From contig JAHFSY010000008.1 of NCBI GenBank assembly GCA_023269615.1, positions 68,052-132,051 of the forward strand: 64,000 bases of DNA, in the 5' to 3' direction. The stretch's first letter is position 1; each line of letters starts with the position of its first letter. Position numbers and translations under genes: made by a program. Source of the DNA: Verrucomicrobiota bacterium (GTDB lineage: Bacteria > Verrucomicrobiota > Verrucomicrobiia > JABWAM01). A model generated the notes under the pieces. The model was not told the origin of the DNA and made no database searches. It saw nothing but the letters and a program-made list of their open reading frames with translations. This document shows, piece by piece, positions 1-64,000 of the stretch.

Positions 1-509
1 AGCGAAGGGCCAAGGTCGTTTATGGAAACGACCTGGTGAATGCAAAATCGGACGACGTGATGCTCGGCGATTTGAACGCCGAATATGCCAGCGCGGCTGA
101 CAAAAATGGCGAAGTCGTCGAACAATCCCGCCTGCGCATGCCCACGCCGAAGAACGCCCCGGAATTGAGCAATCCCATCGCCGAGCTCGCGAAAACCGGT
201 GTCGGCGCACCGACCAGGGTGCAGAAGGTGACCGACCCGCAGCATCAATACGATGGCACCCGTTGCCACGTGCACTTTGATCCCGTGGCTGGCGCGAAGA
301 CTTACGACGCGTGGGTAAGCGCCTACCCCGATGGCCGGGGCGCATTGCAGCTGGGCAAGGATTTGACCGAGTCCGGAAAACTCATCGAAGGCATGCGCCC
401 CGACGTGGAGTTTTACCTCTTCGTGGTTTACACCGACAAGGACGGCAAACTCTCCAAACCCTCCGAGCCCTTCAAGTTCATGCTCAAGGACCGCTTCGGA
501 TACAAGTGA
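1..509 (+). CDS. hypothetical protein, 5'-truncated at the window edge (C-terminal 157+ aa)
   Basis: The reading frame is open from position 3 with no upstream stop and ends at 509. I recognise no catalytic motif. The protein is acidic and hydrophilic. Confidence 0.4.
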   Translation, partial: RRAKVVYGNDLVNAKSDDVMLGDLNAEYASAADKNGEVVEQSRLRMPTPKNAPELSNPIAELAKTGVGAPTRVQKVTDPQHQYDGTRCHVHFDPVAGAKTYDAWVSAYPDGRGALQLGKDLTESGKLIEGMRPDVEFYLFVVYTDKDGKLSKPSEPFKFMLKDRFGYK

Positions 510-610
510 TCACGAGCGCAACGAGGTGGGAGGCGACGCTGGCGGCGACTGCCCGAACATCACGAACTTGCCCTTCATACACGATGTGATAATCTAAAAG
601 GATGTTGCGC

Positions 611-700
611 GGAGGAGTGGCTGAGCCCGGTTTAAGGCACTCGACTTGAAATCGAGCGATGGGAAACCATCCGTGAGTTCGAATCTCACCTCCTCCGCCA
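611..700 (+). tRNA. tRNA-Ser (anticodon UGA)
   Basis: A 90-nt cloverleaf: GGAGGAG acceptor stem, long variable arm, anticodon loop CTTGAAA (anticodon TGA), T-loop GTTCGAATC and encoded 3' CCA. It is nearly collinear with E. coli tRNA-Ser(UGA). Confidence 0.85.
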
Positions 701-811
701 GCTTTAAAGCTGGCGCCCCCGTGAGATGAGAACGCAGTTCGATCCGAGGCGTGGGGAACGCCGGGAAGGACAACAAAGTTGGTCCTCGCGGCCGCGAGGA
801 TAAAGTAAGTG

Positions 812-1684
812 TCAGCCGAGGGACTGGATGAACTGATCCACTTCGCGATTGAAACGGTCGGACCCCTCGAGAAATGGGCAATGGCCGCTGTTCTCAAACA
901 CGATTAACCGGGAGGAGGACAGGTTCTTGTGGAGATGCTCGCCGCCCGCGACCGGAATCAGTTTCTCGTCGCGCCCGAAACACAACAGCGTCGGCACGGT
1001 GACCTTCACCAGGTCGGCGCGGTAATCTTGCACGGTCTGGTCAAACAGGATGCTGCTCGCGATGGATTCGGGAAGGCGGGTGATCTCGTCGAACATCCAG
1101 TGCGCATCCTGCTTCGAGGGAGGATCCTTGAACATGAGGGGGATGAACGCTTTCACGAAGGCGGCCCGGTCCGTCTGCACATCGCGCATCATGCCGCACA
1201 AACCCGGGAAATCGGCGATGCCGTTGGGCCAGTCCGCCCATTTGAAATCGGAAGCGGACTCCTCAACAACCACCGTGCCCCGGATGTTTCCCACTCCGAA
1301 CTGGCGGATGTAATCCCAGAGGACAAATGCGCCCATGGACCAACCCACAAGCACGACGTCCTTGAGTTTCAGCTTGTGGACAAGATCGTGAAGATCACGC
1401 GCGTACTGCGCGATGGTGTGACCTGAGTGGACATGCTGGGAGCGTCCGTGTCCGCGAAGGTCCGGCGCGATGAAGCGGTAACCCTTGGAAAAATGCGGCT
1501 TCTGTTTTTGAAAGAAACGGCTGCTCATCCAGACCCCGTGGATGAAAATCACGGGACGGCCTTTGCCGGCGTCCTCGTAATGCAACCGCGTGGTCTTGAG
1601 ATCGAGCTTGGGCATGGTGGCTGGCAGATGGAATGGCGCCCCGATGATGGTGGGTTTCGGTTCGAAAGCAACGCGCAAAACCAC
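812..1684 (-). CDS. alpha/beta-fold hydrolase
   Basis: HG oxyanion motif (IFIHGVWMSS) and nucleophile elbow GWSMGA. 290 aa. Confidence 0.8.
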   Translation of the reverse strand: MVLRVAFEPKPTIIGAPFHLPATMPKLDLKTTRLHYEDAGKGRPVIFIHGVWMSSRFFQKQKPHFSKGYRFIAPDLRGHGRSQHVHSGHTIAQYARDLHDLVHKLKLKDVVLVGWSMGAFVLWDYIRQFGVGNIRGTVVVEESASDFKWADWPNGIADFPGLCGMMRDVQTDRAAFVKAFIPLMFKDPPSKQDAHWMFDEITRLPESIASSILFDQTVQDYRADLVKVTVPTLLCFGRDEKLIPVAGGEHLHKNLSSSRLIVFENSGHCPFLEGSDRFNREVDQFIQSLG

Positions 1685-1719
1685 GTCAACAGGGTGTCAC
1701 AAATCCCATCTGGGTATGT

Positions 1720-3198
1720 TCATTGTAGATTGCGCTTGGTGGAATATCGTGAAAAATCAGTCTTGTCTCCGTTGTCGTCCTCATTCTTTGTTTCAGAACT
1801 GGAACGGCGCGTCTTGTTGGCAGATTTTTTTTTGGGGTTCTCTTCAGTCTGTACGACTTGATTGGTCGCTCCAGCCTGGGAAGCGCCAGATTTGGTGGAT
1901 TGTCCCTTGCCGTTTTTCGCTGATGAATTCACCATCCAGAAGATGATCACAGCCAGCAGGAGTCCCCCTCCAATTCCAATCCTGGCCCAAATGCCCCAGG
2001 GGAGCTGAGCCGGCCCGGGCTGCGCCAAAATACGGGAGAGCCATGATGAATTCTCATCGGATGGCTCAGCGCTTGTTGCATCGCCCGGGCAGGGGTCCGT
2101 CGTCAGAGGAAGGCTGAATGGAACCGGGGCCGGACGACCGGTACGAGGCTCGTCCAAAGTCGTTGGAGCGGTCGGGGAGGATGTGAAAGGAACCGCTGAG
2201 ACATGGGTGGTGGCGATGGGACGTGGTATCGGGTCACCCTGGCTGGCAGAATCCCCCTCCGAAGCGCTACGGGCCATACCCGATTCAAAAAGCGGAAGAG
2301 TAGTGGAGAATTCAGGTGCCTGTCCGGCGCGCACCATCTCCAAGATCTTCACCACTTCCTCCATGCTTTGAAACCGCTCCTTGCGCTCTTTGGCCATCAT
2401 CTTGTAGAGAACCCGGCAAAATCCCTTGCTGAGAGCAGGATTGATGGATTGTGGCCACGGCAAAGGGACTGTGAGATGATTGGACATGATTTCGGCGGCT
2501 GAGGAACCGCTGTAGGGCACCTTGCCGGTCACCATGTGAAACAGTGACGCTCCCAACGAGTAAATGTCGGTCCTCGCATCCACATCCTTGGAGCCTCGAA
2601 TTTGTTCGGGTGAAATATAATAGGGACTTCCCATCACCGTTCCGGACAAGGTCAGAGTCTGGTCCTGTTGATCAATTTGTTTGGCCAACCCCAAGTCGGC
2701 AACCTTGAGTTCCCCGTTCCCACCCAAAATCAAATTCTCGGGTTTCACATCGCGGTGAATGATGCCGTGTTGATGAGCATAGGCCAGGGCATGGGCCGCC
2801 TTGATTCCTTGCCCCAACGCCTCCTCTTCACTGAATGGTTTTCCATTCTTGAGGATCTTGCCCAAATCCTGCCCATCAATGTATTCCATCACGAAGTAGT
2901 AAACATCATCAACCGCCCCCGCATCGTAAACGCCAATGATATTGGGATGATTGAGATGCGCTGCGGCGCGCGCTTCGCGCAGGAAACGCGTCACGTAGTC
3001 GGCGCTATGGGAAAGTTGAGGGGAAAGAAATTTGATGGCCACGTTTCGTTCGAGCGTCACATGGCGTCCTTTGTACACGGATCCCATCCCCCCGCGCCCC
3101 AAGAGCTCGGCAATCTCATAATTCCCGATGAGTTCCCCTGTCATTGGATTGGCAGTCGGCATCGCCCAAGACTGTAGCATCTTGTCTAAAAACCACAA
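1720..3198 (-). CDS. Ser/Thr protein kinase with Pro/Thr-rich linker, one TM helix and a Lys-rich tail
   Basis: Gly loop GRGGMGSVYKG, VAIK, catalytic HRDVKPENL, DLGLAK and SPE motifs. A TM segment lies near the C-terminus. Confidence 0.85.
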   Translation of the reverse strand: MWFLDKMLQSWAMPTANPMTGELIGNYEIAELLGRGGMGSVYKGRHVTLERNVAIKFLSPQLSHSADYVTRFLREARAAAHLNHPNIIGVYDAGAVDDVYYFVMEYIDGQDLGKILKNGKPFSEEEALGQGIKAAHALAYAHQHGIIHRDVKPENLILGGNGELKVADLGLAKQIDQQDQTLTLSGTVMGSPYYISPEQIRGSKDVDARTDIYSLGASLFHMVTGKVPYSGSSAAEIMSNHLTVPLPWPQSINPALSKGFCRVLYKMMAKERKERFQSMEEVVKILEMVRAGQAPEFSTTLPLFESGMARSASEGDSASQGDPIPRPIATTHVSAVPFTSSPTAPTTLDEPRTGRPAPVPFSLPLTTDPCPGDATSAEPSDENSSWLSRILAQPGPAQLPWGIWARIGIGGGLLLAVIIFWMVNSSAKNGKGQSTKSGASQAGATNQVVQTEENPKKKSANKTRRSSSETKNEDDNGDKTDFSRYSTKRNLQ

Positions 3199-3327
3199 TG
3201 CGTCAGGTTGGAAACTGGCAGCTGCCCTGCATTGACCATGTCACTGGTCGCTTTCAAACTTCCTTGCTGGGTGTCCGGATCACCTGATGGGCGCGGGTGA
3301 TCATACAAGTGTCCGACGCAACTTTCT

Positions 3328-3798
3328 TCAGAGGCCCTGGTCATCGACAGGGATGCCGCAGTGAGTGCAGTGATGGATCTTGAAGTTGCGCTTTTGGGAT
3401 TTGCCGGATCCAACCACCAGGCTCCTGTTGCAACCGCTACATTCCGCACTGGTGCCCCAGAACAGGAGATTGCGCAGTAATCCACCGCATTCAGGGCAGA
3501 ATTTGTCGAGGGTGAATCCCACTTGATTCAGGCAGGCGGGGCACTTTGGAATCCGGGGAATGCCGAACATCACAAGAAAGGCCATGGCCAGCAAAAACGG
3601 GCTCCAACACACCCACGAGTCGATGAGTTTCGAGAGGATCAATGAGATCATCCCTATTCCAACCAGTATCAGGGCGATGAATGGATCGCGACGCATTTTC
3701 CCCCTGTATTTTTCCGCAGCCGGACGAAATGCCTCCTTGAAGGCTTCCAACTCCGTAACGGAGTAATCTTCCACGGTTCGACGCGGTTCCAGCATCAC
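3328..3798 (-). CDS. membrane protein with C-terminal zinc-ribbon motifs
   Basis: Central hydrophobic helices followed by CPAC..CPEC and CSGC..CTHC cysteine pairs. The family is not recognised. Confidence 0.4.
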   Translation of the reverse strand: MMLEPRRTVEDYSVTELEAFKEAFRPAAEKYRGKMRRDPFIALILVGIGMISLILSKLIDSWVCWSPFLLAMAFLVMFGIPRIPKCPACLNQVGFTLDKFCPECGGLLRNLLFWGTSAECSGCNRSLVVGSGKSQKRNFKIHHCTHCGIPVDDQGL

Positions 3799-3882
3799 TC
3801 CTCATTCCATCACATCGCCTTCCGGTCAAGCTTCCCGATGCATTTTCTCGATCTCCTGCACGGTATCCGCAGGTAGATACAA

Positions 3883-3940
3883 GTGTCAGGCCACAATCCG
3901 TTAAGATTTGAACATGACTTAACGGATTGCGGCCTGACAC
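3883..3940 (-). terminator. 23-bp-stem hairpin overlapping the stop codon of the esterase gene
   Basis: GTGTCAGGCCACAATCCGTTAAG, a 12-nt loop, then CTTAACGGATTGCGGCCTGACAC (one G-U mismatch). It sits at the 3' end of CDS 3919..4806. No clear U-tract follows. Confidence 0.35.
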
Positions 3941-4806
3941 CTGAACACATGTTGTTTTAGAAAAGCCAAAACGCGGTTGAAAACCCCGGAAGCTATGGCA
4001 TCGAAGCCGTGGCCACCCCCGAAAATGGTGATCAATTCGTGCTCCACGCCGGCGCTTGAAAGTTTCTCCGCCATCAGGACCGATTGTTGATAAGGCACAT
4101 CTGCATCCTGATCACCGTGAAGCAGCAAGGTGGGGGGATAGTCGGGGGTGACATTGCGAACAGGACAGAAGCAATCGAATGCATTCGGCTCAGTATGGGG
4201 ATCGTGACCGGTCACTTCCTTTGGCAAAAGCCCCTGTTGACGACAGTAGAGGTAGAATTGGCCTCGGTTATTTTGGCCTGAGTCTTCAGAAATGATTCTC
4301 TTACCAACCGCTCGATATGCTTCCTCCTTCGTGACAAGAGGCTGCTGGCAATACAAGGGATAGGGGGTGGAAAGCCAGGGTCCATCAATGTCGCCGTAAC
4401 CACAGAATGAAACCAGCGCTTTGGGACGAGGGACCACGCAAAAACCCGTCATCAACGTGAGATAACCCCCAGCTGAACCACCAATTACCGCGACTCGATC
4501 TGGATCAATTCGAAAAAGTTTGGGGCCTTTTTCGAGCAACCACCGGTAAGCATCCTGAATATCCTCAATGATCCCTTTTAACTTTGTTTCCGGTGCCAGA
4601 CGATAATCAACTGAAACGACGGTGTAGCCGGCCTCCAGATACAAATCGAATTGATCGGGAACAATCGCTCTCCGATCGGTCTTCATCAATGCTCCCCCAT
4701 GGATCCACAAGATGACTGGTCGAATGGCGCGATCCGAGGCTCCATACACATCAGCCTGAATTTTGCACTCGCCGATCGTCTTGTAAATGTATGTTTGCTT
4801 GTTCAC
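3919..4806 (-). CDS. alpha/beta hydrolase, esterase/lipase (Aes-like)
   Basis: HGGA box (LWIHGGALM) and GGSAGG serine motif. C-terminal HGF segment. Confidence 0.8.
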   Translation of the reverse strand: MNKQTYIYKTIGECKIQADVYGASDRAIRPVILWIHGGALMKTDRRAIVPDQFDLYLEAGYTVVSVDYRLAPETKLKGIIEDIQDAYRWLLEKGPKLFRIDPDRVAVIGGSAGGYLTLMTGFCVVPRPKALVSFCGYGDIDGPWLSTPYPLYCQQPLVTKEEAYRAVGKRIISEDSGQNNRGQFYLYCRQQGLLPKEVTGHDPHTEPNAFDCFCPVRNVTPDYPPTLLLHGDQDADVPYQQSVLMAEKLSSAGVEHELITIFGGGHGFDAIASGVFNRVLAFLKQHVFRCQAAIR

Positions 4807-4959
4807 TCCATCAATGGACTGGCGCTTGAATTAGAAAGGCAGTGAAGAGGCTGTTCAGAAGTGATTATAGACGAAAATGGCTGCATCGAGAATCGCATCA
4901 ACGATGGCGATCAGTTTTTTCCATCAATCATGGTTCATGTTGCGATGAAAATTCAGATG

Positions 4960-5847
4960 CTATCGCCCAGGGGTTGATGTTCGTGGACCCGGTGTCCAGT
5001 TTTGATCCGTTTGAAAATTGAGAATATCCTCCACGCGTCCTGGTCGAACCAACGGCCACCCTTTGTGCACCCCCGGCCGGTTCTCGTCGGTATTATACGC
5101 CACAATCGACGCACGACGATCATAAGGAGACAAATTATGACCGGAGGAATGCATCAGGTTACAATCAAAGAAAATGCAATCCCCGGGCGCACACGTGATC
5201 GGCAAAGGCTTGATCCTGGCGCAAACCTCTTTCATGGTTGAATTTGACAGGAAGGTCATCGTCAGTCCCCCGCCCGTGTCGCCGTCCTCCCGGTGGGGAA
5301 GCCGCCCTAATTTGTGGGAACCTGGTAGAACGGTGAGGCACCCATTTTCAGGCACCGCATGATCCAGAAATACCATCACAGAGAACATGTCGGGTTTGAC
5401 ACTCCCCATGCCCTGCCAATAGCCATAATCCTGATGCCACAGCCATGCAATGCCATCGAACGCCTTTTTATTCATGAACTTGCAGTGATGAATGTACTGT
5501 TGCTCTCCAAAGAGCTGGAAAGCCGGATCGATGATCCGCGGATCCCGACACATCGCCTCGAATGCGGTCCCCGTATGATCCAACCCCGCGTAGATGGACA
5601 TCGTTTGACCGGACGCATTGTTGTACATGAAATACTGCTTTTGATCGATGGCCGATGCCTCCTTGCATCGTTTTGCCGCCAATTCGCCATCTTGAAGGAG
5701 CCTGTCAACTTCCTGGGTGCTGAACACGCTTTTGCGCACGACAAAACCTTCTTCTTTCCACTGCGTCAATTCAGCAGGTGTAAAGCGAAAGTCCCGGGTT
5801 GTTGATGTTTTCACGGTTGCACAATTCAAGGATATTTCCAGGTCCAA
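4960..5847 (-). CDS. phytanoyl-CoA dioxygenase (PhyH) family Fe(II)/2-oxoglutarate oxygenase
   Basis: [11 protein letters not shown]-x-D motif and a distal His (LMHSSGHN). 295 aa. Confidence 0.6.
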
Positions 5848-6662
5848 AGATTGGTGCCGGAACCGCCTGGGAAGCCGGCGGCGGGCCGCATTGCGGCAAT
5901 ATGGCCGTCAAGGTAGAGTATATTTGCCCGACCCCCTGGATGCCGAAATGCGTAGTAAGTTCCAAAGCCGACGGGCCATGCGTACCAATCATTCAGAGTC
6001 AGAGGGTCAATGTGATAGCTAAATTCGGGTGCCTGCCATCCATCACCATAATCGGGGCAGTCCATCATAAAACTTACCTGGGCCGCATCATAGACTCGAC
6101 CAATGGTAGGATAATCAAGGGTCAGGTCCCCGGTGCGCTCTCCGAATTTCGCTTTGGAGATGGTGTTGATCGGGATACCAGGAGCAAGGGTCATCCCAAA
6201 GTTCATCGCATAGCTCGATGGGATGAGATAACTGTCATAATATTTGACCGTGGCGGTATACCCGCCGCTCAGATTGGCGCCCTTTTCCGCCGGACATTGG
6301 AGGACTTCATAACGCGGGCCATTGGCCGGTGCCGGGTAACCGCCGGGCGCGGTCGGATAAGGCCACTCGCCGGGGCCGAGGTAGGCTTTGCCCATGATCG
6401 TCCAGTAATAGTCCCATAGGAGTGGCTGGGTAGACCCATTCCTACAAGTTGGAGGGATCGCACCATTGTAGTCGTTTGCATACGCGGCAAAAGCAATGTA
6501 GATCTGATGCAAATTGTTCATGCACACGACGGATTTTGCCGAGGCTTTGGCATTTTTAAGGGCTGGCAATAAAAGCGCTGACAGAATTGAGATGATGGCA
6601 ATGACAACCAACAGCTCGACCAAGGTGAACCCCGCTCTGAGCGGGGTAAAGCTTGTCTGCAT
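5826..6662 (-). CDS. DUF1559 protein with prepilin-type N-terminal cleavage/methylation signal (H-X9-DG type)
   Basis: [26 protein letters not shown]-terminus and a C-terminal LYLDGH motif. I chose the start at the ATG encoding MQTSF; the ORF extends to 6740. Confidence 0.75.
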
Positions 6663-6736
6663 TCGCCGGTGGCCGTGCGGTTCACCCCGTGGCGTGTGAG
6701 GCGAGAGACGGATTGCAAAGCTTTCCTGGATCATGT

Positions 6737-7609
6737 TCATGGAGTCGCCTGCCTTTCAGGCCTGGTCCATTGGGAGGCTTGTCTTTGCTCCGTGTCGGTG
6801 AATGGATCGCGCAAATGGCGCAGATCACCTCCGAAGCGTCGGGTCAAATCCGCACCAAACCGTTTCATCACCTTCAGAAAATAAATATCATGACGGATGA
6901 AATCATCCGCCACGCCAACGAATGTCCGATTGGCGCTTAAACCGGCGGTGGCGGTGCCTTCGGAAGGAATGTGGGCAGTCAGCGCATTGACGCCGTCCGC
7001 TGTGATGCAAAAGGTCCGGCCATGCCGCTCCCTGGCGATTACTTTTTCCTGGCGATGGACGTAGACGGCAAAAGGCCATGCCGCCTTCGGCGTTCCATAA
7101 TGGACCATGGCGATCTGGCATCCCCGCCGGTGAGCGGCCCGAAGGCTCTCGGAAAGCGTTGACAATTCCTCGGGCCAACCTGAGACGAGGAGATATCGCT
7201 TTGCGTCATGAACAAGGTTCAGGATCTTGTCTTCGATTTCATCCCATCCATTGAGGTTCCAGATGAGTTCGTTGTCGACCCGTTTCGGAGATTGCGCGAG
7301 AGCTTCAATGAGCTGGTCCCCCAATCGCTTCTGACGCGACGTCGTATCGGAAACGAATTTTTCCGCCGATATCGCAGCGTAGATATGCCCGCGACCATTG
7401 CCATCGCCCAGTCTCGAAACCATCTTGCGTCGCTCAAGCTTCTGCATCGTCTGGTAGATCTTGGATGTGGGAACGCTTGCAGCCTTGGCCACGGCATAGG
7501 CGCTGGCCGTTCCGGTCCCCAAGAGCGCAAGATAGGCGCGGCTCTCGTATTGGGGAAGGCCGAATCCCATGAGAAAATCAACGAGTCGCGAACTTCTGGT
7601 CATGAGCAC
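6737..7609 (-). CDS. TrmB-family transcriptional regulator
   Basis: N-terminal winged HTH ([47 protein letters not shown]). The length and C-terminal sensing domain are typical of TrmB-like sugar regulators. Confidence 0.65.
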
Positions 7610-7635
7610 CTCATGTTTTGACCTGACCTAGCATC

Positions 7636-7649
7636 CACTACCTTGGTAG
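7636..7649. promoter_or_regulatory. perfect 14-bp palindrome ACTACCTTGGTAGT upstream of the TrmB-family gene
   Basis: Seen directly in the sequence. It lies about 30 bp upstream of the regulator start codon. It is a candidate autoregulatory operator. Confidence 0.3.
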
Positions 7650-7753
7650 TCAATACCGAATACAGCCGTCTTGCATGAGCATAAAAATCTTTCGACAGCG
7701 ATACTCCCACTCCTTTAGGCAGTTTTGCGACCCCGGTAAATTCTTGGCATCAA

Positions 7754-8797
7754 TCAGGCCTTGATCCGGTCGCGCAGGCCTCCAAACGTGAAAGTTCGCA
7801 CCATCTCCACGTCCAGGAAGTCGTGAGGGAATCCAAGCGACACCTTGCTGGCCTCGTCGAGGCGGCGGAGTTGGCCTGCGGAAAAGGTGATTTCAAGGCT
7901 CTTGAGATTGTCTTCGAGTTGCCTGAGTTTTCTCGCTCCGATGATTGGGATGACCGGAACGGAACGGTGACGGAGCCATGCGAGGGCAACCTGGGCCGAA
8001 GTGACGCCCATTTCTTTGGCCAATGCGACGACTTCGCGTACGATTCGACGACCTGCCTCGTCCAACGTCGCAAAACCTTTCATCATCTCCGAATTGAGAC
8101 GGGCCTCCTTGCTGTTTGTTTCTTCATTTTCAGGAAGATATTTCCCGGTGAGCAAACCGCTGCGCAAGGGCGACCAGGCTAAAATGGTCATCCCCTGGTC
8201 CTTGGCCACAGGAAGCAATTCACGCTCCACCGTGCGTTCGAGCAGGCTGTATTCGATTTGGAGCCCGACATAGCGGGTCCAACCCCGAATCTCCGCCATG
8301 GTATTGGATTTGGCAACGACCCAAGCGGGTGCGTCGGAGATTCCAATATAGAGGATCTTTCCGGAGCGTACGAGATCGTCGAAGGCCCGCATGACCTCTT
8401 CAGCCGGGGTGATCTGGTCCCAGATATGGAGCCAGTAGAGGTCGATGTAATCAGTCCCAAGCCGCTTTAAACTCGCCTCGACCGCCTGGATCATATTTTT
8501 GCGCTGGTTGCCGCCGGCATTGGCATCCTTGCCGGGGGCAGAATTGGTGTATTTCGTCGCCAAAACGACTTCCTGCCGGTGATTGGCGATGAATTCTCCG
8601 ACGAAGCGTTCGCTGGTTCCTGCGGTGTAAAGGTTGGCTGTGTCAATGAAGTTGCCGCCTGCTTCGCGGAAGGCGTCGTAAATTTTCCGCGCTTCATCTT
8701 TGGCAGAACCCCAGCCCCAGTCGTCACCGAAGGTCATAGTACCCAGGCAGAGGTCGGAGACCCGGAGGCCGCTGCGGCCGAGGAGTTGGTAGTTCAT
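7754..8797 (-). CDS. aldo/keto reductase (NADP-dependent oxidoreductase)
   Basis: GTMTFG and IDTANLY signatures; AKR fold throughout. Start chosen at MNYQLLGRSG; the ORF extends to 8863. Confidence 0.85.
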   Translation of the reverse strand: MNYQLLGRSGLRVSDLCLGTMTFGDDWGWGSAKDEARKIYDAFREAGGNFIDTANLYTAGTSERFVGEFIANHRQEVVLATKYTNSAPGKDANAGGNQRKNMIQAVEASLKRLGTDYIDLYWLHIWDQITPAEEVMRAFDDLVRSGKILYIGISDAPAWVVAKSNTMAEIRGWTRYVGLQIEYSLLERTVERELLPVAKDQGMTILAWSPLRSGLLTGKYLPENEETNSKEARLNSEMMKGFATLDEAGRRIVREVVALAKEMGVTSAQVALAWLRHRSVPVIPIIGARKLRQLEDNLKSLEITFSAGQLRRLDEASKVSLGFPHDFLDVEMVRTFTFGGLRDRIKA

Positions 8798-8994
8798 GGG
8801 AGGCTGTCTATTTTTAATGGAAATTGAGTAACTAAAAATGCGTATTGCCGCTGGGCGTGTCAACTCGAAGAGTGCAGGTTATTGTGGTTTCTCGGGATCG
8901 AATACGTGTGGATCGATTGGGAACACTGCAACGAAGCGGGCACCATTTCTGAAACCATTCTCTTCCGCGATTTTGTTCTCTCCTCCTGGCTGCG

Positions 8995-9798
8995 TCACAA
9001 GTTATAATGCGTTCCCATCGCGCCGGGCCCCATCTCCTCGTCCTTGCGCTGGTAACGGTTGTCGCATGAAAAGCGGAGACGGTCGCCCGTGACATTGGGC
9101 AGCGCCTTGTGAATCGTGTGGGAGTGGAACACGAGGAAATCCCCGAGGCCAAAATCACAGGCCTGCCACTCGGTCCCATCCTTCGGCATGGCCTCCTCGG
9201 TCACACCCATGCCCGCTTAGATGCGAACCTTGTTGAGCTGGTGCTCGATGAAGCCGGCGCGGTGAGAGCCCTTCAGCACCGCGAGGCCGCCCAACTCCAA
9301 CGGGCATTCGCCGATCGGCATCCACAGGGTGAATGTGCGCGGCGTTCCGCGGATGTACTGGAAATCCTGGTGCGCCGGCGTCGTTTGTGCCGTGTTGTTT
9401 GGGAATGTGACCCGCCCCATTTTGCGACGGTGCAGCAGCACCTCGCCGCCAAGGATCCTCTCCATCAACTTCATCAACCCTTCATCCTCGGGAAGCCCCA
9501 GGAAGGAGGGAATGTTCAGCATCTTTTTGTAGACCGGCATGTATTCCGGATCGCCCTCCCCGAATGGCCCAACGCCCGTCCAGATCGCGTCCAGGGAACT
9601 CCCATTCGCCCTGGCCCATCCGACGTCCCGACAAAGTTTCAGAATATCCCGCCGCGCCCGCAGTACTTTCTCCTTCGGCGCCATGCCCCGGAAATAGAGA
9701 TAACCATCCTCGTCCAACAAACGGTTCAACCCCACCGGGTCGTTGAAAACATCATTCGCAATCGCAAGAGGTTGATAAGCGGCCATGGTGGTGGTCAT
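8995..9798 (-). pseudogene. PhyH-family dioxygenase, copy 1, interrupted by an in-frame TAA
   Basis: ORFs 9217..9927 and 8995..9210 are collinear with the intact paralog at 20313..21113. A TAA (minus-strand codon at 9217-9219) replaces the paralog's Tyr codon: ...KVRI*AGMGV versus ...KEHKYAGMGV. Confidence 0.55.
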
Positions 9799-9923
9799 GC
9801 GCACAACATACCCCAACCCGCCGCGTGTGAAAATGGACGGACGTGCGAATATATGGACAATCCAGGCATGTTTGCGAACATTTGGAGTCTGGCAGCCCCC
9901 CTCTACCACCACACCGCTTGATA

Positions 9924-10736
9924 TCACAATGACCCGGACTTCTCCTGGGATGCCAGTACGACCAACATCTGGTAGAATCTGAAGGTGTGATTGTCATCCG
10001 GGCTTTGGGCTGTTTCGGACTGGTAGCGATTCAACACATCCTCAATAAACGTCGCCCGCCTGGATTCGGGGATGAGCCGCGTCCATTCCACGAAAGTAAC
10101 CTGGCAGAATCCGGCGAACGCTTCGCGGGTTTTGAAATCCCAGGCCCTGTCCATCAGCTCGATCCGCACGACACGGAACCCGGCCCGCTCAGCCATGACC
10201 CGGTACTCTGCCGGGGGATAATGCGCGTACGGTTTTCGATAGTCCGCGAAATATTCCGTCCAAGTCTTGGACCTTCGAGTGTCTTCAATCACATCTTCGA
10301 GGCTCTTGCGGTCACCTTCCGGCACAAACCTGAGAAGTGCGGAACCCCCGGGCTTCAATGCCTGGAGGATGGCACGGAGCGCCTTCTCTTGTTCGGGAAC
10401 CCAATGCAGTGCGTTGAATGAGATCACGAGGTCAAACTGATTCCGGTAGGTCATCGAGCGCACATCCGCCACTTTGAAATGAAGATTGGGGTGACCCGCC
10501 GGATCAAAGTGGCCGGACGCAAATGCAATCATCTGGTGGGACGGGTCAACACCGAGGGCCGAGCCCCGGGGCAGGCGTGCGACTACCTTCGCCGTGATTT
10601 TCCCATCTCCGCACCCAACATCCAGGATATGCTCCCCTCCCTTGAATTCCAAATGTCCCAACTGCTCCTCAGCCATGGCTTCCTGAAGGCTGGATTGTTG
10701 CGAATACTTAAGAGCGTTCCATTCCGTCATATTCAT
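9924..10736 (-). CDS. class I SAM-dependent methyltransferase (trans-aconitate methyltransferase-like)
   Basis: Motif I ILDVGCGDGKIT and acidic motif II; Tam-like overall. Confidence 0.8.
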   Translation of the reverse strand: MNMTEWNALKYSQQSSLQEAMAEEQLGHLEFKGGEHILDVGCGDGKITAKVVARLPRGSALGVDPSHQMIAFASGHFDPAGHPNLHFKVADVRSMTYRNQFDLVISFNALHWVPEQEKALRAILQALKPGGSALLRFVPEGDRKSLEDVIEDTRRSKTWTEYFADYRKPYAHYPPAEYRVMAERAGFRVVRIELMDRAWDFKTREAFAGFCQVTFVEWTRLIPESRRATFIEDVLNRYQSETAQSPDDNHTFRFYQMLVVLASQEKSGSL

Positions 10737-10801
10737 CCTCCGTTTTCCCCGTCAAAGGTTCCGAAGCACCGACCGCTTCTCGATGGTCCGCGCGCGTGTG
10801 T

Positions 10802-12181
10802 TTATCCGCCGATCTGGCGGAGGGGCTTTCCACCCATAAGATTTTTTTCGATCTGCTCCAGCGAAACCCCCTTGGTTTCCGGACAGAACTTGAAGAAGAA
10901 AATAATGAACGACGCGTTGAGGGCGGCAAAGAGCCAGAACGTACATGCGTCTCCCAACACATGCTTGATGGAGAGGAACGACGCGCCGATCAGGGTGTTG
11001 CCGATCCAGTTGGTCATGGTGGAAACCGTCACGCCAAGCTCGCGACCCTTGAGGGGAAAAATTTCCGAGCACAGAATCCAGATCACCGGGCCGCTGGACA
11101 TGGCAAATCCCACAACGAAGAGAACCAATCCCGCCACCATGAAAGCCTGCCCGATGCCGCTGTCGGCGCCCCTGTAAAACATCAACCCCACCACGGCCAT
11201 GGAGACGGCCATGACGGCTTGTCCCACATAAAGGATGGGCTTGCGTCCCCAGCGGTCCACAAACGCGATGGCAATGAAGGTGGCGAGGACGTTCACGGCA
11301 CCGATCAGAACCGTACCCAGCATCGGGTTGCTCAGGTGCGCATCCTTGAAGATGGCTGGCGAGTAATACATCATGACATTGATGCCGGTGAGCTGCTGAC
11401 AGATCTGAAGGCCCATGCCCAGCAGGAGTGCCCTCCGAAAGTTCGGGTTGTGCAGCAGGGTGAATCCCGCTCCCGCATCATCTTGCAGCATGGCATTCTT
11501 GATGTCCTTGATTTCCAGATCAACCTCCCCATCCGAGGAGCGCAAATCCCGGAGCACGGCCCGCGCCTGCTTCTCCCGGTTGTTGAGGACAAGCCAGCGG
11601 GGAGATTCGGGAAGGAACAACACCCCGAAAAACATGCACACGGAAGGCACGACAACAATGCCCAGCATGATGCGCCAGTTGAGGGCGTCGTTCGTGATCC
11701 AATGCTTGATGGCCCAGTCGCTCAGGAACGCGCCGAGAATGCCGATGGTGATGAGCAGCTGGTACATCGAGATCAGCGACCCACGCTGACGCTCGGGCGC
11801 CATTTCGGAAAGATACAGAGGAGCGGTAAACGAGGCAATGCCCACGCCGACGCCCAGGACAAGGCGAAAGACGATCAACGCCCCGGTGCCAAAGGACAGG
11901 CTGCTTCCGGCTGCGCCAATGGTGAAAATGATCGACGACAGGAGGATGGCCTTCTTGCGGCCGAACACCCGAGACACCCTGCCGCTGGCCAGCACGCCCA
12001 GCACGGCTCCAACCGTGACCATCGAAACAATCTGCTCCTGGACGAACTTGTCAGACGTGATGTGATAATGGGTCGAAATGAACTTGAGCGCACCCGAGAT
12101 CACGCCGACATCGAGCCCGAGTAGCAACCCGGCCAGCGCCGCAATCAAGGCGACGACATAAATCTTCATTCCATTTTTCAT
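10802..12181 (-). CDS. MFS sugar porter family transporter
   Basis: 12 TM helices, GR(K/R) motif GRKKAILLSS, PESPRWL signature, PETKG near the C-terminus. Confidence 0.85.
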   Translation of the reverse strand: MKNGMKIYVVALIAALAGLLLGLDVGVISGALKFISTHYHITSDKFVQEQIVSMVTVGAVLGVLASGRVSRVFGRKKAILLSSIIFTIGAAGSSLSFGTGALIVFRLVLGVGVGIASFTAPLYLSEMAPERQRGSLISMYQLLITIGILGAFLSDWAIKHWITNDALNWRIMLGIVVVPSVCMFFGVLFLPESPRWLVLNNREKQARAVLRDLRSSDGEVDLEIKDIKNAMLQDDAGAGFTLLHNPNFRRALLLGMGLQICQQLTGINVMMYYSPAIFKDAHLSNPMLGTVLIGAVNVLATFIAIAFVDRWGRKPILYVGQAVMAVSMAVVGLMFYRGADSGIGQAFMVAGLVLFVVGFAMSSGPVIWILCSEIFPLKGRELGVTVSTMTNWIGNTLIGASFLSIKHVLGDACTFWLFAALNASFIIFFFKFCPETKGVSLEQIEKNLMGGKPLRQIGG

Positions 12182-12338
12182 CGGATGCGAGGCACAGTCG
12201 TCATGTTTTTTAAAACGCTATGGCCCGCCCTGGGTGAAGTAAATGACAAACTATGAAGCCTTCATGATTCAGGCTTTCTCTTGCCTGGATGCTCTGGTAT
12301 TGCTGCCAAGACACCTTTGAAATCAGCCAGAAAATTTT

Positions 12339-13106
12339 ATGAAACTTGCCGGAAAAACTGCCATCATCACGGGGGGCGCCCAGGGAATCGGACGCGCCGT
12401 TGCCATCCGGTTTGCCAGGGAAGGTGCGGATGTGGTCATTGACGACCGCATTGCGGCCGGCGGAGCGCAGGACACGCTGGCCGAGATCCAGAAACTTGGG
12501 CGCAAAGGTTGCGTGATCGCAGCGGACATCGCCTCACTCGCCGACAACCGGCGGATGATCCAGGAAGCCGCTGAAAAAATGGGCGCGCTGGACATCCTGG
12601 TGAACAACGCAGGCGTGGAGCGACGCGGATCTTTCTGGGAAGTGACCGAAAAGGATTTTGATTTCGTGATGAACATCAACCTGAAGGGGCTTTTCTTCGC
12701 CACGCAGGCCTTCACACAATACCTCATCTCCGCCAAGCGCCCTGGAAAAATCATCAACATGAGTTCCGTGCACGAGGAGCTCCCCTTCCCCCATTTTTCC
12801 ACCTACTGCGCCAGCAAGGGCGGCGTGAAGATGCTCACACGAAATCTATCCATTGAGCTGGCGCCGTTCGGCATCACCGTCAACAACATCGCCCCGGGAG
12901 CCATTGAAACCCCCATCAACACCAAGCTGCTGAACAACCCTGATCTCCTGAAAGCACTCCTGGACAACATCCCCCTGGCCCGACTCGGAAAGCCTGAAGA
13001 CGTTGCCGGCCTCGCCGCTTTCCTGGCATCCGCGGACGCAGACTACGTCACCGGAGCCACGTACTCCGTTGACGGCGGACTGCTCTGGAACTATTCAGAA
13101 CAGTAG
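12339..13106 (+). CDS. SDR family oxidoreductase (glucose 1-dehydrogenase-like)
   Basis: TGGAQGIGRA cofactor motif, NNAG, and catalytic Y-x3-K (YCASKGG). Confidence 0.85.
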   Translation: MKLAGKTAIITGGAQGIGRAVAIRFAREGADVVIDDRIAAGGAQDTLAEIQKLGRKGCVIAADIASLADNRRMIQEAAEKMGALDILVNNAGVERRGSFWEVTEKDFDFVMNINLKGLFFATQAFTQYLISAKRPGKIINMSSVHEELPFPHFSTYCASKGGVKMLTRNLSIELAPFGITVNNIAPGAIETPINTKLLNNPDLLKALLDNIPLARLGKPEDVAGLAAFLASADADYVTGATYSVDGGLLWNYSEQ

Positions 13107-13117
13107 GAGACGTCAGC

Positions 13118-14170
13118 ATGAACATCACCAGCGAACCGTGGGGCATGCATGACGGAAAGAATGTCGAGCTGTTCACGCTTGAAAACAAAAACGGCGTCAG
13201 GGCAAAAATCACAAGCTACGGAGGAACCATCGTATCGCTGAAAGTGCCGGACAAGCAGGGCCGGTTTGCCGACGTGGTGCTGGGCTACGACAAGCTGGAG
13301 GATTATGTGAAGAGCCATGCGTTTTTCGGCGCGATCGTCGGCCGTTATGCAAATCGCATTGCGAATGGAACATTCACGCTCGAGGGCAGGGAATACAGGC
13401 TGGCGGTCAACAACGGCCCGAACTCGCTGCACGGCGGAAAGGTGGGGTTCGACAAAAAAGTGTGGTCCCCGCAGAAAGCCTGTCATCCCAGCGCAGCCGG
13501 CTTGGAACTCACCTACACCAGCCCCGACGGCGAAGAGGGCTATCCCGGCACCCTCAAGTGCAAGGTGACCTACCTGCTCACCAACGACAACGAACTGCGC
13601 ATCGAATACCACGCGACGACCGACAAGGCGACGGTGTTGAATCTGACCAACCACAGCTATTTCAACCTCGCGGGCGAAGGCAGCGGCTCCGTCCTCGACC
13701 ATCACATCATGATCAACGCCGATTACTTCACGCCCGGCAACGCGGACCTCATCCCCAGCGGCGAGAAGGAGTCCGTGGCCGGAACACCCATGGACTTCAC
13801 GAAGATGCGGTGCATCGGAGAGCGCATTGATGAAGACTACGAGCCGCTCAAGTTCGGCATGGGCTACGACCACAACTACATCATCTCGGGCGGGTCCGGC
13901 CTGAAGACTGCAGCAAGGGTATGGGACCCGCAATCCGGCCGTACAATGACCGTGGAAACAACCGAACCGGCGGTGCAGTTCTACACAAGCAATCACTTGA
14001 AGAAAATGACCGGCTGCAAGAACGGCCACGCCTACGACTTCCGCGATGCGCTCTGCCTGGAGACACAGCACTACCCTGACAGCCCCCATCATCCGAATTT
14101 TCCATCGACGGTGCTCGTCCCCGGTGACACCTACCAGCAGTCGACTGTTTATGCTTTCACCGCCGATTGA
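13118..14170 (+). CDS. galM: aldose 1-epimerase (galactose mutarotase)
   Basis: Mutarotase signatures (NNGPNSLHGG, EEGYPG, conserved His/Glu region). It follows the SDR gene by 12 bp. Confidence 0.85.
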   Translation: MNITSEPWGMHDGKNVELFTLENKNGVRAKITSYGGTIVSLKVPDKQGRFADVVLGYDKLEDYVKSHAFFGAIVGRYANRIANGTFTLEGREYRLAVNNGPNSLHGGKVGFDKKVWSPQKACHPSAAGLELTYTSPDGEEGYPGTLKCKVTYLLTNDNELRIEYHATTDKATVLNLTNHSYFNLAGEGSGSVLDHHIMINADYFTPGNADLIPSGEKESVAGTPMDFTKMRCIGERIDEDYEPLKFGMGYDHNYIISGGSGLKTAARVWDPQSGRTMTVETTEPAVQFYTSNHLKKMTGCKNGHAYDFRDALCLETQHYPDSPHHPNFPSTVLVPGDTYQQSTVYAFTAD

Positions 14171-15347
14171 CTCCGTCCCTGCGGAGTTGGGGCAGGATGT
14201 TTTGGTGGATATATTCGCTGATGAGTTCTCCGGCGCAGCGATGTCCATTTTCATTCCAATGGCCACAGCCCAGGGTGGTGTTGGAAAATCCATGCAGGAA
14301 GAGATGCTCACGATCCGCCAGCCGTTGAAGCGGGCGTACAAGCGACAACTCCGCGATATGGTTTCGACGGCAAAATTCCTCGATGCGATCATCGGGATAA
14401 AACAGGGAAGCCGCCAGCCTCGCTCGCAACGCGCAGTCGGGATGGACCTGGATGGGATTGCTGAGGGTGACCACGAGGAGCCTTGACCCATCGGCCTTCA
14501 CCTCTTCATCGAGCTTTGCAATGAGCGCTTCGGTTACACGCCACGCATCGGACCACGCCTCATCGTGGGGTTCCAAATAGACGCCATCATTCAGGCCGCC
14601 CGGATTATTTCCTGCCGGGTGCATTGCCTGAACGAATCGAGATTTATACTCGTAGGCAAATTGAGCCAGATAGGATGCGTCCAGTATATGCTGAATGAAA
14701 CGGGTGCGTCTCGAAGTAAGCTGCCGGTATTGGGGCGACGCGAGAAAGGAATCATCCTCTTCCAGTCGATTTTCATGACAAACGAAAAATGGGCGTGTGC
14801 GTTCGCGCTCAAGCGCACGCGAGTTTTCGCGGATGTCATTGCCAGTGAAGACGGCAAGAACGACCAGGTCCGGCGAATAATGACGGACGCAGTGTCGATA
14901 TGCGAGCAACTCCTGGGCCGTACCGTAGCCGGACACTCCGAAGTTCAAAACCTCCACGGGATCGTGCTGGGAGTCCACGGCGAGACGCTTGATCAAATCA
15001 CCTCCAATCACCTGGCAAAGCGAATTTTCCCAAGAAACATGAAATGCCTCCACGAACGAATCGCCGAGCACGGCGATGCGCAACACTCCGCGTGTTTTTT
15101 TGAGCGAGCGCTCCCGATCATGCCAACCCTGGCTGTTGATTTGCACATGGGAATGCCCCTCCTTGGAGTAGGATGCGCAGATGCCTGGTCGTAGCGACGC
15201 GCCCAGATGCAGGTCTGGCCTGTAGAAACCCGGGTAGGAAATCCCCATGAGCCGCAACGCAATTTCCAGAATTCCCATTCCCCCGATCAAGCCGATCGTG
15301 ATTGCCACACACCGGAATATGACTGGCTTGTGGTAGGGCGCGACCAC
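14157..15347 (-). CDS. SGNH/GDSL-type hydrolase with N-terminal TM anchor
   Basis: Block I VLGDSFVE, block II GVSGYG, block III GND. The ORF runs to 15740, but that would overlap the upstream gene (which ends at 15436). The likely start is the GTG at 15345-15347 just before the TM helix, though it is uncertain. Confidence 0.5.
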   Translation of the reverse strand: MVAPYHKPVIFRCVAITIGLIGGMGILEIALRLMGISYPGFYRPDLHLGASLRPGICASYSKEGHSHVQINSQGWHDRERSLKKTRGVLRIAVLGDSFVEAFHVSWENSLCQVIGGDLIKRLAVDSQHDPVEVLNFGVSGYGTAQELLAYRHCVRHYSPDLVVLAVFTGNDIRENSRALERERTRPFFVCHENRLEEDDSFLASPQYRQLTSRRTRFIQHILDASYLAQFAYEYKSRFVQAMHPAGNNPGGLNDGVYLEPHDEAWSDAWRVTEALIAKLDEEVKADGSRLLVVTLSNPIQVHPDCALRARLAASLFYPDDRIEEFCRRNHIAELSLVRPLQRLADREHLFLHGFSNTTLGCGHWNENGHRCAGELISEYIHQNILPQLRRDGVNRR

Positions 15348-15419
15348 CGGGCGCACCGCTGCGCAGAGGACGGCCCGGCGGTCCGTCCCTACCTCGGCGC
15401 GGCTATTTTCCGGACACGC
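15332..15419. repeat. GC-rich palindromic repeat, family GGTAGGG...CCCTACC, copy A
   Basis: About 90% identical over ~88 bp to 36828..36915. The arms are GGTAGGGCGCGACC(A/G)CCGGGC and GCCCGGCGGTCCGTCCCTACC. Confidence 0.7.
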
Positions 15420-15435
15420 ACTCAGGGGGATCAGA

Positions 15436-16146
15436 TCAATGGATGAAATAGTTGCAGTACCCAACCTGCCAGAACAGATCCAGGGGCTTGTCCATCCAAG
15501 CCACATGGCGGTCCCAGATCTTCTTGGACACAGCCGCTTTCCGTCCCGCATCCAGGGCTGCCTTAAATCCCCGGCCGGCCTCCGTCGCCGCCCGCCGGCT
15601 GGTTTTGATGTCCAATACATTGACCGGCGTTCCGTCTTTGCGTTTGAACACATGGTTGGCAGTCTGATCCACGAGCACCCACTTGCCGCCGACGAAAACC
15701 TCTGCAACGACATGCCCCTTCTTGCTGCGCATCCCGGCAAAGACCAGTCGTGAAGGCATGCCCAGGATCTGGGTCAATGCCACCAGCACCCGCGCCTGTT
15801 CGTTGCACCAGCCATGTCCGGAAAACAGAAGTTCCTCCTCGGACCCTCCCCGGTTTCCAACCCCTTCAAAATCCAGCTCCACATAGTGGTTCATCTGTTT
15901 CACCAGCGCGTTCACGCACCTTTCAAGGGTCGCCAAGCCAGGTTTGCCAGTCACTTTTTTCCGCGCCAGAAACTTCTCCAGCCTGGGTCGCGAACCCCGG
16001 CGGTAAAAAACCTGCGGATAGGTGAAAGACTCATAAAACCAGCGCAACGGAATTCCGCCTGAATCCGCGTAGTTCAGCGACTGTTCCAAGTCTCTGCCGC
16101 AGACCGGCGGCACATAACGGCCCTTAATCTGAGGAAATTTTTGCAT
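15436..16146 (-). CDS. transglutaminase-like superfamily protein
   Basis: GHGWCNEQARV (Cys nucleophile) and GHVVAEVFVGGKWVLVDQT (His/Asp) arrangement. Confidence 0.6.
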   Translation of the reverse strand: MQKFPQIKGRYVPPVCGRDLEQSLNYADSGGIPLRWFYESFTYPQVFYRRGSRPRLEKFLARKKVTGKPGLATLERCVNALVKQMNHYVELDFEGVGNRGGSEEELLFSGHGWCNEQARVLVALTQILGMPSRLVFAGMRSKKGHVVAEVFVGGKWVLVDQTANHVFKRKDGTPVNVLDIKTSRRAATEAGRGFKAALDAGRKAAVSKKIWDRHVAWMDKPLDLFWQVGYCNYFIH

Positions 16147-16278
16147 GGATCATCCTTTTGTAAAAAATAGGCCCTATCCATCAACCTTGAGGGTCAAATG
16201 ACCCCATGTCACGAACGGTTTACGGCCCCGGTCATTTTTGGCTTTAACCGGACGCATGGTTCCTCCACTTCTATTCAT

Positions 16279-16938
16279 ATGAACAAACAACTCCTTCGCT
16301 CCGTTGCACTCCTCATCCTGATTCCTGTTCTTCTCGGGGCCGCGTCGAAGAACAAGATTTCGCCTGAGATTGCGCTGAAACGGTTGATGGATGGAAACCG
16401 TCGGTTTGTCGCTGAAGCCATTACCGGTCCCCATCGAACTGCGGAGCGGCGGAGCGAGGTGGCGTCCAACCATGCGCCGTTTGCCTCCATCCTCAGTTGC
16501 TCTGATTCCCGCGTACCACCCGAACTCCTGTTCGACCAGGGCTTCGGCGATCTCTTCGTGGTCCGCAATGCCGGGAACATCGAGGATGACATCGTCCTCG
16601 GCTCGCTCGAATATGGGGCGGAACATCTTCACGCCCCATTGATTCTGGTCCTCGGGCATAAAAGTTGTGGCGCAGTGACGGCCGCGGTGCATGGCGGCAA
16701 CCACAACAACCATATTGACGACGTGGTGAATGCCATCGAGCCAGCGGTGGAGGCCGCGAAGGAGCAACATCCTGGTGACGTGGACGCAGCCACCCGCGCC
16801 AATGCGCGCCTTGTCGCCAGGCGCCTCGCCGAAAAAAGCAAAATTCTCTCGCACCTGATCGAGAGTGGAGAACTGAAGATCCTCGCCGGGTATTACGACA
16901 TGGATACCGGCCGCGTGAAGCTTCTGTCCGATGAGTGA
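16279..16938 (+). CDS. beta-class carbonic anhydrase, secreted
   Basis: CSDSRV and HKSCGAV zinc-ligand motifs. Signal peptide MNKQLLRSVALLILIPVLLGAAS. The ORF extends upstream to 16198. Confidence 0.85.
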   Translation: MNKQLLRSVALLILIPVLLGAASKNKISPEIALKRLMDGNRRFVAEAITGPHRTAERRSEVASNHAPFASILSCSDSRVPPELLFDQGFGDLFVVRNAGNIEDDIVLGSLEYGAEHLHAPLILVLGHKSCGAVTAAVHGGNHNNHIDDVVNAIEPAVEAAKEQHPGDVDAATRANARLVARRLAEKSKILSHLIESGELKILAGYYDMDTGRVKLLSDE

Positions 16939-17827
16939 CCCGCTCGCCGAGGCTGTCGCGATGTTCCTCACGCAGGTGAGGATCGAGAAGGGGCAATCCG
17001 ATCTCACGGCGCGCACCTACCAGCGTCACCTCGACGGTTTCCGTGCGTTTGCGCGAAAGGTCGGGCGCGCGTCATGGGGCGATGTGACGGTCGAGGACGC
17101 GCAGGCGTGGCTGGCGCAGTTGAAGAAGCGAGGTTTTCACATCAACACGCTGTACATTGCGCTTGCCTCGCTCCGCGCCATGTTCAAGTACACGCACACC
17201 GAGGGATGGACCCAGGATTTTTCACAGGTGCTCGACCTGCCGCGACGCTGGGAAAATCTTCCCCACGCGCTGGACCCCACGGACATTGAAAAACTGTTGA
17301 ATGCCGCCGAGCTGGACACGGATCGCGGCGTGCGGGATCGCGCGATCCTCGAATTATTTTATGCGTCCGGACTGCGGCTGGCCGAGCTGGCGCGCCTGCA
17401 ATTGGGCGACGTGCAATGGGAACTCGGCGTGGTGCGGGTGACCGGCAAGGGGGGCAAGCAGCGCGTGGTGCCCGTGGGAAAGCAGGCCATCGGCTGGCTG
17501 AAACGTTATCTCCGCGACATCCGTCCGAATTTCGTCACGGAGCGAACCGGCAGCAACATGTTCCTGAGCCGGCGCGGGACGGGGGTCAGCCGTGAAACCG
17601 TTGCCCTCACGGTGCGTCGCCTTGCCAAGCGGGCAGGGATTGGGAAGCGGGTGACCCCGCACATGCTGCGGCATTCTTTTGCCACCCACTTGCTGGCCGG
17701 CGGCGCGGATCTGCGCGTGATCCAGGAAATGCTCGGCCACAGCAGCATCGAGACGACGCAAATTTATACGCACGTGGACCGCGGCCAGTTGCAAAAGACC
17801 CACCGCGATTTTCATCCACGCGCGTGA
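16931..17827 (+). CDS. xerD: tyrosine recombinase XerD-like (chromosome dimer resolution)
   Basis: RHRY-family catalytic residues: ...ELARLQLGDV, HMLRHSFATHLL, LGHSSIETTQIYTHV. It is closer to XerD than to XerC. Confidence 0.8.
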   Translation: MSDPLAEAVAMFLTQVRIEKGQSDLTARTYQRHLDGFRAFARKVGRASWGDVTVEDAQAWLAQLKKRGFHINTLYIALASLRAMFKYTHTEGWTQDFSQVLDLPRRWENLPHALDPTDIEKLLNAAELDTDRGVRDRAILELFYASGLRLAELARLQLGDVQWELGVVRVTGKGGKQRVVPVGKQAIGWLKRYLRDIRPNFVTERTGSNMFLSRRGTGVSRETVALTVRRLAKRAGIGKRVTPHMLRHSFATHLLAGGADLRVIQEMLGHSSIETTQIYTHVDRGQLQKTHRDFHPRA

Positions 17828-17913
17828 AGTCTTTTTCAGCTTCCGCAAGTTGACCCGGCACCCATGACGAATTAGATTGTGCAAGCCGCTCCAATCCTTC
17901 CCCTTCGAATCAT

Positions 17914-20325
17914 GTGAAACGACCATCCCCCACCTACCGTCACGGCGCCGATCCATTCCTGCCGCTCGGGCCGATCGTGTGGGAGGGAAAACGCGATCGG
18001 GTGGTGCTTTCGCCTGCAGACGGCGGACGCGTGATTTCATGGCGTCACGGTCGCGCGGGCGAACTCGTGCGCGGGCTGGATGTCGCTGATGGAGGATTGC
18101 TGCGCGTGCTGCTTGGCGAGGAACGGTATCCCGGCGCGAGCTACGTGACACCCCACCTCGTGCACGTGCAGCGCCAGGACGAGCGGGGGTTCCGCGCACA
18201 CATGCGCTACATCTGGAACACGCCCAACGCAATTGCGTGGCTCCTGGGGTGGCCGGACAAGGTCAATCCCGTGTACCTCGACGGGCTGCAGCTCGACAAG
18301 ATCGTCACGTTCGATGCGGCGCAGTCGGTCTTTCTGGTGGAACTTTCCATCGCGAATTACTCGGGAGAAATGCGAAAAATCTCACCGTGGCTTCACAACA
18401 ATTTCCAGGGCTGGGTGGACCAGGGCTTTGTCGTGCGCGGGGGACGCGAAGAGCCCTATACCTGGCACGATATTTATTGGGCCGGGCACCATCCCCTGCC
18501 GGGTAAAACAATGCGACTCGTGCACGCGGACCGTCGCGGCTCGCTCTTCGCCGTGCTCGGCTCCGGCCCATCGTTTCTGGCGGGCATGGCTTCTTACACG
18601 CACGCCGATTTTGGGGAAGGCAACACCGAGGGTTGCATGGAGCTGCGTGGAAAAACCCTGTCGCTCGCGCCCGGCACCCGCTGGTGCGGCACGGCATTTC
18701 TCGCCATGACCCAGGGCCCCGAAAGCTGGCGACGATGGGCCGTGAAATCACCCCTGCCCCTCGTCAGCTTCGTGGACGAAGCGGCGGCCAGTTACATCGA
18801 GCCCTCGTCCGTCGCCCCCCTCCTTCATCACTGGGCGCTGCCCGAGGAACGTCGCAAGGGGCTCATGGCGATCTCCTGGCTCGACAAAATCCCGTTCACA
18901 TCGGCGAGCCGGTACTCGGCGTCAAACACCTTCGCCGGATTTCATCCGGGCCGCAGCGGGCGCGCACAGGCATCCGTGGGACTTGTTCCGCTGCGCATGC
19001 TCGACCCATTGCGCGTCGAATTGCGCGGTGGGCGCGGATGGAATCTTGTCGCAGAACACGAACGGGGCCGGTGCCTGACGGTGCCCATGACGACGCATCA
19101 ACCGGTTCGCCTTCTCCTGGAAGGGCCATCCCATCTCACGGGAAGAGAATCCGTGGAAGTCCATCTCTCGACACCCAGGGAACGGCTGGTGGTTTTGGGT
19201 GTGCCACGCGATGCAAGCGTGGGGCCGCGTCACCCATACCAGGTCAAGCAGGTTTCATCCTATCTCGAGGATCGCTTTTGGGCCGAGAAAGATTCTTGCG
19301 CCGGGAGAACCACCGCCGAGTCACGGCGCTGGCAGGCGAAGGCGAGAAGGCGTTTGCTTCAATGGGCGCGCGATGCGGTGACCGAGCCATCCCCTCTCGC
19401 GCCACGCCTGATGGAACGCCAGGTTGGGCCTCATTGCGTGCGTGAAAAAATCCTGATCCAGACGGAACCCGGGATCTGGATGCCGATGTACCTGGTGTAT
19501 CCGCGAAATGCGGGCCGCAAAAAAATCCCGGCAATCCTGTTCCCTCATGGCTCCGGCCCGGGAAAACTCCGTTTCGCGCCGGACGAAACAGCCGATGTGC
19601 AGCATCGCTCTCATTTGAACCGCTGGCCTTCACCCTACCAACTGGCGCATCAACTCGGTTGCATCGTGCTGCTCCCGGATCGCAGGGGCTGGGGCGAATG
19701 GTCGGAGGCCAACCACGGCCAGCGCCCGCACCGCGCCGAGCGCGCGGGCTACAACATCACCGCCATGGAAGCGTGGGACCATCTCCGCGCCGTGGATTTT
19801 CTCGTGTCGAACAGGAACGTGGACACGCGACGCATTTTCAGCATGGGCAGTTCCGGCGGAGGATGGCTGACGCTCCTCCTCATGGCGGCGGACGTGCGCC
19901 TAGCCGGCGGCATCGCGAGCAGTACGCCAACCACCAAGCCGAGTCTGCCCGAGCAATATTTCTACCAGGTCTTCGAAAACGAGGAGGATGAGGTGGATCC
20001 CACCTCGAGTCTCCCGATGTCCACGGCAACCATCGGCTGCCTCGCCGCGCCGCGTCCGCTGTGGGTGATGGACGGACGCTGGGACCGCCAGATGATCCCG
20101 CCTCCACCGCACACCGAGGCGGAGGAGAAATCGCTCTTTGCACGAAACCAGGCCCGGGCCAATGCTGGACGCGAGGAAATCGGGCGACTGTATCGAGCCC
20201 TTGGCGCATCAAGCCGCTACGAGGCAAGCTGGTTCGACGGCGGACACATGGCGGGGTTCACCTTCCGCAACATCGCGAAGTGGCTGGGCAAACACTTTGG
20301 AATTTGCTCGCGTCACAGATTATGA
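17914..20325 (+). CDS. large hypothetical protein with C-terminal alpha/beta-hydrolase domain
   Basis: 803 aa. The C-terminal ~300 aa carry GSSGGGW (GxSxG) in a dienelactone-hydrolase/acetyl-xylan-esterase-like context. The N-terminal 450 aa are unassigned. Confidence 0.55.
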   Translation: MKRPSPTYRHGADPFLPLGPIVWEGKRDRVVLSPADGGRVISWRHGRAGELVRGLDVADGGLLRVLLGEERYPGASYVTPHLVHVQRQDERGFRAHMRYIWNTPNAIAWLLGWPDKVNPVYLDGLQLDKIVTFDAAQSVFLVELSIANYSGEMRKISPWLHNNFQGWVDQGFVVRGGREEPYTWHDIYWAGHHPLPGKTMRLVHADRRGSLFAVLGSGPSFLAGMASYTHADFGEGNTEGCMELRGKTLSLAPGTRWCGTAFLAMTQGPESWRRWAVKSPLPLVSFVDEAAASYIEPSSVAPLLHHWALPEERRKGLMAISWLDKIPFTSASRYSASNTFAGFHPGRSGRAQASVGLVPLRMLDPLRVELRGGRGWNLVAEHERGRCLTVPMTTHQPVRLLLEGPSHLTGRESVEVHLSTPRERLVVLGVPRDASVGPRHPYQVKQVSSYLEDRFWAEKDSCAGRTTAESRRWQAKARRRLLQWARDAVTEPSPLAPRLMERQVGPHCVREKILIQTEPGIWMPMYLVYPRNAGRKKIPAILFPHGSGPGKLRFAPDETADVQHRSHLNRWPSPYQLAHQLGCIVLLPDRRGWGEWSEANHGQRPHRAERAGYNITAMEAWDHLRAVDFLVSNRNVDTRRIFSMGSSGGGWLTLLLMAADVRLAGGIASSTPTTKPSLPEQYFYQVFENEEDEVDPTSSLPMSTATIGCLAAPRPLWVMDGRWDRQMIPPPPHTEAEEKSLFARNQARANAGREEIGRLYRALGASSRYEASWFDGGHMAGFTFRNIAKWLGKHFGICSRHRL

Positions 20326-21113
20326 TGCGTCCCCATTGCGCCCGGCCCCATCTCCTCATCCTTGCGCTGGTAACGGTTGTCACATGAGAAGCGCAGGCGA
20401 TCGCCGGTGACGTTGGGCATCGCCTTGTGAATCGTGTGGGAATGGAACACGAGAAAATCCCCGAGGCCGAAATTGCCTTCATGCCACTCGGTGCCATCCT
20501 CCGGCATGTCCTCATCCATGACACCCATTCCCGCATATTTATGTTCCTTGTTGATCTTATGCTCGACGAACCCCTCGCGATGCGAACCCTTGAGCACGGC
20601 AAGCCCGCCCAGCTCGATGGGGCATTCGCCGATCGGCATCCACAAGGTGTAGGTGCGCGGCGTGCCACGGATGTACTGGAAGTCCTGGTGCGCCGGCGTG
20701 GTCTGGGATGTGTTGTTTGGAAACGTGACGCGTCCGATCTTGCGGCGATGAAGCAGCACCTCGCCTCCGAGGATCCGTCCCATCAACTTCATCAACACAT
20801 CGTCCTCCGGAATCTGGAGGAAGGACGGAAGGTTCAGCATTTGCTTGTAAACGCCCATGTATTCCGGATCGCCCTCGCCATAAGGCCCCACCCCGCTCCA
20901 GACCGCGTCCAGCGTATCCCCGTACGGCTTGATCCAGCCCGCATCAAGGCAGAACTTCAAGATATCCCGCCGCGCCTGCAGGACTTTTTCCTTTGGCGCC
21001 ACGCCTCGAAAATAAAGGTAACCATGTTCGTCCAGCAGGCGGTTCAGTCCCGCCGGATCGTTCAAGGCATCGTTCGCAACAATGAATGGGGAATGGGCAA
21101 TGGTGGTTGTCAT
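20313..21113 (-). CDS. PhyH-family Fe(II)/2OG dioxygenase, intact copy 2
   Basis: AHQDF H-x-D and HSHTIHKA motifs. Paralog of 8995..9798. Start chosen at MTTTIAHSP. Confidence 0.65.
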   Translation of the reverse strand: MTTTIAHSPFIVANDALNDPAGLNRLLDEHGYLYFRGVAPKEKVLQARRDILKFCLDAGWIKPYGDTLDAVWSGVGPYGEGDPEYMGVYKQMLNLPSFLQIPEDDVLMKLMGRILGGEVLLHRRKIGRVTFPNNTSQTTPAHQDFQYIRGTPRTYTLWMPIGECPIELGGLAVLKGSHREGFVEHKINKEHKYAGMGVMDEDMPEDGTEWHEGNFGLGDFLVFHSHTIHKAMPNVTGDRLRFSCDNRYQRKDEEMGPGAMGTHHNL

Positions 21114-21185
21114 GGAACGCAACATACGCGCAAGCGCTGCCCATGGGAATGGACGCCTCTGCGAATACATGGACATTTCAAAAAC

Positions 21186-22118
21186 TCACCTCCACCGCTG
21201 CTTGTGGCGGAACTGCGAGGGGGCGTTGCCGAAGTGATGGCGGAAGACCCGTGAAAAATAAAGCGGGTCCTCGAATCCCACGGCATCGGCCGCCTCGCGG
21301 ACGTTCAGGCGTCCTTCGATCAGGAGCCGCCTTGCCTGAAGCAAGCGCTGTTGCAAGACATGACGACGAAAGCCCATGCCGCGGATCTGCTTGAAGAAAT
21401 GGGCGAAATGATCTGCGCTCACACCGGCCCTGCGGGCGAGTTCCTCCAAGGAGGGTGGTTGGCGGAGGTTTTGCAGGATGTGATGCTCCGCGTCGGCGAC
21501 CACCTGACGATGCAACGCCGAGGCAATCGTCGTCTTCCGCCCAGTCAACAACAGATCCTGCCACGACTGGATGAGCAACAAAAGCAAACCTCGCTTTTCA
21601 AACAACCTTCCCTCCGGATCGGCAAGATGGGACAGGACCAGCGATTCGCAATGCTGACGGAAACCGCTCACGAGCCCGGGTGACGCCTTGGTCGGAGGCG
21701 CGGGTACGAGCGGGCAGACCGGCATGCCGCGCGCAAATACAAATTTCGTCTCCGACAAACGCGGAACCTCCGGGGCGGTCAGATGGATGTCCTGCTCGCG
21801 AAACAAAAAATGAAATCCGATGAGGCGGAGCGGACGGTCCCGGCTGGAGCGAATCGCATGGCGGACATTGGGGCAGTAAAAAAACATGTCGCCGGCCTCC
21901 ATCGTATGCATTTTGCCTCCGATCTCAGCCTCACCACAACCCGCCTGGACAAAATGGACCTGGAAATCGCGGGCGTACCGCGGCCCGAATCCCCCGCACG
22001 GTTTCGCGTCATAAAACGCCGCAAAATACAACCGGGGCGTCAGCACCCGGTCCGCGCTCCACGACGTCGCGCTCTGGCTTGCTTTGGGCATGATGATAAG
22101 CAGCTGCTCCATTCCCAT
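21186..22118 (-). CDS. AraC-family transcriptional regulator with N-terminal cupin-like sensor
   Basis: C-terminal double HTH (LEELARRAGVSADHFAHFFK...DAVGFEDPLYFSRVFR). The start ATG overlaps the kinase stop (ATGA). Confidence 0.8.
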   Translation of the reverse strand: MGMEQLLIIMPKASQSATSWSADRVLTPRLYFAAFYDAKPCGGFGPRYARDFQVHFVQAGCGEAEIGGKMHTMEAGDMFFYCPNVRHAIRSSRDRPLRLIGFHFLFREQDIHLTAPEVPRLSETKFVFARGMPVCPLVPAPPTKASPGLVSGFRQHCESLVLSHLADPEGRLFEKRGLLLLLIQSWQDLLLTGRKTTIASALHRQVVADAEHHILQNLRQPPSLEELARRAGVSADHFAHFFKQIRGMGFRRHVLQQRLLQARRLLIEGRLNVREAADAVGFEDPLYFSRVFRHHFGNAPSQFRHKQRWR

Positions 22119-24262
22119 CAGTGCCGAGGCCGCCCTCCGCCCCCAGGTCCGCCGGGCCCTCCGCCACCCCCGCGCCCCTGCGCGCGGCCGCAGTTCATCA
22201 TCATCTTCATCGCCAGGGAAACCCGTTGTTTTTCAAAATCAGCATTCGATAATTTTCGTGCTTCATCCATCACCTTGCCATTATCGTTCAATGCCTGCGT
22301 CAAGGCACTTGACTCCCTGGCTCCACGGTTCAGCAATGCCTCCTTCATCATGGACAGCTCATCTTTTCTGACCTGCGACCAGTCGTGGTCGGAAGCCGCG
22401 CGCGCCGTGGCCAGTAATTCATCCATGTGCTGGGCTCCCTCCTGCATTTCATGCGGCAGATTGGCGAACAGGTTGCTTCCCTTCCCGGAATCATCCCCGC
22501 CCGGCGGAGGGCCATCCGGCGGTCCGCGCGATCCGCCACCCTCACCAGGGGGGACGCGTGGCGAATCGGGGTTGAAAGGCGTCTCGGTGTCCATGTTGCC
22601 CGACGGAGCGTGCGGCTCCTGGTGTGACACTTCCACCGGCTTCGGCATCGCCGCGAGTTTCACCGTTCTCACGGCGGAAACCTCCTTCAGCGACGCGGTG
22701 AATTTGGCCTCCTGATAACCTTCCATTCTCAACATGCAATCCACCGATTCGCCATCACCACCTTGCAGCACATAAGGAGTCTTGTCCTTGAGCTCGCCAT
22801 TGACCAGCACGTCGGCGCCCGGAGGATCACTTTCGATGGTGATGCTGCCGGGAATCCGCTTCAACGTTTCGTTGACCTCCACCAGTTCTCCCTCCTTGAT
22901 CTCCACATCCATGTCCATGTCGCGATAGCCCGTCATCCGAATCTTCAGCCTGTAATTCCCCTCTTTCATGTCGTTGAACGTGTGGGGCGAGATGCCGGTC
23001 GCCGCTCCAAAAAGAACGGTCGCCTTTTCTGGCTGCGTCCGCACAAACAAACTCCCGTTCTTCACTTGAGGCGGTGGTGGAGTCACCACGGCCACTGGCG
23101 GCACCACGGGGACCGCTGCCGGCGCGGGCGCGCTCGCCGCAACCGCCGGGGCTGGCGGCTCTTTGTGCCGCGCCTTCATGCTCCAACCCCAGATCATTAA
23201 AAGCAAAACCGCAACCGCAACCGCAGCCCATGCGCCCTTCCGCTGCCAGAACGATGGAGCCGTTGGCGAAACGGTCGCGCCTGCCGCCATCACCGGCGCA
23301 ACCGTCGGCGGAGGCGCCTCCACAGTCAGATCAAGATCCACTTCCAACACGCTGATGCCCTCCTTTTCAAGCAGGCTGGCCACCGTGCGCTCATGAAATC
23401 CCACACGCGAAAAAATCTCCTGCGACGCCACGTCCATGGGATAGCTCGCCAGCCACGGCTCGACCGCCTGCTTCAGTTCCGTCGCTGTTTGAAATCGCTC
23501 GTCACGGTCTTTGGCCGTCATCTTCGCAATCAAGCCATCCAGGGAAGCTGTCATCTCGGGATCGGAAAGTCCCACCGATGGAATCGGTTCGTTCAAGTGG
23601 GCCACGCACACTGCGGCGGCCGAAGTTTGCTGGAAGGGAACATGTCCCACCAGCATCTGGAAAAAACTGATCCCCAGCGCGTACAAATCGGAACGATGAT
23701 CCGCCGTCTTCGAGTCATTGATCTGCTCGGGACTCATGTAATGGGGCGAGCCCATCACCATCCCCGTCTGCGTCATCCCCTGGTCCGCCTCGAAATGATC
23801 CTTCGCCAGCCCCAGGTCCATGATCTTGAGCCCGCCCGAGGCGTCTATCATCATGTTCTCCGGTTTGATGTCGCGATGGATGATGCTCTTGCCGTGGATG
23901 TATTCCAACCCCACGAGCGACTGGCCCAGCCAGTACAACGCCAGCGGCAGGGGCAGCGCTCCGTTCTGGCGCAAAATCTGGCCCAGAGTCATCCCTTCGA
24001 CGTACTCCATGGCAATGAAATACTGGTCCTCGAACTTGTCGCAGTCGAACACGCTGATGAGATTCGGATGGGCCAGGGCGGCCGTCGCTCGCGCCTCGCG
24101 GAGAAAACGGTCCGCGGCATCCTTGTCCTTCGAAAACTGGGGAGTGATCACCTTGATCGCGCAGTAACGCTTCAAGGTTTTTTGACGCGCCAGGTACACG
24201 GCCCCCATCCCTCCCTGGCCGAGTTTCAGCAGCAAATTGTATCTACCAAAGCCAAGCATCAT
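22118..24262 (-). CDS. Ser/Thr protein kinase with C-terminal PEGA domain and Gly/Pro-rich tail
   Basis: GQGGMGAVY, AIK, HRDIKPENM, DLGLAK and SPE motifs. TM helix. PEGA module (GSITIESDPPGADVLVNGE). Confidence 0.85.
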   Translation of the reverse strand: MMLGFGRYNLLLKLGQGGMGAVYLARQKTLKRYCAIKVITPQFSKDKDAADRFLREARATAALAHPNLISVFDCDKFEDQYFIAMEYVEGMTLGQILRQNGALPLPLALYWLGQSLVGLEYIHGKSIIHRDIKPENMMIDASGGLKIMDLGLAKDHFEADQGMTQTGMVMGSPHYMSPEQINDSKTADHRSDLYALGISFFQMLVGHVPFQQTSAAAVCVAHLNEPIPSVGLSDPEMTASLDGLIAKMTAKDRDERFQTATELKQAVEPWLASYPMDVASQEIFSRVGFHERTVASLLEKEGISVLEVDLDLTVEAPPPTVAPVMAAGATVSPTAPSFWQRKGAWAAVAVAVLLLMIWGWSMKARHKEPPAPAVAASAPAPAAVPVVPPVAVVTPPPPQVKNGSLFVRTQPEKATVLFGAATGISPHTFNDMKEGNYRLKIRMTGYRDMDMDVEIKEGELVEVNETLKRIPGSITIESDPPGADVLVNGELKDKTPYVLQGGDGESVDCMLRMEGYQEAKFTASLKEVSAVRTVKLAAMPKPVEVSHQEPHAPSGNMDTETPFNPDSPRVPPGEGGGSRGPPDGPPPGGDDSGKGSNLFANLPHEMQEGAQHMDELLATARAASDHDWSQVRKDELSMMKEALLNRGARESSALTQALNDNGKVMDEARKLSNADFEKQRVSLAMKMMMNCGRAQGRGGGGGPGGPGGGGRPRH

Positions 24263-24327
24263 AACGCCCCCGACACTACAGGAGGCAGACTGGTTTTAAA
24301 AGCAACAAACGGACGCCCACTCCGTCC

Positions 24328-24714
24328 TCACTTGATCCAGCGCCGGATCTCCGTGATCAATGCGTCGTAATCCTCCACCGGCTTCGTCATGTATCCCTCC
24401 GCTCCCGACGCCTGCAAAAACTGCTCGCGTTCGTCCCGCATCGCATGAGCCGTCGCCAGTAATACCGGGATGCGCGACGTCCTGGAATCCGCCTTCAAAC
24501 ACTTCGTCAAATCCACGCCGCTGACCGGTTTGCCCTCGAAAAAGGTGGCGTTGAGCTGGATGTCCATGATCACCAGGTCCACCTTGCCTTCCCGGCACAG
24601 GCGGATGACTTCATCCCCATTCACGCAGATCGCACAAAACATCCCGGCTTTGCGGTCAAGATACAGCCGCAGCAGCTCTGCGTTCTCCACGCTGTCTTCC
24701 ACGATCAGGATCAT
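24328..24714 (-). CDS. response regulator, receiver domain only
   Basis: CheY-like receiver: IVEDS, phospho-acceptor context DLVIMDIQL, and a conserved Lys. Confidence 0.85.
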   Translation of the reverse strand: MILIVEDSVENAELLRLYLDRKAGMFCAICVNGDEVIRLCREGKVDLVIMDIQLNATFFEGKPVSGVDLTKCLKADSRTSRIPVLLATAHAMRDEREQFLQASGAEGYMTKPVEDYDALITEIRRWIK

Positions 24715-26183
24715 GTCTCCACCTCTTCACGCTCCATCGTGAAACTCACGGTCGTCCCCCTGCCCTCGCCTTCGCTGTGCAACTCGATGCCTCCGTGCAT
24801 GAGTTCCAACAAGGTCTTTGAAAGCGCAAGCCCCAGCCCGCTTCCCCCAAAGTGGCGGGTCACCGATCCATCCGCCTGCACGAACTTCTGAAACAACAGC
24901 GACTGCTTCTCCTGCGGGATGCCGATGCCGGTGTCGCGCACGGTGAACACCACGCGGTTGACACCCCCGCCACGCGCCGCCCCCACTTCAATCCTGCCCG
25001 AATCGGTAAACTTGATCGCGTTGCCGACAAGATTGAGAAGCACCTGGGTGAGACGCCCCGGATGGGCGTGAACACGCAAGTCAGGCTCCTGCAGCGAAAC
25101 CATGAGACTCAATCCCTTGGCCTGTGCCGGTAATCTCATGTGGCCCTCCACCTGCTGAAAAACCTCCTTCACCAGCACCGGCTCCAGGTCGAGCTTCATC
25201 TGCCCCGCCTCGATGCGCGCAATGTCCAGCACATCGTTGATCAGCGCCAGCAGGTGCTTTGAGCTCTGCTGGATCGTCTCCAGGTACTTCATCTCCTCCT
25301 CGCGGTTGCGCGCCAGCCCGTCGAGGATCAGTCTTGAATATCCCATGATCGTGTTGAGCGGAGTGCGCAGCTCGTGGGACGTGTTCGCCAGAAATTCAGT
25401 CTTCAGTTCGCTTGCCTGCACCGCGATGCGCCGCTGCTCCTCCAGCGCCGCCGTCCGCTCTTTCAATGACTGGCTCATCTCGTTGAATGACCGCGTCAGC
25501 CTCCCGAGCTCATCCTCGGACATCACCGCCACCGGCTCGAACCGCCCTCCCGCCACTGCATTCGTCGCCTCGACCAGCCGGTCCAGCGGCTTCTTCACAC
25601 TGCGAATCACCAGCCAGCACGTGAAGAGACCGATCACCAGCGCCACCGCGCGCAACAACCACGCCAGGTCCCCCGCGTGATCCACCATCTTGACGGACCG
25701 GTCGTAGCTGTCCTTCAATTCGGCCCGCTGCTGCGTGATGAGCACATTGTAAAGAAATCGCACCTTGTCCGCCGAGGGAGGATCCGCCTTCCGCCCCGCC
25801 TTGATCTCATCCAGCGATATTTCCACGCGGTCCATCCAGTCAAGCGACTGCCGCACCACGCGCTTGAAAACCAGGCTCGTCTGGTCGTTGCGAATCACCT
25901 CGCGCATCTGCCCGACCAGCAGCATCCATCGTTTCTTCGCATCGCGAAAATGACGGTGAACAGACTCGTCACGGGTCACCCGGTAGTTCCACGTCATGGA
26001 CTCCATATCAATGAGGATCTTTTCCATCTGGTCGGTGAGATCCATCGAAACCAGTTCCTGGTCGCGCAACACCCGAAACGCATCCGTGATTTCCGCGTAA
26101 TTCAAAAACGTCGGGATGCCGCTGACCGAAATCAGGACGAAGACCAGAAGGAACCCAAGGAGAATTTTCTGCCAGATTTTCAT
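24711..26183 (-). CDS. sensor histidine kinase
   Basis: N-terminal TM, HisKA H-box ANTSHELRTPLN, and HATPase N, G1 and G2 boxes. It overlaps the receiver gene by 4 bp. Confidence 0.85.
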   Translation of the reverse strand: MKIWQKILLGFLLVFVLISVSGIPTFLNYAEITDAFRVLRDQELVSMDLTDQMEKILIDMESMTWNYRVTRDESVHRHFRDAKKRWMLLVGQMREVIRNDQTSLVFKRVVRQSLDWMDRVEISLDEIKAGRKADPPSADKVRFLYNVLITQQRAELKDSYDRSVKMVDHAGDLAWLLRAVALVIGLFTCWLVIRSVKKPLDRLVEATNAVAGGRFEPVAVMSEDELGRLTRSFNEMSQSLKERTAALEEQRRIAVQASELKTEFLANTSHELRTPLNTIMGYSRLILDGLARNREEEMKYLETIQQSSKHLLALINDVLDIARIEAGQMKLDLEPVLVKEVFQQVEGHMRLPAQAKGLSLMVSLQEPDLRVHAHPGRLTQVLLNLVGNAIKFTDSGRIEVGAARGGGVNRVVFTVRDTGIGIPQEKQSLLFQKFVQADGSVTRHFGGSGLGLALSKTLLELMHGGIELHSEGEGRGTTVSFTMEREEVET

Positions 26184-26257
26184 GAATGAATCTCTCGCAG
26201 CTTCCCCCTCTTTCTTTCAACTTTCAACTTTCAACTTTCGCCCGTACTCTGTCGCCC

Positions 26258-28831
26258 ATGTCCGAAACCCTCACGCCCATGATGCAGCAGTACCAGCGCG
26301 TCAAACGCGAAATTCCACCCGACACGCTCCTGCTCTTCCGACTCGGCGATTTCTACGAGATGTTTTTCGATGACGCCAAGGCCGCCGCCCAGCTTCTCAA
26401 TCTCACGCTCACCCAGCGCAACGGCACCCCCATGTGCGGCATCCCCCACCACGCCGCCGAGGGCTACATCGCTCGCATCATCCGCGCCGGCAAACGCGTC
26501 GCAATCTGCGACCAGCTCGAGGAAGCCGGTGAATCCAAGGGCATCATCAAGCGCGACATCACCCAGATCCTCAGCCCGGGCACCGTGATGGCCGACCGCT
26601 ACCTCGCGGCACACCAGAACAACTTCATCGTCAGCATCTGCCCGGATTCCTCAAACGCCCCGGGCGATTTTGCATGCGGCCTCGCGCTGCTCGACATCAC
26701 CACGGGTGACTTCCGACTTACGGAACTCCCCGACACCCGCAGCCTCATCTCGGAACTCAAGCGCGTCGGCCCCGCCGAACTTCTCATCCCCTCCGACCAT
26801 CCCGACCTCGCCGGCCGCCTGTCCGACTACAGCTCCAAGTTCAGCCCGCACGACGCCTGGGCCTTCGAGCATGAAACCGCCTTCTTCGCCCTCCGCGATC
26901 TTTTCAAGACGCAGTCGCTCGACGGCTTCGGCTGCCAGGAAATGAAGTGCGCCATCCGCGCCGCCGGCGCCATGGTTCATTATCTCCAGACTCAATTGCG
27001 CCGCCCGCTTAACCACGTCCACGGCATCCACGTGTATCAGCCCGGCGATTACATGCTGCTCGATCTCCCCACGCAGCGAAATCTCGAGCTCGTGGAACCG
27101 CAACGCCCCTCCGACCGCCCCGCCACGCTCGTCTGGGCCCTCGACCGAACCGTCACCGCCATGGGCGCACGCATGCTCCGCGACTGGGTCTCCCACCCGC
27201 TCCGCTCCGTGCCGCGCATCACCGCGCGCCATCAAGCCGTCGCCGAGTTGCTTTCCGATACTTCGCCGCTCACCGAGCTCCGCGAAAAACTCCGCGATGT
27301 GAAGGACCTCGAACGCATCATCGGACGCCTCTCCACCAGCAGCGGCAATGCGCGCGACATGATCGGCCTCAAGCTTTCCCTCCTCTGTCTGCCCGACATC
27401 CGACGAATCACCGGACAGTTGCATGCTCCCATGTCCGTTGAGCAGCACACCCGCATCCGCGAATTCCCCGAGTTGGCCGACCTCATCCAGCGCGCCATCG
27501 TGGACGAGCCGCCCCTCGCCCTCAAGGAAGGTGGACTCATCCGGGAGGGCTTTGATCCCGCGCTCGACGAACTTCAATCCGCAATGCGTTCGGGCAAGGA
27601 CTGGATTGCAAAACTCCAGACGCAGGAAATTGAGCAAACTGGCATCAAGTCTCTCAAGGTCCGCTTCAACTCGGTCTTCGGCTATTACATCGAGATCACC
27701 AAATCCAATCTCGCCCAGGTCCCGCCCCATTACATTCGCAAGCAAACCGTCGCCACGGGCGAACGCTTCATCACGCCGGAGCTCAAGGAGATGGAAAATA
27801 AAATCCTCGGCGCCGAGGAGCGCGCCGTGAAGCTCGAATACGAACTCTTCCAGCGCGTGCGCGAACAGGTCTCCGCCCATTCCGCCACCATCCAGGAAAG
27901 CGCCCGCGCCATCGGCACGCTCGACGCGCTCGCGTCGTTCGCCGAGGTCGCGCGCCACCAAAGTTACGTCCGACCCTCAGTCGAGGATGAAGGCGTGATT
28001 GATATCACCGATGGACGCCATCCCGTGCTCGAGCAGGTGATGCAAACCGACCCCAGCCACATGGGCAAAGGTGGTTTCGTGCCAAACGACACACGTCTCG
28101 ACCGCGACCAGAACCAGATCATTCTCATCACCGGCCCGAACATGGCCGGCAAATCCACCTACATCCGCCAGGTCGCCCTCCTCGTGCTCATGGCGCAGAT
28201 CGGATCATTCGTCTCTGCAAAAGCCGCCCGCATCGGAATCGTGGACCGCATCTTCACCCGCGTCGGGGCCTCGGACGATCTTTCGCGCGGCCAAAGCACG
28301 TTCATGGTGGAAATGAACGAAACCGCCAGCATCCTCAACAACGCCACCGACAAGAGCCTCGTGATCCTCGACGAGATCGGACGCGGCACAAGCACCTACG
28401 ACGGCATCTCGATCGCCTGGGCCGTCGCCGAATACCTGCACGAACGCATCAAGGCCAAAACACTTTTTGCCACGCATTACCACGAGCTGACCGCGATGTC
28501 CCGGCGATATAATCGCGTAAAAAATTTTAACGTAGCCGTCCGCGAATGGAACGACCAGATCATCTTCCTGCGAAAGATCCAACCCGGCGGCGCCGACCGA
28601 AGTTACGGAATTCAGGTAGCCCGCCTCGCCGGTTTGCCGCGCGAAGTCATCGAGCGATCCAAGGAAATGCTCAATCACCTCGAAGCCACCGACCAGGCCG
28701 AGTTGCAAAAAGACGCCTCCACGAAAAAATCCTCAGTCAAAGAGAAATCCTCCAAGCGCAAAAAACCAATCAAGCCCACCACCCAAATGCTCCTCTTCGC
28801 CTCCACCGTAAAAGAAAACGAGCCCTCTTGA
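26258..28831 (+). CDS. mutS: DNA mismatch repair protein MutS
   Basis: N-terminal MMQQY...LLFRLGDFYE mismatch-binding motif, Walker A GPNMAGKST, ST(F/Y)MVEM and DE(I/L)GRGT. Start chosen at MSETLTPMMQQY. Confidence 0.9.
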   Translation: MSETLTPMMQQYQRVKREIPPDTLLLFRLGDFYEMFFDDAKAAAQLLNLTLTQRNGTPMCGIPHHAAEGYIARIIRAGKRVAICDQLEEAGESKGIIKRDITQILSPGTVMADRYLAAHQNNFIVSICPDSSNAPGDFACGLALLDITTGDFRLTELPDTRSLISELKRVGPAELLIPSDHPDLAGRLSDYSSKFSPHDAWAFEHETAFFALRDLFKTQSLDGFGCQEMKCAIRAAGAMVHYLQTQLRRPLNHVHGIHVYQPGDYMLLDLPTQRNLELVEPQRPSDRPATLVWALDRTVTAMGARMLRDWVSHPLRSVPRITARHQAVAELLSDTSPLTELREKLRDVKDLERIIGRLSTSSGNARDMIGLKLSLLCLPDIRRITGQLHAPMSVEQHTRIREFPELADLIQRAIVDEPPLALKEGGLIREGFDPALDELQSAMRSGKDWIAKLQTQEIEQTGIKSLKVRFNSVFGYYIEITKSNLAQVPPHYIRKQTVATGERFITPELKEMENKILGAEERAVKLEYELFQRVREQVSAHSATIQESARAIGTLDALASFAEVARHQSYVRPSVEDEGVIDITDGRHPVLEQVMQTDPSHMGKGGFVPNDTRLDRDQNQIILITGPNMAGKSTYIRQVALLVLMAQIGSFVSAKAARIGIVDRIFTRVGASDDLSRGQSTFMVEMNETASILNNATDKSLVILDEIGRGTSTYDGISIAWAVAEYLHERIKAKTLFATHYHELTAMSRRYNRVKNFNVAVREWNDQIIFLRKIQPGGADRSYGIQVARLAGLPREVIERSKEMLNHLEATDQAELQKDASTKKSSVKEKSSKRKKPIKPTTQMLLFASTVKENEPS

Positions 28832-28894
28832 TTCACCGCAGGCTGTAGGTGGCCTCGCTGAGGCCGCCCTCTTCCCCCCGCATAGCAGTGAATT

Positions 28895-28979
28895 CTTGTA
28901 GGAGCGGCTGTCAGCCGCGACCGGGAGACAGGGCAACCGGGGCCCTCGCCCCGGTCGCCGATGGCATCGGCTCCTGCAA
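28895..28979. repeat. REP-like palindromic repeat, family CTTGTAGGAGCSGCTGTCAGCSGCGACCGG
   Basis: Two head-to-head palindromic units, GCGGCTGTCAGCCGC and GCCGATGGCATCGGC, in convergent intergenic DNA. Same family as 61567..61643. Confidence 0.65.
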
Positions 28980-28996
28980 CCCGCATCGGAGGCAGG

Positions 28997-30100
28997 TCAA
29001 GTGTCGCCGCCCGGGGATGTGTCCGTGGATTCCGTCGTCGCCAGACTGTAGGTGATGCCGGCTTCCTTCTCGAGCTGCTTCAGATAATTCTGCATGCCCG
29101 CGGCGCTTTCACGCTCCTTCAGGTATTCCGCAATGTGCGACCGAACCTCGTCCAGCGAGGCGGTGGATGCGGGCTTGATGTCGATCACTTTCACAAAGTG
29201 AAAGCCATAGGGGGTTTCAAACACCGGACTCACTTCGCCTTTCTTCGTTTTCGCAGCGGCCTGGTCAAACTCAGGAACCATTTCCCCTTGGGCAAAGAAG
29301 CCAAGGTCTCCGCCTTGAACGGCGCTGGCTTTGTCATCCGAGACTTCCTTCGCCACCGCTGCGAAGTCTTCTCCCTTGATCACCCGCGCCCGTGCGGCTT
29401 CGATTGTTTTCTTCTTCTGGGCCTTTACTTCGGATGTCGAATCCTTTGGAACAAGCGTGAGCACATGGCTGGCCCGGATCGCGGACGGCTGGGCAAATGC
29501 GGCCTTGTGATCGTTGTAGTACTTTTCGACATCCCCCGCGCTCGGGTCGGTCACTTTGGGCACATGGGCGGCAATCGCTTCCTGCATGCGAATCTGCTGG
29601 CCCAGGGTTTCCTTCACCTGGTCGAGCGTCAAACCGGCCTTTGCCAGTTGCTCATGAAAAGCCGCTTCATCCTTGAAGCGGGACTGAAGCTTTGCAATTT
29701 CGGCCTGGATTTTGGAATCAACACCCTGGATTTTGGTGTGATTTGCCACCTGAAGCAGCAAGGCCTCGGAGACGAGCCCTTGCAGGATGGATTTCTGGAG
29801 GGACGCGAGTCGTTCCTTGGGAACGGCGTCCCGCTTCACTCCCATCTGCGCGAGGAATGCGATCTCGGCTTTTTCCAGATCTGTGCGGGTGATCTGAACG
29901 CCCTTGCCCTGGGCGACCACGTCACAGGCTTGGGAAGCCGCCTTGCCGCAGCACGAGGAAGTGCCCGCCGTGCCCTGGACCGTGACGATTGCCGCGATCG
30001 CAAACCAAGCGATGGCCAACACCGTCCGCGGATGCGAATGCACAAGGGGAGGTTGATGAAGGTTGATGGATGATGTCTGGGATATGGGGTGTGTTTTCAT
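28997..30100 (-). CDS. peptidyl-prolyl cis-trans isomerase, SurA/PpiD/PrsA-like (parvulin domain)
   Basis: Signal/TM sequence, SurA-like N-domain, and parvulin signature FETPYGFHFVKV. The ORF extends to 30139 with a GTG. Confidence 0.7.
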   Translation of the reverse strand: MKTHPISQTSSINLHQPPLVHSHPRTVLAIAWFAIAAIVTVQGTAGTSSCCGKAASQACDVVAQGKGVQITRTDLEKAEIAFLAQMGVKRDAVPKERLASLQKSILQGLVSEALLLQVANHTKIQGVDSKIQAEIAKLQSRFKDEAAFHEQLAKAGLTLDQVKETLGQQIRMQEAIAAHVPKVTDPSAGDVEKYYNDHKAAFAQPSAIRASHVLTLVPKDSTSEVKAQKKKTIEAARARVIKGEDFAAVAKEVSDDKASAVQGGDLGFFAQGEMVPEFDQAAAKTKKGEVSPVFETPYGFHFVKVIDIKPASTASLDEVRSHIAEYLKERESAAGMQNYLKQLEKEAGITYSLATTESTDTSPGGDT

Positions 30101-30306
30101 GGGTATGTGTTGTTGTTGGACATACCCTCGTTCCCCCACCTTAAACCGGGATTAAATCAGGATTAGTTTTCTTTCATCCAGTCGGTTCGCTGACAACGAC
30201 CTGAAAGCGCAGGGATCCCGGGGGATCAAGCATGCGTCCCCAATCCGATGTAGCCACGCTCGCCAAAGCGTGGCCCCCGCCCCCATCCGCGTTCTGGCGA
30301 ACGCGG

Positions 30307-31209
30307 CTACATGTTCCGCAACCGAACCAGCCTCTCCGCGTTGCGATGGTAAATCTTCTCAACGACCTCCGACGGGAGGTCGAGCGTTTTCATGAAATCG
30401 TGCAGATCCTGCCCGTAATAATCCCGCGCGAAAAACAGGCGGTCCTGGTAACGCTTCAAAAATTCCACCGCATGAACGGGGTCTCTTTTCAATGCCGCCA
30501 ATCCCGACCCCGCCGAAAGGTCGGCGTATAAATTGGGACTCCTGTCGAGCAAGTCGTAAAGCCTCCCCCTTCCCTTGATCGGGCCAGACGGATACATCAC
30601 CGGATGATCCGCCGCATCGCCGCTGATTTCCCTCCAAAAGCCCGGCGCGTGACCGATGAAAATCGTTTCGGGACACGCCTTCAACGCGCGCTCCAGGTTT
30701 TCCGCCGTGCCACCGTACCAGTCGGGTTGATACACGCTTTTTCCATCGATCCGCAGGTAGGGAACATCCAGATGCAGCACGACCGGCAACTTCAACTCTC
30801 CGGCCACGCGAAACAGCTCCAGCGATCGCGGATCATCAAACGGGATTCGAAATTTCCATTCGCCGCACACGCGCACATCGTGGGTCTTCACCGCCTCGCG
30901 CAACATCGCGGGCGCGCTCGGGTTGGCGGGATGCGGACAATATCCCACCACAAATCGATCCGGATAATGCTGGCGCGCCAGAAGCAGGTCCCGCAACAAA
31001 ATCCCCGCATGCGTCCCGTCCTCGCGCATATTCAGCGGGTTGAGACACTTGTGGTAGACCTCGTTGTCCTCGCAACGCGGAATCTCCCAGCTCAAGAGCC
31101 ACGCGTACTCGATCCCGTGCGCGTCCATGTCCGCAATGAGACCCTTGTCATCCCTCCCATGCCAGAACACATGCTGGTGCGTGTCAATGATGCGCGATGG
31201 TTTGATCAT
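30307..31209 (-). CDS. amidohydrolase-family metal-dependent hydrolase (TIM barrel)
   Basis: DTHQHVF metal-binding HxH at the N-terminus and a later HxxxHLD...D pattern. The ORF extension to 31302 crosses a repeat element and is judged non-coding. Confidence 0.7.
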   Translation of the reverse strand: MIKPSRIIDTHQHVFWHGRDDKGLIADMDAHGIEYAWLLSWEIPRCEDNEVYHKCLNPLNMREDGTHAGILLRDLLLARQHYPDRFVVGYCPHPANPSAPAMLREAVKTHDVRVCGEWKFRIPFDDPRSLELFRVAGELKLPVVLHLDVPYLRIDGKSVYQPDWYGGTAENLERALKACPETIFIGHAPGFWREISGDAADHPVMYPSGPIKGRGRLYDLLDRSPNLYADLSAGSGLAALKRDPVHAVEFLKRYQDRLFFARDYYGQDLHDFMKTLDLPSEVVEKIYHRNAERLVRLRNM

Positions 31210-31228
31210 GATGAGAAAGCCGATTTTC

Positions 31229-31342
31229 GCCACGGATGGAACAGGGATGAAACACGGATTTCGTTCCGCCACGGCGGGAGTGCGACCCATTGATGAGAAC
31301 AAGGGATTCCGTATCCGTGTTTCATCCGTGTCAATCCGTGGC
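31229..31342. repeat. MITE-like element with inverted terminal copies of GCCACGGATGGAACAGGGATGAAACACGGAT
   Basis: Terminal copies at 31229-31259 (+) and 31311-31342 (inverted) flank a 51-bp spacer that contains CCGCCACGGCGG. Confidence 0.55.
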
Positions 31343-31356
31343 TGAATCCCATTTCT

Positions 31357-32610
31357 TCATTCCCTTGAAAAATGTCCGGCGACCTTGCGGATGGCCTCCG
31401 CAGTGCCGTCGATCCATTTTTCATCCATCGCCTCGTTGAACGGCATGAGCACGCAGTTGGCAATGATTTCCTCCGTCCGCGCGCATGATACCTTGGTGTA
31501 ATCCATCGAGGTAAGCCCCATCTCCCGGATCGGCCAGCGACCCGCGAAGAAGTTCTGCTTCTGGAAGATCGGATACTTGTAAAGCGGCATCGCGATGTAA
31601 CCCTCGCTGCAAGGAACACCCTCCGCCTTCAACGCCTCCACAAATTCCTTGCGGCTGCATGACAACGCACGGAAATCCGGATGCAGGATGTAAAACCAGA
31701 AACTGCAACGGTTTCCTTCATTCACTTCGTGCGGATGAATTCCGTGGATATCCTCCAGCCTGGACGTAAGCCGAAACCCCATGGCGGAGCGCTTCTCCAC
31801 GATCCCCTCCAAGCGCGTCAACTGCGCCGCCGCCACAGCCGACTGCGGTTCGGTAATGCGATAGTTCGGCGCGAGAAATTCCGGCGTCCTCGTCCCGCCC
31901 ACGCGGTCATACGCCTTGTCACCGAACTTCTGGAGCACCGGCCCAAAACGCCCGTCGTTCGACGCCACGATCCCGCCGTCACCGCACCCGATGTGCTTGA
32001 AATCGTTCAGCGAAAAACAGGCGATGTCCCCGACGGTCCCCAACGGTTTCCCGCGAAACTTCGCGCCCCATGCCTGCGCGCAATCCTCGATCAGCACCAG
32101 CTTGTGCCGGTCCGCCAGGTCGCGGAGTTCATCGATACGGCATGGGTTTCCCATCAGATGAACGGCGATGATCGCCTTCGTTCGCGGCGTGATTTTTTTC
32201 TGAACATCCGACGGGTCCGGATTGCACGTGTACCTCTCGAGGTCGGCAAAGACCGGCACGCCCTGCTGGTAAAGAATCCCGATCACCGTCCCCATGTCCG
32301 TGATCGCCGTGGTAATTACTTCATCCCCGGGACCGATTCCCGCCGCCGCCACCGCGATGTGCAACGCCGCCGTCCCGGAGGAACAGGGCATCACATGCTT
32401 CAAAGGATAAAGTTTCTGGAAGCGCTCCACCAACAGCCGGGTCTGCGGCCCGTTCCAGTAAAACAACGACTTCTGTTCCAGCATCTCATCCAGCTGGCGC
32501 TTTTCGATGCCACCCCATCGAACGGGCTGTGGAAATGGCTGCGTGATCGCGGGTTTGCCGCCCCGAATGGCGAGGCCCTCCTTCTTCTTCGCTGCGATGG
32601 TGGCGCTCAT
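31357..32610 (-). CDS. DegT/DnrJ/EryC1/StrS-family PLP-dependent sugar aminotransferase
   Basis: Family fold with AAL..., the DE..A motif and a C-terminal region. Start chosen at MSATIAAKKKEG; the ORF extends to 32874. Confidence 0.8.
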   Translation of the reverse strand: MSATIAAKKKEGLAIRGGKPAITQPFPQPVRWGGIEKRQLDEMLEQKSLFYWNGPQTRLLVERFQKLYPLKHVMPCSSGTAALHIAVAAAGIGPGDEVITTAITDMGTVIGILYQQGVPVFADLERYTCNPDPSDVQKKITPRTKAIIAVHLMGNPCRIDELRDLADRHKLVLIEDCAQAWGAKFRGKPLGTVGDIACFSLNDFKHIGCGDGGIVASNDGRFGPVLQKFGDKAYDRVGGTRTPEFLAPNYRITEPQSAVAAAQLTRLEGIVEKRSAMGFRLTSRLEDIHGIHPHEVNEGNRCSFWFYILHPDFRALSCSRKEFVEALKAEGVPCSEGYIAMPLYKYPIFQKQNFFAGRWPIREMGLTSMDYTKVSCARTEEIIANCVLMPFNEAMDEKWIDGTAEAIRKVAGHFSRE

Positions 32611-32615
32611 GATTT

Positions 32616-33884
32616 TTATCCGAGCAATTCCCCATGCACGCGCCGAACCATGGCCGCCATGTAATCCCCATCCTCCTCCGAATACAGAACCCCGATCGGC
32701 ATGGCGAGGAAACGGCAGATCAATCCCTCGGTCCTTGGAAAATCCTCCTTGCGATAGCCCTTTGCCGGCCACTCCTTGAATGACGCGAACGGTGACGCCG
32801 AGGGCGAGGAGGCCTGGCGCTGAACACAATACTCGCGTCCGTAGTGGCAGTAGGTTCCCGTCGTCTTTTCGCAATTCACGTTGAGGGCGTTCAGCCGCGC
32901 ACCAAACTTCGCCGCCAATTCGGATGTCTCCAGGTACAAATACACCTCGATCCCGGAATCACCTTCCGGATCGGGAATGTGCCGGTATCCGATTCCTTTC
33001 AACTTCCCCATCCCTCTCCGGACACGATCCTGCACGCTTCGGCAATGTGCGCGCACACGATCAAGCCTTCTCAACTGCGCCAGCGCGACGGCCGCTGACA
33101 GCTCCGTCATGCGAAACTGGCTTCCGGAAAAGGACGGAACCTGCGGGGGAACGATCTGTGAATGATAAACTCTCATCTGTCCGATGTCGTGCATCCGCAC
33201 CGCGCGCTCGTACAACACGGGATCATTCATTACCACCATCCCGCCCTCGCCGCTCGTCATCGTTTTCTGGTATTGAAAACTGTACGTGCCGATGTCCCCC
33301 ATCGAGCCCACGCGACGACCGCGATAAATCACCCCCGGACTTTCCGCGCAATCCTCGATCACCCGGATCCCCGCCTTGCGCGCCTCGGCAAGGATCGCAT
33401 CCATGTCCGCCGCGACGCCCTGATAATGCACCACCATCACCGCTTTCGTCCGCGAAGTCTTCAACCGCGCGATCTCTCCCGGTGCGAGGCAGAAGGTTTC
33501 GTCAATCTCCGCGAGCACAGGCAGGGCGCCCATTCGCACCACTGCCGTAAAACACGAAATCCAGCTCCACGCAGGCACGATCACCTCGTCGCCCGGCCCG
33601 ATCCCCAATGCGCCGAGAGCCACTTCGAGGGCAGCCGTCCCGCTCGTCACCGCCAGTGCATACTTCGTCCCCATCATCGCGGCAAATTCGTTTTCGAGCG
33701 TCGCCGCCATCGCCGGCGGATTTTTCGGATCGCGCCCGTAATAACGAAATAGCTCCTTGCGCTTCAGGACATCCATCACGAGTTCCTCCTCCTCGCGCCC
33801 GATCCAGACCGCGCCCAAGCCGGGACGCGGCCGCGCGCGAAGCGTGACAGAAGGAGAGACGGCCGGTTCAGAAACAGCGCTCAT
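32616..33884 (-). CDS. DegT/DnrJ/EryC1/StrS-family PLP-dependent aminotransferase (second copy)
   Basis: TSGTAALE and VIEDCAE motifs. It is adjacent (5 bp gap) to the previous gene. Confidence 0.8.
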   Translation of the reverse strand: MSAVSEPAVSPSVTLRARPRPGLGAVWIGREEEELVMDVLKRKELFRYYGRDPKNPPAMAATLENEFAAMMGTKYALAVTSGTAALEVALGALGIGPGDEVIVPAWSWISCFTAVVRMGALPVLAEIDETFCLAPGEIARLKTSRTKAVMVVHYQGVAADMDAILAEARKAGIRVIEDCAESPGVIYRGRRVGSMGDIGTYSFQYQKTMTSGEGGMVVMNDPVLYERAVRMHDIGQMRVYHSQIVPPQVPSFSGSQFRMTELSAAVALAQLRRLDRVRAHCRSVQDRVRRGMGKLKGIGYRHIPDPEGDSGIEVYLYLETSELAAKFGARLNALNVNCEKTTGTYCHYGREYCVQRQASSPSASPFASFKEWPAKGYRKEDFPRTEGLICRFLAMPIGVLYSEEDGDYMAAMVRRVHGELLG

Positions 33885-33950
33885 CGAGGGATGTAGGATT
33901 TCATATCGGAAGTACGGATTGCAACAACGAAGCAAGGCTGCGTCACACTT

Positions 33951-34799
33951 TCATCTCCCCTTCGCAGATGCATACTCCTCCGGCTTTACGCTCTCTCCAA
34001 AAAGCGCCTTCGCGCAGCCGTCCATGTCGAACTTGAACATCGCCTGCGTCGCGAGATCCACGTCAATGTCGGCCACCACGAGCTGCTCCTTTTTCAGTTC
34101 CGCTTGCGCGTGAACCTGGCCGTCGGGGGCGATGATCATCGAGCGGCAGTTTTGATGCTGCTCCTGGCAGATGTTGCATGACGCAAACCAGATCGTGTTC
34201 TCCGCCGCGCGCGTCGTGATCATCGCGTGGTGAACGGGAATCTTCCAGTCATTCGGACGCGTGGTGTTGTTCTGCGGGTGGAACACGAGCTGCGCGCCCT
34301 GGCGCACGCATTCGCGCGTGGACTCGGGGAAGCGGAATCCCTCGAAACAAATCACCACGCCCACCTTCACGCCGAAGAGATCGAATGTCTCGATGGTTTT
34401 GCCGGGCGTGTATCCCACGGCGTCGAGCGGCGTGAGCTTCGTCTTGTGATGCACGCCCAGGAATTTTCCCCCGGGTGAAATCACCAGCGCGGAATTGTAG
34501 GGCTTTCCCTTCACCGGATTGGATTCAATGGGGACCTCAGTGCCGAGGATGCAGGCCATCTTGTGTTGTCGACAACGCTCCGCGACCTTGCTGTGAAGCT
34601 CGTCGAGCTTCTTCACCTGGACCGGAATGTCGGGGAGCGCGATGTCCACGCGATATCCCTGCGTCTGCGTCTCGGGAAAGCAAAGGATCTGCACGCCCTG
34701 CGCGGCGGCTTCATCCATGTGACGGAAAATGATCTCCGCGTTTTTCTCGATCGAGTCGGTTTGTTTCGTCTGGGCGAGTGCGATTTTGAGTTTTTTCAT
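33951..34799 (-). CDS. carbon-nitrogen hydrolase (nitrilase superfamily)
   Basis: Catalytic Glu (LCFPE), Lys (HHKTKL) and Cys (VVICFEG) triad in the canonical order. Confidence 0.8.
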   Translation of the reverse strand: MKKLKIALAQTKQTDSIEKNAEIIFRHMDEAAAQGVQILCFPETQTQGYRVDIALPDIPVQVKKLDELHSKVAERCRQHKMACILGTEVPIESNPVKGKPYNSALVISPGGKFLGVHHKTKLTPLDAVGYTPGKTIETFDLFGVKVGVVICFEGFRFPESTRECVRQGAQLVFHPQNNTTRPNDWKIPVHHAMITTRAAENTIWFASCNICQEQHQNCRSMIIAPDGQVHAQAELKKEQLVVADIDVDLATQAMFKFDMDGCAKALFGESVKPEEYASAKGR

Positions 34800-35014
34800 C
34801 GGAAGGGCAAGTTAGCCGCAAAAGAACGCAAGGAGCACGACGAAATCAGCAGAAGCCGGCATGCGTCCAATTGTTTGAGGAAATCAAGGCAGGATGTCCA
34901 TCGAAGATCATCAAAAATCAACGTAGATGAATTCCGAGTGATGACCGCCTGAGAAAAGCACGACCAGGAGGATCACAAGAAAGAGCACCAGCCCCCATGC
35001 CAGGTTTCGCCAGT

Positions 35015-36181
35015 TCATCGCAGGCCTCCCATTTTCGAAAGCGCCACAAACGCCGCCTGCAACGAGGGCGCGGCGAAGAAGACCCAGCCGACGCACACAA
35101 AGAGAAAGGTTGCCACGCGCGACAATCCATCCCAAACCATCGCACCCGGCCATGGCGCGCGCCCCCCTCGCCACGTGCGGAAGGCATGCCACGCCACCAG
35201 CCCGGCACCATGCCATAATCCCCACGCAACGAAATTCAATCCCGCGCCATGCCACAGGCCGCACACCGCCATCACGAACGCGAGATTGAAAATCACGCGT
35301 CCCCGAGAGGTCCGGCTTCCGCCCAGTGGAATGAAAAGATAATCACGGATCCAGCTGCTCAACGACATGTGCCAGTTCCGCCAGAACTCGGAGATGTTCC
35401 GGCGCCCGTACGGAAAATTGAAATTCTCCGGCAGCCGGTAACCCAGCAACAAGCCGCACCCGATCGCGATGTCCGAATACCCCGAGAAATCAAACAGGAT
35501 CTGCACCGCGTACGCAAATGTCGCCTTCCACAAATCTCCCGCGCTCGCCGCGGCCGGGTCGGCGAGCGCCTTCGCGAGAAGCGCAAATGTGTCGGCCAGC
35601 ACCAACTTCTTGAACAATCCCTGCGCGATCCGCCATCCAGCCTCGGTCCAGGGCACATCCCCCGCCGCCAACGCCTGCTGCCGTTGCGCCTCGAAAAACT
35701 GCCAGCGTTTGATCGGCCCGCTCACCATCGAGGGAAAAAAGAAAATGAATGTCATGTACGGCCCCAGCCGTCCCGCCGCCGCGCGCCCCATCCGCACGTC
35801 CACGAGATAATGAACAAACTCAAACGTAAAAAATGAAATCCCCAACGGCACCAACCCCATCGGAATTTTTTTTGAATACGCCGCCTCCCAATCCCCCCCG
35901 GCCATCGCGCCAAAAAAATGACGGTACTTGAACCACGCCAGCACACCGACGCAACCTGCCAGCGCCACCATCCACCGGCCCCGCCCCGCCTCGCGCGCAG
36001 CCCACCACGTCAACAAAGTCACCGCCAGCAACAGTGGCAGAAAGGGCGGATAGGCGTAGCCGAAAAAAAAGACCCCGCTCGCCGCGAGAAATCCCTGGCG
36101 CCATCGTCCCGACGGCGAAATCCAGAACCCGGCGCACACCAGGCACATGAACAAGGCAAAACTCCACGTATTGAAGATCAT
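35015..36181 (-). CDS. MBOAT-family membrane-bound O-acyltransferase (AlgI/DltB/PatA-like)
   Basis: Multi-TM protein with the conserved His region (WRNWHMSLSSWIRDYLFIPLGG). Its start overlaps the stop of the SGNH gene (ATGA). Confidence 0.8.
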   Translation of the reverse strand: MIFNTWSFALFMCLVCAGFWISPSGRWRQGFLAASGVFFFGYAYPPFLPLLLAVTLLTWWAAREAGRGRWMVALAGCVGVLAWFKYRHFFGAMAGGDWEAAYSKKIPMGLVPLGISFFTFEFVHYLVDVRMGRAAAGRLGPYMTFIFFFPSMVSGPIKRWQFFEAQRQQALAAGDVPWTEAGWRIAQGLFKKLVLADTFALLAKALADPAAASAGDLWKATFAYAVQILFDFSGYSDIAIGCGLLLGYRLPENFNFPYGRRNISEFWRNWHMSLSSWIRDYLFIPLGGSRTSRGRVIFNLAFVMAVCGLWHGAGLNFVAWGLWHGAGLVAWHAFRTWRGGRAPWPGAMVWDGLSRVATFLFVCVGWVFFAAPSLQAAFVALSKMGGLR

Positions 36182-37473
36182 TGTTTCCCCTCCTTGTCCA
36201 CCCAACCCAACTCCCGGATCTTTCGCTCCATCAGCGGCATCATCACATCCGCCATCCGACGGTGCCCCTCGTCGGTCAAATGCAGGTTGTCGTAAAACAG
36301 GGAGGAATCCAGCGCACCGAAAAGGTTCTCGAAATCTGACGTCCGCTGCTTCGTCCAAGCCACCTCCTGCGCCACCACCGTCTTATATTCGGATTCCTTC
36401 ATCGCAGTCTTCAGCAGCAACGGATTGACGGGACAAAGATAAACAAGCGACTGCGCCCCGCCTCTCGCTTTCACGTCCGCAAGCAACCGCTCGAGACAAA
36501 TGTGGTCCGTGGAACCGGTCTCGATCCGAAATGGATGCTCGCGACGGAATCTTTCGAAGCGCGCCTTGTCCCACAATTCCGGCCTCCACGTCTCGGAACG
36601 CGATTTGCGCGTCAGCCATTCCGCCCATACATCCGGCATCCATGAAGCCTGACGAAACCGGTCCCGTGAAACCAGCGTCCCGCCCGCATCCGTGCCGCCG
36701 AAAAGAAACATGTTCATCCGCTCGCGATAGCGGATCATCGGAATCCAGCGCTCCGCCACGCGCGACAATTGCTCCTCGTTCTCCCCTCGCCATTTCATCC
36801 ATCCGGACTGCGTCTGCTCATTTAAAGGTAGGGCGCGACCGCCGGGCGCGCCGCTGCGCAACGGACGGCCCGGCGGTCCGTCCCTACCTCGAACGGATGA
36901 TTCCCCGGACACGCTCGCGCATTTCTCCAACCACGACGTCTCGGCAAGCGGCCCATCCGTCCCATGGGCCCATTCATCCGGGCGAATCTGCAAAATCACC
37001 AGCGCACCAGACGGCAGATCAAGCTGGCGCAACAACGCCAGCTTTTCCGGCGCATTGGCCCCGGCCACGGAAAAATTGTCCACCGCGATGTCGTCCGACG
37101 GAAACCGTTCCCGCAGTTTCTTCTCAAGCAGCGCGCAAAATGTTTTGGAAGCCGGCGTGCGCCCGCCAAAACTCACGGAATCGCCGATCCACACGATGTG
37201 ATGCCCCCTGTCCAGACGCCTCCAGGCGCGAAACGCATTCCAGCTTCGTTCATCCGAAATCCCAAAGGCACGGTCCATGGTACGAAGATGCGGATTCAAC
37301 CGCGAAAAAAAATCATCGCCACAAAGCGCCAGCCAGGCATTGAGCAGGACGACAAACAGAAGGGCCCACAACCAGACGGCACGGCGCAAAAAGGGCGCGG
37401 CGCGCCATCGCGCCTCGGCAGGCCGCGCCACCGCAAAATCAGTTTCGGGAAGAGGCTGGCTCATGGTTTCCAT
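36178..37473 (-). CDS. SGNH-hydrolase-type partner of the MBOAT (AlgJ/DltD/PatB-like), carrying an in-frame repeat insertion
   Basis: N-terminal TM anchor, IVWIGDSVSFGG block I, and a C-terminal DNLHLTDEGH block. Residues 194-214 are encoded by the palindromic repeat 36828..36915. Confidence 0.6.
   Translation of the reverse strand: METMSQPLPETDFAVARPAEARWRAAPFLRRAVWLWALLFVVLLNAWLALCGDDFFSRLNPHLRTMDRAFGISDERSWNAFRAWRRLDRGHHIVWIGDSVSFGGRTPASKTFCALLEKKLRERFPSDDIAVDNFSVAGANAPEKLALLRQLDLPSGALVILQIRPDEWAHGTDGPLAETSWLEKCASVSGESSVRGRDGPPGRPLRSGAPGGRALPLNEQTQSGWMKWRGENEEQLSRVAERWIPMIRYRERMNMFLFGGTDAGGTLVSRDRFRQASWMPDVWAEWLTRKSRSETWRPELWDKARFERFRREHPFRIETGSTDHICLERLLADVKARGGAQSLVYLCPVNPLLLKTAMKESEYKTVVAQEVAWTKQRTSDFENLFGALDSSLFYDNLHLTDEGHRRMADVMMPLMERKIRELGWVDKEGKQ
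36828..36915. repeat. GC-rich palindromic repeat, family GGTAGGG...CCCTACC, copy B (inside a CDS, in frame)
   Basis: GGTAGGGCGCGACCGCCGGGCGCGCCGCTGCGCAACGGACGGCCCGGCGGTCCGTCCCTACC plus a shared 3' flank. It matches 15332..15419. Confidence 0.7.
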
Positions 37474-37547
37474 TCCAGATTCCCCTCATCCGAATCCCAT
37501 TTCACCGGATTGTCGAGGATGTACTGGCAGACATGTGCGGGAAACGC

Positions 37548-38132
37548 CTACTTGCTGCCGGGCTTGATGGCCGGGGTGGACTTCAAATCTTCGGGGACCT
37601 GGTCGGCGGGGAATGTTTCCACCTGCATTTTCACCAATGCGTGAAACGGAACGCCGAAATCCACCGGTGTCGTCGAACGATCCACAATCACAGCCACCGC
37701 GCTTACGATTCCTCCATGCGCGCGCACGATCTCGATGGTTTCCTTCACCCGTCCGCCCTGCGTCACCACATCCTCCGCGACGAGAAAGCGCTCCCCTTTT
37801 CCAATCTGGAATCCGCGGCGCAGGACCAGTTTGCCCTCCTCCTTCTCGACAAAGATGTGGCGTTTGCCGAGGGAGCGCGCCACCTCCTGTCCCACAATGA
37901 TGCCGCCCAGCGCGGGTGAAATCACGGAATCCACCTTGGAAGCGTCCACGCGTTTGGCGAGTGCCTCGCACAACCTCGCGGCGACGGTGGCGTGTTGCAG
38001 GACAATGGCGCACTGGAAGAACTGGCGGCTGTGCAGGCCGGAGCGCAGGACGAAATGGCCGTCGAGCAAGGCGCCGGCCCGGCGGAATTCCTGCAGGACA
38101 TCCTCGGCCTTCACTTCACTTCCTCGTACCAC
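37548..38132 (-). CDS. pyrE: orotate phosphoribosyltransferase
   Basis: LLDGHFVLRSGLHS N-terminal motif and PRPP-binding loop (VAEDVVTQGG). Confidence 0.8.
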   Translation of the reverse strand: MVRGSEVKAEDVLQEFRRAGALLDGHFVLRSGLHSRQFFQCAIVLQHATVAARLCEALAKRVDASKVDSVISPALGGIIVGQEVARSLGKRHIFVEKEEGKLVLRRGFQIGKGERFLVAEDVVTQGGRVKETIEIVRAHGGIVSAVAVIVDRSTTPVDFGVPFHALVKMQVETFPADQVPEDLKSTPAIKPGSK

Positions 38133-38314
38133 GCCATCTGGATGGATTCCAGGCGGGCTTCGTTCGACGCATTGGGATCACCGCCAAAATCCGCAAGCTC
38201 GAGGATCATTTTGTGAAGCGTCGGAAAACTGAGCTTCAACGGATCCTGGTCGGGGAACTTGTCCATCAACGCAAACGCAACATCCTCGGCATCATTCCAA
38301 TCAAGCTTGTTCAT
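38111..38314 (-). CDS. IscX/YfhJ-like small acidic protein
   Basis: 67 aa. FPDQDPLKL and FGGDPNASNE segments are collinear with IscX (YPDLDP...FDDDPQASNE). It overlaps pyrE by 22 bp. Confidence 0.55.
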   Translation of the reverse strand: MNKLDWNDAEDVAFALMDKFPDQDPLKLSFPTLHKMILELADFGGDPNASNEARLESIQMAWYEEVK

Positions 38315-38338
38315 GGGGAAATGAGAATAAGAATTTTA

Positions 38339-38368
38339 GCCACAGATGCACACGGATGAAACACGGAT
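38339..38368. repeat. solo copy of the CACGGATGAAACACGGAT motif (GCCACAGATGCACACGGATGAAACACGGAT)
   Basis: It lies 25-54 nt upstream of the iscX-like start codon, in the same orientation as the other copies. Confidence 0.55.
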
Positions 38369-38404
38369 ATTTTTTTATTCCGCGCTCCACGTTCCGCGTT
38401 TCCA

Positions 38405-39535
38405 TCATCCCGCTTCGGATGCCGCCTTGATCAACTCCTCCTCCGTCCATGGCTGGCCCTTGGGGGTACGGACATTGGGCAGCGCGGACATGCGCTTGAT
38501 GAGGTCGTCCTTCACCACGCACTTCTGGTATGCCTCCATCGGTTCCACCATTCCCTTGGACACATAATCGAGGAGCGAATCGTTGAGCGAACACATGCCC
38601 TCCTTTCGCCCGGTCTGGATCAGCATCGGGATCTGGTGAATCTTGCCCTCGCGGATGTTGGCGCCAAGGGCATGGCTGCCCATCAGAATCTCCAGGGCGG
38701 CCACGCGGCCTCCACCCTTCTTCTTGCAAAGCGTCTGGGCGATGACACCCTTCAAACCCTCGGCAAGGCCCGAACGCACCTGCTGCTGTTGCTCGGTCGG
38801 AAACTGGTTGATCAAACGGTCCACGGTCTGCGCCGCCGTGGTCGTGTGCAGCGTTCCAAACACAAGGTGGCCCGTCTCCGCCGTCTCGAGGGCGATCATG
38901 ATCGTCTCCAGGTCGCGCATTTCACCGACGAGCACGATGTCGGGGTCCTCGCGCAACGCGGCGCGCAGCGCGCGCTTGAAACTGCCGGTGTGCTCGTGCA
39001 CCTCGCGTTGGTTGACGAGGCACTTCTTGTTGGGATGCACAAACTCGATCGGGTCCTCGATCGTGAGGATGTGGTCCTCTCGGCTGTCATTGATGAAATC
39101 AATCATCGCCGCCAGCGTGGTGGATTTTCCGCTGCCCGTGGGGCCCGTCACAAGGACCAATCCCTTGGTAAGGAAACAAAGTTTCTTGATGGGTTCCGGC
39201 AGGTGCAGATCGGCAAAGGTCAGGATTTTTGATGGAATCAGGCGGAAGACGGCGCCGATGCCCTTGCGGTCGGCAAAAATATTGCAGCGATAACGAGCCA
39301 CGCCTTCGAGCGAATAGGCGAAATCGGTGTCCTTGCATTCCTCCCATTCCTGGCGGTTGCGCTCGGGAAGGATCTCGTAGATGAGGGACTTGACGATGTC
39401 GGTGGTGAAAAGCTGGTCGCTCACAGCCGTCATGGTCCCCGAAATGCGGAACATCGGAAAATGCTCGCTGGAAAGGTGAAAGTCGGAGGCCTTTTGTTCA
39501 ACCATCGCGCGAAAGTAATCATCGAGTGCAGCCAT
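38405..39535 (-). CDS. pilT: type IV pilus retraction ATPase, PilT/PilU family (paralog 1)
   Basis: PilT N-terminal domain (ASDFHL), Walker A GPTGSGKSTT, Asp box, Walker B and His box. Start chosen at MAALDDYF. Confidence 0.85.
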   Translation of the reverse strand: MAALDDYFRAMVEQKASDFHLSSEHFPMFRISGTMTAVSDQLFTTDIVKSLIYEILPERNRQEWEECKDTDFAYSLEGVARYRCNIFADRKGIGAVFRLIPSKILTFADLHLPEPIKKLCFLTKGLVLVTGPTGSGKSTTLAAMIDFINDSREDHILTIEDPIEFVHPNKKCLVNQREVHEHTGSFKRALRAALREDPDIVLVGEMRDLETIMIALETAETGHLVFGTLHTTTAAQTVDRLINQFPTEQQQQVRSGLAEGLKGVIAQTLCKKKGGGRVAALEILMGSHALGANIREGKIHQIPMLIQTGRKEGMCSLNDSLLDYVSKGMVEPMEAYQKCVVKDDLIKRMSALPNVRTPKGQPWTEEELIKAASEAG

Positions 39536-39587
39536 GAAATCAAAAATTACCAGACCACCCCGATTTGTCACCCCAAAACTGGTGTGG

Positions 39588-39793
39588 AAGCACGGATGCG
39601 GAGCCCTGGGTCCAGTTTCTCCGCAGATTAACGCAGGATCACGCAGATTTCTGAACGGCATTCAACCGTGCCATTTTCAAGCGTCACCTCGGTGGCGGTT
39701 GAAAATGACACGGTTGGGATCAAGGGCAGGCTTTGCGACTTTGCGACTTTGCGCGAAACCTTCTGAAAATCTGCGTCCATCTGCGAAATCTGC
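39588..39793. repeat. ~200-bp nested imperfect palindrome with GACTTTGCG direct repeats (MITE-like)
   Basis: Outer arms CTCCGCAGATT...CGCAGATTTC and GAAAATCTGCG...ATCTGCGGAG; inner arms CCGTGCCATTTTCAA and TTGAAAATGACACGG; three copies of GACTTTGCG; then CTTTGCGCGAAAC. Confidence 0.55.
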
Positions 39794-39826
39794 GGAGAAC
39801 CCGGGACCAAGGGCTCCGGTCCACAC

Positions 39827-40273
39827 TTACTTCGCAGCAGTGTGCTTTGCGATTTCCTCGACGTAGCGGTCGTTGGATTGCCGCAGATGATCGAGCACGG
39901 TCTTCAACAGCTGGATCGTGACGTACGCGGGCTCCTCGTTCAGGGCCCGCAACAGGACCGTGCTGGGGATTTTCGCAATGTGGACAAAGGAGGCCGCCAC
40001 CGCCGACGCGCTGCGCGGCTTGTCATCCAAAATGCCCATTTCGCCAAAATATTCCCCCTCGTTCACCGTGGCGATCGTCACGTCCTTGCCATCCTTGACG
40101 CTCTTGACCAAATCCACTTTTCCCTCGATCAGCAGGAAGACCTGGTCGGAAGGATCGCCCTCCTTGAACAGGATCGTCTTCTCATCGCAAAAAAAATCCG
40201 ACGCGTACTCGGCCAGCGACTTGGCGCGCGCCTCGCTGAAATAAGTGAAGAAGCGATGGGAGAGCAGGTTCAT
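39827..40273 (-). CDS. stand-alone cyclic-nucleotide-binding domain protein (no DNA-binding domain)
   Basis: cNMP-binding beta-roll signature (GEYFGEMGILDDKPRSASAVA). 148 aa. Confidence 0.75.
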   Translation of the reverse strand: MNLLSHRFFTYFSEARAKSLAEYASDFFCDEKTILFKEGDPSDQVFLLIEGKVDLVKSVKDGKDVTIATVNEGEYFGEMGILDDKPRSASAVAASFVHIAKIPSTVLLRALNEEPAYVTIQLLKTVLDHLRQSNDRYVEEIAKHTAAK

Positions 40274-40365
40274 GGGATTGGGGGCGTTGGATGAAGGAAC
40301 CCTAGATCATCCCACGGAAAGTTTCAAAGAAAAAGGCCTCCATCGAATACCGCACCTTCATCTTT

Positions 40366-41496
40366 TCATTTCCCCTCGGCCGAGGCCTTGACCAGCTCAT
40401 CCTCCGTCCATGCCTTTCCACCAGGCCCCCGCACATTGGGCAGATCGCCCATGCGCTTGATCAGCTCATCTTTCGCCACGGCTCGGCGGTAGGCCTCGGT
40501 GGGCTCGATGACCCCCTTGGAAACATAATCCAGCAGCGCGTCGTTCAGCGAACACATGCCTTCTTTTCGCCCGGTCTGGATCAGCATGGGAATCTGCTGG
40601 ATCTTGCCTTCGCGGATGTACGCGCTGAGCGCCGCGCTGCTGAGGAGAACCTCCATGGCGGCCACACGGGTGCCGTCTTTCGTCTTGCACAGGGTCTGGG
40701 AAATCACACCCCTTAATCCCTCAGCCAGCGCAACGCGAACCTGAGATTGCTGGTCGGAGGGGAACTGGTTGATCAGTCGGTCAATCGTGCCGGGCGCCGT
40801 CGTGGTGTGCAGCGTCCCGAATACCAGGTGCCCCGTCTCCGCGGTCTCAATCGCAATCATCACGGTCTCCAGGTCGCGCATCTCACCGATCAGCACGACA
40901 TCCGGATCCTCTCGCAGCGCCGCCCGCAGCGCGCGTTTGAAGCCGTCGGTGTGAATGTGCACCTGACGCTGGTTGACAAGGCACTTTTTGTGGGGATGAA
41001 CGTATTCGATCGGATCCTCGATCGTGATGATGTGATCGCTGCGGTTTTGATTGATGAAATCAATCAGCGTCGCAAGCGTGGTGGTTTTGCCGCACCCGCT
41101 CGGCCCCGTGGCCAGCACAAGCCCCTTCGTGAGAAAGCAAAGTTTCTTGATGCACTCGGGCAGGCGCAGCTCCTCAAAGGTAAGCACACGCGATGGAATC
41201 AGGCGGAAATTTGCCCCGATCCCATCCTTCGTCTGCGATACATTGCAGCGATAACGCCCCACATCGGGAATGGCATATGCAAAATCCGTGTCATGCATCT
41301 CCTCCCATTCGAGGCGATTGCGCTCCGGCATGATCTCGTAAATAAGCTGCTGGGCCATCTCGGCCGTCACAATTTCATCGCTGACCTTCGTGATCACCCC
41401 ATAAATGCGGAACATGGGATAATGCCCGCTGACCAGGTGAAAGTCAGACGCCGTCTGGTCCACCATCGCGCGAAAATAATCGTCAAGTGCAGCCAC
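40366..41496 (-). CDS. pilT: PilT/PilU-family ATPase (paralog 2)
   Basis: Collinear with paralog 1 (MAALDDYFRAMVDQTASDFHL...GPSGCGKTTT...). Confidence 0.85.
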   Translation of the reverse strand: MAALDDYFRAMVDQTASDFHLVSGHYPMFRIYGVITKVSDEIVTAEMAQQLIYEIMPERNRLEWEEMHDTDFAYAIPDVGRYRCNVSQTKDGIGANFRLIPSRVLTFEELRLPECIKKLCFLTKGLVLATGPSGCGKTTTLATLIDFINQNRSDHIITIEDPIEYVHPHKKCLVNQRQVHIHTDGFKRALRAALREDPDVVLIGEMRDLETVMIAIETAETGHLVFGTLHTTTAPGTIDRLINQFPSDQQSQVRVALAEGLRGVISQTLCKTKDGTRVAAMEVLLSSAALSAYIREGKIQQIPMLIQTGRKEGMCSLNDALLDYVSKGVIEPTEAYRRAVAKDELIKRMGDLPNVRGPGGKAWTEDELVKASAEGK

Positions 41497-41660
41497 GGGT
41501 GAGATCAGCTACAAGCCATAAGCTTTAAGCTGTAAGTTTCTGAATTCGGATTTGTTCTCTGCATGGTTAAAATCATTCGAAGGGCAAGTCATTGATCTGG
41601 AATAATCATATTTTCATAAAAGCTTATGGCTTAAGACGTATAGCTTACAGCTCTTTCCCC

Positions 41661-42788
41661 TCACTCCTCGGCCGCCGCCTTGATGAGGGCGTCCTCGGTC
41701 CATGGCTGCCCCTTGTGATCGCGGATGTTTGGAAGGGCCGCGATGCGCTTGATGATGTCATCCTTCACCACGGCTTTCTGGTACGCCTCGGGGGCTTCCA
41801 CGATACCCTTCGAAACGTAATCAATGAGCGAATCGTTCAGCATGCACATGCCCTCCTTGCGACCGCTCTGCATGAGCATCGGGATCTGGTGAATCTTGCC
41901 CTCGCGGATGTTCGCGCCCAGCGCGTGGCTGCCCATCAGGATCTCCAGCGCCGCCACGCGCCCGCCCCCCTTCTTCTTGCACAAGGTCTGCGCCACCACG
42001 CCCTTCAACCCCTCCGCCAGGCTCGCCCGGATCTGTGGCTGCTGCGGCGCGGGGAACTGGTTGATCAACCGGTCCACCGTGCTCGGCGCGGTGGACGTGT
42101 GCAGCGTTCCAAACACCAGGCTCCCCGTCTCCGCCGTTTCCAGGGCGATCATGATCGTCTCCAGGTCGCGCATCTCACCGACCAGCACAATGTCCGGATC
42201 CTCGCGCAACGCCGCCCGCAACGCGCTCTTGAAGCTCTTCGTATTCACGTGAACCTCCCGCTGATCCACCAGGCACTTCTTGTGCGGATGCACAAACTCG
42301 ATCGGATCCTCGATCGTGATGATGTGATCGGTCCTCGTATTATTGATGAAGTCAATCATCGCCGCCAGCGTGGTGGACTTGCCGCTGCCCGTCGGCCCGG
42401 TCACAAGCACCAGCCCCTTCGTGAGAAAACAAAGCTTCTTGATCGCCTCGGGAAGATTCAACTGCTCGAAGGTCAGGATCTTCGATGGAATCAGGCGAAA
42501 GACTCCGCCAATCCCGTACTGGTCCGCAAAGACGTTGCACCGATACCGCCCCACTCCCGTCACCTCATAGGCAAAATCCGTGTCATGCGATGTCTCCCAC
42601 TCGACCCGGTTGCGCTCGGGCAGGATTTCGTAAATCAGGCTGCGCACATCCTCCTCCGAAAATGCCTGGTCGCTCACCGGCGTCATGGTGCCGGAAATTC
42701 GGAAATTCGGAAAGGTGCCGCTGGTCAGGTGAAAGTCCGAAGCCTTCTGATCCACCATCGCTCTGAAATAGTCGTCGATCGCCGCCAT
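41661..42788 (-). CDS. pilT: PilT/PilU-family ATPase (paralog 3)
   Basis: MAAIDDYFRAMVDQKASDFHL...GPTGSGKSTT...; full length. Confidence 0.85.
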   Translation of the reverse strand: MAAIDDYFRAMVDQKASDFHLTSGTFPNFRISGTMTPVSDQAFSEEDVRSLIYEILPERNRVEWETSHDTDFAYEVTGVGRYRCNVFADQYGIGGVFRLIPSKILTFEQLNLPEAIKKLCFLTKGLVLVTGPTGSGKSTTLAAMIDFINNTRTDHIITIEDPIEFVHPHKKCLVDQREVHVNTKSFKSALRAALREDPDIVLVGEMRDLETIMIALETAETGSLVFGTLHTSTAPSTVDRLINQFPAPQQPQIRASLAEGLKGVVAQTLCKKKGGGRVAALEILMGSHALGANIREGKIHQIPMLMQSGRKEGMCMLNDSLIDYVSKGIVEAPEAYQKAVVKDDIIKRIAALPNIRDHKGQPWTEDALIKAAAEE

Positions 42789-42941
42789 GCGACAAAAGCT
42801 AAATTACACTTCAAATGAAGTCAGCCAAAAACTTCACTTTCCAGCCGGTCGGCGACCCGTGATGCAGGCATTTTTTGACAGGATTTACAGGACGAACAGG
42901 ATTTTCGGGGCGGCAATGATTGTGGCAGGATCCACGGGATT

Positions 42942-42995
42942 GCTTCGCGCACCGGATATCGGGACGCTGGCGTCCCGATATCCGGTGCGCGAAGC
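42942..42995. repeat. perfect 54-bp palindrome (25-bp arms, 2-nt centre)
   Basis: GCTTCGCGCACCGGATATCGGGACGC-TG-GCGTCCCGATATCCGGTGCGCGAAGC. It lies between the thioredoxin-like gene and pilT paralog 3. Confidence 0.7.
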
Positions 42996-43065
42996 TGGGT
43001 TGGTCTAAAATCCAGTGAATTCTGTAAATTCTGTCAAAAAAAAATCAGGAGTCCGTAGAGACAGA

Positions 43066-43824
43066 CTACTTTGCGGGGGTCTTCTTCGAGCCGGCCAGCG
43101 TGTCGGTCGTGTCCTTCAGGACCTTGTTCGGGCCCACATAGTTGCCTCCCACATAGCTGTCGGAAACCACCTTCCCCTCCGCATCCAGCAATACCAGGCA
43201 GGGGATTCCGGGGCCGCACAAGGGCTGCAGCGGAGATCCCTTGATTTCCGAAAATTGAACGGCGCTCCAGGGCATGCTCGTCTCGTTCATGTACTCCGTC
43301 TGTTTGGCTTCCGACTCGTCGCTGCTCACGAAGATCAGGTCCAGGTTCGGCGATTTGTTCGCGTTATAAAACTCCACCAGCTTGGGAGTGAAGGCGCGGC
43401 ACGGGGGACACCAGTGCGCCGAGAAATAAACCAGCACGTACTGGCTGCTGGCGATGTGCGAGAGACGGTCCGCGGACAGCTTCTGGCCACCCGCCGCAAC
43501 CAGCGAGTCCCGAACGTCTTTGTAAAGCTTCGACGCCCCAAATCCCTTCACCGCCTTGCCGCCGCCCTTGCCGACATCCGACCCGAGGCACAACGCGGAA
43601 ATGACCTTGCCATCCGGAGCCTTGAATTTCGCAATGACCATTCCATCCGAAGCCACCGTGTCACCCACCTCCAGGTCACTCCCCGCCTTGAACTCCCCGA
43701 TCTGCTTGGAGGAATTACTGATGTCGAACGCGGGAACGGCTTGCTCGCAATGAAACGTCCCGGCGCGGGCAATTCCAATCCCGAGGCAAAGCAACGCCAG
43801 GATCACCCCATGTAGCTGCTTCAT
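43066..43824 (-). CDS. secreted thioredoxin-fold protein (TlpA/ResA-like thiol:disulfide oxidoreductase)
   Basis: Signal peptide and a WCPPC CxxC motif in a thioredoxin context. Confidence 0.7.
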   Translation of the reverse strand: MKQLHGVILALLCLGIGIARAGTFHCEQAVPAFDISNSSKQIGEFKAGSDLEVGDTVASDGMVIAKFKAPDGKVISALCLGSDVGKGGGKAVKGFGASKLYKDVRDSLVAAGGQKLSADRLSHIASSQYVLVYFSAHWCPPCRAFTPKLVEFYNANKSPNLDLIFVSSDESEAKQTEYMNETSMPWSAVQFSEIKGSPLQPLCGPGIPCLVLLDAEGKVVSDSYVGGNYVGPNKVLKDTTDTLAGSKKTPAK

Positions 43825-43829
43825 GGCGG

Positions 43830-44267
43830 CTACTTCTTGAGCTTCTCCAACTCGGCCACAAACGCCGAAGGCCCGCCCTGCATGTAACCAAGCTGGCCGA
43901 TTTGTTTTCCCTCGGAATCCAGCACGATCACCGTCGGAAAACCCTCGACCTTGTATTCCTGCATCAGCTTTTCATTCTGCTTCGTGAGGAGCTGGGTGAG
44001 CTTTTTCTTCTGCGGAAAGTCGAGTTTCAGGAGAACAAGATTCTTGTCTGCGTATTCCTTGAAATCCTTCTGGTCAAAAACCTCCTTGTCGAGCTTGATG
44101 CACCATCCGCACCAGTCCGACCCCGTGAAATCCATCACGACCATCTTCTTGTCAGCCTTCGCCTTTTCAAGCGCCTTGGCGTGGTCCGTCATCCATCCAT
44201 CATCCCCCGCCATGAGAGAGGAACTAAACACCGTCAAAGCAAGCAGAGTCATAAACCGATTTTTCAT
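43830..44267 (-). CDS. secreted thioredoxin-like protein
   Basis: Signal peptide MKNRFMTLLALTVFSSSLMA and a WCGWC motif. The ORF extends to 44336. Confidence 0.65.
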   Translation of the reverse strand: MKNRFMTLLALTVFSSSLMAGDDGWMTDHAKALEKAKADKKMVVMDFTGSDWCGWCIKLDKEVFDQKDFKEYADKNLVLLKLDFPQKKKLTQLLTKQNEKLMQEYKVEGFPTVIVLDSEGKQIGQLGYMQGGPSAFVAELEKLKK

Positions 44268-44360
44268 AAAGGCCTTTCGATTGAATGTTGTATCGGGGTA
44301 GCCTAAACGAGAAAGCAGTCCTGTCAAGCATCCCAAGGCTTACGCATCTAAGAACGGGAA

Positions 44361-44390
44361 GCCACGGATGAACACGGATGAAACACAGAT
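44361..44390. repeat. solo copy of the CACGGATGAAACACGGAT motif (GCCACGGATGAACACGGATGAAACACAGAT)
   Basis: It lies upstream of the thioredoxin-like gene and downstream of the giant gene. Confidence 0.5.
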
Positions 44391-44427
44391 AAGCCAGTGC
44401 TTGGCACGCCAATGGTTCCCACAAACA

Positions 44428-47400
44428 TCATTCCTTGGCCCCCGCTTGTTTCAGGGCATCTGCAATATCCGCGCGCTTGATCCGGATGGCGATGGAAAGC
44501 GGCGTTTCACCTCTTTGACTCCGGGCGCGGGCGTCCGCGCCGGCCTTGAGCAGTAACCGTACGATCAGCAGGTCTCCCTGTTCCACCGCAGCCATCAACG
44601 GGGTTGTCCCATCGGAATCAGATACGTTCGGTTTAGCCCCCTTCTCCAGAAGCAGCATAAGGAGCTCAGGATGTTTGCGCGTGATGGCGCTCAGGAGCAT
44701 CCGCCCTCCCAAACCTTTTACGTCCGCCCCCGTGTTGATCGCCGCTTCCGCCTTCTCATAACTTCCCTCCGTCACGGCGGCATCCAGGTCCGTGGATGCC
44801 TTAAACAACACATCCCCGCTTTGGGCACCTGCCTTCTTGAGAATCTCCGCGACTTCAGGGTGCCTCTGCTGTCTGGCCACATCCAGGGCTGTGCAAGGCG
44901 AAAAAATCGCGCCATTGTCATAGCAGGCGAGAAAGTCGGGGTTGGCTCCCTTGGAAAGCAGCAGTTTCACGTTTTCCGTTGCTCCGAAGGCGGCCGCATT
45001 GAAGATCGCGGTGCGTCCCCCATCGCCGCGCGAGTTCACATCGCCGCCCTGCTCAATCAAGTATTTCAACCCTTCGGATTTCTGTTGCTTGACAATTTCC
45101 TGCATGGGCGGCCCCGTCTTCGCGCCCTTGGAGATCAGGAATTTCGCAATTTCCCATTGTTGATTCAATACCGCAATGCAAAGCGGCGTCAGTCCTTCAA
45201 CCGTGCTTTCCGTCTCATTGTAAGCCATGGGCGCATCCAGTTGCGAACCACGGTCAATCAAAAACTTCGCCATCTCGAGATGTCCATTTTCCGTCACGGT
45301 ATGGAGCGCCGTGCAACTTTTGTTTGTCTTTGAATTCACGTTGGCGCCATGGGCAAGAAGCGCTTCCACCACTTCGGGATGGCAGCCATCGGCCGCAAAC
45401 ATCAGCGGCGTGCAGCCGATCCTGGACCTCGCATTTACATCCGCACCCTTTTCCAAGAGCAACTGAACCATCTCGAGGTGCCCCGCAGTTGAAGCGAAAA
45501 TGAGCGGCGTCCAATCATTCTCATTCCGCCCATCCACCTTCGCCCCCTTTACCAGCAACTCTCTGACCCCAGCCAGGTCCCCTTTCTGGGCGGCGGCAAG
45601 CAACGCCATGCCCAGATTTTCCGCAGTCACCTTCACCCCGGCCTTCTCCAACATTGTCATGATTTCCGTCTCGTTGTCCCTCTTGTTGTCCGGAGCCGTC
45701 CCTTGCGCGATGGAAAGGGCGTTCTTCCCATCCTTGTTGCTGACATTCACATCGGCACCGGCCTCGATCAGCACGCGAGAGATCGAGAGATTGGAGGATT
45801 CCACGCCGGCGAGAAACGGGGTCATTCCCTCGGCGTCAACCGCATTGAGGTTTGCGCCCTTGGCCAGCAGGAACTCAACGCTTTCCAGGTTGCCATGCCT
45901 TGCGGCAAGGATCAGAGACGTCGAGTTCTTCCCGTCGTGAGCGTCCACCTGGGCGCCACGGTCGAATGACGTTTTCAACTTCGGCACATTACCCGTTTCT
46001 GCGGCGTCCAACAGGGCCTCATCCGCAGTCTCGATAGGCGGGACGGATTTCGACAGGCCCGATTGGTGCCACCACTGCTCCCACAGGGCATAATGATCAC
46101 CAAACGCCTGGCCCGTCAGTTTCTCCAGGGCGTCAATGAGTTCATTCTGCACCGCCGGCTTGTTATACACGATAGAACCGTTGAGAAACGTGCTGGAGGC
46201 ATCGTCCGGCCTCCAAAACACCTCCAATAAATACGGAATGGCCGCCGGATCACCGATCCGGCCCATGGCCCCGGACACTTTCTCCTCGGAAAAAGCGTCT
46301 CGGGTCAGCGGTTTTGCGACAATGGGAATCAGCCTCTTCTCCGGGAAATACTTTCCGATATTGTCAACGACTTCTCGTGCGCGGGGGTTTTTCGCCGCGT
46401 CCCGCATGGTTTGATCCAGATAGGCCAGGGCATCCGAATCACCCGCCCTGCACAAGACCGCCAGCAGGATCAAATCCGCATCGTAACCGTCCTTGTAACT
46501 GCGGGACGATTTGACGATGGAAATGATTTCCGGGTCATAGTCGCCCGCCATGAGCAAATCCAATGCCGCCTCGTTGCAAGGCGGGGAATTGCGATCATTC
46601 AAGATGGCCCGAAGGCGGGGCTTCGCTTCCACGCCGCCCAGCAAAATCACCGCGCGAACGGCCTCCTGACGCACTCCAACATCCGGATCGCCGAGAAGCA
46701 CGGCCACCTGATCGAGATGATCCCTGCTTTTCAGCTTTCCAAGTTGTCTCACGGCAATACCCCTCACACGGGGTTCCGCATCCGACAAGTACCCGAGAAA
46801 GTCGGGAACGAATGATTTCAAGCAGATCTCGCCGAGGACATCCAGCGCCTCGGCACGCGCGTCCCCACTCTCGGAGCGGCTCGCCGCAATCTTGATCAGA
46901 TAGGGAACAGCCCTCTCCCTGCCTTTGACGTCCGGGTAGCGAAGGCCCCCAAGCAGAAACCGGCGTCTTTTCTTATCACCTCCCGCGTCTTGAGTAATCG
47001 CAATGAATTCATCCACATGGCCTAGACCTCCTTTCCCTCCGGAGGTTGTCACAAGCATACTTGCCTCAAATTTCTCCAGGGAAACCATGTGGGAAGGCGC
47101 GGCATGGTTGAAGCTGCGAAAATCCTCAATAGGAAGGGGCAGCACCTCGCGGGGAACGAATAAAATACACTTGTTTTGAGGGTCATATACCATGCTGGGA
47201 ATTTGCCCGTTGAAATCCGCTTCCATTTCGATGGAAGACAAGGATCTTCGGAGCACCGTCCCGTTGTCCCTCGACAACTCGAAGAGTTCGCCAAGGGAGT
47301 TGCCCACGTAAATCCTCCCCCCCAGAGCCACAGGCACGGCAATGGGTGTCCAATCCTCAAACTTCCACCGGACCTTGCCCGTGGCACGATCCAGGGCGTA

Positions 47401-50400
47401 GAGAACTCCGTCCAACATGCTCGGAAAAAGAATCATGTCCCCATCGAACACGACACATGCGGCCAGGACATCAAGGTCCGTGTGCGTTCGCATGATATCG
47501 TGCCGCTCCTTCAGGTAAGGACGCCCCGGGTGGGCATCATGGCTCCACAAGACCGTCTTGCCCGTTGAGTCCCTGTATGTCAGCACTCCGCTCTCCGACA
47601 CATCATACTGGGATGCACCCTCCTGTCTTTCCGGATCAGGGACTTTTGAGGTCACCGGCAACGGATTTCTCCCGATTGTCCCTTCCGCAGTGGCTGTCAT
47701 GGTCACGGGCACTCCAGCTTTGAAGTTCAATATCGCCAAACAACCCTGTCGAATCACATCTGCCTGGTCTCCCTTCACCGTCTGTTTCTCAACCGCTTTG
47801 AAGTATTCTTCAGCCTTTTCATCGTTGCCCGAGACCCGATGCATCATCCCCAACGCTTGAAGTGCTTGCATGCATTCCAGCGTGTTGGGATGTGCCTGCA
47901 CCACTTCCTCAAGCTGTTTTGCCATCTGTTCCTGTTGCGGATTCAGCTGGGCGGCCGCGCTTGTCTTGGAAGGTTTGCGCGGGACGGATTTGGAATTCAA
48001 CACCATCGAACAACTCTCGCGGATCTTGTCCGCCTTTTCCCCTTTCACCGCCTGTTTCACAACGGCCTGAAAGCATTCCGCGGACTTTTCAGCGTGCCCC
48101 ATCCTACGATGCATCCACGCCAGCTTTTCGAGCGCTTGCATGCATTCGAGCGTGTTGGGATGCGCTTGTGCCACCCCTTCAAGAAGTTTCATCACCTGTT
48201 CTTTTTCCGCGCTCGATTCGGCTTTCTCGGCAGCCATCATCACCACTTCAGGGTCGCTGGTGCCGATGGAGAGAAGTTCCTTCAAGGCCTTCCCCGCCTG
48301 GATCGGTTTCTGTTTTGAAATGTTTTTGCTTACCGCCTTCAACAGCTCGATCTTCCGGGGATTCGGTGATGTACCCATCAAACGGATGATGGCAGCATAA
48401 GAAGGGGTCAAGGTATCAATCACCGGCGCCCGGTTCCACGCTGGCGATGGAGGCGTGATGACCCATGGAAGGTTCAGATACACACGGAGCGCCGCCGCAC
48501 GATCTCCCAAGACTTCGTACAGCCTTCCGCACTCATAAGAGGGGGTTTTGACCCTGCCGAGCGTTGCCAGCGCGTCACTTGCCCTCCCCAACTCCTGCTG
48601 GGCCCGGGCTAGGTTGAACCTTGCGATGTCCGCATCGACTCCGCGCTTCGCACGATCCGCCAGGGCCCTCTTCCACAATTCCTCCTCCTCTGTGGTCCTC
48701 TTGAGTCTTCTCAAAATTCCACCCGCGGCTTCATAGTATGGCCATGGGTCATCCTTCGCTTCCGCAATCTTCATTCCCTTGTAAAAGCTCGACAACGCCT
48801 CTTCATCCTCCTCCTGCTTCAGGTACTCGGTGCCCATCTTGAAATGATAATCCGGAGTGTCCGGAGAAACGTACGCAGCGGTTTTCACCTCCTTCATCTT
48901 GTCAGCACCCCCGGTGTAAATTCTCGACTCGAGCCAGCTCATGAACGGATTTCGTGCGGCGTCATCCCCGGCGCGCGATGGTTTTCCCAAGGCGGAGGCC
49001 AGTTGTCGGCCCAGCGCGTCAAGATCATCCAGCTTGCCCTCGACATCCACCACGTTGAGCAGGGCCCCTTTCTCCACGTCAATCAGACGGGCCGAGATGG
49101 CGATTTTCCCCTCCTTGAGCCCGTAAAACCCGCTGACGATGGCGTTGGCCTTGAGCAACCCGCCCAGCTTCAACGCCGTCGCCTCGTCCGCAACCGCCTG
49201 AATCCCCTGCTCCTTGAGGACGGATTTGATTTTTTCCCGCTCCACCACCCTCATGGTTTTCCCGGATGACAACGCCGTGATCAGCACATCGTCAATCGCC
49301 CCATCAGACAACGATGCCCCCTCCAACGTCAGCGGATGAAATCCGGTGACCGCGATGGTCTGGACCGGCAACTGCTCCTCCCCGCGCTTCGCGGCGGAAT
49401 CTCCCCCCTCCACAGGAAAACGTTTTTTTATTTCATCCAGCAACATGGAAGCTGTTTTCTCCTCGTCCATGTTTTCCACTGGAACACTCACCAACCGTTC
49501 CCGCCTCGAATTTTTGAAATCATCCATCCAGACGTCCAGAACACGCGAGTAGCCCGCATTCCGTCCCCCGACGTGCAGGACCAGGTCTGCGGTCAACGCG
49601 TTCTTGAAACTCTTCACCTCGTCACCCTCCGCCTCGGAACCCAGCTGGGCCAGTTGCTTCTCATCGAACAGGGAGGATGCCGTGGTTCTTTCCACAAGTT
49701 CGAGTCCGGGAGTGTTACTGAGATATTGAAGAAACTTGGCGTGAGCTGAATTCACGCGTATATCCGCGCCAGCATCTGAGACCAGCGACACACGCAAGGG
49801 ACGCGCCGGGGTCGGCACCGCAATCACCGGGTAACCGCTGAACCCGGGAATCATCCTCACCCGCACGGGCAGGTTGTGCTCGTAGGCGCCCACGTCCGCA
49901 AGCCAACTCGTCGCGCGCGTCACGCCGGTCACTTCCAGTGTGTAAAAGTACGCGGTCCCGTTACGGACATCCTTGTCCACATACTCTGTCATGTTGGCCC
50001 GGGTTCGAAAAATCTCACGGTCCGGAGAAACCTGGAGCTTGTTGGCCCGTATCGTCGCATGACTCTGATCCGTGCGCCGGAGCACGAAGTAAGGACCCTC
50101 CGCCCAGTCTTTTTCATTCCATGGGAAGGAATCCCAACGCAACCGGACCTGTCCATCGTCCGCCCATGCGACCAATCCCGTCGGCAGCGGGTTCCTCACC
50201 GCAGAAACTGTCGCGGTCCGCATCTCCTTCTTGTCCGGGCCGCCCCAGTGGAAAACATAGTCGCAACGCTCGGAAAACCCAGGCCACTCGTAATAATTCT
50301 CATTCTGCCAGTCATTGCGGTCCAAAAATTTCCCGAAAATCCCTCGACGACCCTGGACCTGACTGTTGATTTCAAACGTCCAACCCTTGTGACCCAACGT

Positions 50401-51603
50401 GCCCAATACCCCGTAGATGCCTGAATCCTGGGGCGTTCCAGGAAAAGCGTCACGGGCGCGGATTTTGTCCGGGGATTCGTTGGCATTGGCCGAGGATTCC
50501 ACGAGGATGAACCCGCGTGATCTCCACGGGGGGTTGCTTGAACCCTTCGCTTCCGGCGCCGCAAAATCCACCCTCTGCTGGACGCGATTGCCCGCAATCA
50601 CCGTGCTAGCGCCTTCTTTCATGCTCCACGTGTCCTTGCGAATCAACACATCCAGGGCGACAACCAACATGGGCTCGCCACCAAGGGGAGAGGTCGCCTT
50701 GACCGGCACCTTGAAACTGCCGGCCCCAATGGGAAACCGGGCGAGTTCGTGAACGGGCTGCCACGATCCATTCTGCCAACACGCAAGATCCACAGTCAGC
50801 CTCGATTCGCTGAGCAGTCCGTCGGATTTGAAGGCAATCGCATCCCAGTCCAGGTGGGGATGACCTTCGCCATCCAGCTTCATGCGTGCGCGCGGCACCG
50901 GCATCGGTATGGTCGAACAGCAACCGCTCTCCCCAACCGGCCCCTGCCCCGCATGAAGCAGGCGAACCTTGTAGAAATACTTCGTCCCCGCCTCGACATG
51001 CGGATCCACCATGGAAAACTCAAACACATGTTTCGCCTTCTCGTCGGATTTCTGGACAGGAGCCGGGCTCACGACCTTGGGAGCGATCGGCTTCAAGCCC
51101 CCCAGCTCCACTTTCCCCAACGAGCCCGCTTCCTTGTATTCCCCATCCGCTCGGATCGAGCGCATCAACTGGACCCCAGTCACTTTCGACCCAATGCCGG
51201 ACTCCGACGTTCCACCCCCCATTTCCAATCGCACACTGACACGGACTGCGGCCGCCGGCGGCACAGGAGTGGGTGGGGCTGCGGCATGACGAGACCGCTC
51301 GAAAGCCTCCATCATCTCACTTCCATCATTCCCCCCTCGTCCCAGAAATGTGGGGCTTCCCGTGGTGAAAGGGCACGGGGCGGCCCATACCTTCCAGTCC
51401 AACAACTCCAGATCCTTCGCATCGACAACACCCACCGGCTGAGCTTCCGTTGCCCGCTCCACGGACTGCGCCGCCCGATCACGCAACTCCGACGAAAATG
51501 TCGGTTGGTCGTTCAAAGTCCGGTACGTGCTCCAACCCGCCAAACCGATCCCGATCACCGCAAGCACACCGATGATGATTCTTGTTGAACGGTTCAATTT
51601 CAT
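44428..51603 (-). CDS. giant (2391 aa) multi-domain envelope protein: N-terminal TM, CsgG-like domain, beta-propeller, HEAT-like and ~15 ankyrin repeats
   Basis: N-terminal TM anchor. A CsgG-like segment (IAVTGF...VVEREKIKSVLKEQ) lies at ~aa 740-850. A PQQ/WD-like segment follows (GKVRWKFEDW...IYVGNS). HEAT/PBS repeats follow (VRGIAVRQLGKL...VRQEAVRAV). The C-terminal ~600 aa consist of ankyrin repeats (G-TPL--A---GH-E-V--LL--GA). Confidence 0.8.
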   Translation of the reverse strand: MKLNRSTRIIIGVLAVIGIGLAGWSTYRTLNDQPTFSSELRDRAAQSVERATEAQPVGVVDAKDLELLDWKVWAAPCPFTTGSPTFLGRGGNDGSEMMEAFERSRHAAAPPTPVPPAAAVRVSVRLEMGGGTSESGIGSKVTGVQLMRSIRADGEYKEAGSLGKVELGGLKPIAPKVVSPAPVQKSDEKAKHVFEFSMVDPHVEAGTKYFYKVRLLHAGQGPVGESGCCSTIPMPVPRARMKLDGEGHPHLDWDAIAFKSDGLLSESRLTVDLACWQNGSWQPVHELARFPIGAGSFKVPVKATSPLGGEPMLVVALDVLIRKDTWSMKEGASTVIAGNRVQQRVDFAAPEAKGSSNPPWRSRGFILVESSANANESPDKIRARDAFPGTPQDSGIYGVLGTLGHKGWTFEINSQVQGRRGIFGKFLDRNDWQNENYYEWPGFSERCDYVFHWGGPDKKEMRTATVSAVRNPLPTGLVAWADDGQVRLRWDSFPWNEKDWAEGPYFVLRRTDQSHATIRANKLQVSPDREIFRTRANMTEYVDKDVRNGTAYFYTLEVTGVTRATSWLADVGAYEHNLPVRVRMIPGFSGYPVIAVPTPARPLRVSLVSDAGADIRVNSAHAKFLQYLSNTPGLELVERTTASSLFDEKQLAQLGSEAEGDEVKSFKNALTADLVLHVGGRNAGYSRVLDVWMDDFKNSRRERLVSVPVENMDEEKTASMLLDEIKKRFPVEGGDSAAKRGEEQLPVQTIAVTGFHPLTLEGASLSDGAIDDVLITALSSGKTMRVVEREKIKSVLKEQGIQAVADEATALKLGGLLKANAIVSGFYGLKEGKIAISARLIDVEKGALLNVVDVEGKLDDLDALGRQLASALGKPSRAGDDAARNPFMSWLESRIYTGGADKMKEVKTAAYVSPDTPDYHFKMGTEYLKQEEDEEALSSFYKGMKIAEAKDDPWPYYEAAGGILRRLKRTTEEEELWKRALADRAKRGVDADIARFNLARAQQELGRASDALATLGRVKTPSYECGRLYEVLGDRAAALRVYLNLPWVITPPSPAWNRAPVIDTLTPSYAAIIRLMGTSPNPRKIELLKAVSKNISKQKPIQAGKALKELLSIGTSDPEVVMMAAEKAESSAEKEQVMKLLEGVAQAHPNTLECMQALEKLAWMHRRMGHAEKSAECFQAVVKQAVKGEKADKIRESCSMVLNSKSVPRKPSKTSAAAQLNPQQEQMAKQLEEVVQAHPNTLECMQALQALGMMHRVSGNDEKAEEYFKAVEKQTVKGDQADVIRQGCLAILNFKAGVPVTMTATAEGTIGRNPLPVTSKVPDPERQEGASQYDVSESGVLTYRDSTGKTVLWSHDAHPGRPYLKERHDIMRTHTDLDVLAACVVFDGDMILFPSMLDGVLYALDRATGKVRWKFEDWTPIAVPVALGGRIYVGNSLGELFELSRDNGTVLRRSLSSIEMEADFNGQIPSMVYDPQNKCILFVPREVLPLPIEDFRSFNHAAPSHMVSLEKFEASMLVTTSGGKGGLGHVDEFIAITQDAGGDKKRRRFLLGGLRYPDVKGRERAVPYLIKIAASRSESGDARAEALDVLGEICLKSFVPDFLGYLSDAEPRVRGIAVRQLGKLKSRDHLDQVAVLLGDPDVGVRQEAVRAVILLGGVEAKPRLRAILNDRNSPPCNEAALDLLMAGDYDPEIISIVKSSRSYKDGYDADLILLAVLCRAGDSDALAYLDQTMRDAAKNPRAREVVDNIGKYFPEKRLIPIVAKPLTRDAFSEEKVSGAMGRIGDPAAIPYLLEVFWRPDDASSTFLNGSIVYNKPAVQNELIDALEKLTGQAFGDHYALWEQWWHQSGLSKSVPPIETADEALLDAAETGNVPKLKTSFDRGAQVDAHDGKNSTSLILAARHGNLESVEFLLAKGANLNAVDAEGMTPFLAGVESSNLSISRVLIEAGADVNVSNKDGKNALSIAQGTAPDNKRDNETEIMTMLEKAGVKVTAENLGMALLAAAQKGDLAGVRELLVKGAKVDGRNENDWTPLIFASTAGHLEMVQLLLEKGADVNARSRIGCTPLMFAADGCHPEVVEALLAHGANVNSKTNKSCTALHTVTENGHLEMAKFLIDRGSQLDAPMAYNETESTVEGLTPLCIAVLNQQWEIAKFLISKGAKTGPPMQEIVKQQKSEGLKYLIEQGGDVNSRGDGGRTAIFNAAAFGATENVKLLLSKGANPDFLACYDNGAIFSPCTALDVARQQRHPEVAEILKKAGAQSGDVLFKASTDLDAAVTEGSYEKAEAAINTGADVKGLGGRMLLSAITRKHPELLMLLLEKGAKPNVSDSDGTTPLMAAVEQGDLLIVRLLLKAGADARARSQRGETPLSIAIRIKRADIADALKQAGAKE

Positions 51604-52571
51604 TCGGGCGCACGGTTTTTGAGCGATTCCTGTCGCTCGGCCTCATTCTCGACCTCCTCAATGACTTTCATCACCTCGGGATGTTCATTCATGCTGGCAT
51701 GCTTGTGGGCCGAACTTCCATCCCGGTCGGTTTTGCTCCAGTCGGCGCCCTTGCCGAGGAGATACTTCACGATCTTGACGTGGCCTTCCTGCGACGCAAA
51801 CATCAAGGGCGTCTGCCTGAGCTGGTTCAGGGCATTGATGTCCGCCCCCTTGTCGATCAAAAACTCCAGGACTGCCGGATGATTGTTCGACGCGGCGATG
51901 ATTGCAGCCGTGTTGCCGACGTCATTTCTTCCCTCGAGATCAGCCCCGCCGGCAACCAGGAGCTTCACCACCTCCAGATGTCCGTTCGCCGCGGCCGCGA
52001 CAAGTGGGGCGATCCTGCCTCCCTTGGCGCTTGCATCCGCCCCCTTGGCGAGAAGTAGTTTGGCCATTTCCACGTTTCCCGTCTGAGCCGCCATGTTCAT
52101 CGCAGTGCCGCCATCGAACTCGATGGCCTTGGGATCGGCCCCCTTCTCGAGTAGAAATTCCGCGATGGCGAGATGTCCCTGGTTGGCCGCCATCGCCAAC
52201 GGCGTCGATGCCTTTGCGCCTTTTGAATTCACATCCGCACCCTTCGCCACCAGGAGCTTCACAATTTCCATCTGGCCGATGAACGCGGCCTGAGCAAGAA
52301 CGCTGCCTCCCGTCTTCCGCTTCACATGCACATCCGCGCCGGCGGAGATCAAGACCTGCGCAACTTCCAAATGTCCATACTTCGCAGCAAGGCAAAGAGG
52401 CGAACTCCCCTCTTCATCCTGGACATCAATCTTCGCACCTTTCTCAAGCAGGATCTTCACCTGCGCCGCATCCCCGTCCTTCGCCGCCGCAAGCAGTTGC
52501 GCATCCTGATCCTGCCCAAACAAAACGCCCGCAGCCAGGACCAGAGCGAGGAATACGATGCAGGCTTTCAT
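51600..52571 (-). CDS. secreted ankyrin-repeat protein (323 aa)
   Basis: Signal peptide MKACIVFLALVLAAGVLFG, then 8-9 ankyrin repeats. It overlaps the giant gene's start by 4 bp. Confidence 0.85.
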   Translation of the reverse strand: MKACIVFLALVLAAGVLFGQDQDAQLLAAAKDGDAAQVKILLEKGAKIDVQDEEGSSPLCLAAKYGHLEVAQVLISAGADVHVKRKTGGSVLAQAAFIGQMEIVKLLVAKGADVNSKGAKASTPLAMAANQGHLAIAEFLLEKGADPKAIEFDGGTAMNMAAQTGNVEMAKLLLAKGADASAKGGRIAPLVAAAANGHLEVVKLLVAGGADLEGRNDVGNTAAIIAASNNHPAVLEFLIDKGADINALNQLRQTPLMFASQEGHVKIVKYLLGKGADWSKTDRDGSSAHKHASMNEHPEVMKVIEEVENEAERQESLKNRAPE

Positions 52572-55500
52572 CGTTTGCCTCCCCCGGTTTTTTCACGAAA
52601 TTCCTGTTCCGTGACGGTGTCGGAAACCCACCGGCTGGGCGGAATGGAGAGGAGCTGTTGTTTGTCCACTTCCAGAAGCGGGCTGATGAGATGGGACAAC
52701 GGGCCTTCGAGACCAATCCATAATTTCCGACTGGAAACCGCCAGTGAGGACACCCGCCGGGGAACGGCAAAGCATCCCACCCAACGGCCGCTTGGCTTGT
52801 GGAGGAGATATACCCGATGTTGTGCTTTTTCGAAGATGATCATCGAGTCCGTCTCGTCGCCCCCGCTCCCGGTTTGATTCCACCGTTCGCCGTTCGTCGT
52901 CGCCCCGACCCACAGGAACTCACCGTCGCTGGCCAGCGCGGTCACCGACCCCTGCAGCCGTGTAAATGGGTAAGTCCCGGCGGGCAACTTCCCGCCCTTC
53001 GAAAATTGCGCGATCCGCTCGACGGTTTTTGGCTTCTCCCAGATGCCCATGTCGGGATCTGAAAACCATGTCTGGATTTTGTTCCTCGTGGGGTTGTAGC
53101 GGATGAGACCACCGGTGATTCCAAGCCACAAACCAGAATCATCCTTCTCCACCGCATATAGAAAGGGAGGCCATTTCCCCGCGTATGACTCCGCGGCTGT
53201 TTTCGGCCGCAAATACCCCTGGAGCAATTCCCCGTCCAGATTGGTCCACTTTCCGGTCTTCAGATCCATTTTTAGAATATTTGCATCCCGCCATTGCGCT
53301 ATTTGCGACGACGCCCCGACGATCAGACTCTGTTCAAAAATCCCCATTCGCTGAATTTGCGGCAGGACTTTGCTCTCACAATACACACAGCGATCCACCA
53401 CCGTCTGGTCCACATCCAGCCGCTTCCACGTGCCAGCCTTGGGATCATGGACGTTCACCAATCCGATCTCAGGCTCCCCGCCGGCGAAATACAATCTGCC
53501 GCCCTCCTCCGCCCCGGCGAACATCAGCGGGGAAACCACCCCTTCCTTGTCGCCAAACCGCCTCACCTTGAAATCCCGGTCCACGCTCCACACGCCGCCA
53601 TCCATAAGCGTCAACCACATCTGCCCCTGATACGGCGTCATCGAGGTCACCTTCGACTTGCAGCCGATCTTCTCGGAGACGGGGGCCAGGTCCCGCCCAT
53701 CCTCCCCGCAAATCCAGAGCGAATCCTCCACGGAGGACTCAATCAAGTAGGCCAACTGGAAGTTCAGTCCCGGGCTTGAATTCCGGAAACCCTTCCTCCC
53801 GCTGATCCACAACCGGTTCTCATGAAACAACAGCGTGACGATCCCTGTGATGGGCGGTTTCGAGGGAAAAACCACGGAACGAACGGGGGCATCCAGCACG
53901 GGCGGGTGAAAATCAAGCGTCACGAGTTCCATCGGAGGCGCGGGCGCGGGCGCGGGCTTGGGTGGCATATTCTTTTCCTCGATGACCACGGTATCTCTGT
54001 ACTTTTTAGCCATCTCCGCACCTTTCGCCGTCGCGTCTACGGCGGTGAATGTCTGCTGGATTCCCTTCATATATTCCTGATGATAATATGACCGATCAAA
54101 ATCCGCCGCGGTCGACTTCCCTCCTCCCTGGAGCGCGGTCTGGCGCATGTAGGTTTCGTGCGCGAGAAGAAAGGGCCAGAGCGCCTCGACCGCGCGGGCC
54201 CTCAGGCGGGCGTCCCCGATTTTGAACGCCGTGCGCATGTTCTGCTGGAAGTTGGGGAGGGCGGAGTAGCGCTCCTCGTCGGGAATCCCCTCCCGCCCGG
54301 CGACTTCCTTGCTGATCAGGATGACCTTCTCCCCGAATTCCCTTAAAAATTGCTCCCGCCATTTTTCGAGAATCTCGGGCGGCGCGTCCCTCGGAAAACC
54401 GGAAACATCGGAGTTGTTCGGCGCGTCGCATGCGAACACAAAACTGGCCAGCAATCCCACCGAGCGCACGGCCGCCATGCTATCGAAATCCGGGGACTGA
54501 ACACCGTCCAGCCCACCCATCGGAAACAATCGCGCGAGAAGTTCCCCGTCCACCGTCGAAGGGGGATGATATCCAAACCGCGCCAGGAACGCGTTCCACC
54601 GCAGCAGCCTTCCCCAGTAAAATCCGAATGTGTTGGGATCCTCACTCCGGTTCCTCGCGATCGCATCCCCGCCCTTGAGTGTTCGATACCAATCCCCCTC
54701 GCAGAAGATCAGCTTGCGGTTGATCTCGTAGGACTCCGGCTCGAAGAAGCGCGCCGCCACATACATGTTCAACGCCTGCCGCCAGAGCCTCTGGCCGTCC
54801 TGCGTCCGAAAAAGCGCGGGCGAACTGGTGAACCGCCCCTCAATGTCCGTCCCGCGCATCACCAGCTCGCGCGCGACCTTGTGACGGACGGCGTCGGCGG
54901 GAGCCTGCTTGTGATAAGCCTTGATCGCGTCTGCCAGATGAGCGGCGAGTTTTTGTTTGAGCCCCTTCAACTGGGCAACGGTGCCGGTTTCGGCAAACGT
55001 CTGGATCTCTCCATGCCCATCCCAGATGTTCATCGTGGCCTTGACCGGCGTCTGTTCAAACGAAACATCGTTGCCCACCTTGTCTTCCGCAAAATCGCCC
55101 CATACAAACAGGTCTGCAACTTTTTGCCATGCATTGGCATCGGCTTCGACAAGGCCGCCCACCACCAGGTCCGCCTCGTCGGAGGATTCCGACGCCTTCG
55201 GAAAGCGGATCACACGCGCCGATTGGGAAGCTGCCGCCGTTTCCTGGAATGCGGCCAGCAACTCTCCCTCGAAATAATCCAGACGTCGGGATGCGTCGCT
55301 ATTGCTGAAAAACAGGGGCGCCACCACCAGCTTGTTTCTGACCTGCTCAAGTTTTTTTCGCGCCTCTTCCAGCGCCTGCTTCGACAACCCGACCGCCGCA
55401 TTCACGTCCTTACCCGAGATCGCGAGCGGTTCCTTCTCCGACCCGCTGATCGGAAGTGTTTTTTCCGCCAACACGTCCGCGTGATCCAGGTCAACGACCT

Positions 55501-55867
55501 CGATGCGCAGAAGCCGTCCCTTGCCCTCTTGAATTTCGAAATGCCCGAGGATGAGCAGGTCCGCCTTCAGCCATTTGCCGATGCGCAGGGCGGTCGCCTT
55601 CGAATCGAACCCGCTCACGTAATAATTCAGCTCGTGGTCGGCGGCCTCCAGTTGCGACCGCTCCACCCACTCCACCCCGGTCTTCTCCTGCGACAGCGCC
55701 GCCTGGAGAGCCGTGGAAAAGGTGGAGGCGGCGACGGAACTCCGGTAGGAATTATCGTCCACCGAGAATTCCCCGATCGCGACGCGGAGAGGCTTGGCGG
55801 TTTCCGCGGCGCAAGCCGATTCCAGCATCACCCCGATCGCCATCAAGGACATCGCAACCCATTTCAT
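52568..55867 (-). CDS. large secreted protein (1099 aa) with N-terminal CsgG-like domain
   Basis: Signal peptide. CsgG-like motif (LRVAIGEFSV...VEWVERSQLEAADHELNY). The remainder is unassigned and may be a beta-rich or repeat region. It overlaps the flanking genes by 4 bp on each side. Confidence 0.6.
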   Translation of the reverse strand: MKWVAMSLMAIGVMLESACAAETAKPLRVAIGEFSVDDNSYRSSVAASTFSTALQAALSQEKTGVEWVERSQLEAADHELNYYVSGFDSKATALRIGKWLKADLLILGHFEIQEGKGRLLRIEVVDLDHADVLAEKTLPISGSEKEPLAISGKDVNAAVGLSKQALEEARKKLEQVRNKLVVAPLFFSNSDASRRLDYFEGELLAAFQETAAASQSARVIRFPKASESSDEADLVVGGLVEADANAWQKVADLFVWGDFAEDKVGNDVSFEQTPVKATMNIWDGHGEIQTFAETGTVAQLKGLKQKLAAHLADAIKAYHKQAPADAVRHKVARELVMRGTDIEGRFTSSPALFRTQDGQRLWRQALNMYVAARFFEPESYEINRKLIFCEGDWYRTLKGGDAIARNRSEDPNTFGFYWGRLLRWNAFLARFGYHPPSTVDGELLARLFPMGGLDGVQSPDFDSMAAVRSVGLLASFVFACDAPNNSDVSGFPRDAPPEILEKWREQFLREFGEKVILISKEVAGREGIPDEERYSALPNFQQNMRTAFKIGDARLRARAVEALWPFLLAHETYMRQTALQGGGKSTAADFDRSYYHQEYMKGIQQTFTAVDATAKGAEMAKKYRDTVVIEEKNMPPKPAPAPAPPMELVTLDFHPPVLDAPVRSVVFPSKPPITGIVTLLFHENRLWISGRKGFRNSSPGLNFQLAYLIESSVEDSLWICGEDGRDLAPVSEKIGCKSKVTSMTPYQGQMWLTLMDGGVWSVDRDFKVRRFGDKEGVVSPLMFAGAEEGGRLYFAGGEPEIGLVNVHDPKAGTWKRLDVDQTVVDRCVYCESKVLPQIQRMGIFEQSLIVGASSQIAQWRDANILKMDLKTGKWTNLDGELLQGYLRPKTAAESYAGKWPPFLYAVEKDDSGLWLGITGGLIRYNPTRNKIQTWFSDPDMGIWEKPKTVERIAQFSKGGKLPAGTYPFTRLQGSVTALASDGEFLWVGATTNGERWNQTGSGGDETDSMIIFEKAQHRVYLLHKPSGRWVGCFAVPRRVSSLAVSSRKLWIGLEGPLSHLISPLLEVDKQQLLSIPPSRWVSDTVTEQEFREKTGGGKR

Positions 55868-57507
55868 TCGAGACCTCCATTCTTCCTCAACAACGCTTTC
55901 ATTTCCGCGCGCCCAAGTTTTCCAGCCAGCGCAAGCGGCGTGCGGCCCTCCGCATCCTTCGTATTCACATCCGCTCCCGCCTTGATCATGGCCTCGACCA
56001 GGCTCGCGTTCCCGTATCGAACGGCGCGATGAAGGGCGCGCTCCGTCGGGCCATCCTTCGATGGGCTTGACGTCACGGGCGCGCCCTTGGATACATAGTA
56101 GCTGGCGATGGCCACGCTATTGGAGCACCATGGAAACTGCGCGTAGTGGAGGGACAGATCGAGCGGCGAATAGCCCGCCGAATCGCGCTCGTCAACCTTT
56201 GCGCCTTTCTCCACGAGGAATTGAACCCGGGTGAGATCATCCTCGGCGGTAGCCTGAAAGAGCGGATTCGGCAACTGAAACCCCTTCGCATCCACGGACT
56301 TTGCGCCGGCCTTTCGCAACGCGTCGGCGATTTCCGCTCGAAATCCATTCTCGGCGTACGCCAGCGCCGTGGCGCCACTCTGGTCCCTGCCCTCGACGCC
56401 GGCGCCCTTCTCCAACAGTAAGCGCACAGCTTCAAGGCTCCCGCTCCTTGTGGCCGCGATCAGCGGGGTGGCACCCTGGGCGTCCGGGGCATCCGGCTTC
56501 GCGCCCTTCGCGAGCAAAAACTTCATCATTTCCGTCTGGCCCAACGATGCCGCCATGGCAAGCAACGGGACGCCCGCTGCTGTCACTTCGTTCGGGTTTG
56601 CTCCCCTCTCCAACAGGAAGCGCACCACTTCGGCCCGGGGAGGGTTGGAAAAGAAAGCGACCTGCAGAAGGCTGTTACCCCCGGCATCCTGTTCGTTCAC
56701 ATCCGTCCCGGCATCCAGAATGGACTTTAATCCGGACACGTTGCCCGATTGAGCGGCCTGATGAGCGGAGTGGACCCTCGCAAACGTCTCGATGATCGCC
56801 CTCACCTCGGGATGATGGCCCCGGTCGCACTGACGTATGGCCGTGCCTCCGTCCTTGGCGACTTTCTTCCAGTCAGCACCGTGCTCAAGGAGAAGACTGG
56901 CGATGTCGCCGTGGCCCTTCTCGGCGGCAGCCATCAAGGCCGTCTGGCCGAGTTCGTTCTCATAATTGACGTTGACTCCTTTGTCGATCAAGAGCCGGGC
57001 AATTTCCAGGTGTCCCATCAGAGAGGCGTGGTCCAACGCGGTGGCACCATCGTACTCAATGGCCTTGGGGTCGGCCCCCTTCTCCAGCAAAAATTCCACA
57101 ACGGCGAGATGTCCCTTGTTGGACGCCATCGCCAGCGGCGTGGATGCCTTGGGACCTTTGGCATTCACATCCGCTCCCTTCGCAACCAGGAGTTTCACAA
57201 TCTCAAGGTGCCCACCCAGGGCGGCATTGGCCAGAATGCTCCCGCCCGACTTCCTTTTCACCTGCACACTCGCACCGGCATCGATCAAAACTTTCACCGC
57301 TTCCAAATGTCCCTCCATCGCAGCAAGGCAGAGAGGCGAGCCCCCTTCTTCATCCTGGACATCAATCTTCGCGCCTTTCCCAAGCAGAGCCTTCACCTGC
57401 GCCGCATCCCCGGCCTTCGCCGCCGCAAGCAGTTGCGCATCCTGATCCTGTCCCAACAAAACGCCCGCAGCCAGGACCAGGGCAAGAAATGCGATGCAGG
57501 CTTTCAT
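55864..57507 (-). CDS. secreted ankyrin-repeat protein (547 aa), paralog of 51600..52571
   Basis: Its N-terminal ~150 aa are nearly identical to the 323-aa protein, including the signal peptide. About 14 ankyrin repeats. Confidence 0.85.
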   Translation of the reverse strand: MKACIAFLALVLAAGVLLGQDQDAQLLAAAKAGDAAQVKALLGKGAKIDVQDEEGGSPLCLAAMEGHLEAVKVLIDAGASVQVKRKSGGSILANAALGGHLEIVKLLVAKGADVNAKGPKASTPLAMASNKGHLAVVEFLLEKGADPKAIEYDGATALDHASLMGHLEIARLLIDKGVNVNYENELGQTALMAAAEKGHGDIASLLLEHGADWKKVAKDGGTAIRQCDRGHHPEVRAIIETFARVHSAHQAAQSGNVSGLKSILDAGTDVNEQDAGGNSLLQVAFFSNPPRAEVVRFLLERGANPNEVTAAGVPLLAMAASLGQTEMMKFLLAKGAKPDAPDAQGATPLIAATRSGSLEAVRLLLEKGAGVEGRDQSGATALAYAENGFRAEIADALRKAGAKSVDAKGFQLPNPLFQATAEDDLTRVQFLVEKGAKVDERDSAGYSPLDLSLHYAQFPWCSNSVAIASYYVSKGAPVTSSPSKDGPTERALHRAVRYGNASLVEAMIKAGADVNTKDAEGRTPLALAGKLGRAEMKALLRKNGGLE

Positions 57508-57538
57508 CTGGATGAATTTGTCGTCGCAAATCCACCCG

Positions 57539-58471
57539 TTATTTGGCCACCAACGGAATCATCCGCTCGGCCAGTTCCTGTGCGGCTTTCTGGAGGGCGG
57601 TCTTCGCGGCGATCTGTTCGGAAAGGTCCACGGCCACGCAGGTTTGACGGTCCACGGCCAGGATTTTTCCGGTTGCCTTGTCGATTGCCTTCAGCTCCAC
57701 GCGGCCTTTGCATGACACCAGGTTGCCTTTGCGCATTCCGAATTCGCTCAATGCTTCGCCCTTGAACTCGATGTCCGCTTTTCCGCCCGTTTTGTCATCG
57801 ATGAGGGTGAAGCCGCATTTCTGCAGGATGAAGCTGATCTCGGTCTGCGCCGCCGGATCAATCGTGATGCCTCCGAAATGACGCTCGGGGATGTTCACTT
57901 CCACGGTTGGAAGTTTGTCGGCCTTGATGGACTTGCGGATCCGCTCGATCCGGTCCTCGGGCTTTTCCACCTTGGCCACGAGGTCCTCGGTATTCTTCGC
58001 AACGGTGTCGGCAATTTTTTTGGCGAGGTCTGTCGCGCCGTCGGCGATGGAGCCGGCTGCCGGCATTTTCGTCACGGCCCCGTACACGCGGCTTGTCTCC
58101 GTGCCGATCACCTTGGCCACCATCATCGTCTCCTTGTCCACTTTGAATACTTTTCCCGTGATGAGCACCTTCGCGCCGGTCAGGTGTCCGACCTTTGCCG
58201 CGGTCTCGGGCTGGATCGTTCCCGAAAGGCCGAGTTCCTGCTCGCCCAACGCCTTCTCCAATTCCGCGCGTTCCACGGTGATGATCCGCGCGTCGGCGGA
58301 AAGGTTCGCTGTCACGAGGTCCGACACTTTCGCGCCCAGATCGCGCGCGTCGCTGTCGGTGGATTCAAAATTGAAGACGGCGACGGTGAGGATTTCATCC
58401 TTCGCATGGACGGTGAGGGCGGCCAGCGCGAGAGCGGTGGCGATGAGGAGGAATGGTGATTTGATTTTCAT
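57539..58471 (-). CDS. secreted CsgG-like domain protein
   Basis: Signal peptide MKIKSPFLLIATALALAALTVHA. Motif LTVAVFNFESTDSDARDLG...IITVERAELEKALGEQELGLSG, typical of the CsgG/LpoB-like fold. The ORF extends to 58585. Confidence 0.55.
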   Translation of the reverse strand: MKIKSPFLLIATALALAALTVHAKDEILTVAVFNFESTDSDARDLGAKVSDLVTANLSADARIITVERAELEKALGEQELGLSGTIQPETAAKVGHLTGAKVLITGKVFKVDKETMMVAKVIGTETSRVYGAVTKMPAAGSIADGATDLAKKIADTVAKNTEDLVAKVEKPEDRIERIRKSIKADKLPTVEVNIPERHFGGITIDPAAQTEISFILQKCGFTLIDDKTGGKADIEFKGEALSEFGMRKGNLVSCKGRVELKAIDKATGKILAVDRQTCVAVDLSEQIAAKTALQKAAQELAERMIPLVAK

Positions 58472-58523
58472 GGGATTACCTTGATGGATTTGATTTTTGT
58501 AAATGGGAACGCAGAAATTTTTT

Positions 58524-58636
58524 GCCACAGATGGACACGGATGAAACACGGACTTGTTGGCGCTTGCCACGGCAAGCGCCGTCATGCTGAATCAGCTTGC
58601 TGAGCATCATCCGTGTAAATCTGTGTTGATCTGTGG
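58524..58636. repeat. MITE-like element with inverted terminal copies of the CACGGATGAAACACGGA motif
   Basis: GCCACAGATGGACACGGATGAAACACGGA at 58524-58552 and its inverse ATCCGTGTAAATCTGTGTTGATCTGTGGC at 58608-58636. They flank the hairpin GGCGCTTGCCACGGCAAGCGCC. Confidence 0.55.
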
Positions 58637-58659
58637 CTGTTTTCATTCTTTTGCGGAAA

Positions 58660-59661
58660 TCATTTGCTTGGGTCGGAAAGGATCGTGTCGGGGCTTGTGG
58701 CAATGCGGGCCAGCTCGAGAAGGCGGAGCTGGGAGAGGGGCGTTTCTGCGAGATCGGAAATCATCGCGGGACGCGCCAGCACGAGTACGCCGGCGCCCAT
58801 CCGCGTGGCACTCGCCGAGAGAGCGGCGTCGCTGAAGGGCTGGATCCACACGACGCCTACACCTCGCTCCGCCAGCTTCTTTACATTTTCACGGAAACCA
58901 GATGGCATTGTATCCTTCGTGGGAAATGGGCCGAGGATGGCGAGCTTTCCGTGGAATGCGTCGAAGCTCGTCCCCGCCGTGAGATCCTCGACCTCAACCT
59001 TGAGCGCTTCGAGGAGTGGTTTCATTTTTCCCGATGGATCCCAGATGCCGATGGGCTTGTCACCCCCGAGCGTCTTGAGCGTCTTGAGGGCATCGGCGGG
59101 ACATGCAATCAGGTCGGTTTTTCCGAGACGTCCATCCTTGTCATCCGTCCATTGCAACTGGAAGCGCAAGATGGTTTTTACCTCGGGGCAGTTCACCTCG
59201 AAATTTTCAAGGACGGTCTGGCCGGCGAGGATTTCAAGTTTTTTCCAGCCTTGGACCTCGCCCACGGGGGCCAGCGAGGAGGAGCTGGCTTGGAAGAGTC
59301 TCGTGCGAATCTCCGTTTCGGATTTCTGGCCGCCCCGGTTGTGAAACGTCACATGGATCGTTTGCGCCTTGCCGGCAAAAACAACCTGCGGAGTTTCATC
59401 AGGAACGAGTTCGATCTGTGCGTGGGTGGCGAGGGGCAAGATGAGAAGAAGGCATGCGAACACGGTTCCGAAAGGTAGGGCGCGCTCGCCGAGCGCGCCG
59501 TGGGGTTGCAGGGAAAAGAGCGACTCTACCAAATTTGACGCCTTCTCCCCAATACGGCGCGCTCGGCGAGCGCGCCCTACCAGGAATGTGGATTGAAGTG
59601 GGTGATTTTTCATGAAAACCTGATGGCTGAGAGCTGATGGCTGAGAGCTTCTTCCGATCAT
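58660..59661 (-). CDS. secreted hypothetical protein
   Basis: Signal peptide FGTVFACLLLILPLATHA. No recognisable domain. The start is uncertain because the 5' region contains palindromic repeat 59474..59581. Confidence 0.45.
   Translation of the reverse strand: MIGRSSQPSALSHQVFMKNHPLQSTFLVGRARRARRIGEKASNLVESLFSLQPHGALGERALPFGTVFACLLLILPLATHAQIELVPDETPQVVFAGKAQTIHVTFHNRGGQKSETEIRTRLFQASSSSLAPVGEVQGWKKLEILAGQTVLENFEVNCPEVKTILRFQLQWTDDKDGRLGKTDLIACPADALKTLKTLGGDKPIGIWDPSGKMKPLLEALKVEVEDLTAGTSFDAFHGKLAILGPFPTKDTMPSGFRENVKKLAERGVGVVWIQPFSDAALSASATRMGAGVLVLARPAMISDLAETPLSQLRLLELARIATSPDTILSDPSK
59474..59581. repeat. palindromic repeat of the GGTAGGG...CCCTACC family (variant with 26-bp arms)
   Basis: Arms GGTAGGGCGCGCTCGCCGAGCGCGCC and GGCGCGCTCGGCGAGCGCGCCCTACC, separated by 56 bp. 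Confidence 0.65.
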
Positions 59662-60251
59662 ATGGATGTGTCGAGCTTCTGCGCCTCGATGTGAAAGCTT
59701 TCGCCGGGCTTGCGGGTTTCCTTGCTGTGCCAGTAGAGGGATTTGCCCACGACCATCACGTTTCCTTGTGCATCCAGGAGCACTTCGTACGTCTTCCCGT
59801 CGAGCTGCACCTGCTGCCCGCTAAAGGTGATGACATCGTGGCAGTTCTTCCCATCACAAATTTTCAGAAGGAGCGGGGCGGACGATGGCGCTTCCTGTTT
59901 GTCGGCAAGAACGAGACGGACGCCGTGCTCGTCCGAGATGATGGCGCGCACCTGGTTGGGAAACAGGGAGGCCACTTCCTTGAATAGCTTGCGGTTTTGC
60001 GCAAGGGGGCTTTCCGTCACGCTTTTGGGCATTCCGTGCCAGTGTCCAAGCGCGAAGCCGAGGATGAGGCACGCGGCGGCGAAGCCAAGTCCCCAGGAGA
60101 AGGGAAGACCGCGACTTGTTTCGGGGGGGCGTTCCGCCGTCTGCAGGCGCGCGAGGACGCGGGCGGGGAAATTTTCCCAATAGCCGGCGGAGCGTTCCGG
60201 CACGCGGACGGAGCGGAGCAATTCGTCGAGTTGGGGATCGGATGGTTTCAT
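59658..60251 (-). CDS. putative anti-sigma factor (single-pass membrane protein)
   Basis: Short N-terminal cytoplasmic region, one TM (FAAACLILGFALGHWHG), and a C-terminal extracytoplasmic domain. Its start ATG overlaps the sigma-factor stop (ATGA). The ORF extends to 60368. Confidence 0.55.
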   Translation of the reverse strand: MKPSDPQLDELLRSVRVPERSAGYWENFPARVLARLQTAERPPETSRGLPFSWGLGFAAACLILGFALGHWHGMPKSVTESPLAQNRKLFKEVASLFPNQVRAIISDEHGVRLVLADKQEAPSSAPLLLKICDGKNCHDVITFSGQQVQLDGKTYEVLLDAQGNVMVVGKSLYWHSKETRKPGESFHIEAQKLDTSI

Positions 60252-60775
60252 GCGGGGGCTTGTAGCAGGCGTTTCAACTCCCTTTTGGCGATGAACAACC
60301 GCCACGAAACGGTGGTCTCGGAACATCCAAGCGCCCGGGCTGCGTCGGCGTGGTTCATTCCTTCGCACAGCGTGAGAACGACTGCGGCCCGCTGTTTGGG
60401 TTTCAATTGGAGAAGCGCCTGCTGGACGCGTTCCGATGCGCCTTCGTGATCGCGGGGCGCTTCGGTCACCGCGCCTAATTCCTCGTGGAAACGTTCGCGG
60501 CGGTCATGGCTCTTCCTCCAGTTGAGGCACTGGTTGACGGCGATGCGATGGAGCCACGAAGCGAAACGGGCATCGCTGCGGAACGAGCGGATCTGGTGAA
60601 AGGCTCGGATGAAGACTTCCTGCGCAAGGTCCTCGGCGTCGCTGAGGGAACCCGTCATGCGGTAGGCAAGGGAGTGGATCATGCGTTGGTGGAGTTGGAT
60701 GAGTTTCCCAAAAGCCTCATGGTCGCCCTTCTGGCTTCGTCGGATCCAATCGGTTTCCTGGTCGGGCTCGGCCAT
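60248..60775 (-). CDS. ECF (group IV) RNA polymerase sigma factor
   Basis: Region 2 (DLAQEVFIRAFHQIRSFRSDARFASWLHRIAVNQCLNWRK) and region 4 HTH (ARALGCSETTVSWRLFIAKRELKR). Start chosen at MAEPDQE; the ORF extends to 60940. Confidence 0.8.
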   Translation of the reverse strand: MAEPDQETDWIRRSQKGDHEAFGKLIQLHQRMIHSLAYRMTGSLSDAEDLAQEVFIRAFHQIRSFRSDARFASWLHRIAVNQCLNWRKSHDRRERFHEELGAVTEAPRDHEGASERVQQALLQLKPKQRAAVVLTLCEGMNHADAARALGCSETTVSWRLFIAKRELKRLLQAPA

Positions 60776-60958
60776 GGGTTGGGATTTACCTGATATGACA
60801 ACTGAAAACGACGTATCCTTTGAAAAAAATGATGGCCAATGCACAATTATGAAATCCAATTTTCTTGCTCTTTGGCTGAAGGCTGGTAAAAGTTGGGGAC
60901 ACCGCAATCCGTACACTGATCGTGCGTTGCGGCTTTTCAATCAACCGAAAGCAACATT

Positions 60959-61549
60959 GTGAGCGAATTCTTTTTCTGGCAGGCCATCGGTTTCATGGGT
61001 GGAGTCGTCTATTGCAGCTTCTTTGAATGGACGCTCCACAAGCACATCATGCACACGAACCTGAAGTGGTTCGACTACCCCTTCCAGGCCCATGCGGTCA
61101 CTCATCACGGCATCTTCAAATCGGATCATACCTATCACCTCCAGGAACCAGCAGACCGCAAGACCGTCCCGATGGCATGGTGGAATGGTCCGGTCATGAT
61201 CCTGCTTCATGTCCCCCCCTTTCTGCTCGTGCAGTGGCTGGTGGGGCATGGCATCCTTTGGGGCGGCCTCCTCGCGATGAGCGCCTACTACGCCACCTAC
61301 GAATACATTCACTGGTGCATGCACGTGCCCAAGAAGCGCAATGTGGAACGCTCAGGAATCTTCTTCCGCCTGAACGGACACCACCTGCTTCATCACCGTT
61401 ACATGAACAAGAATCTGAACGTGGTGCTGCCCCTCGCCGACCTCATGCTCGGCACGCTCGTTCCGCGCTCACCCATTTCCTTCGCCCAGGCGCGCGGCCC
61501 AACCATCCCCAACGTCCAGCCTCATTTTGGCGCGCCCCAGCCCGGTTGA
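60959..61549 (+). CDS. fatty acid hydroxylase / sterol desaturase superfamily membrane protein
   Basis: Histidine boxes HAVTHHGIF, HWCMH and HHLLHH. Several TM helices. Confidence 0.8.
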   Translation: MSEFFFWQAIGFMGGVVYCSFFEWTLHKHIMHTNLKWFDYPFQAHAVTHHGIFKSDHTYHLQEPADRKTVPMAWWNGPVMILLHVPPFLLVQWLVGHGILWGGLLAMSAYYATYEYIHWCMHVPKKRNVERSGIFFRLNGHHLLHHRYMNKNLNVVLPLADLMLGTLVPRSPISFAQARGPTIPNVQPHFGAPQPG

Positions 61550-61566
61550 TTGCCTCCGTTTTCGCC

Positions 61567-61643
61567 CTTGTAGGAGCCGCTGTCAGCGGCGACCGGGGAA
61601 CAGGCCGACCCCGCGGATCGCCGCTGACAGCGGCTCCTACAAG
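61567..61643. repeat. REP-like palindromic repeat (CTTGTAGGAGCCGCTGTCAGCGGCGACCGGGG ... inverse)
   Basis: Near-perfect 32-bp inverted arms with a 10-nt loop. Same family as 28895..28979. Confidence 0.7.
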
Positions 61644-61654
61644 ACCAAAATACA

Positions 61655-61921
61655 ATGAAAGTCCTGAAACAGCCCAAGGCGATCTCGCTTTATTCGCGCG
61701 CCATGTGCGGATGGTGCATTGACGCCAAGGAATGGCTCGACCTCATGGGCTGGAAGTACGAGGTGCACGATACCGGCAAGGACCCCGCCGCACGGCAAAA
61801 AGCGATTGAACTCAGCAACCAGACCCTCGTCCCCGTCATCGAGGTGGACGGCCATGTGCTGGGCGATTTCGACACCGGCCAGCTCGAAACATTCCTCAAG
61901 AAAAACGGCTACCTGGAGTAA
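61655..61921 (+). CDS. glutaredoxin-like protein (NrdH/Grx family)
   Basis: CGWC active site near the N-terminus, a TVP motif (QTLVPVIEVDG) and GGxdD-like C-terminus. 88 aa. Confidence 0.75.
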   Translation: MKVLKQPKAISLYSRAMCGWCIDAKEWLDLMGWKYEVHDTGKDPAARQKAIELSNQTLVPVIEVDGHVLGDFDTGQLETFLKKNGYLE

Positions 61922-61929
61922 GGATTTCC

Positions 61930-62085
61930 GGATGTCTCTCGCAAAGACACCAAGTCGCAAAGTTTCCGCATCGGACGGTCTCCCATGGTCCCAAGCGTGC
62001 CATTCCGATTGAAAGTCGCTTTCAATCGGAATGGCACGCTTTCATGCCTTTTTCAGACTTTGCGACTTGGCGTCTTTGCGCGAAA
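61930..62085. repeat. ~155-bp nested perfect/imperfect palindrome (MITE-like), related to 39588..39793
   Basis: Outer arms GTCTCTCGCAAAGACACCAAGTCGCAAAGT and ACTTTGCGACTTGGCGTCTTTGCGCGAAAC. Inner perfect arms AGCGTGCCATTCCGATTGAAAG and CTTTCAATCGGAATGGCACGCT. Confidence 0.6.
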
Positions 62086-62103
62086 CATTCCGAATAATCT
62101 GTC

Positions 62104-62895
62104 CTATTCCTTCTTCGGCTTCACTTCCGCCTTCTCCGCCGGGACTTCCCGGTAGCCATCGGCTGTCATCGTCTGGCGCTCGCGGATGTGGCTCAGGAAC
62201 AAAATCCGCACGAGGTAGTAAACCTCCATGCTCTTCGGCAGCCAGACTTTGTTCTCGTGGAACACCGTCTCGTACTGGATGCGCAGGATGCGCAGGCTCA
62301 CCAGGTCGAGCCATGCAAAAGGCATCGGCCGCACCAGGGAGCAATCCGCCTTCATGATCGCGAAGTATTTCGGATGAATCCAGAGGCGCCCGTGCAGGCG
62401 GGTGAGCACCTTCTGCTTCTGCCCCTCCGCCTTCTCCTCCATGTCCGGCTTCGGCTCAAAGTCGAGCATCCAGACTTTTTCGCCATTCAAATCCCCCTCG
62501 CCCACAAGTGAAAAAACATAAAACGGCTGCAGCTCGCGCATCTTCAGGGCCTCGGAAAACTTCCCCTCCTTCTCGTCATCCTTGTCATTCGAAAGCCCGA
62601 TGCCCACCTCGGCCTTGTCGCCCTGGTCCTTCAAGCCGCCCACGCTGAAACTCAGCTTCCCTTCCGGACGATAGGTGATCGTCTTCGTCTTCTCGCTCTT
62701 CACCTTTTCGTCGCCGTCGAGGCGTTGCGTGACGAGGTGCTGCTCAAATTCCCAGTTTTTCGCCTTCTCGTAATTGAGGTCCTCCTGCGCAACCACCTTC
62801 TCGATGATCTGGTCGGCGGTCGGCATCTCCGCCGCGCAACACACCGCAAGCGTGAAAGCCGCGATCGTTGTCCTTGCCAGCAAAGTTGCTCTCAT
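62104..62895 (-). CDS. secreted protein, possibly LolA-like outer-membrane lipoprotein-sorting fold
   Basis: Signal peptide MRATLLARTTIAAFTLAVCCAAE. Composition and length are consistent with COG2834-type proteins. The assignment is weak. Confidence 0.4.
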   Translation of the reverse strand: MRATLLARTTIAAFTLAVCCAAEMPTADQIIEKVVAQEDLNYEKAKNWEFEQHLVTQRLDGDEKVKSEKTKTITYRPEGKLSFSVGGLKDQGDKAEVGIGLSNDKDDEKEGKFSEALKMRELQPFYVFSLVGEGDLNGEKVWMLDFEPKPDMEEKAEGQKQKVLTRLHGRLWIHPKYFAIMKADCSLVRPMPFAWLDLVSLRILRIQYETVFHENKVWLPKSMEVYYLVRILFLSHIRERQTMTADGYREVPAEKAEVKPKKE

Positions 62896-62928
62896 TTAAC
62901 TTCGGCTCCTCATTGCAATTTTTTACTT

Positions 62929-64000
62929 ATGAAATCGTCCCACACCAAGCTCTTCATCCCCGGCCCCGTCGAGGTTTCTGAAAAAACTTTCCGCGCCTTT
63001 TGCAAACCCATGGTCGGCCACCGCGGCACCTCGTTCCAGGACCTTTATGCCTCGATCGCGCCCCAACTGCAACAATTGCTCTACACCAAAAATCCGGTGT
63101 TCCTCTCCACGTCGTCCGCATGGGGCGTGATGGAAGCCGCCATCCGCAACCTCGTCCGCCCCGGCAAAAAAGTCCTCTGCTGCATGTGCGGGGCGTTTTC
63201 CGACAAGTGGTTCGACGTCGCCACCTCCAACGGCCTCGCTGCTGAAAAGATCCAGGTCGAATGGGGCCAGCCCATCCTCCCCGAAATGATTGAGGCGAAA
63301 TTAAAGCTGGGGGGCTTTGACGCCTTCACGCTCATCCACAACGAAACCTCCACCGGCACGATGAGCCCGCTCGCCGACATTGCGAAGGTCATGCGCTCGT
63401 TTCCCGAGACGATGTTCATCGTGGATTCCGTCTCCTCAATGACCGGCGTGAAGATCGAAATGGACACCCTGGGGCTGGATGTTTTGCTCGCGGGCACGCA
63501 AAAGGCCTTCGCGCTTCCGCCGGGACTCACGGTCTTCGCTGTTTCAGCACGCGCCATGGAGCGCGCGAAGTCGGTTCCAAACCGAGGCTACTACTTTGAC
63601 TTCGTGGAGTTTTTGAAGAACCACGAGAAAAACATGACGCCTTCCACGCCCTCGATCGGGCACATCAACGCCCTGCAGTCCAAGCTGGAGGATATTTTCG
63701 CCGAGGGGCTCGACCGACGGTTCGCGCGCCACATGCAGATGGCGCAGATGACGCGGAAATGGGCGAAGGATCGCGGCTTTGAAATGTTCCCGAAGGCCGG
63801 CCATGAATCGATCACCCTGAGCTGCGTGGCCAACACGCGCAAAGTGGACGTCGCCGCATGGATCAAACGTCTCAAAGACAGGCACCAGTGCATCATTGAC
63901 GGCGGCTACGGAAAACTCAAAGGCAACACCTTCCGCATCTCGCACATGGGGGATGAAACGCCGGAGACCATCACCGCATTGCTCGGGTGGCTGGATGAAA
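62929..64000 (+). CDS. class V aminotransferase (serine-pyruvate/alanine-glyoxylate/phosphoserine aminotransferase family), 3'-truncated at the window edge
   Basis: The frame is open from the ATG at 62929 to the window end. It is not in the ORF track because no stop lies within the window. Motifs: FIPGPV, SSAWGVMEAA, NETSTG, and the PLP-lysine context LLAGTQKAF. Confidence 0.75.
   Translation, partial: MKSSHTKLFIPGPVEVSEKTFRAFCKPMVGHRGTSFQDLYASIAPQLQQLLYTKNPVFLSTSSAWGVMEAAIRNLVRPGKKVLCCMCGAFSDKWFDVATSNGLAAEKIQVEWGQPILPEMIEAKLKLGGFDAFTLIHNETSTGTMSPLADIAKVMRSFPETMFIVDSVSSMTGVKIEMDTLGLDVLLAGTQKAFALPPGLTVFAVSARAMERAKSVPNRGYYFDFVEFLKNHEKNMTPSTPSIGHINALQSKLEDIFAEGLDRRFARHMQMAQMTRKWAKDRGFEMFPKAGHESITLSCVANTRKVDVAAWIKRLKDRHQCIIDGGYGKLKGNTFRISHMGDETPETITALLGWLDE

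Follow-up and report, generated by a model that had tools for sequence, protein, structure and literature searches.

In this study we focus on ten consecutive open reading frames, g1 to g10, which run from 60775 down to 43066 on the minus strand of the window, that is, the whole 64-kb stretch of DNA analysed. The order and coordinates of these genes given by an earlier, sequence-only reading are confirmed by the open reading frames. That reading counted six 4-bp ATGA overlaps; at most five are present (g1/g2, g2/g3, g5/g6, g6/g7 and g7/g8), and the g2/g3 overlap holds only with the ATG at 59661 as the start of g3. The remaining junctions are gaps of 188 nt (g3-g4), 31 nt (g4-g5), 160 nt (g8-g9) and 5 nt (g9-g10). 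REP-like dispersed repeats, with no strand assigned, lie in the g3-g4 gap (58524..58575, repeat family D8) and in the g8-g9 gap (44361..44412, from repeat comparison); family D8 has four copies in the window versus 0 expected. A weak terminator-like hairpin immediately 3' of the g10 stop (43050..43067, minus strand) is a candidate only, because such sites are no commoner in the region than expected from shuffles. All products had been described as extracytoplasmic, which is right for the nine with a signal peptide or transmembrane (TM) segment and wrong for g1, a cytoplasmic sigma factor. The domain assignments made at that stage nearly all stand in Pfam (CsgG in g4 and g8, ankyrin, HEAT, propeller).

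Gene g1 (60248..60775, minus strand) encodes a 175-aa protein that matches Sigma70_r2 (7.5e-21) and Sigma70_r4_2 (6.2e-12) in Pfam and scores 98.5 bits against TIGR02937 (cut-off 42.9); its PDB relatives are SigH, SigW and SigE, at ~1e-20. By these matches g1 is an ECF sigma factor (group 4 sigma70) with sigma2 and sigma4 domains only. The proposal that such a factor heads a conserved cluster is upheld by Pfam and by the related loci described below. The sequence-only reading had also looked to the first gene for the -35 and -10 elements of the regulon, and a conserved ECF-type promoter is indeed found there (60791..60828, minus strand), with the -35 element CAAAGGA at 60822-60816, a 15-nt spacer and the -10 element TTGTC at 60801-60797. 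Located 22 nt ahead of the g1 ATG, it has a PWM score of 33.8 bits and is the sole PWM match of at least 12 bits across the 64-kb window. The promoter consensus is TCAAAGGAtT-N15-TGTC, and the motif stands upstream of g1 at equal distance in 45-52 of 57 related loci; g1 is presumably autoregulated via its own conserved promoter. A PWM scan gave 108 matches in 2.6 Mb. Of these, 55 precede g1, and the remaining 53, which with few exceptions fall within the cluster and on its strand, concentrate ~94 nt upstream of g3. This second promoter precedes g3 in 21 of the 32 loci that carry a giant gene between g2 and g3 (the scan did not detect it in the other 11), and in 7 of 32 loci where g2 and g3 adjoin. 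Because the promoter reappears before g3 when a giant separates g2 from it, the g1 sigma factor most likely targets both g3 and g4 directly.

Gene g2 (59658..60251, minus strand, 197 aa) overlaps g1 by ATGA and encodes a putative anti-sigma factor. Its adjacency and coupling to g1 are kept in most loci, a giant gene standing between the two in about five. The protein, for which a consensus was built from 64 homologues, begins with a cytoplasmic stretch of ~45 aa, followed by a single TM segment and a periplasmic domain that is conserved and contains a C-x4-C pair. It has no match in Pfam or the PDB, and its weak match to the anti-sigma family NF052375 (E 0.0066) reaches 16.5 bits versus a cut-off of 100. 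Presumably g2 acts as the anti-sigma factor that holds g1.

The product of g3 (58660..59661, minus strand) is an exported protein without family, composed of a signal peptide, an Ig-like beta-sandwich and a flavodoxin/ThuA-like alpha/beta domain. Among the candidate starts at 59661, 59613, 59532 and 59463, the true one should lie downstream of 59661, because homologues align only from about residue 55-65; it is probably TTG 59532 or GTG 59463, and g3 would be a 260-aa periplasmic protein within the conserved unit. Gene g4 (57539..58471, minus strand) encodes a periplasmic two-domain protein. It is CsgG-like as originally read, with a length of 310 aa from the start at 58471 instead of 311 aa. 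The N-terminal domain (residues 28-160, nt 57992-58390) is a TolB-N/CsgG/LpoB-fold module, and the second, C-terminal domain (residues 189-310) is unrelated to CsgG. The Pfam CsgG match (6.2e-12, 45.7 bits versus a gathering cut-off of 20.8) covers positions 30-105 of 210 only, and the transmembrane hairpin half of the model is not found in g4. The gathering score of this family (PF03783) is passed by all 50 g4 family members tested. The signal peptide ends in ...LTVHA/KDE, with no Cys and hence no lipobox, and a lipobox is absent from 46 of the 50 members. Relatives of g4 number more than 2400, essentially all from Verrucomicrobiota subdivision 3; at NCBI they are labelled 'CsgG/HfaB family'.

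A CsgG-like motif had been noticed three times in the cluster, and an iterated HMM of the module retrieves exactly three significant copies, in g4 (~residues 33-156), g6 (~residues 29-151, nt 55415-55783, 4.6e-26) and g8 (~residues 750-872, nt 48988-49356, 3.7e-19). Across the related loci the module is present in 233 proteins. As modelled, it belongs to the TolB-N/LpoB/PelC/FlgT/CsgG periplasmic fold, and the best structural matches of g4 include several from ring assemblies, namely CsgG, PelC, TraT and a Vibrio LPHT-ring protein. PelC is a dodecamer and TraT a decamer; the fold is also used by the monomers LpoB and LptE and by the TolB N-domain, so the fold alone does not imply oligomerisation. 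CsgG itself is a nonamer (PMC4594475).

The other two module-bearing proteins are much larger. Gene g6 (52568..55867, minus strand, 1099 aa) encodes a signal peptide, the module, a helical region without family and a C-terminal Reg_prop-type beta-propeller. Its family profile matches PDB 4a2l, a Bacteroides hybrid two-component sensor, with E 1.9e-15 over profile positions 708-999; g6 has 24 relatives, and tblastn finds it at 16 of the 80 loci. The giant g8 (44428..51603, minus strand, 2391 aa) consists of an N-terminal TM anchor, ~740 aa without family, the module, TPR, a PQQ-like propeller, HEAT and ankyrin repeats. Its Pfam matches are CsgG (9.2e-09), HEAT_2 (1.4e-18), a PQQ_2 propeller, TPR and ankyrin, with the propeller at ~1350-1451, HEAT at ~1600-1800 and Ank at 1850-2391. 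Judged by 38 representatives at E <1e-30, g8-type giants form a family; the five scanned follow one order, with the module, TPR (in four), PQQ propeller and HEAT, and an ankyrin end in three. Two of three g8-like giants looked up adjoin g4 or g6 homologues, and at least one is encoded alone, outside any cluster. Secreted ankyrin-repeat proteins are encoded by g5 (55864..57507, minus strand, 547 aa, Ank_2 6.5e-78) and g7 (51600..52571, minus strand, 323 aa, Ank_2 1.5e-64). Over its N-terminal ~170 residues g5 nearly duplicates g7, and the two proteins share 56% identity across 310 aligned residues. Tandem 33-residue ANK repeats are found in both and at the C-terminus of g8 (Ank_2 E 1e-64 to 1e-78).

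The last two genes encode secreted thioredoxin-fold proteins, as their CxxC motifs had suggested: g9 (43830..44267, minus strand, Thioredoxin_2 1.7e-14) has CGWC, and the TlpA/ResA-like g10 (43066..43824, minus strand, Thioredoxin_8 6.4e-19) has CPPC. With 131 bits against NF043050, an equivalog of DsbH-type periplasmic disulfide reductases with a cut-off of 190, g9 is best described as DsbH-like only. A glutaredoxin gene is also found near the cluster.

The cluster was compared with related loci in 80 species-level genomes, plus further metagenome contigs. All 80 loci contain g4, 77 have g3, 64 have g2 and 57 have g1; cut contigs account for most of the missing genes. The synteny pattern is S-A-[giant]0-2-g3-g4(1-6)-[giant]0-3. 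Identity across the clade is 55-84% for g4, the most conserved member, 44-68% for the sigma factor, 28-54% for g2 and 29-47% for g3. Tandem g4 paralogues reach six per locus. The arms of the giants are built of TPR, HEAT, ankyrin, Sel1 or EF-hand, and most loci use other giants without the propeller-HEAT order of g8. From this comparison the conserved unit is g1, g2, g3 and g4, with one to several module-bearing exported giants. The defining set had been thought to combine ankyrin, CsgG-like and thiol oxidoreductase proteins; only 2-3 of the 80 loci have ankyrin genes, and none has a homologue of g9 or g10. On these grounds the ankyrin genes are local extras, and g9 and g10 are local additions outside the conserved system, possibly co-transcribed here with the cluster. 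No Pfam or NCBIfam family covers g2, g3 or g6, and the cluster matches no PADLOC system; the initial impression that no described system corresponds agrees with Pfam/NCBIfam, PADLOC and the literature searched. The locus, by its gene content and synteny, is an elaborate copy of an undescribed, widespread gene cluster of one order-level Verrucomicrobia branch (Limisphaerales/Pedosphaera group).

Taken as a whole, the locus is best explained, with somewhat better than even chances, as a sigma-controlled envelope system that builds an inducible periplasmic ring or lattice scaffold with variable arms. The sigma factor g1 would transcribe the cluster, including its own gene, from the TCAAAGGAtT-N15-TGTC promoter, and would be restrained by the single-pass membrane protein g2. 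The invariant cargo would be the exported g3 (Ig-like and flavodoxin-like) and the soluble periplasmic g4; the variable cargo would be tandem g4 paralogues, or one to several exported or inner-membrane-anchored giants, each fusing one module copy to long repeat arms and propellers. In this window the variable cargo would comprise g6 and g8 together with g5 and g7, which are free ankyrin proteins. The module may be the oligomerisation unit, as in the CsgG, PelC and TraT rings and the FlgT-containing flagellar ring. After sigma activation g4 and the giants would co-assemble through it into a periplasmic ring or lattice beneath the outer membrane, an assembly that we infer by analogy; since g4 has no membrane anchor, placing g4 there is guesswork. 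The solenoid and propeller arms would then bind envelope or external ligands. A bolder and rather doubtful suggestion is a clade-wide periplasmic machine of Verrucomicrobiota subdivision 3, unrecognised until now, in which hetero-oligomeric rings of g4 and its paralogues would bear megadalton solenoid and propeller arms, PVC coat-like giants among them, the whole being built on demand by a dedicated ECF sigma factor. If true, this would assign the PVC coat-like proteins to a defined genetic system and give them both a regulator and a principle of assembly.

Among other explanations, it is possible, though on balance unlikely, that g3, g4 and the giants are not the output of g1 but its periplasmic signal-perception apparatus, in the manner of RseB with RseA, and that their variable propellers and repeat arms bind different ligands and control g2 proteolysis. 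Indeed g3 and g4 are linked to g1 and g2 as tightly as usual accessory regulators, the g2 periplasmic domain with its C-x4-C pair is well conserved, and the g6 propeller type serves as a ligand sensor in Bacteroides hybrid two-component systems. Moreover, a Thermoanaerobacter TolB-like protein is reported to be a cognate anti-sigma factor (PMC3397946). However, proteins of 1000-2400 aa, and g4 arrays with as many as six paralogues, are a heavy cost for sensing, and g4 is better conserved than the sigma or anti-sigma factor, which is unusual in an accessory regulator. The sigma-type promoter before g3 also marks these genes as targets, although autoregulated sensors are targets too.

It is improbable that the g8-type giants are PVC 'membrane coat-like' proteins, which would give an enlarged periplasm its membrane shape or hold its membranes in place. 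Such proteins, with a propeller N-terminal to a solenoid, are reported in Pedosphaera, Chthoniobacter and Verrucomicrobium, with 9 in Pedosphaera parvula (PMC2799638). The PQQ propeller precedes HEAT in g8 and five relatives, followed by ankyrin in g8 and three of them; yet propeller-solenoid architecture is generic, g8 has 1300 residues before the propeller, and giants in most loci lack this order. Still less probable is a periplasmic redox defence, controlled by the sigma factor, in which ankyrin proteins would work together with thiol oxidoreductases, as AnkB reportedly does with KatB in P. aeruginosa. For it speak the position of g9 and g10, which lie behind g8 in the same orientation and are separated from it by neither a motif-bearing promoter nor a clear terminator, the Cys pair of g2, a divergent Trx-like gene at one related locus and the nearby glutaredoxin gene. 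Against it, no catalase or peroxidase was found in the cluster by Pfam, and conservation gives no support to this precedent, raised by the sequence-only reading, given the rarity of ankyrin genes and the absence of g9/g10 homologues among the 80 loci. Curli-type (type VIII) secretion, with g4 as a CsgG outer-membrane channel exporting other proteins or amyloid, appears scarcely credible: the uniform Pfam CsgG scores, the NCBI annotation of the relatives and the place of CsgG among the top structural matches favour it, but g4 has no lipid anchor or membrane hairpins and curli genes are missing.

Compared with known systems, g4 shares with CsgG (PF03783) the periplasmic alpha/beta core fold and the VAV.F ... 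VER..L...L.EQ.L motif, and differs by its second C-terminal domain, the lack of lipidation and the missing hairpin half. Each CsgG subunit contributes four transmembrane strands to the 36-stranded barrel of the nonamer; no such four strands are found in g4, and a curli-type channel is excluded because the module has neither lipid anchor nor membrane hairpins. CsgG is also a lipoprotein of ~30 kDa (PMC4594475). Pfam shows neither curlin subunits nor CsgE/CsgF, both in the cluster itself and among those related loci that were looked up. In structure g4 resembles FlgT (Vibrio H-ring; PDB 3w1e, 8z5n) and the TolB N-domain, with low TM-scores of 0.26-0.33, since no more than one domain can be superposed; the likeness to FlgT is structural only. 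FlgT_M gives faint matches in 2 of 50 g4 family members, the cluster contains no flagellar or Tol-Pal genes, and no locus examined has flagellar genes. Thus g4 is neither a three-domain FlgT of a flagellar H-ring nor a TolB, with an N-domain and six-bladed TolB-type propeller in a tol-pal operon; g6 has a propeller of the Reg_prop type instead, ~550 residues away from the module. LpoB, PelC, LptE and GNA1162 are outer-membrane lipoproteins whereas g4 is not lipidated, and none of the partners PBP1B, PelB and LptD is encoded near g4.

On the regulatory side, the cluster resembles sigmaE-RseA-RseB modules in its two-domain ECF sigma factor, ATGA-coupled to an adjacent single-pass membrane protein, its autoregulatory promoter and its co-conserved exported partners. 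It departs from them in several ways. The cytoplasmic part of g2 is only ~45 residues long, with no anti-sigma domain detected, and neither g3 nor g4 can be placed in a described family. Giant modular proteins are part of the putative regulon, and the cluster has a promoter motif of its own, CAAAGGA-N15-TGTC. Finally, the g8-type giants recall the PVC membrane coat-like proteins (PMC2799638) by architecture alone. Like those, they come from this verrucomicrobial lineage and have a beta-propeller on the N-terminal side of an alpha-solenoid; g8 differs by its large extra N-terminal regions and its module, and a TPR solenoid also precedes its propeller.

The ECF sigma factor g1 (60775-60248, minus strand) heads ten consecutive minus-strand ORFs, numbered g1 to g10, that run down to 43066 in the gene order first read from the sequence. 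Pfam confirms its assignment (Sigma70_r2, 7.5e-21; r4_2, 6.2e-12), and also returns partial CsgG matches for g4 (6.2e-12) and g8 (9.2e-09), abundant ankyrin repeats in g5, in g7 and at the C-terminal end of g8, the HEAT and PQQ-type propeller parts of the composite architecture claimed for the giant g8, TPR repeats in the same protein, and thioredoxin folds in g9 (CGWC) and g10 (CPPC). g2, g3 and g6 could be assigned to no family in Pfam or NCBIfam, even with E allowed up to 1, and relaxed Pfam scans of g2, g3, residues 1-760 of g8 and residues 150-1099 of g6 were empty at E up to 1. Instead of the six ATGA overlaps claimed we count five (g1/g2, g2/g3, g5/g6, g6/g7 and g7/g8), among which g2/g3 is doubtful, since the alignments of g3 with its homologues begin only at about residue 55-65. 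An extracytoplasmic location had been claimed for every product; a signal peptide or TM start is found in nine, the sigma factor being the exception.

The window derives from a 279-kb metagenome contig, and outside the cluster it is ordinary chromosome, with MutS, Ser/Thr kinases, a sugar transporter and three PilT-like ATPases; a tRNA-Ser (TGA; 611-700, plus strand) is its sole Rfam or ARAGORN match. Horizontal acquisition was rejected in view of the lack of any compositional anomaly, the GC content being 0.56-0.60 in the cluster versus 0.52-0.63 in the window. The ATPases, three paralogous T2SSE proteins of PilT/PilU type (418, 376 and 375 aa), lie directly downstream of the cluster (38405-42788, minus strand) beside a cNMP-binding protein (39827-40273), and neither they nor the cNMP-binding gene are conserved beside the cluster in other genomes. 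A dispersed intergenic repeat of 26-52 nt, GTGTTTCATCCGTGTnCATCnGTGGC (GCCACGGATGAACACGGATGAAACAC and variants), is present in four copies in the window (31317-31342, minus strand; 38339-38364, 44361-44386 and 58524-58549, plus strand), versus none expected, and looks like a REP-like genome-wide element. Two copies lie in the only long gaps of the cluster, one between g3 and g4 and the other between g8 and g9; the repeat also explains why the g4 and g9 ORFs are spuriously extended at their N-termini.

Relatives of g4 number more than 2400, the top 120 at 61-100% identity, and are carried by soil, peat, groundwater and lake Verrucomicrobia. In a scan where each GTDB species was represented by a single genome, 153 genomes gave a match; their titles almost all read Verrucomicrobiota, Verrucomicrobiia, Limisphaerales, Pedosphaera or 'subdivision 3'. 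Cluster contigs deposited under titles such as 'uncultured Bifidobacterium', 'Candidatus Sulfotelmatobacter' or 'Anaerolineae' (L013, L017, L019 and L026 among others) are probably mislabelled or mis-binned MAGs. When the ten window proteins were compared by tblastn with the best 80 loci, g4 was matched in all 80, g3 in 77, g2 in 64 and g1 in 57, g1 and g2 being missing mostly where contigs end early; g6 was matched in 16, the ankyrin proteins (g5/g8) in 2-3 and the thioredoxin-fold proteins g9 and g10 in none. Synteny of the ECF-headed cluster is conserved, and the undescribed system proposed by the sequence-only reading is real, but its identity rests on g1-g4 and a shared module rather than on the ankyrin and thioredoxin genes, which had been taken as defining content and are respectively rare and absent in relatives.

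An iterated HMM built on the g4 N-domain detects this module, a TolB-N/CsgG/LpoB-fold unit, as a single copy in each of g4, g6 and g8, in agreement with the three CsgG-like motifs noticed originally, and in 233 proteins of related loci. A degenerate fourth copy suspected in g8 (about residues 595-700) was not significant by the same HMM, and internal duplication of g4 was discarded (hhalign of N- against C-domain, probability 1.2%). Across genomes the locus reads sigma factor, g2, none to two giants (long module-bearing exported proteins, here 1100-1500 aa), g3, one to six tandem g4 paralogues, and up to three more giants (1000-1350 aa); the bare four-gene form occurs, for example, in L063 and L086. 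Three to six tandem g4 paralogues replace the giants in several loci, among them L043, L050, L051, L031 and L048 (plus strand, upstream of the g4 match). In g2 homologues a short N-terminus lies in the cytoplasm, a single TM follows, and the periplasmic domain, with its C-x4-C pair, is well conserved; g2 (59658-60251) has one internal TM segment, and we infer that it is the anti-sigma factor. The conserved pair, which reads ICDGKNC in the window, may form a disulfide or act as a redox-sensitive site.

For the first 1200 residues of g8 there are 38 representative relatives (E < 1e-30). In five g8-type giants scanned, the module is followed by TPR (four of five), a PQQ propeller and HEAT repeats, ankyrin being C-terminal in three; two of three looked up adjoin g4 or g6 homologues and one stands alone. 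One locus, L091/L092, has the order g2-g3-g4-g6-g8, that of the window minus the free ankyrin genes. On other contigs the precomputed Pfam annotation shows EF-hand, Sel1, TPR or ankyrin repeats in the giants and their small companions, varying by genome. The g6 C-terminus resembles the periplasmic propeller of Bacteroides hybrid two-component sensors, as the last 300 positions of the g6 family profile match 4a2l (E 1.9e-15). Two g8-like proteins, P0173 and P0175, show weak double zinc ribbon (DZR) matches (residues 6-36, E about 1e-3, under the Pfam cut-off) in front of the large stretch alignable with g8, whereas in g8 itself the TM follows a short N-terminus only. Within the window, g5 (55864-57507) and g7 (51600-52571) are nearly identical in their signal peptides and over the first ~170 residues, with 56% protein identity over 310 aligned residues and 77% DNA identity over 300 nt; by these alignments a secreted ankyrin gene was recently duplicated in part inside the cluster. 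A 221-nt direct repeat in g8 (47719-47939 and 47989-48209, 71% identity) codes twice for a helical segment, ...AQAHPNTLECMQAL..., and shows that repeats have recently expanded in the giant.

Upstream of g1, 45-52 of 57 loci have in common TTTTTCAAAGGAtTTGtcG-N9-TTGTC-N8-GGTAAAAT, the AAAGG lying about 47 nt from the g1 ATG; the sigma promoter form is TCAAAGGA-N15-TGTC. This ECF-type motif, at 60828-60791, is the sole match of at least 12 bits in the 64-kb window. Scanning the 80 loci with the corresponding matrix (2.6 Mb, both strands) gave 108 matches, 55 of them upstream of g1; nearly all of the remaining 53 fall within the cluster and on its strand, with a concentration some 94 nt before the g3 reference point. 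There the motif occurs in 21 of 32 loci with a g2-g3 distance above 1 kb versus 7 of 32 with g2 and g3 adjacent, comparative evidence that g3 and g4 are most likely direct targets of the sigma factor. Since g3 directly follows g2 in the window, a single promoter could there serve g1 through g8. The motif is in neither the g3-g4 nor the g8-g9 gap; a Sigma70 promoter and terminator scan gave counts not above shuffle expectation, and terminator-like sites were not enriched. Some g4 paralogues in tandem arrays have their own motif copy. In L041 (3702, minus strand) and L063 (2363, minus strand) a second motif occurs 118-141 nt upstream of g1 on the opposite strand, and in some genomes the divergent neighbour of g1 may be part of the regulon. 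This second motif is absent from the window, where a divergent gene (60959-61549; 196 aa, no Pfam match) shares the intergenic region of the g1 promoter.

Comparison of the loci shows the cluster as a predicted autoregulated ECF unit with conserved co-regulated cargo, namely g3, g4 and the module-bearing giants, all extracytoplasmic. The AlphaFold2 model of g4 (pLDDT 82) has two domains, and its structural neighbours are the TolB N-domain (14.0), Chlamydia CT253 (11.8), CsgG (11.8), a Vibrio LPHT-ring basal-body protein (11.1), LpoB (11.1), PelC (10.7), and GNA1162, LptE and TraT (8.7-9.4); Foldseek concurs, its longest alignment being to FlgT (347 columns, TMq 0.33). The shared module could be an assembly unit that would join g4, its paralogues and the giants into a periplasmic ring or lattice fitted with variable repeat arms: g4 is conserved more than its own regulator, it is tandemly amplified where giants are missing, and several of its best structural neighbours form rings. 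We lean slightly towards this overall reading, an ECF unit with a periplasmic scaffold, of which the scaffold step is the weakest part.

The main rival, in which the sigma factor has g3, g4 and the giants as its sensory apparatus, could draw on the sensor-like propeller of g6; given the conservation of g4 beyond the regulator, we regard it as distinctly less probable. A redox-defence role might be read from g9, g10 and the cysteine pair of g2, and is unlikely with the thioredoxin genes absent from the 80 loci. A membrane-coat role for the exported giants is also unlikely; if it is true that they are the PVC 'membrane coat-like' proteins, this long-debated class would become testable through the cluster. 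ECF sigma factors with co-conserved partners are the usual entry point to envelope function, and soil, peat, groundwater and lake Verrucomicrobia have almost no genetics. Here the sigma factor marks a system whose hallmark protein g4 has more than 2400 copies, and the four-gene core, a promoter motif predicting the regulon and a shared module predicting binding partners are handles for experimenters.

As first supposed, the cluster matches no described system in Pfam, NCBIfam, PADLOC or literature searches, and the main text of the ECF classification paper (PMC7826278) mentions neither CsgG nor Verrucomicrobia. A known anti-phage defence system was rejected, the PADLOC matches being to ankyrin only and repeat-driven, as were NCBIfam matches to MzaA and Legionella Ank effectors, also repeat-driven and far under their cut-offs. 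Some g4 relatives are named 'curli assembly protein CsgG' or 'CsgG/HfaB family' by NCBI. CsgG is a lipoprotein that forms a nonamer with a 36-stranded barrel (PMC4594475). In contrast, g4 covers only positions 30-105 of the 210 in Pfam CsgG, 46 of 50 family members have no lipobox, and the long strands of the g4 C-domain are charged; Foldseek TM-scores to CsgG are low (0.26-0.31), and the g4 family profile did not find CsgG among PDB sequences. A curli-type channel, which the fold and these names would favour, is thus unlikely, the curli channel itself being ruled out by partial coverage, missing lipobox, charged strands and the lack of curli genes. The 'curli assembly protein CsgG' label can therefore be corrected, since g4 relatives are devoid of all the channel-making features of CsgG, and the cluster is best classed as an ECF-controlled envelope operon with novel, clade-specific cargo.
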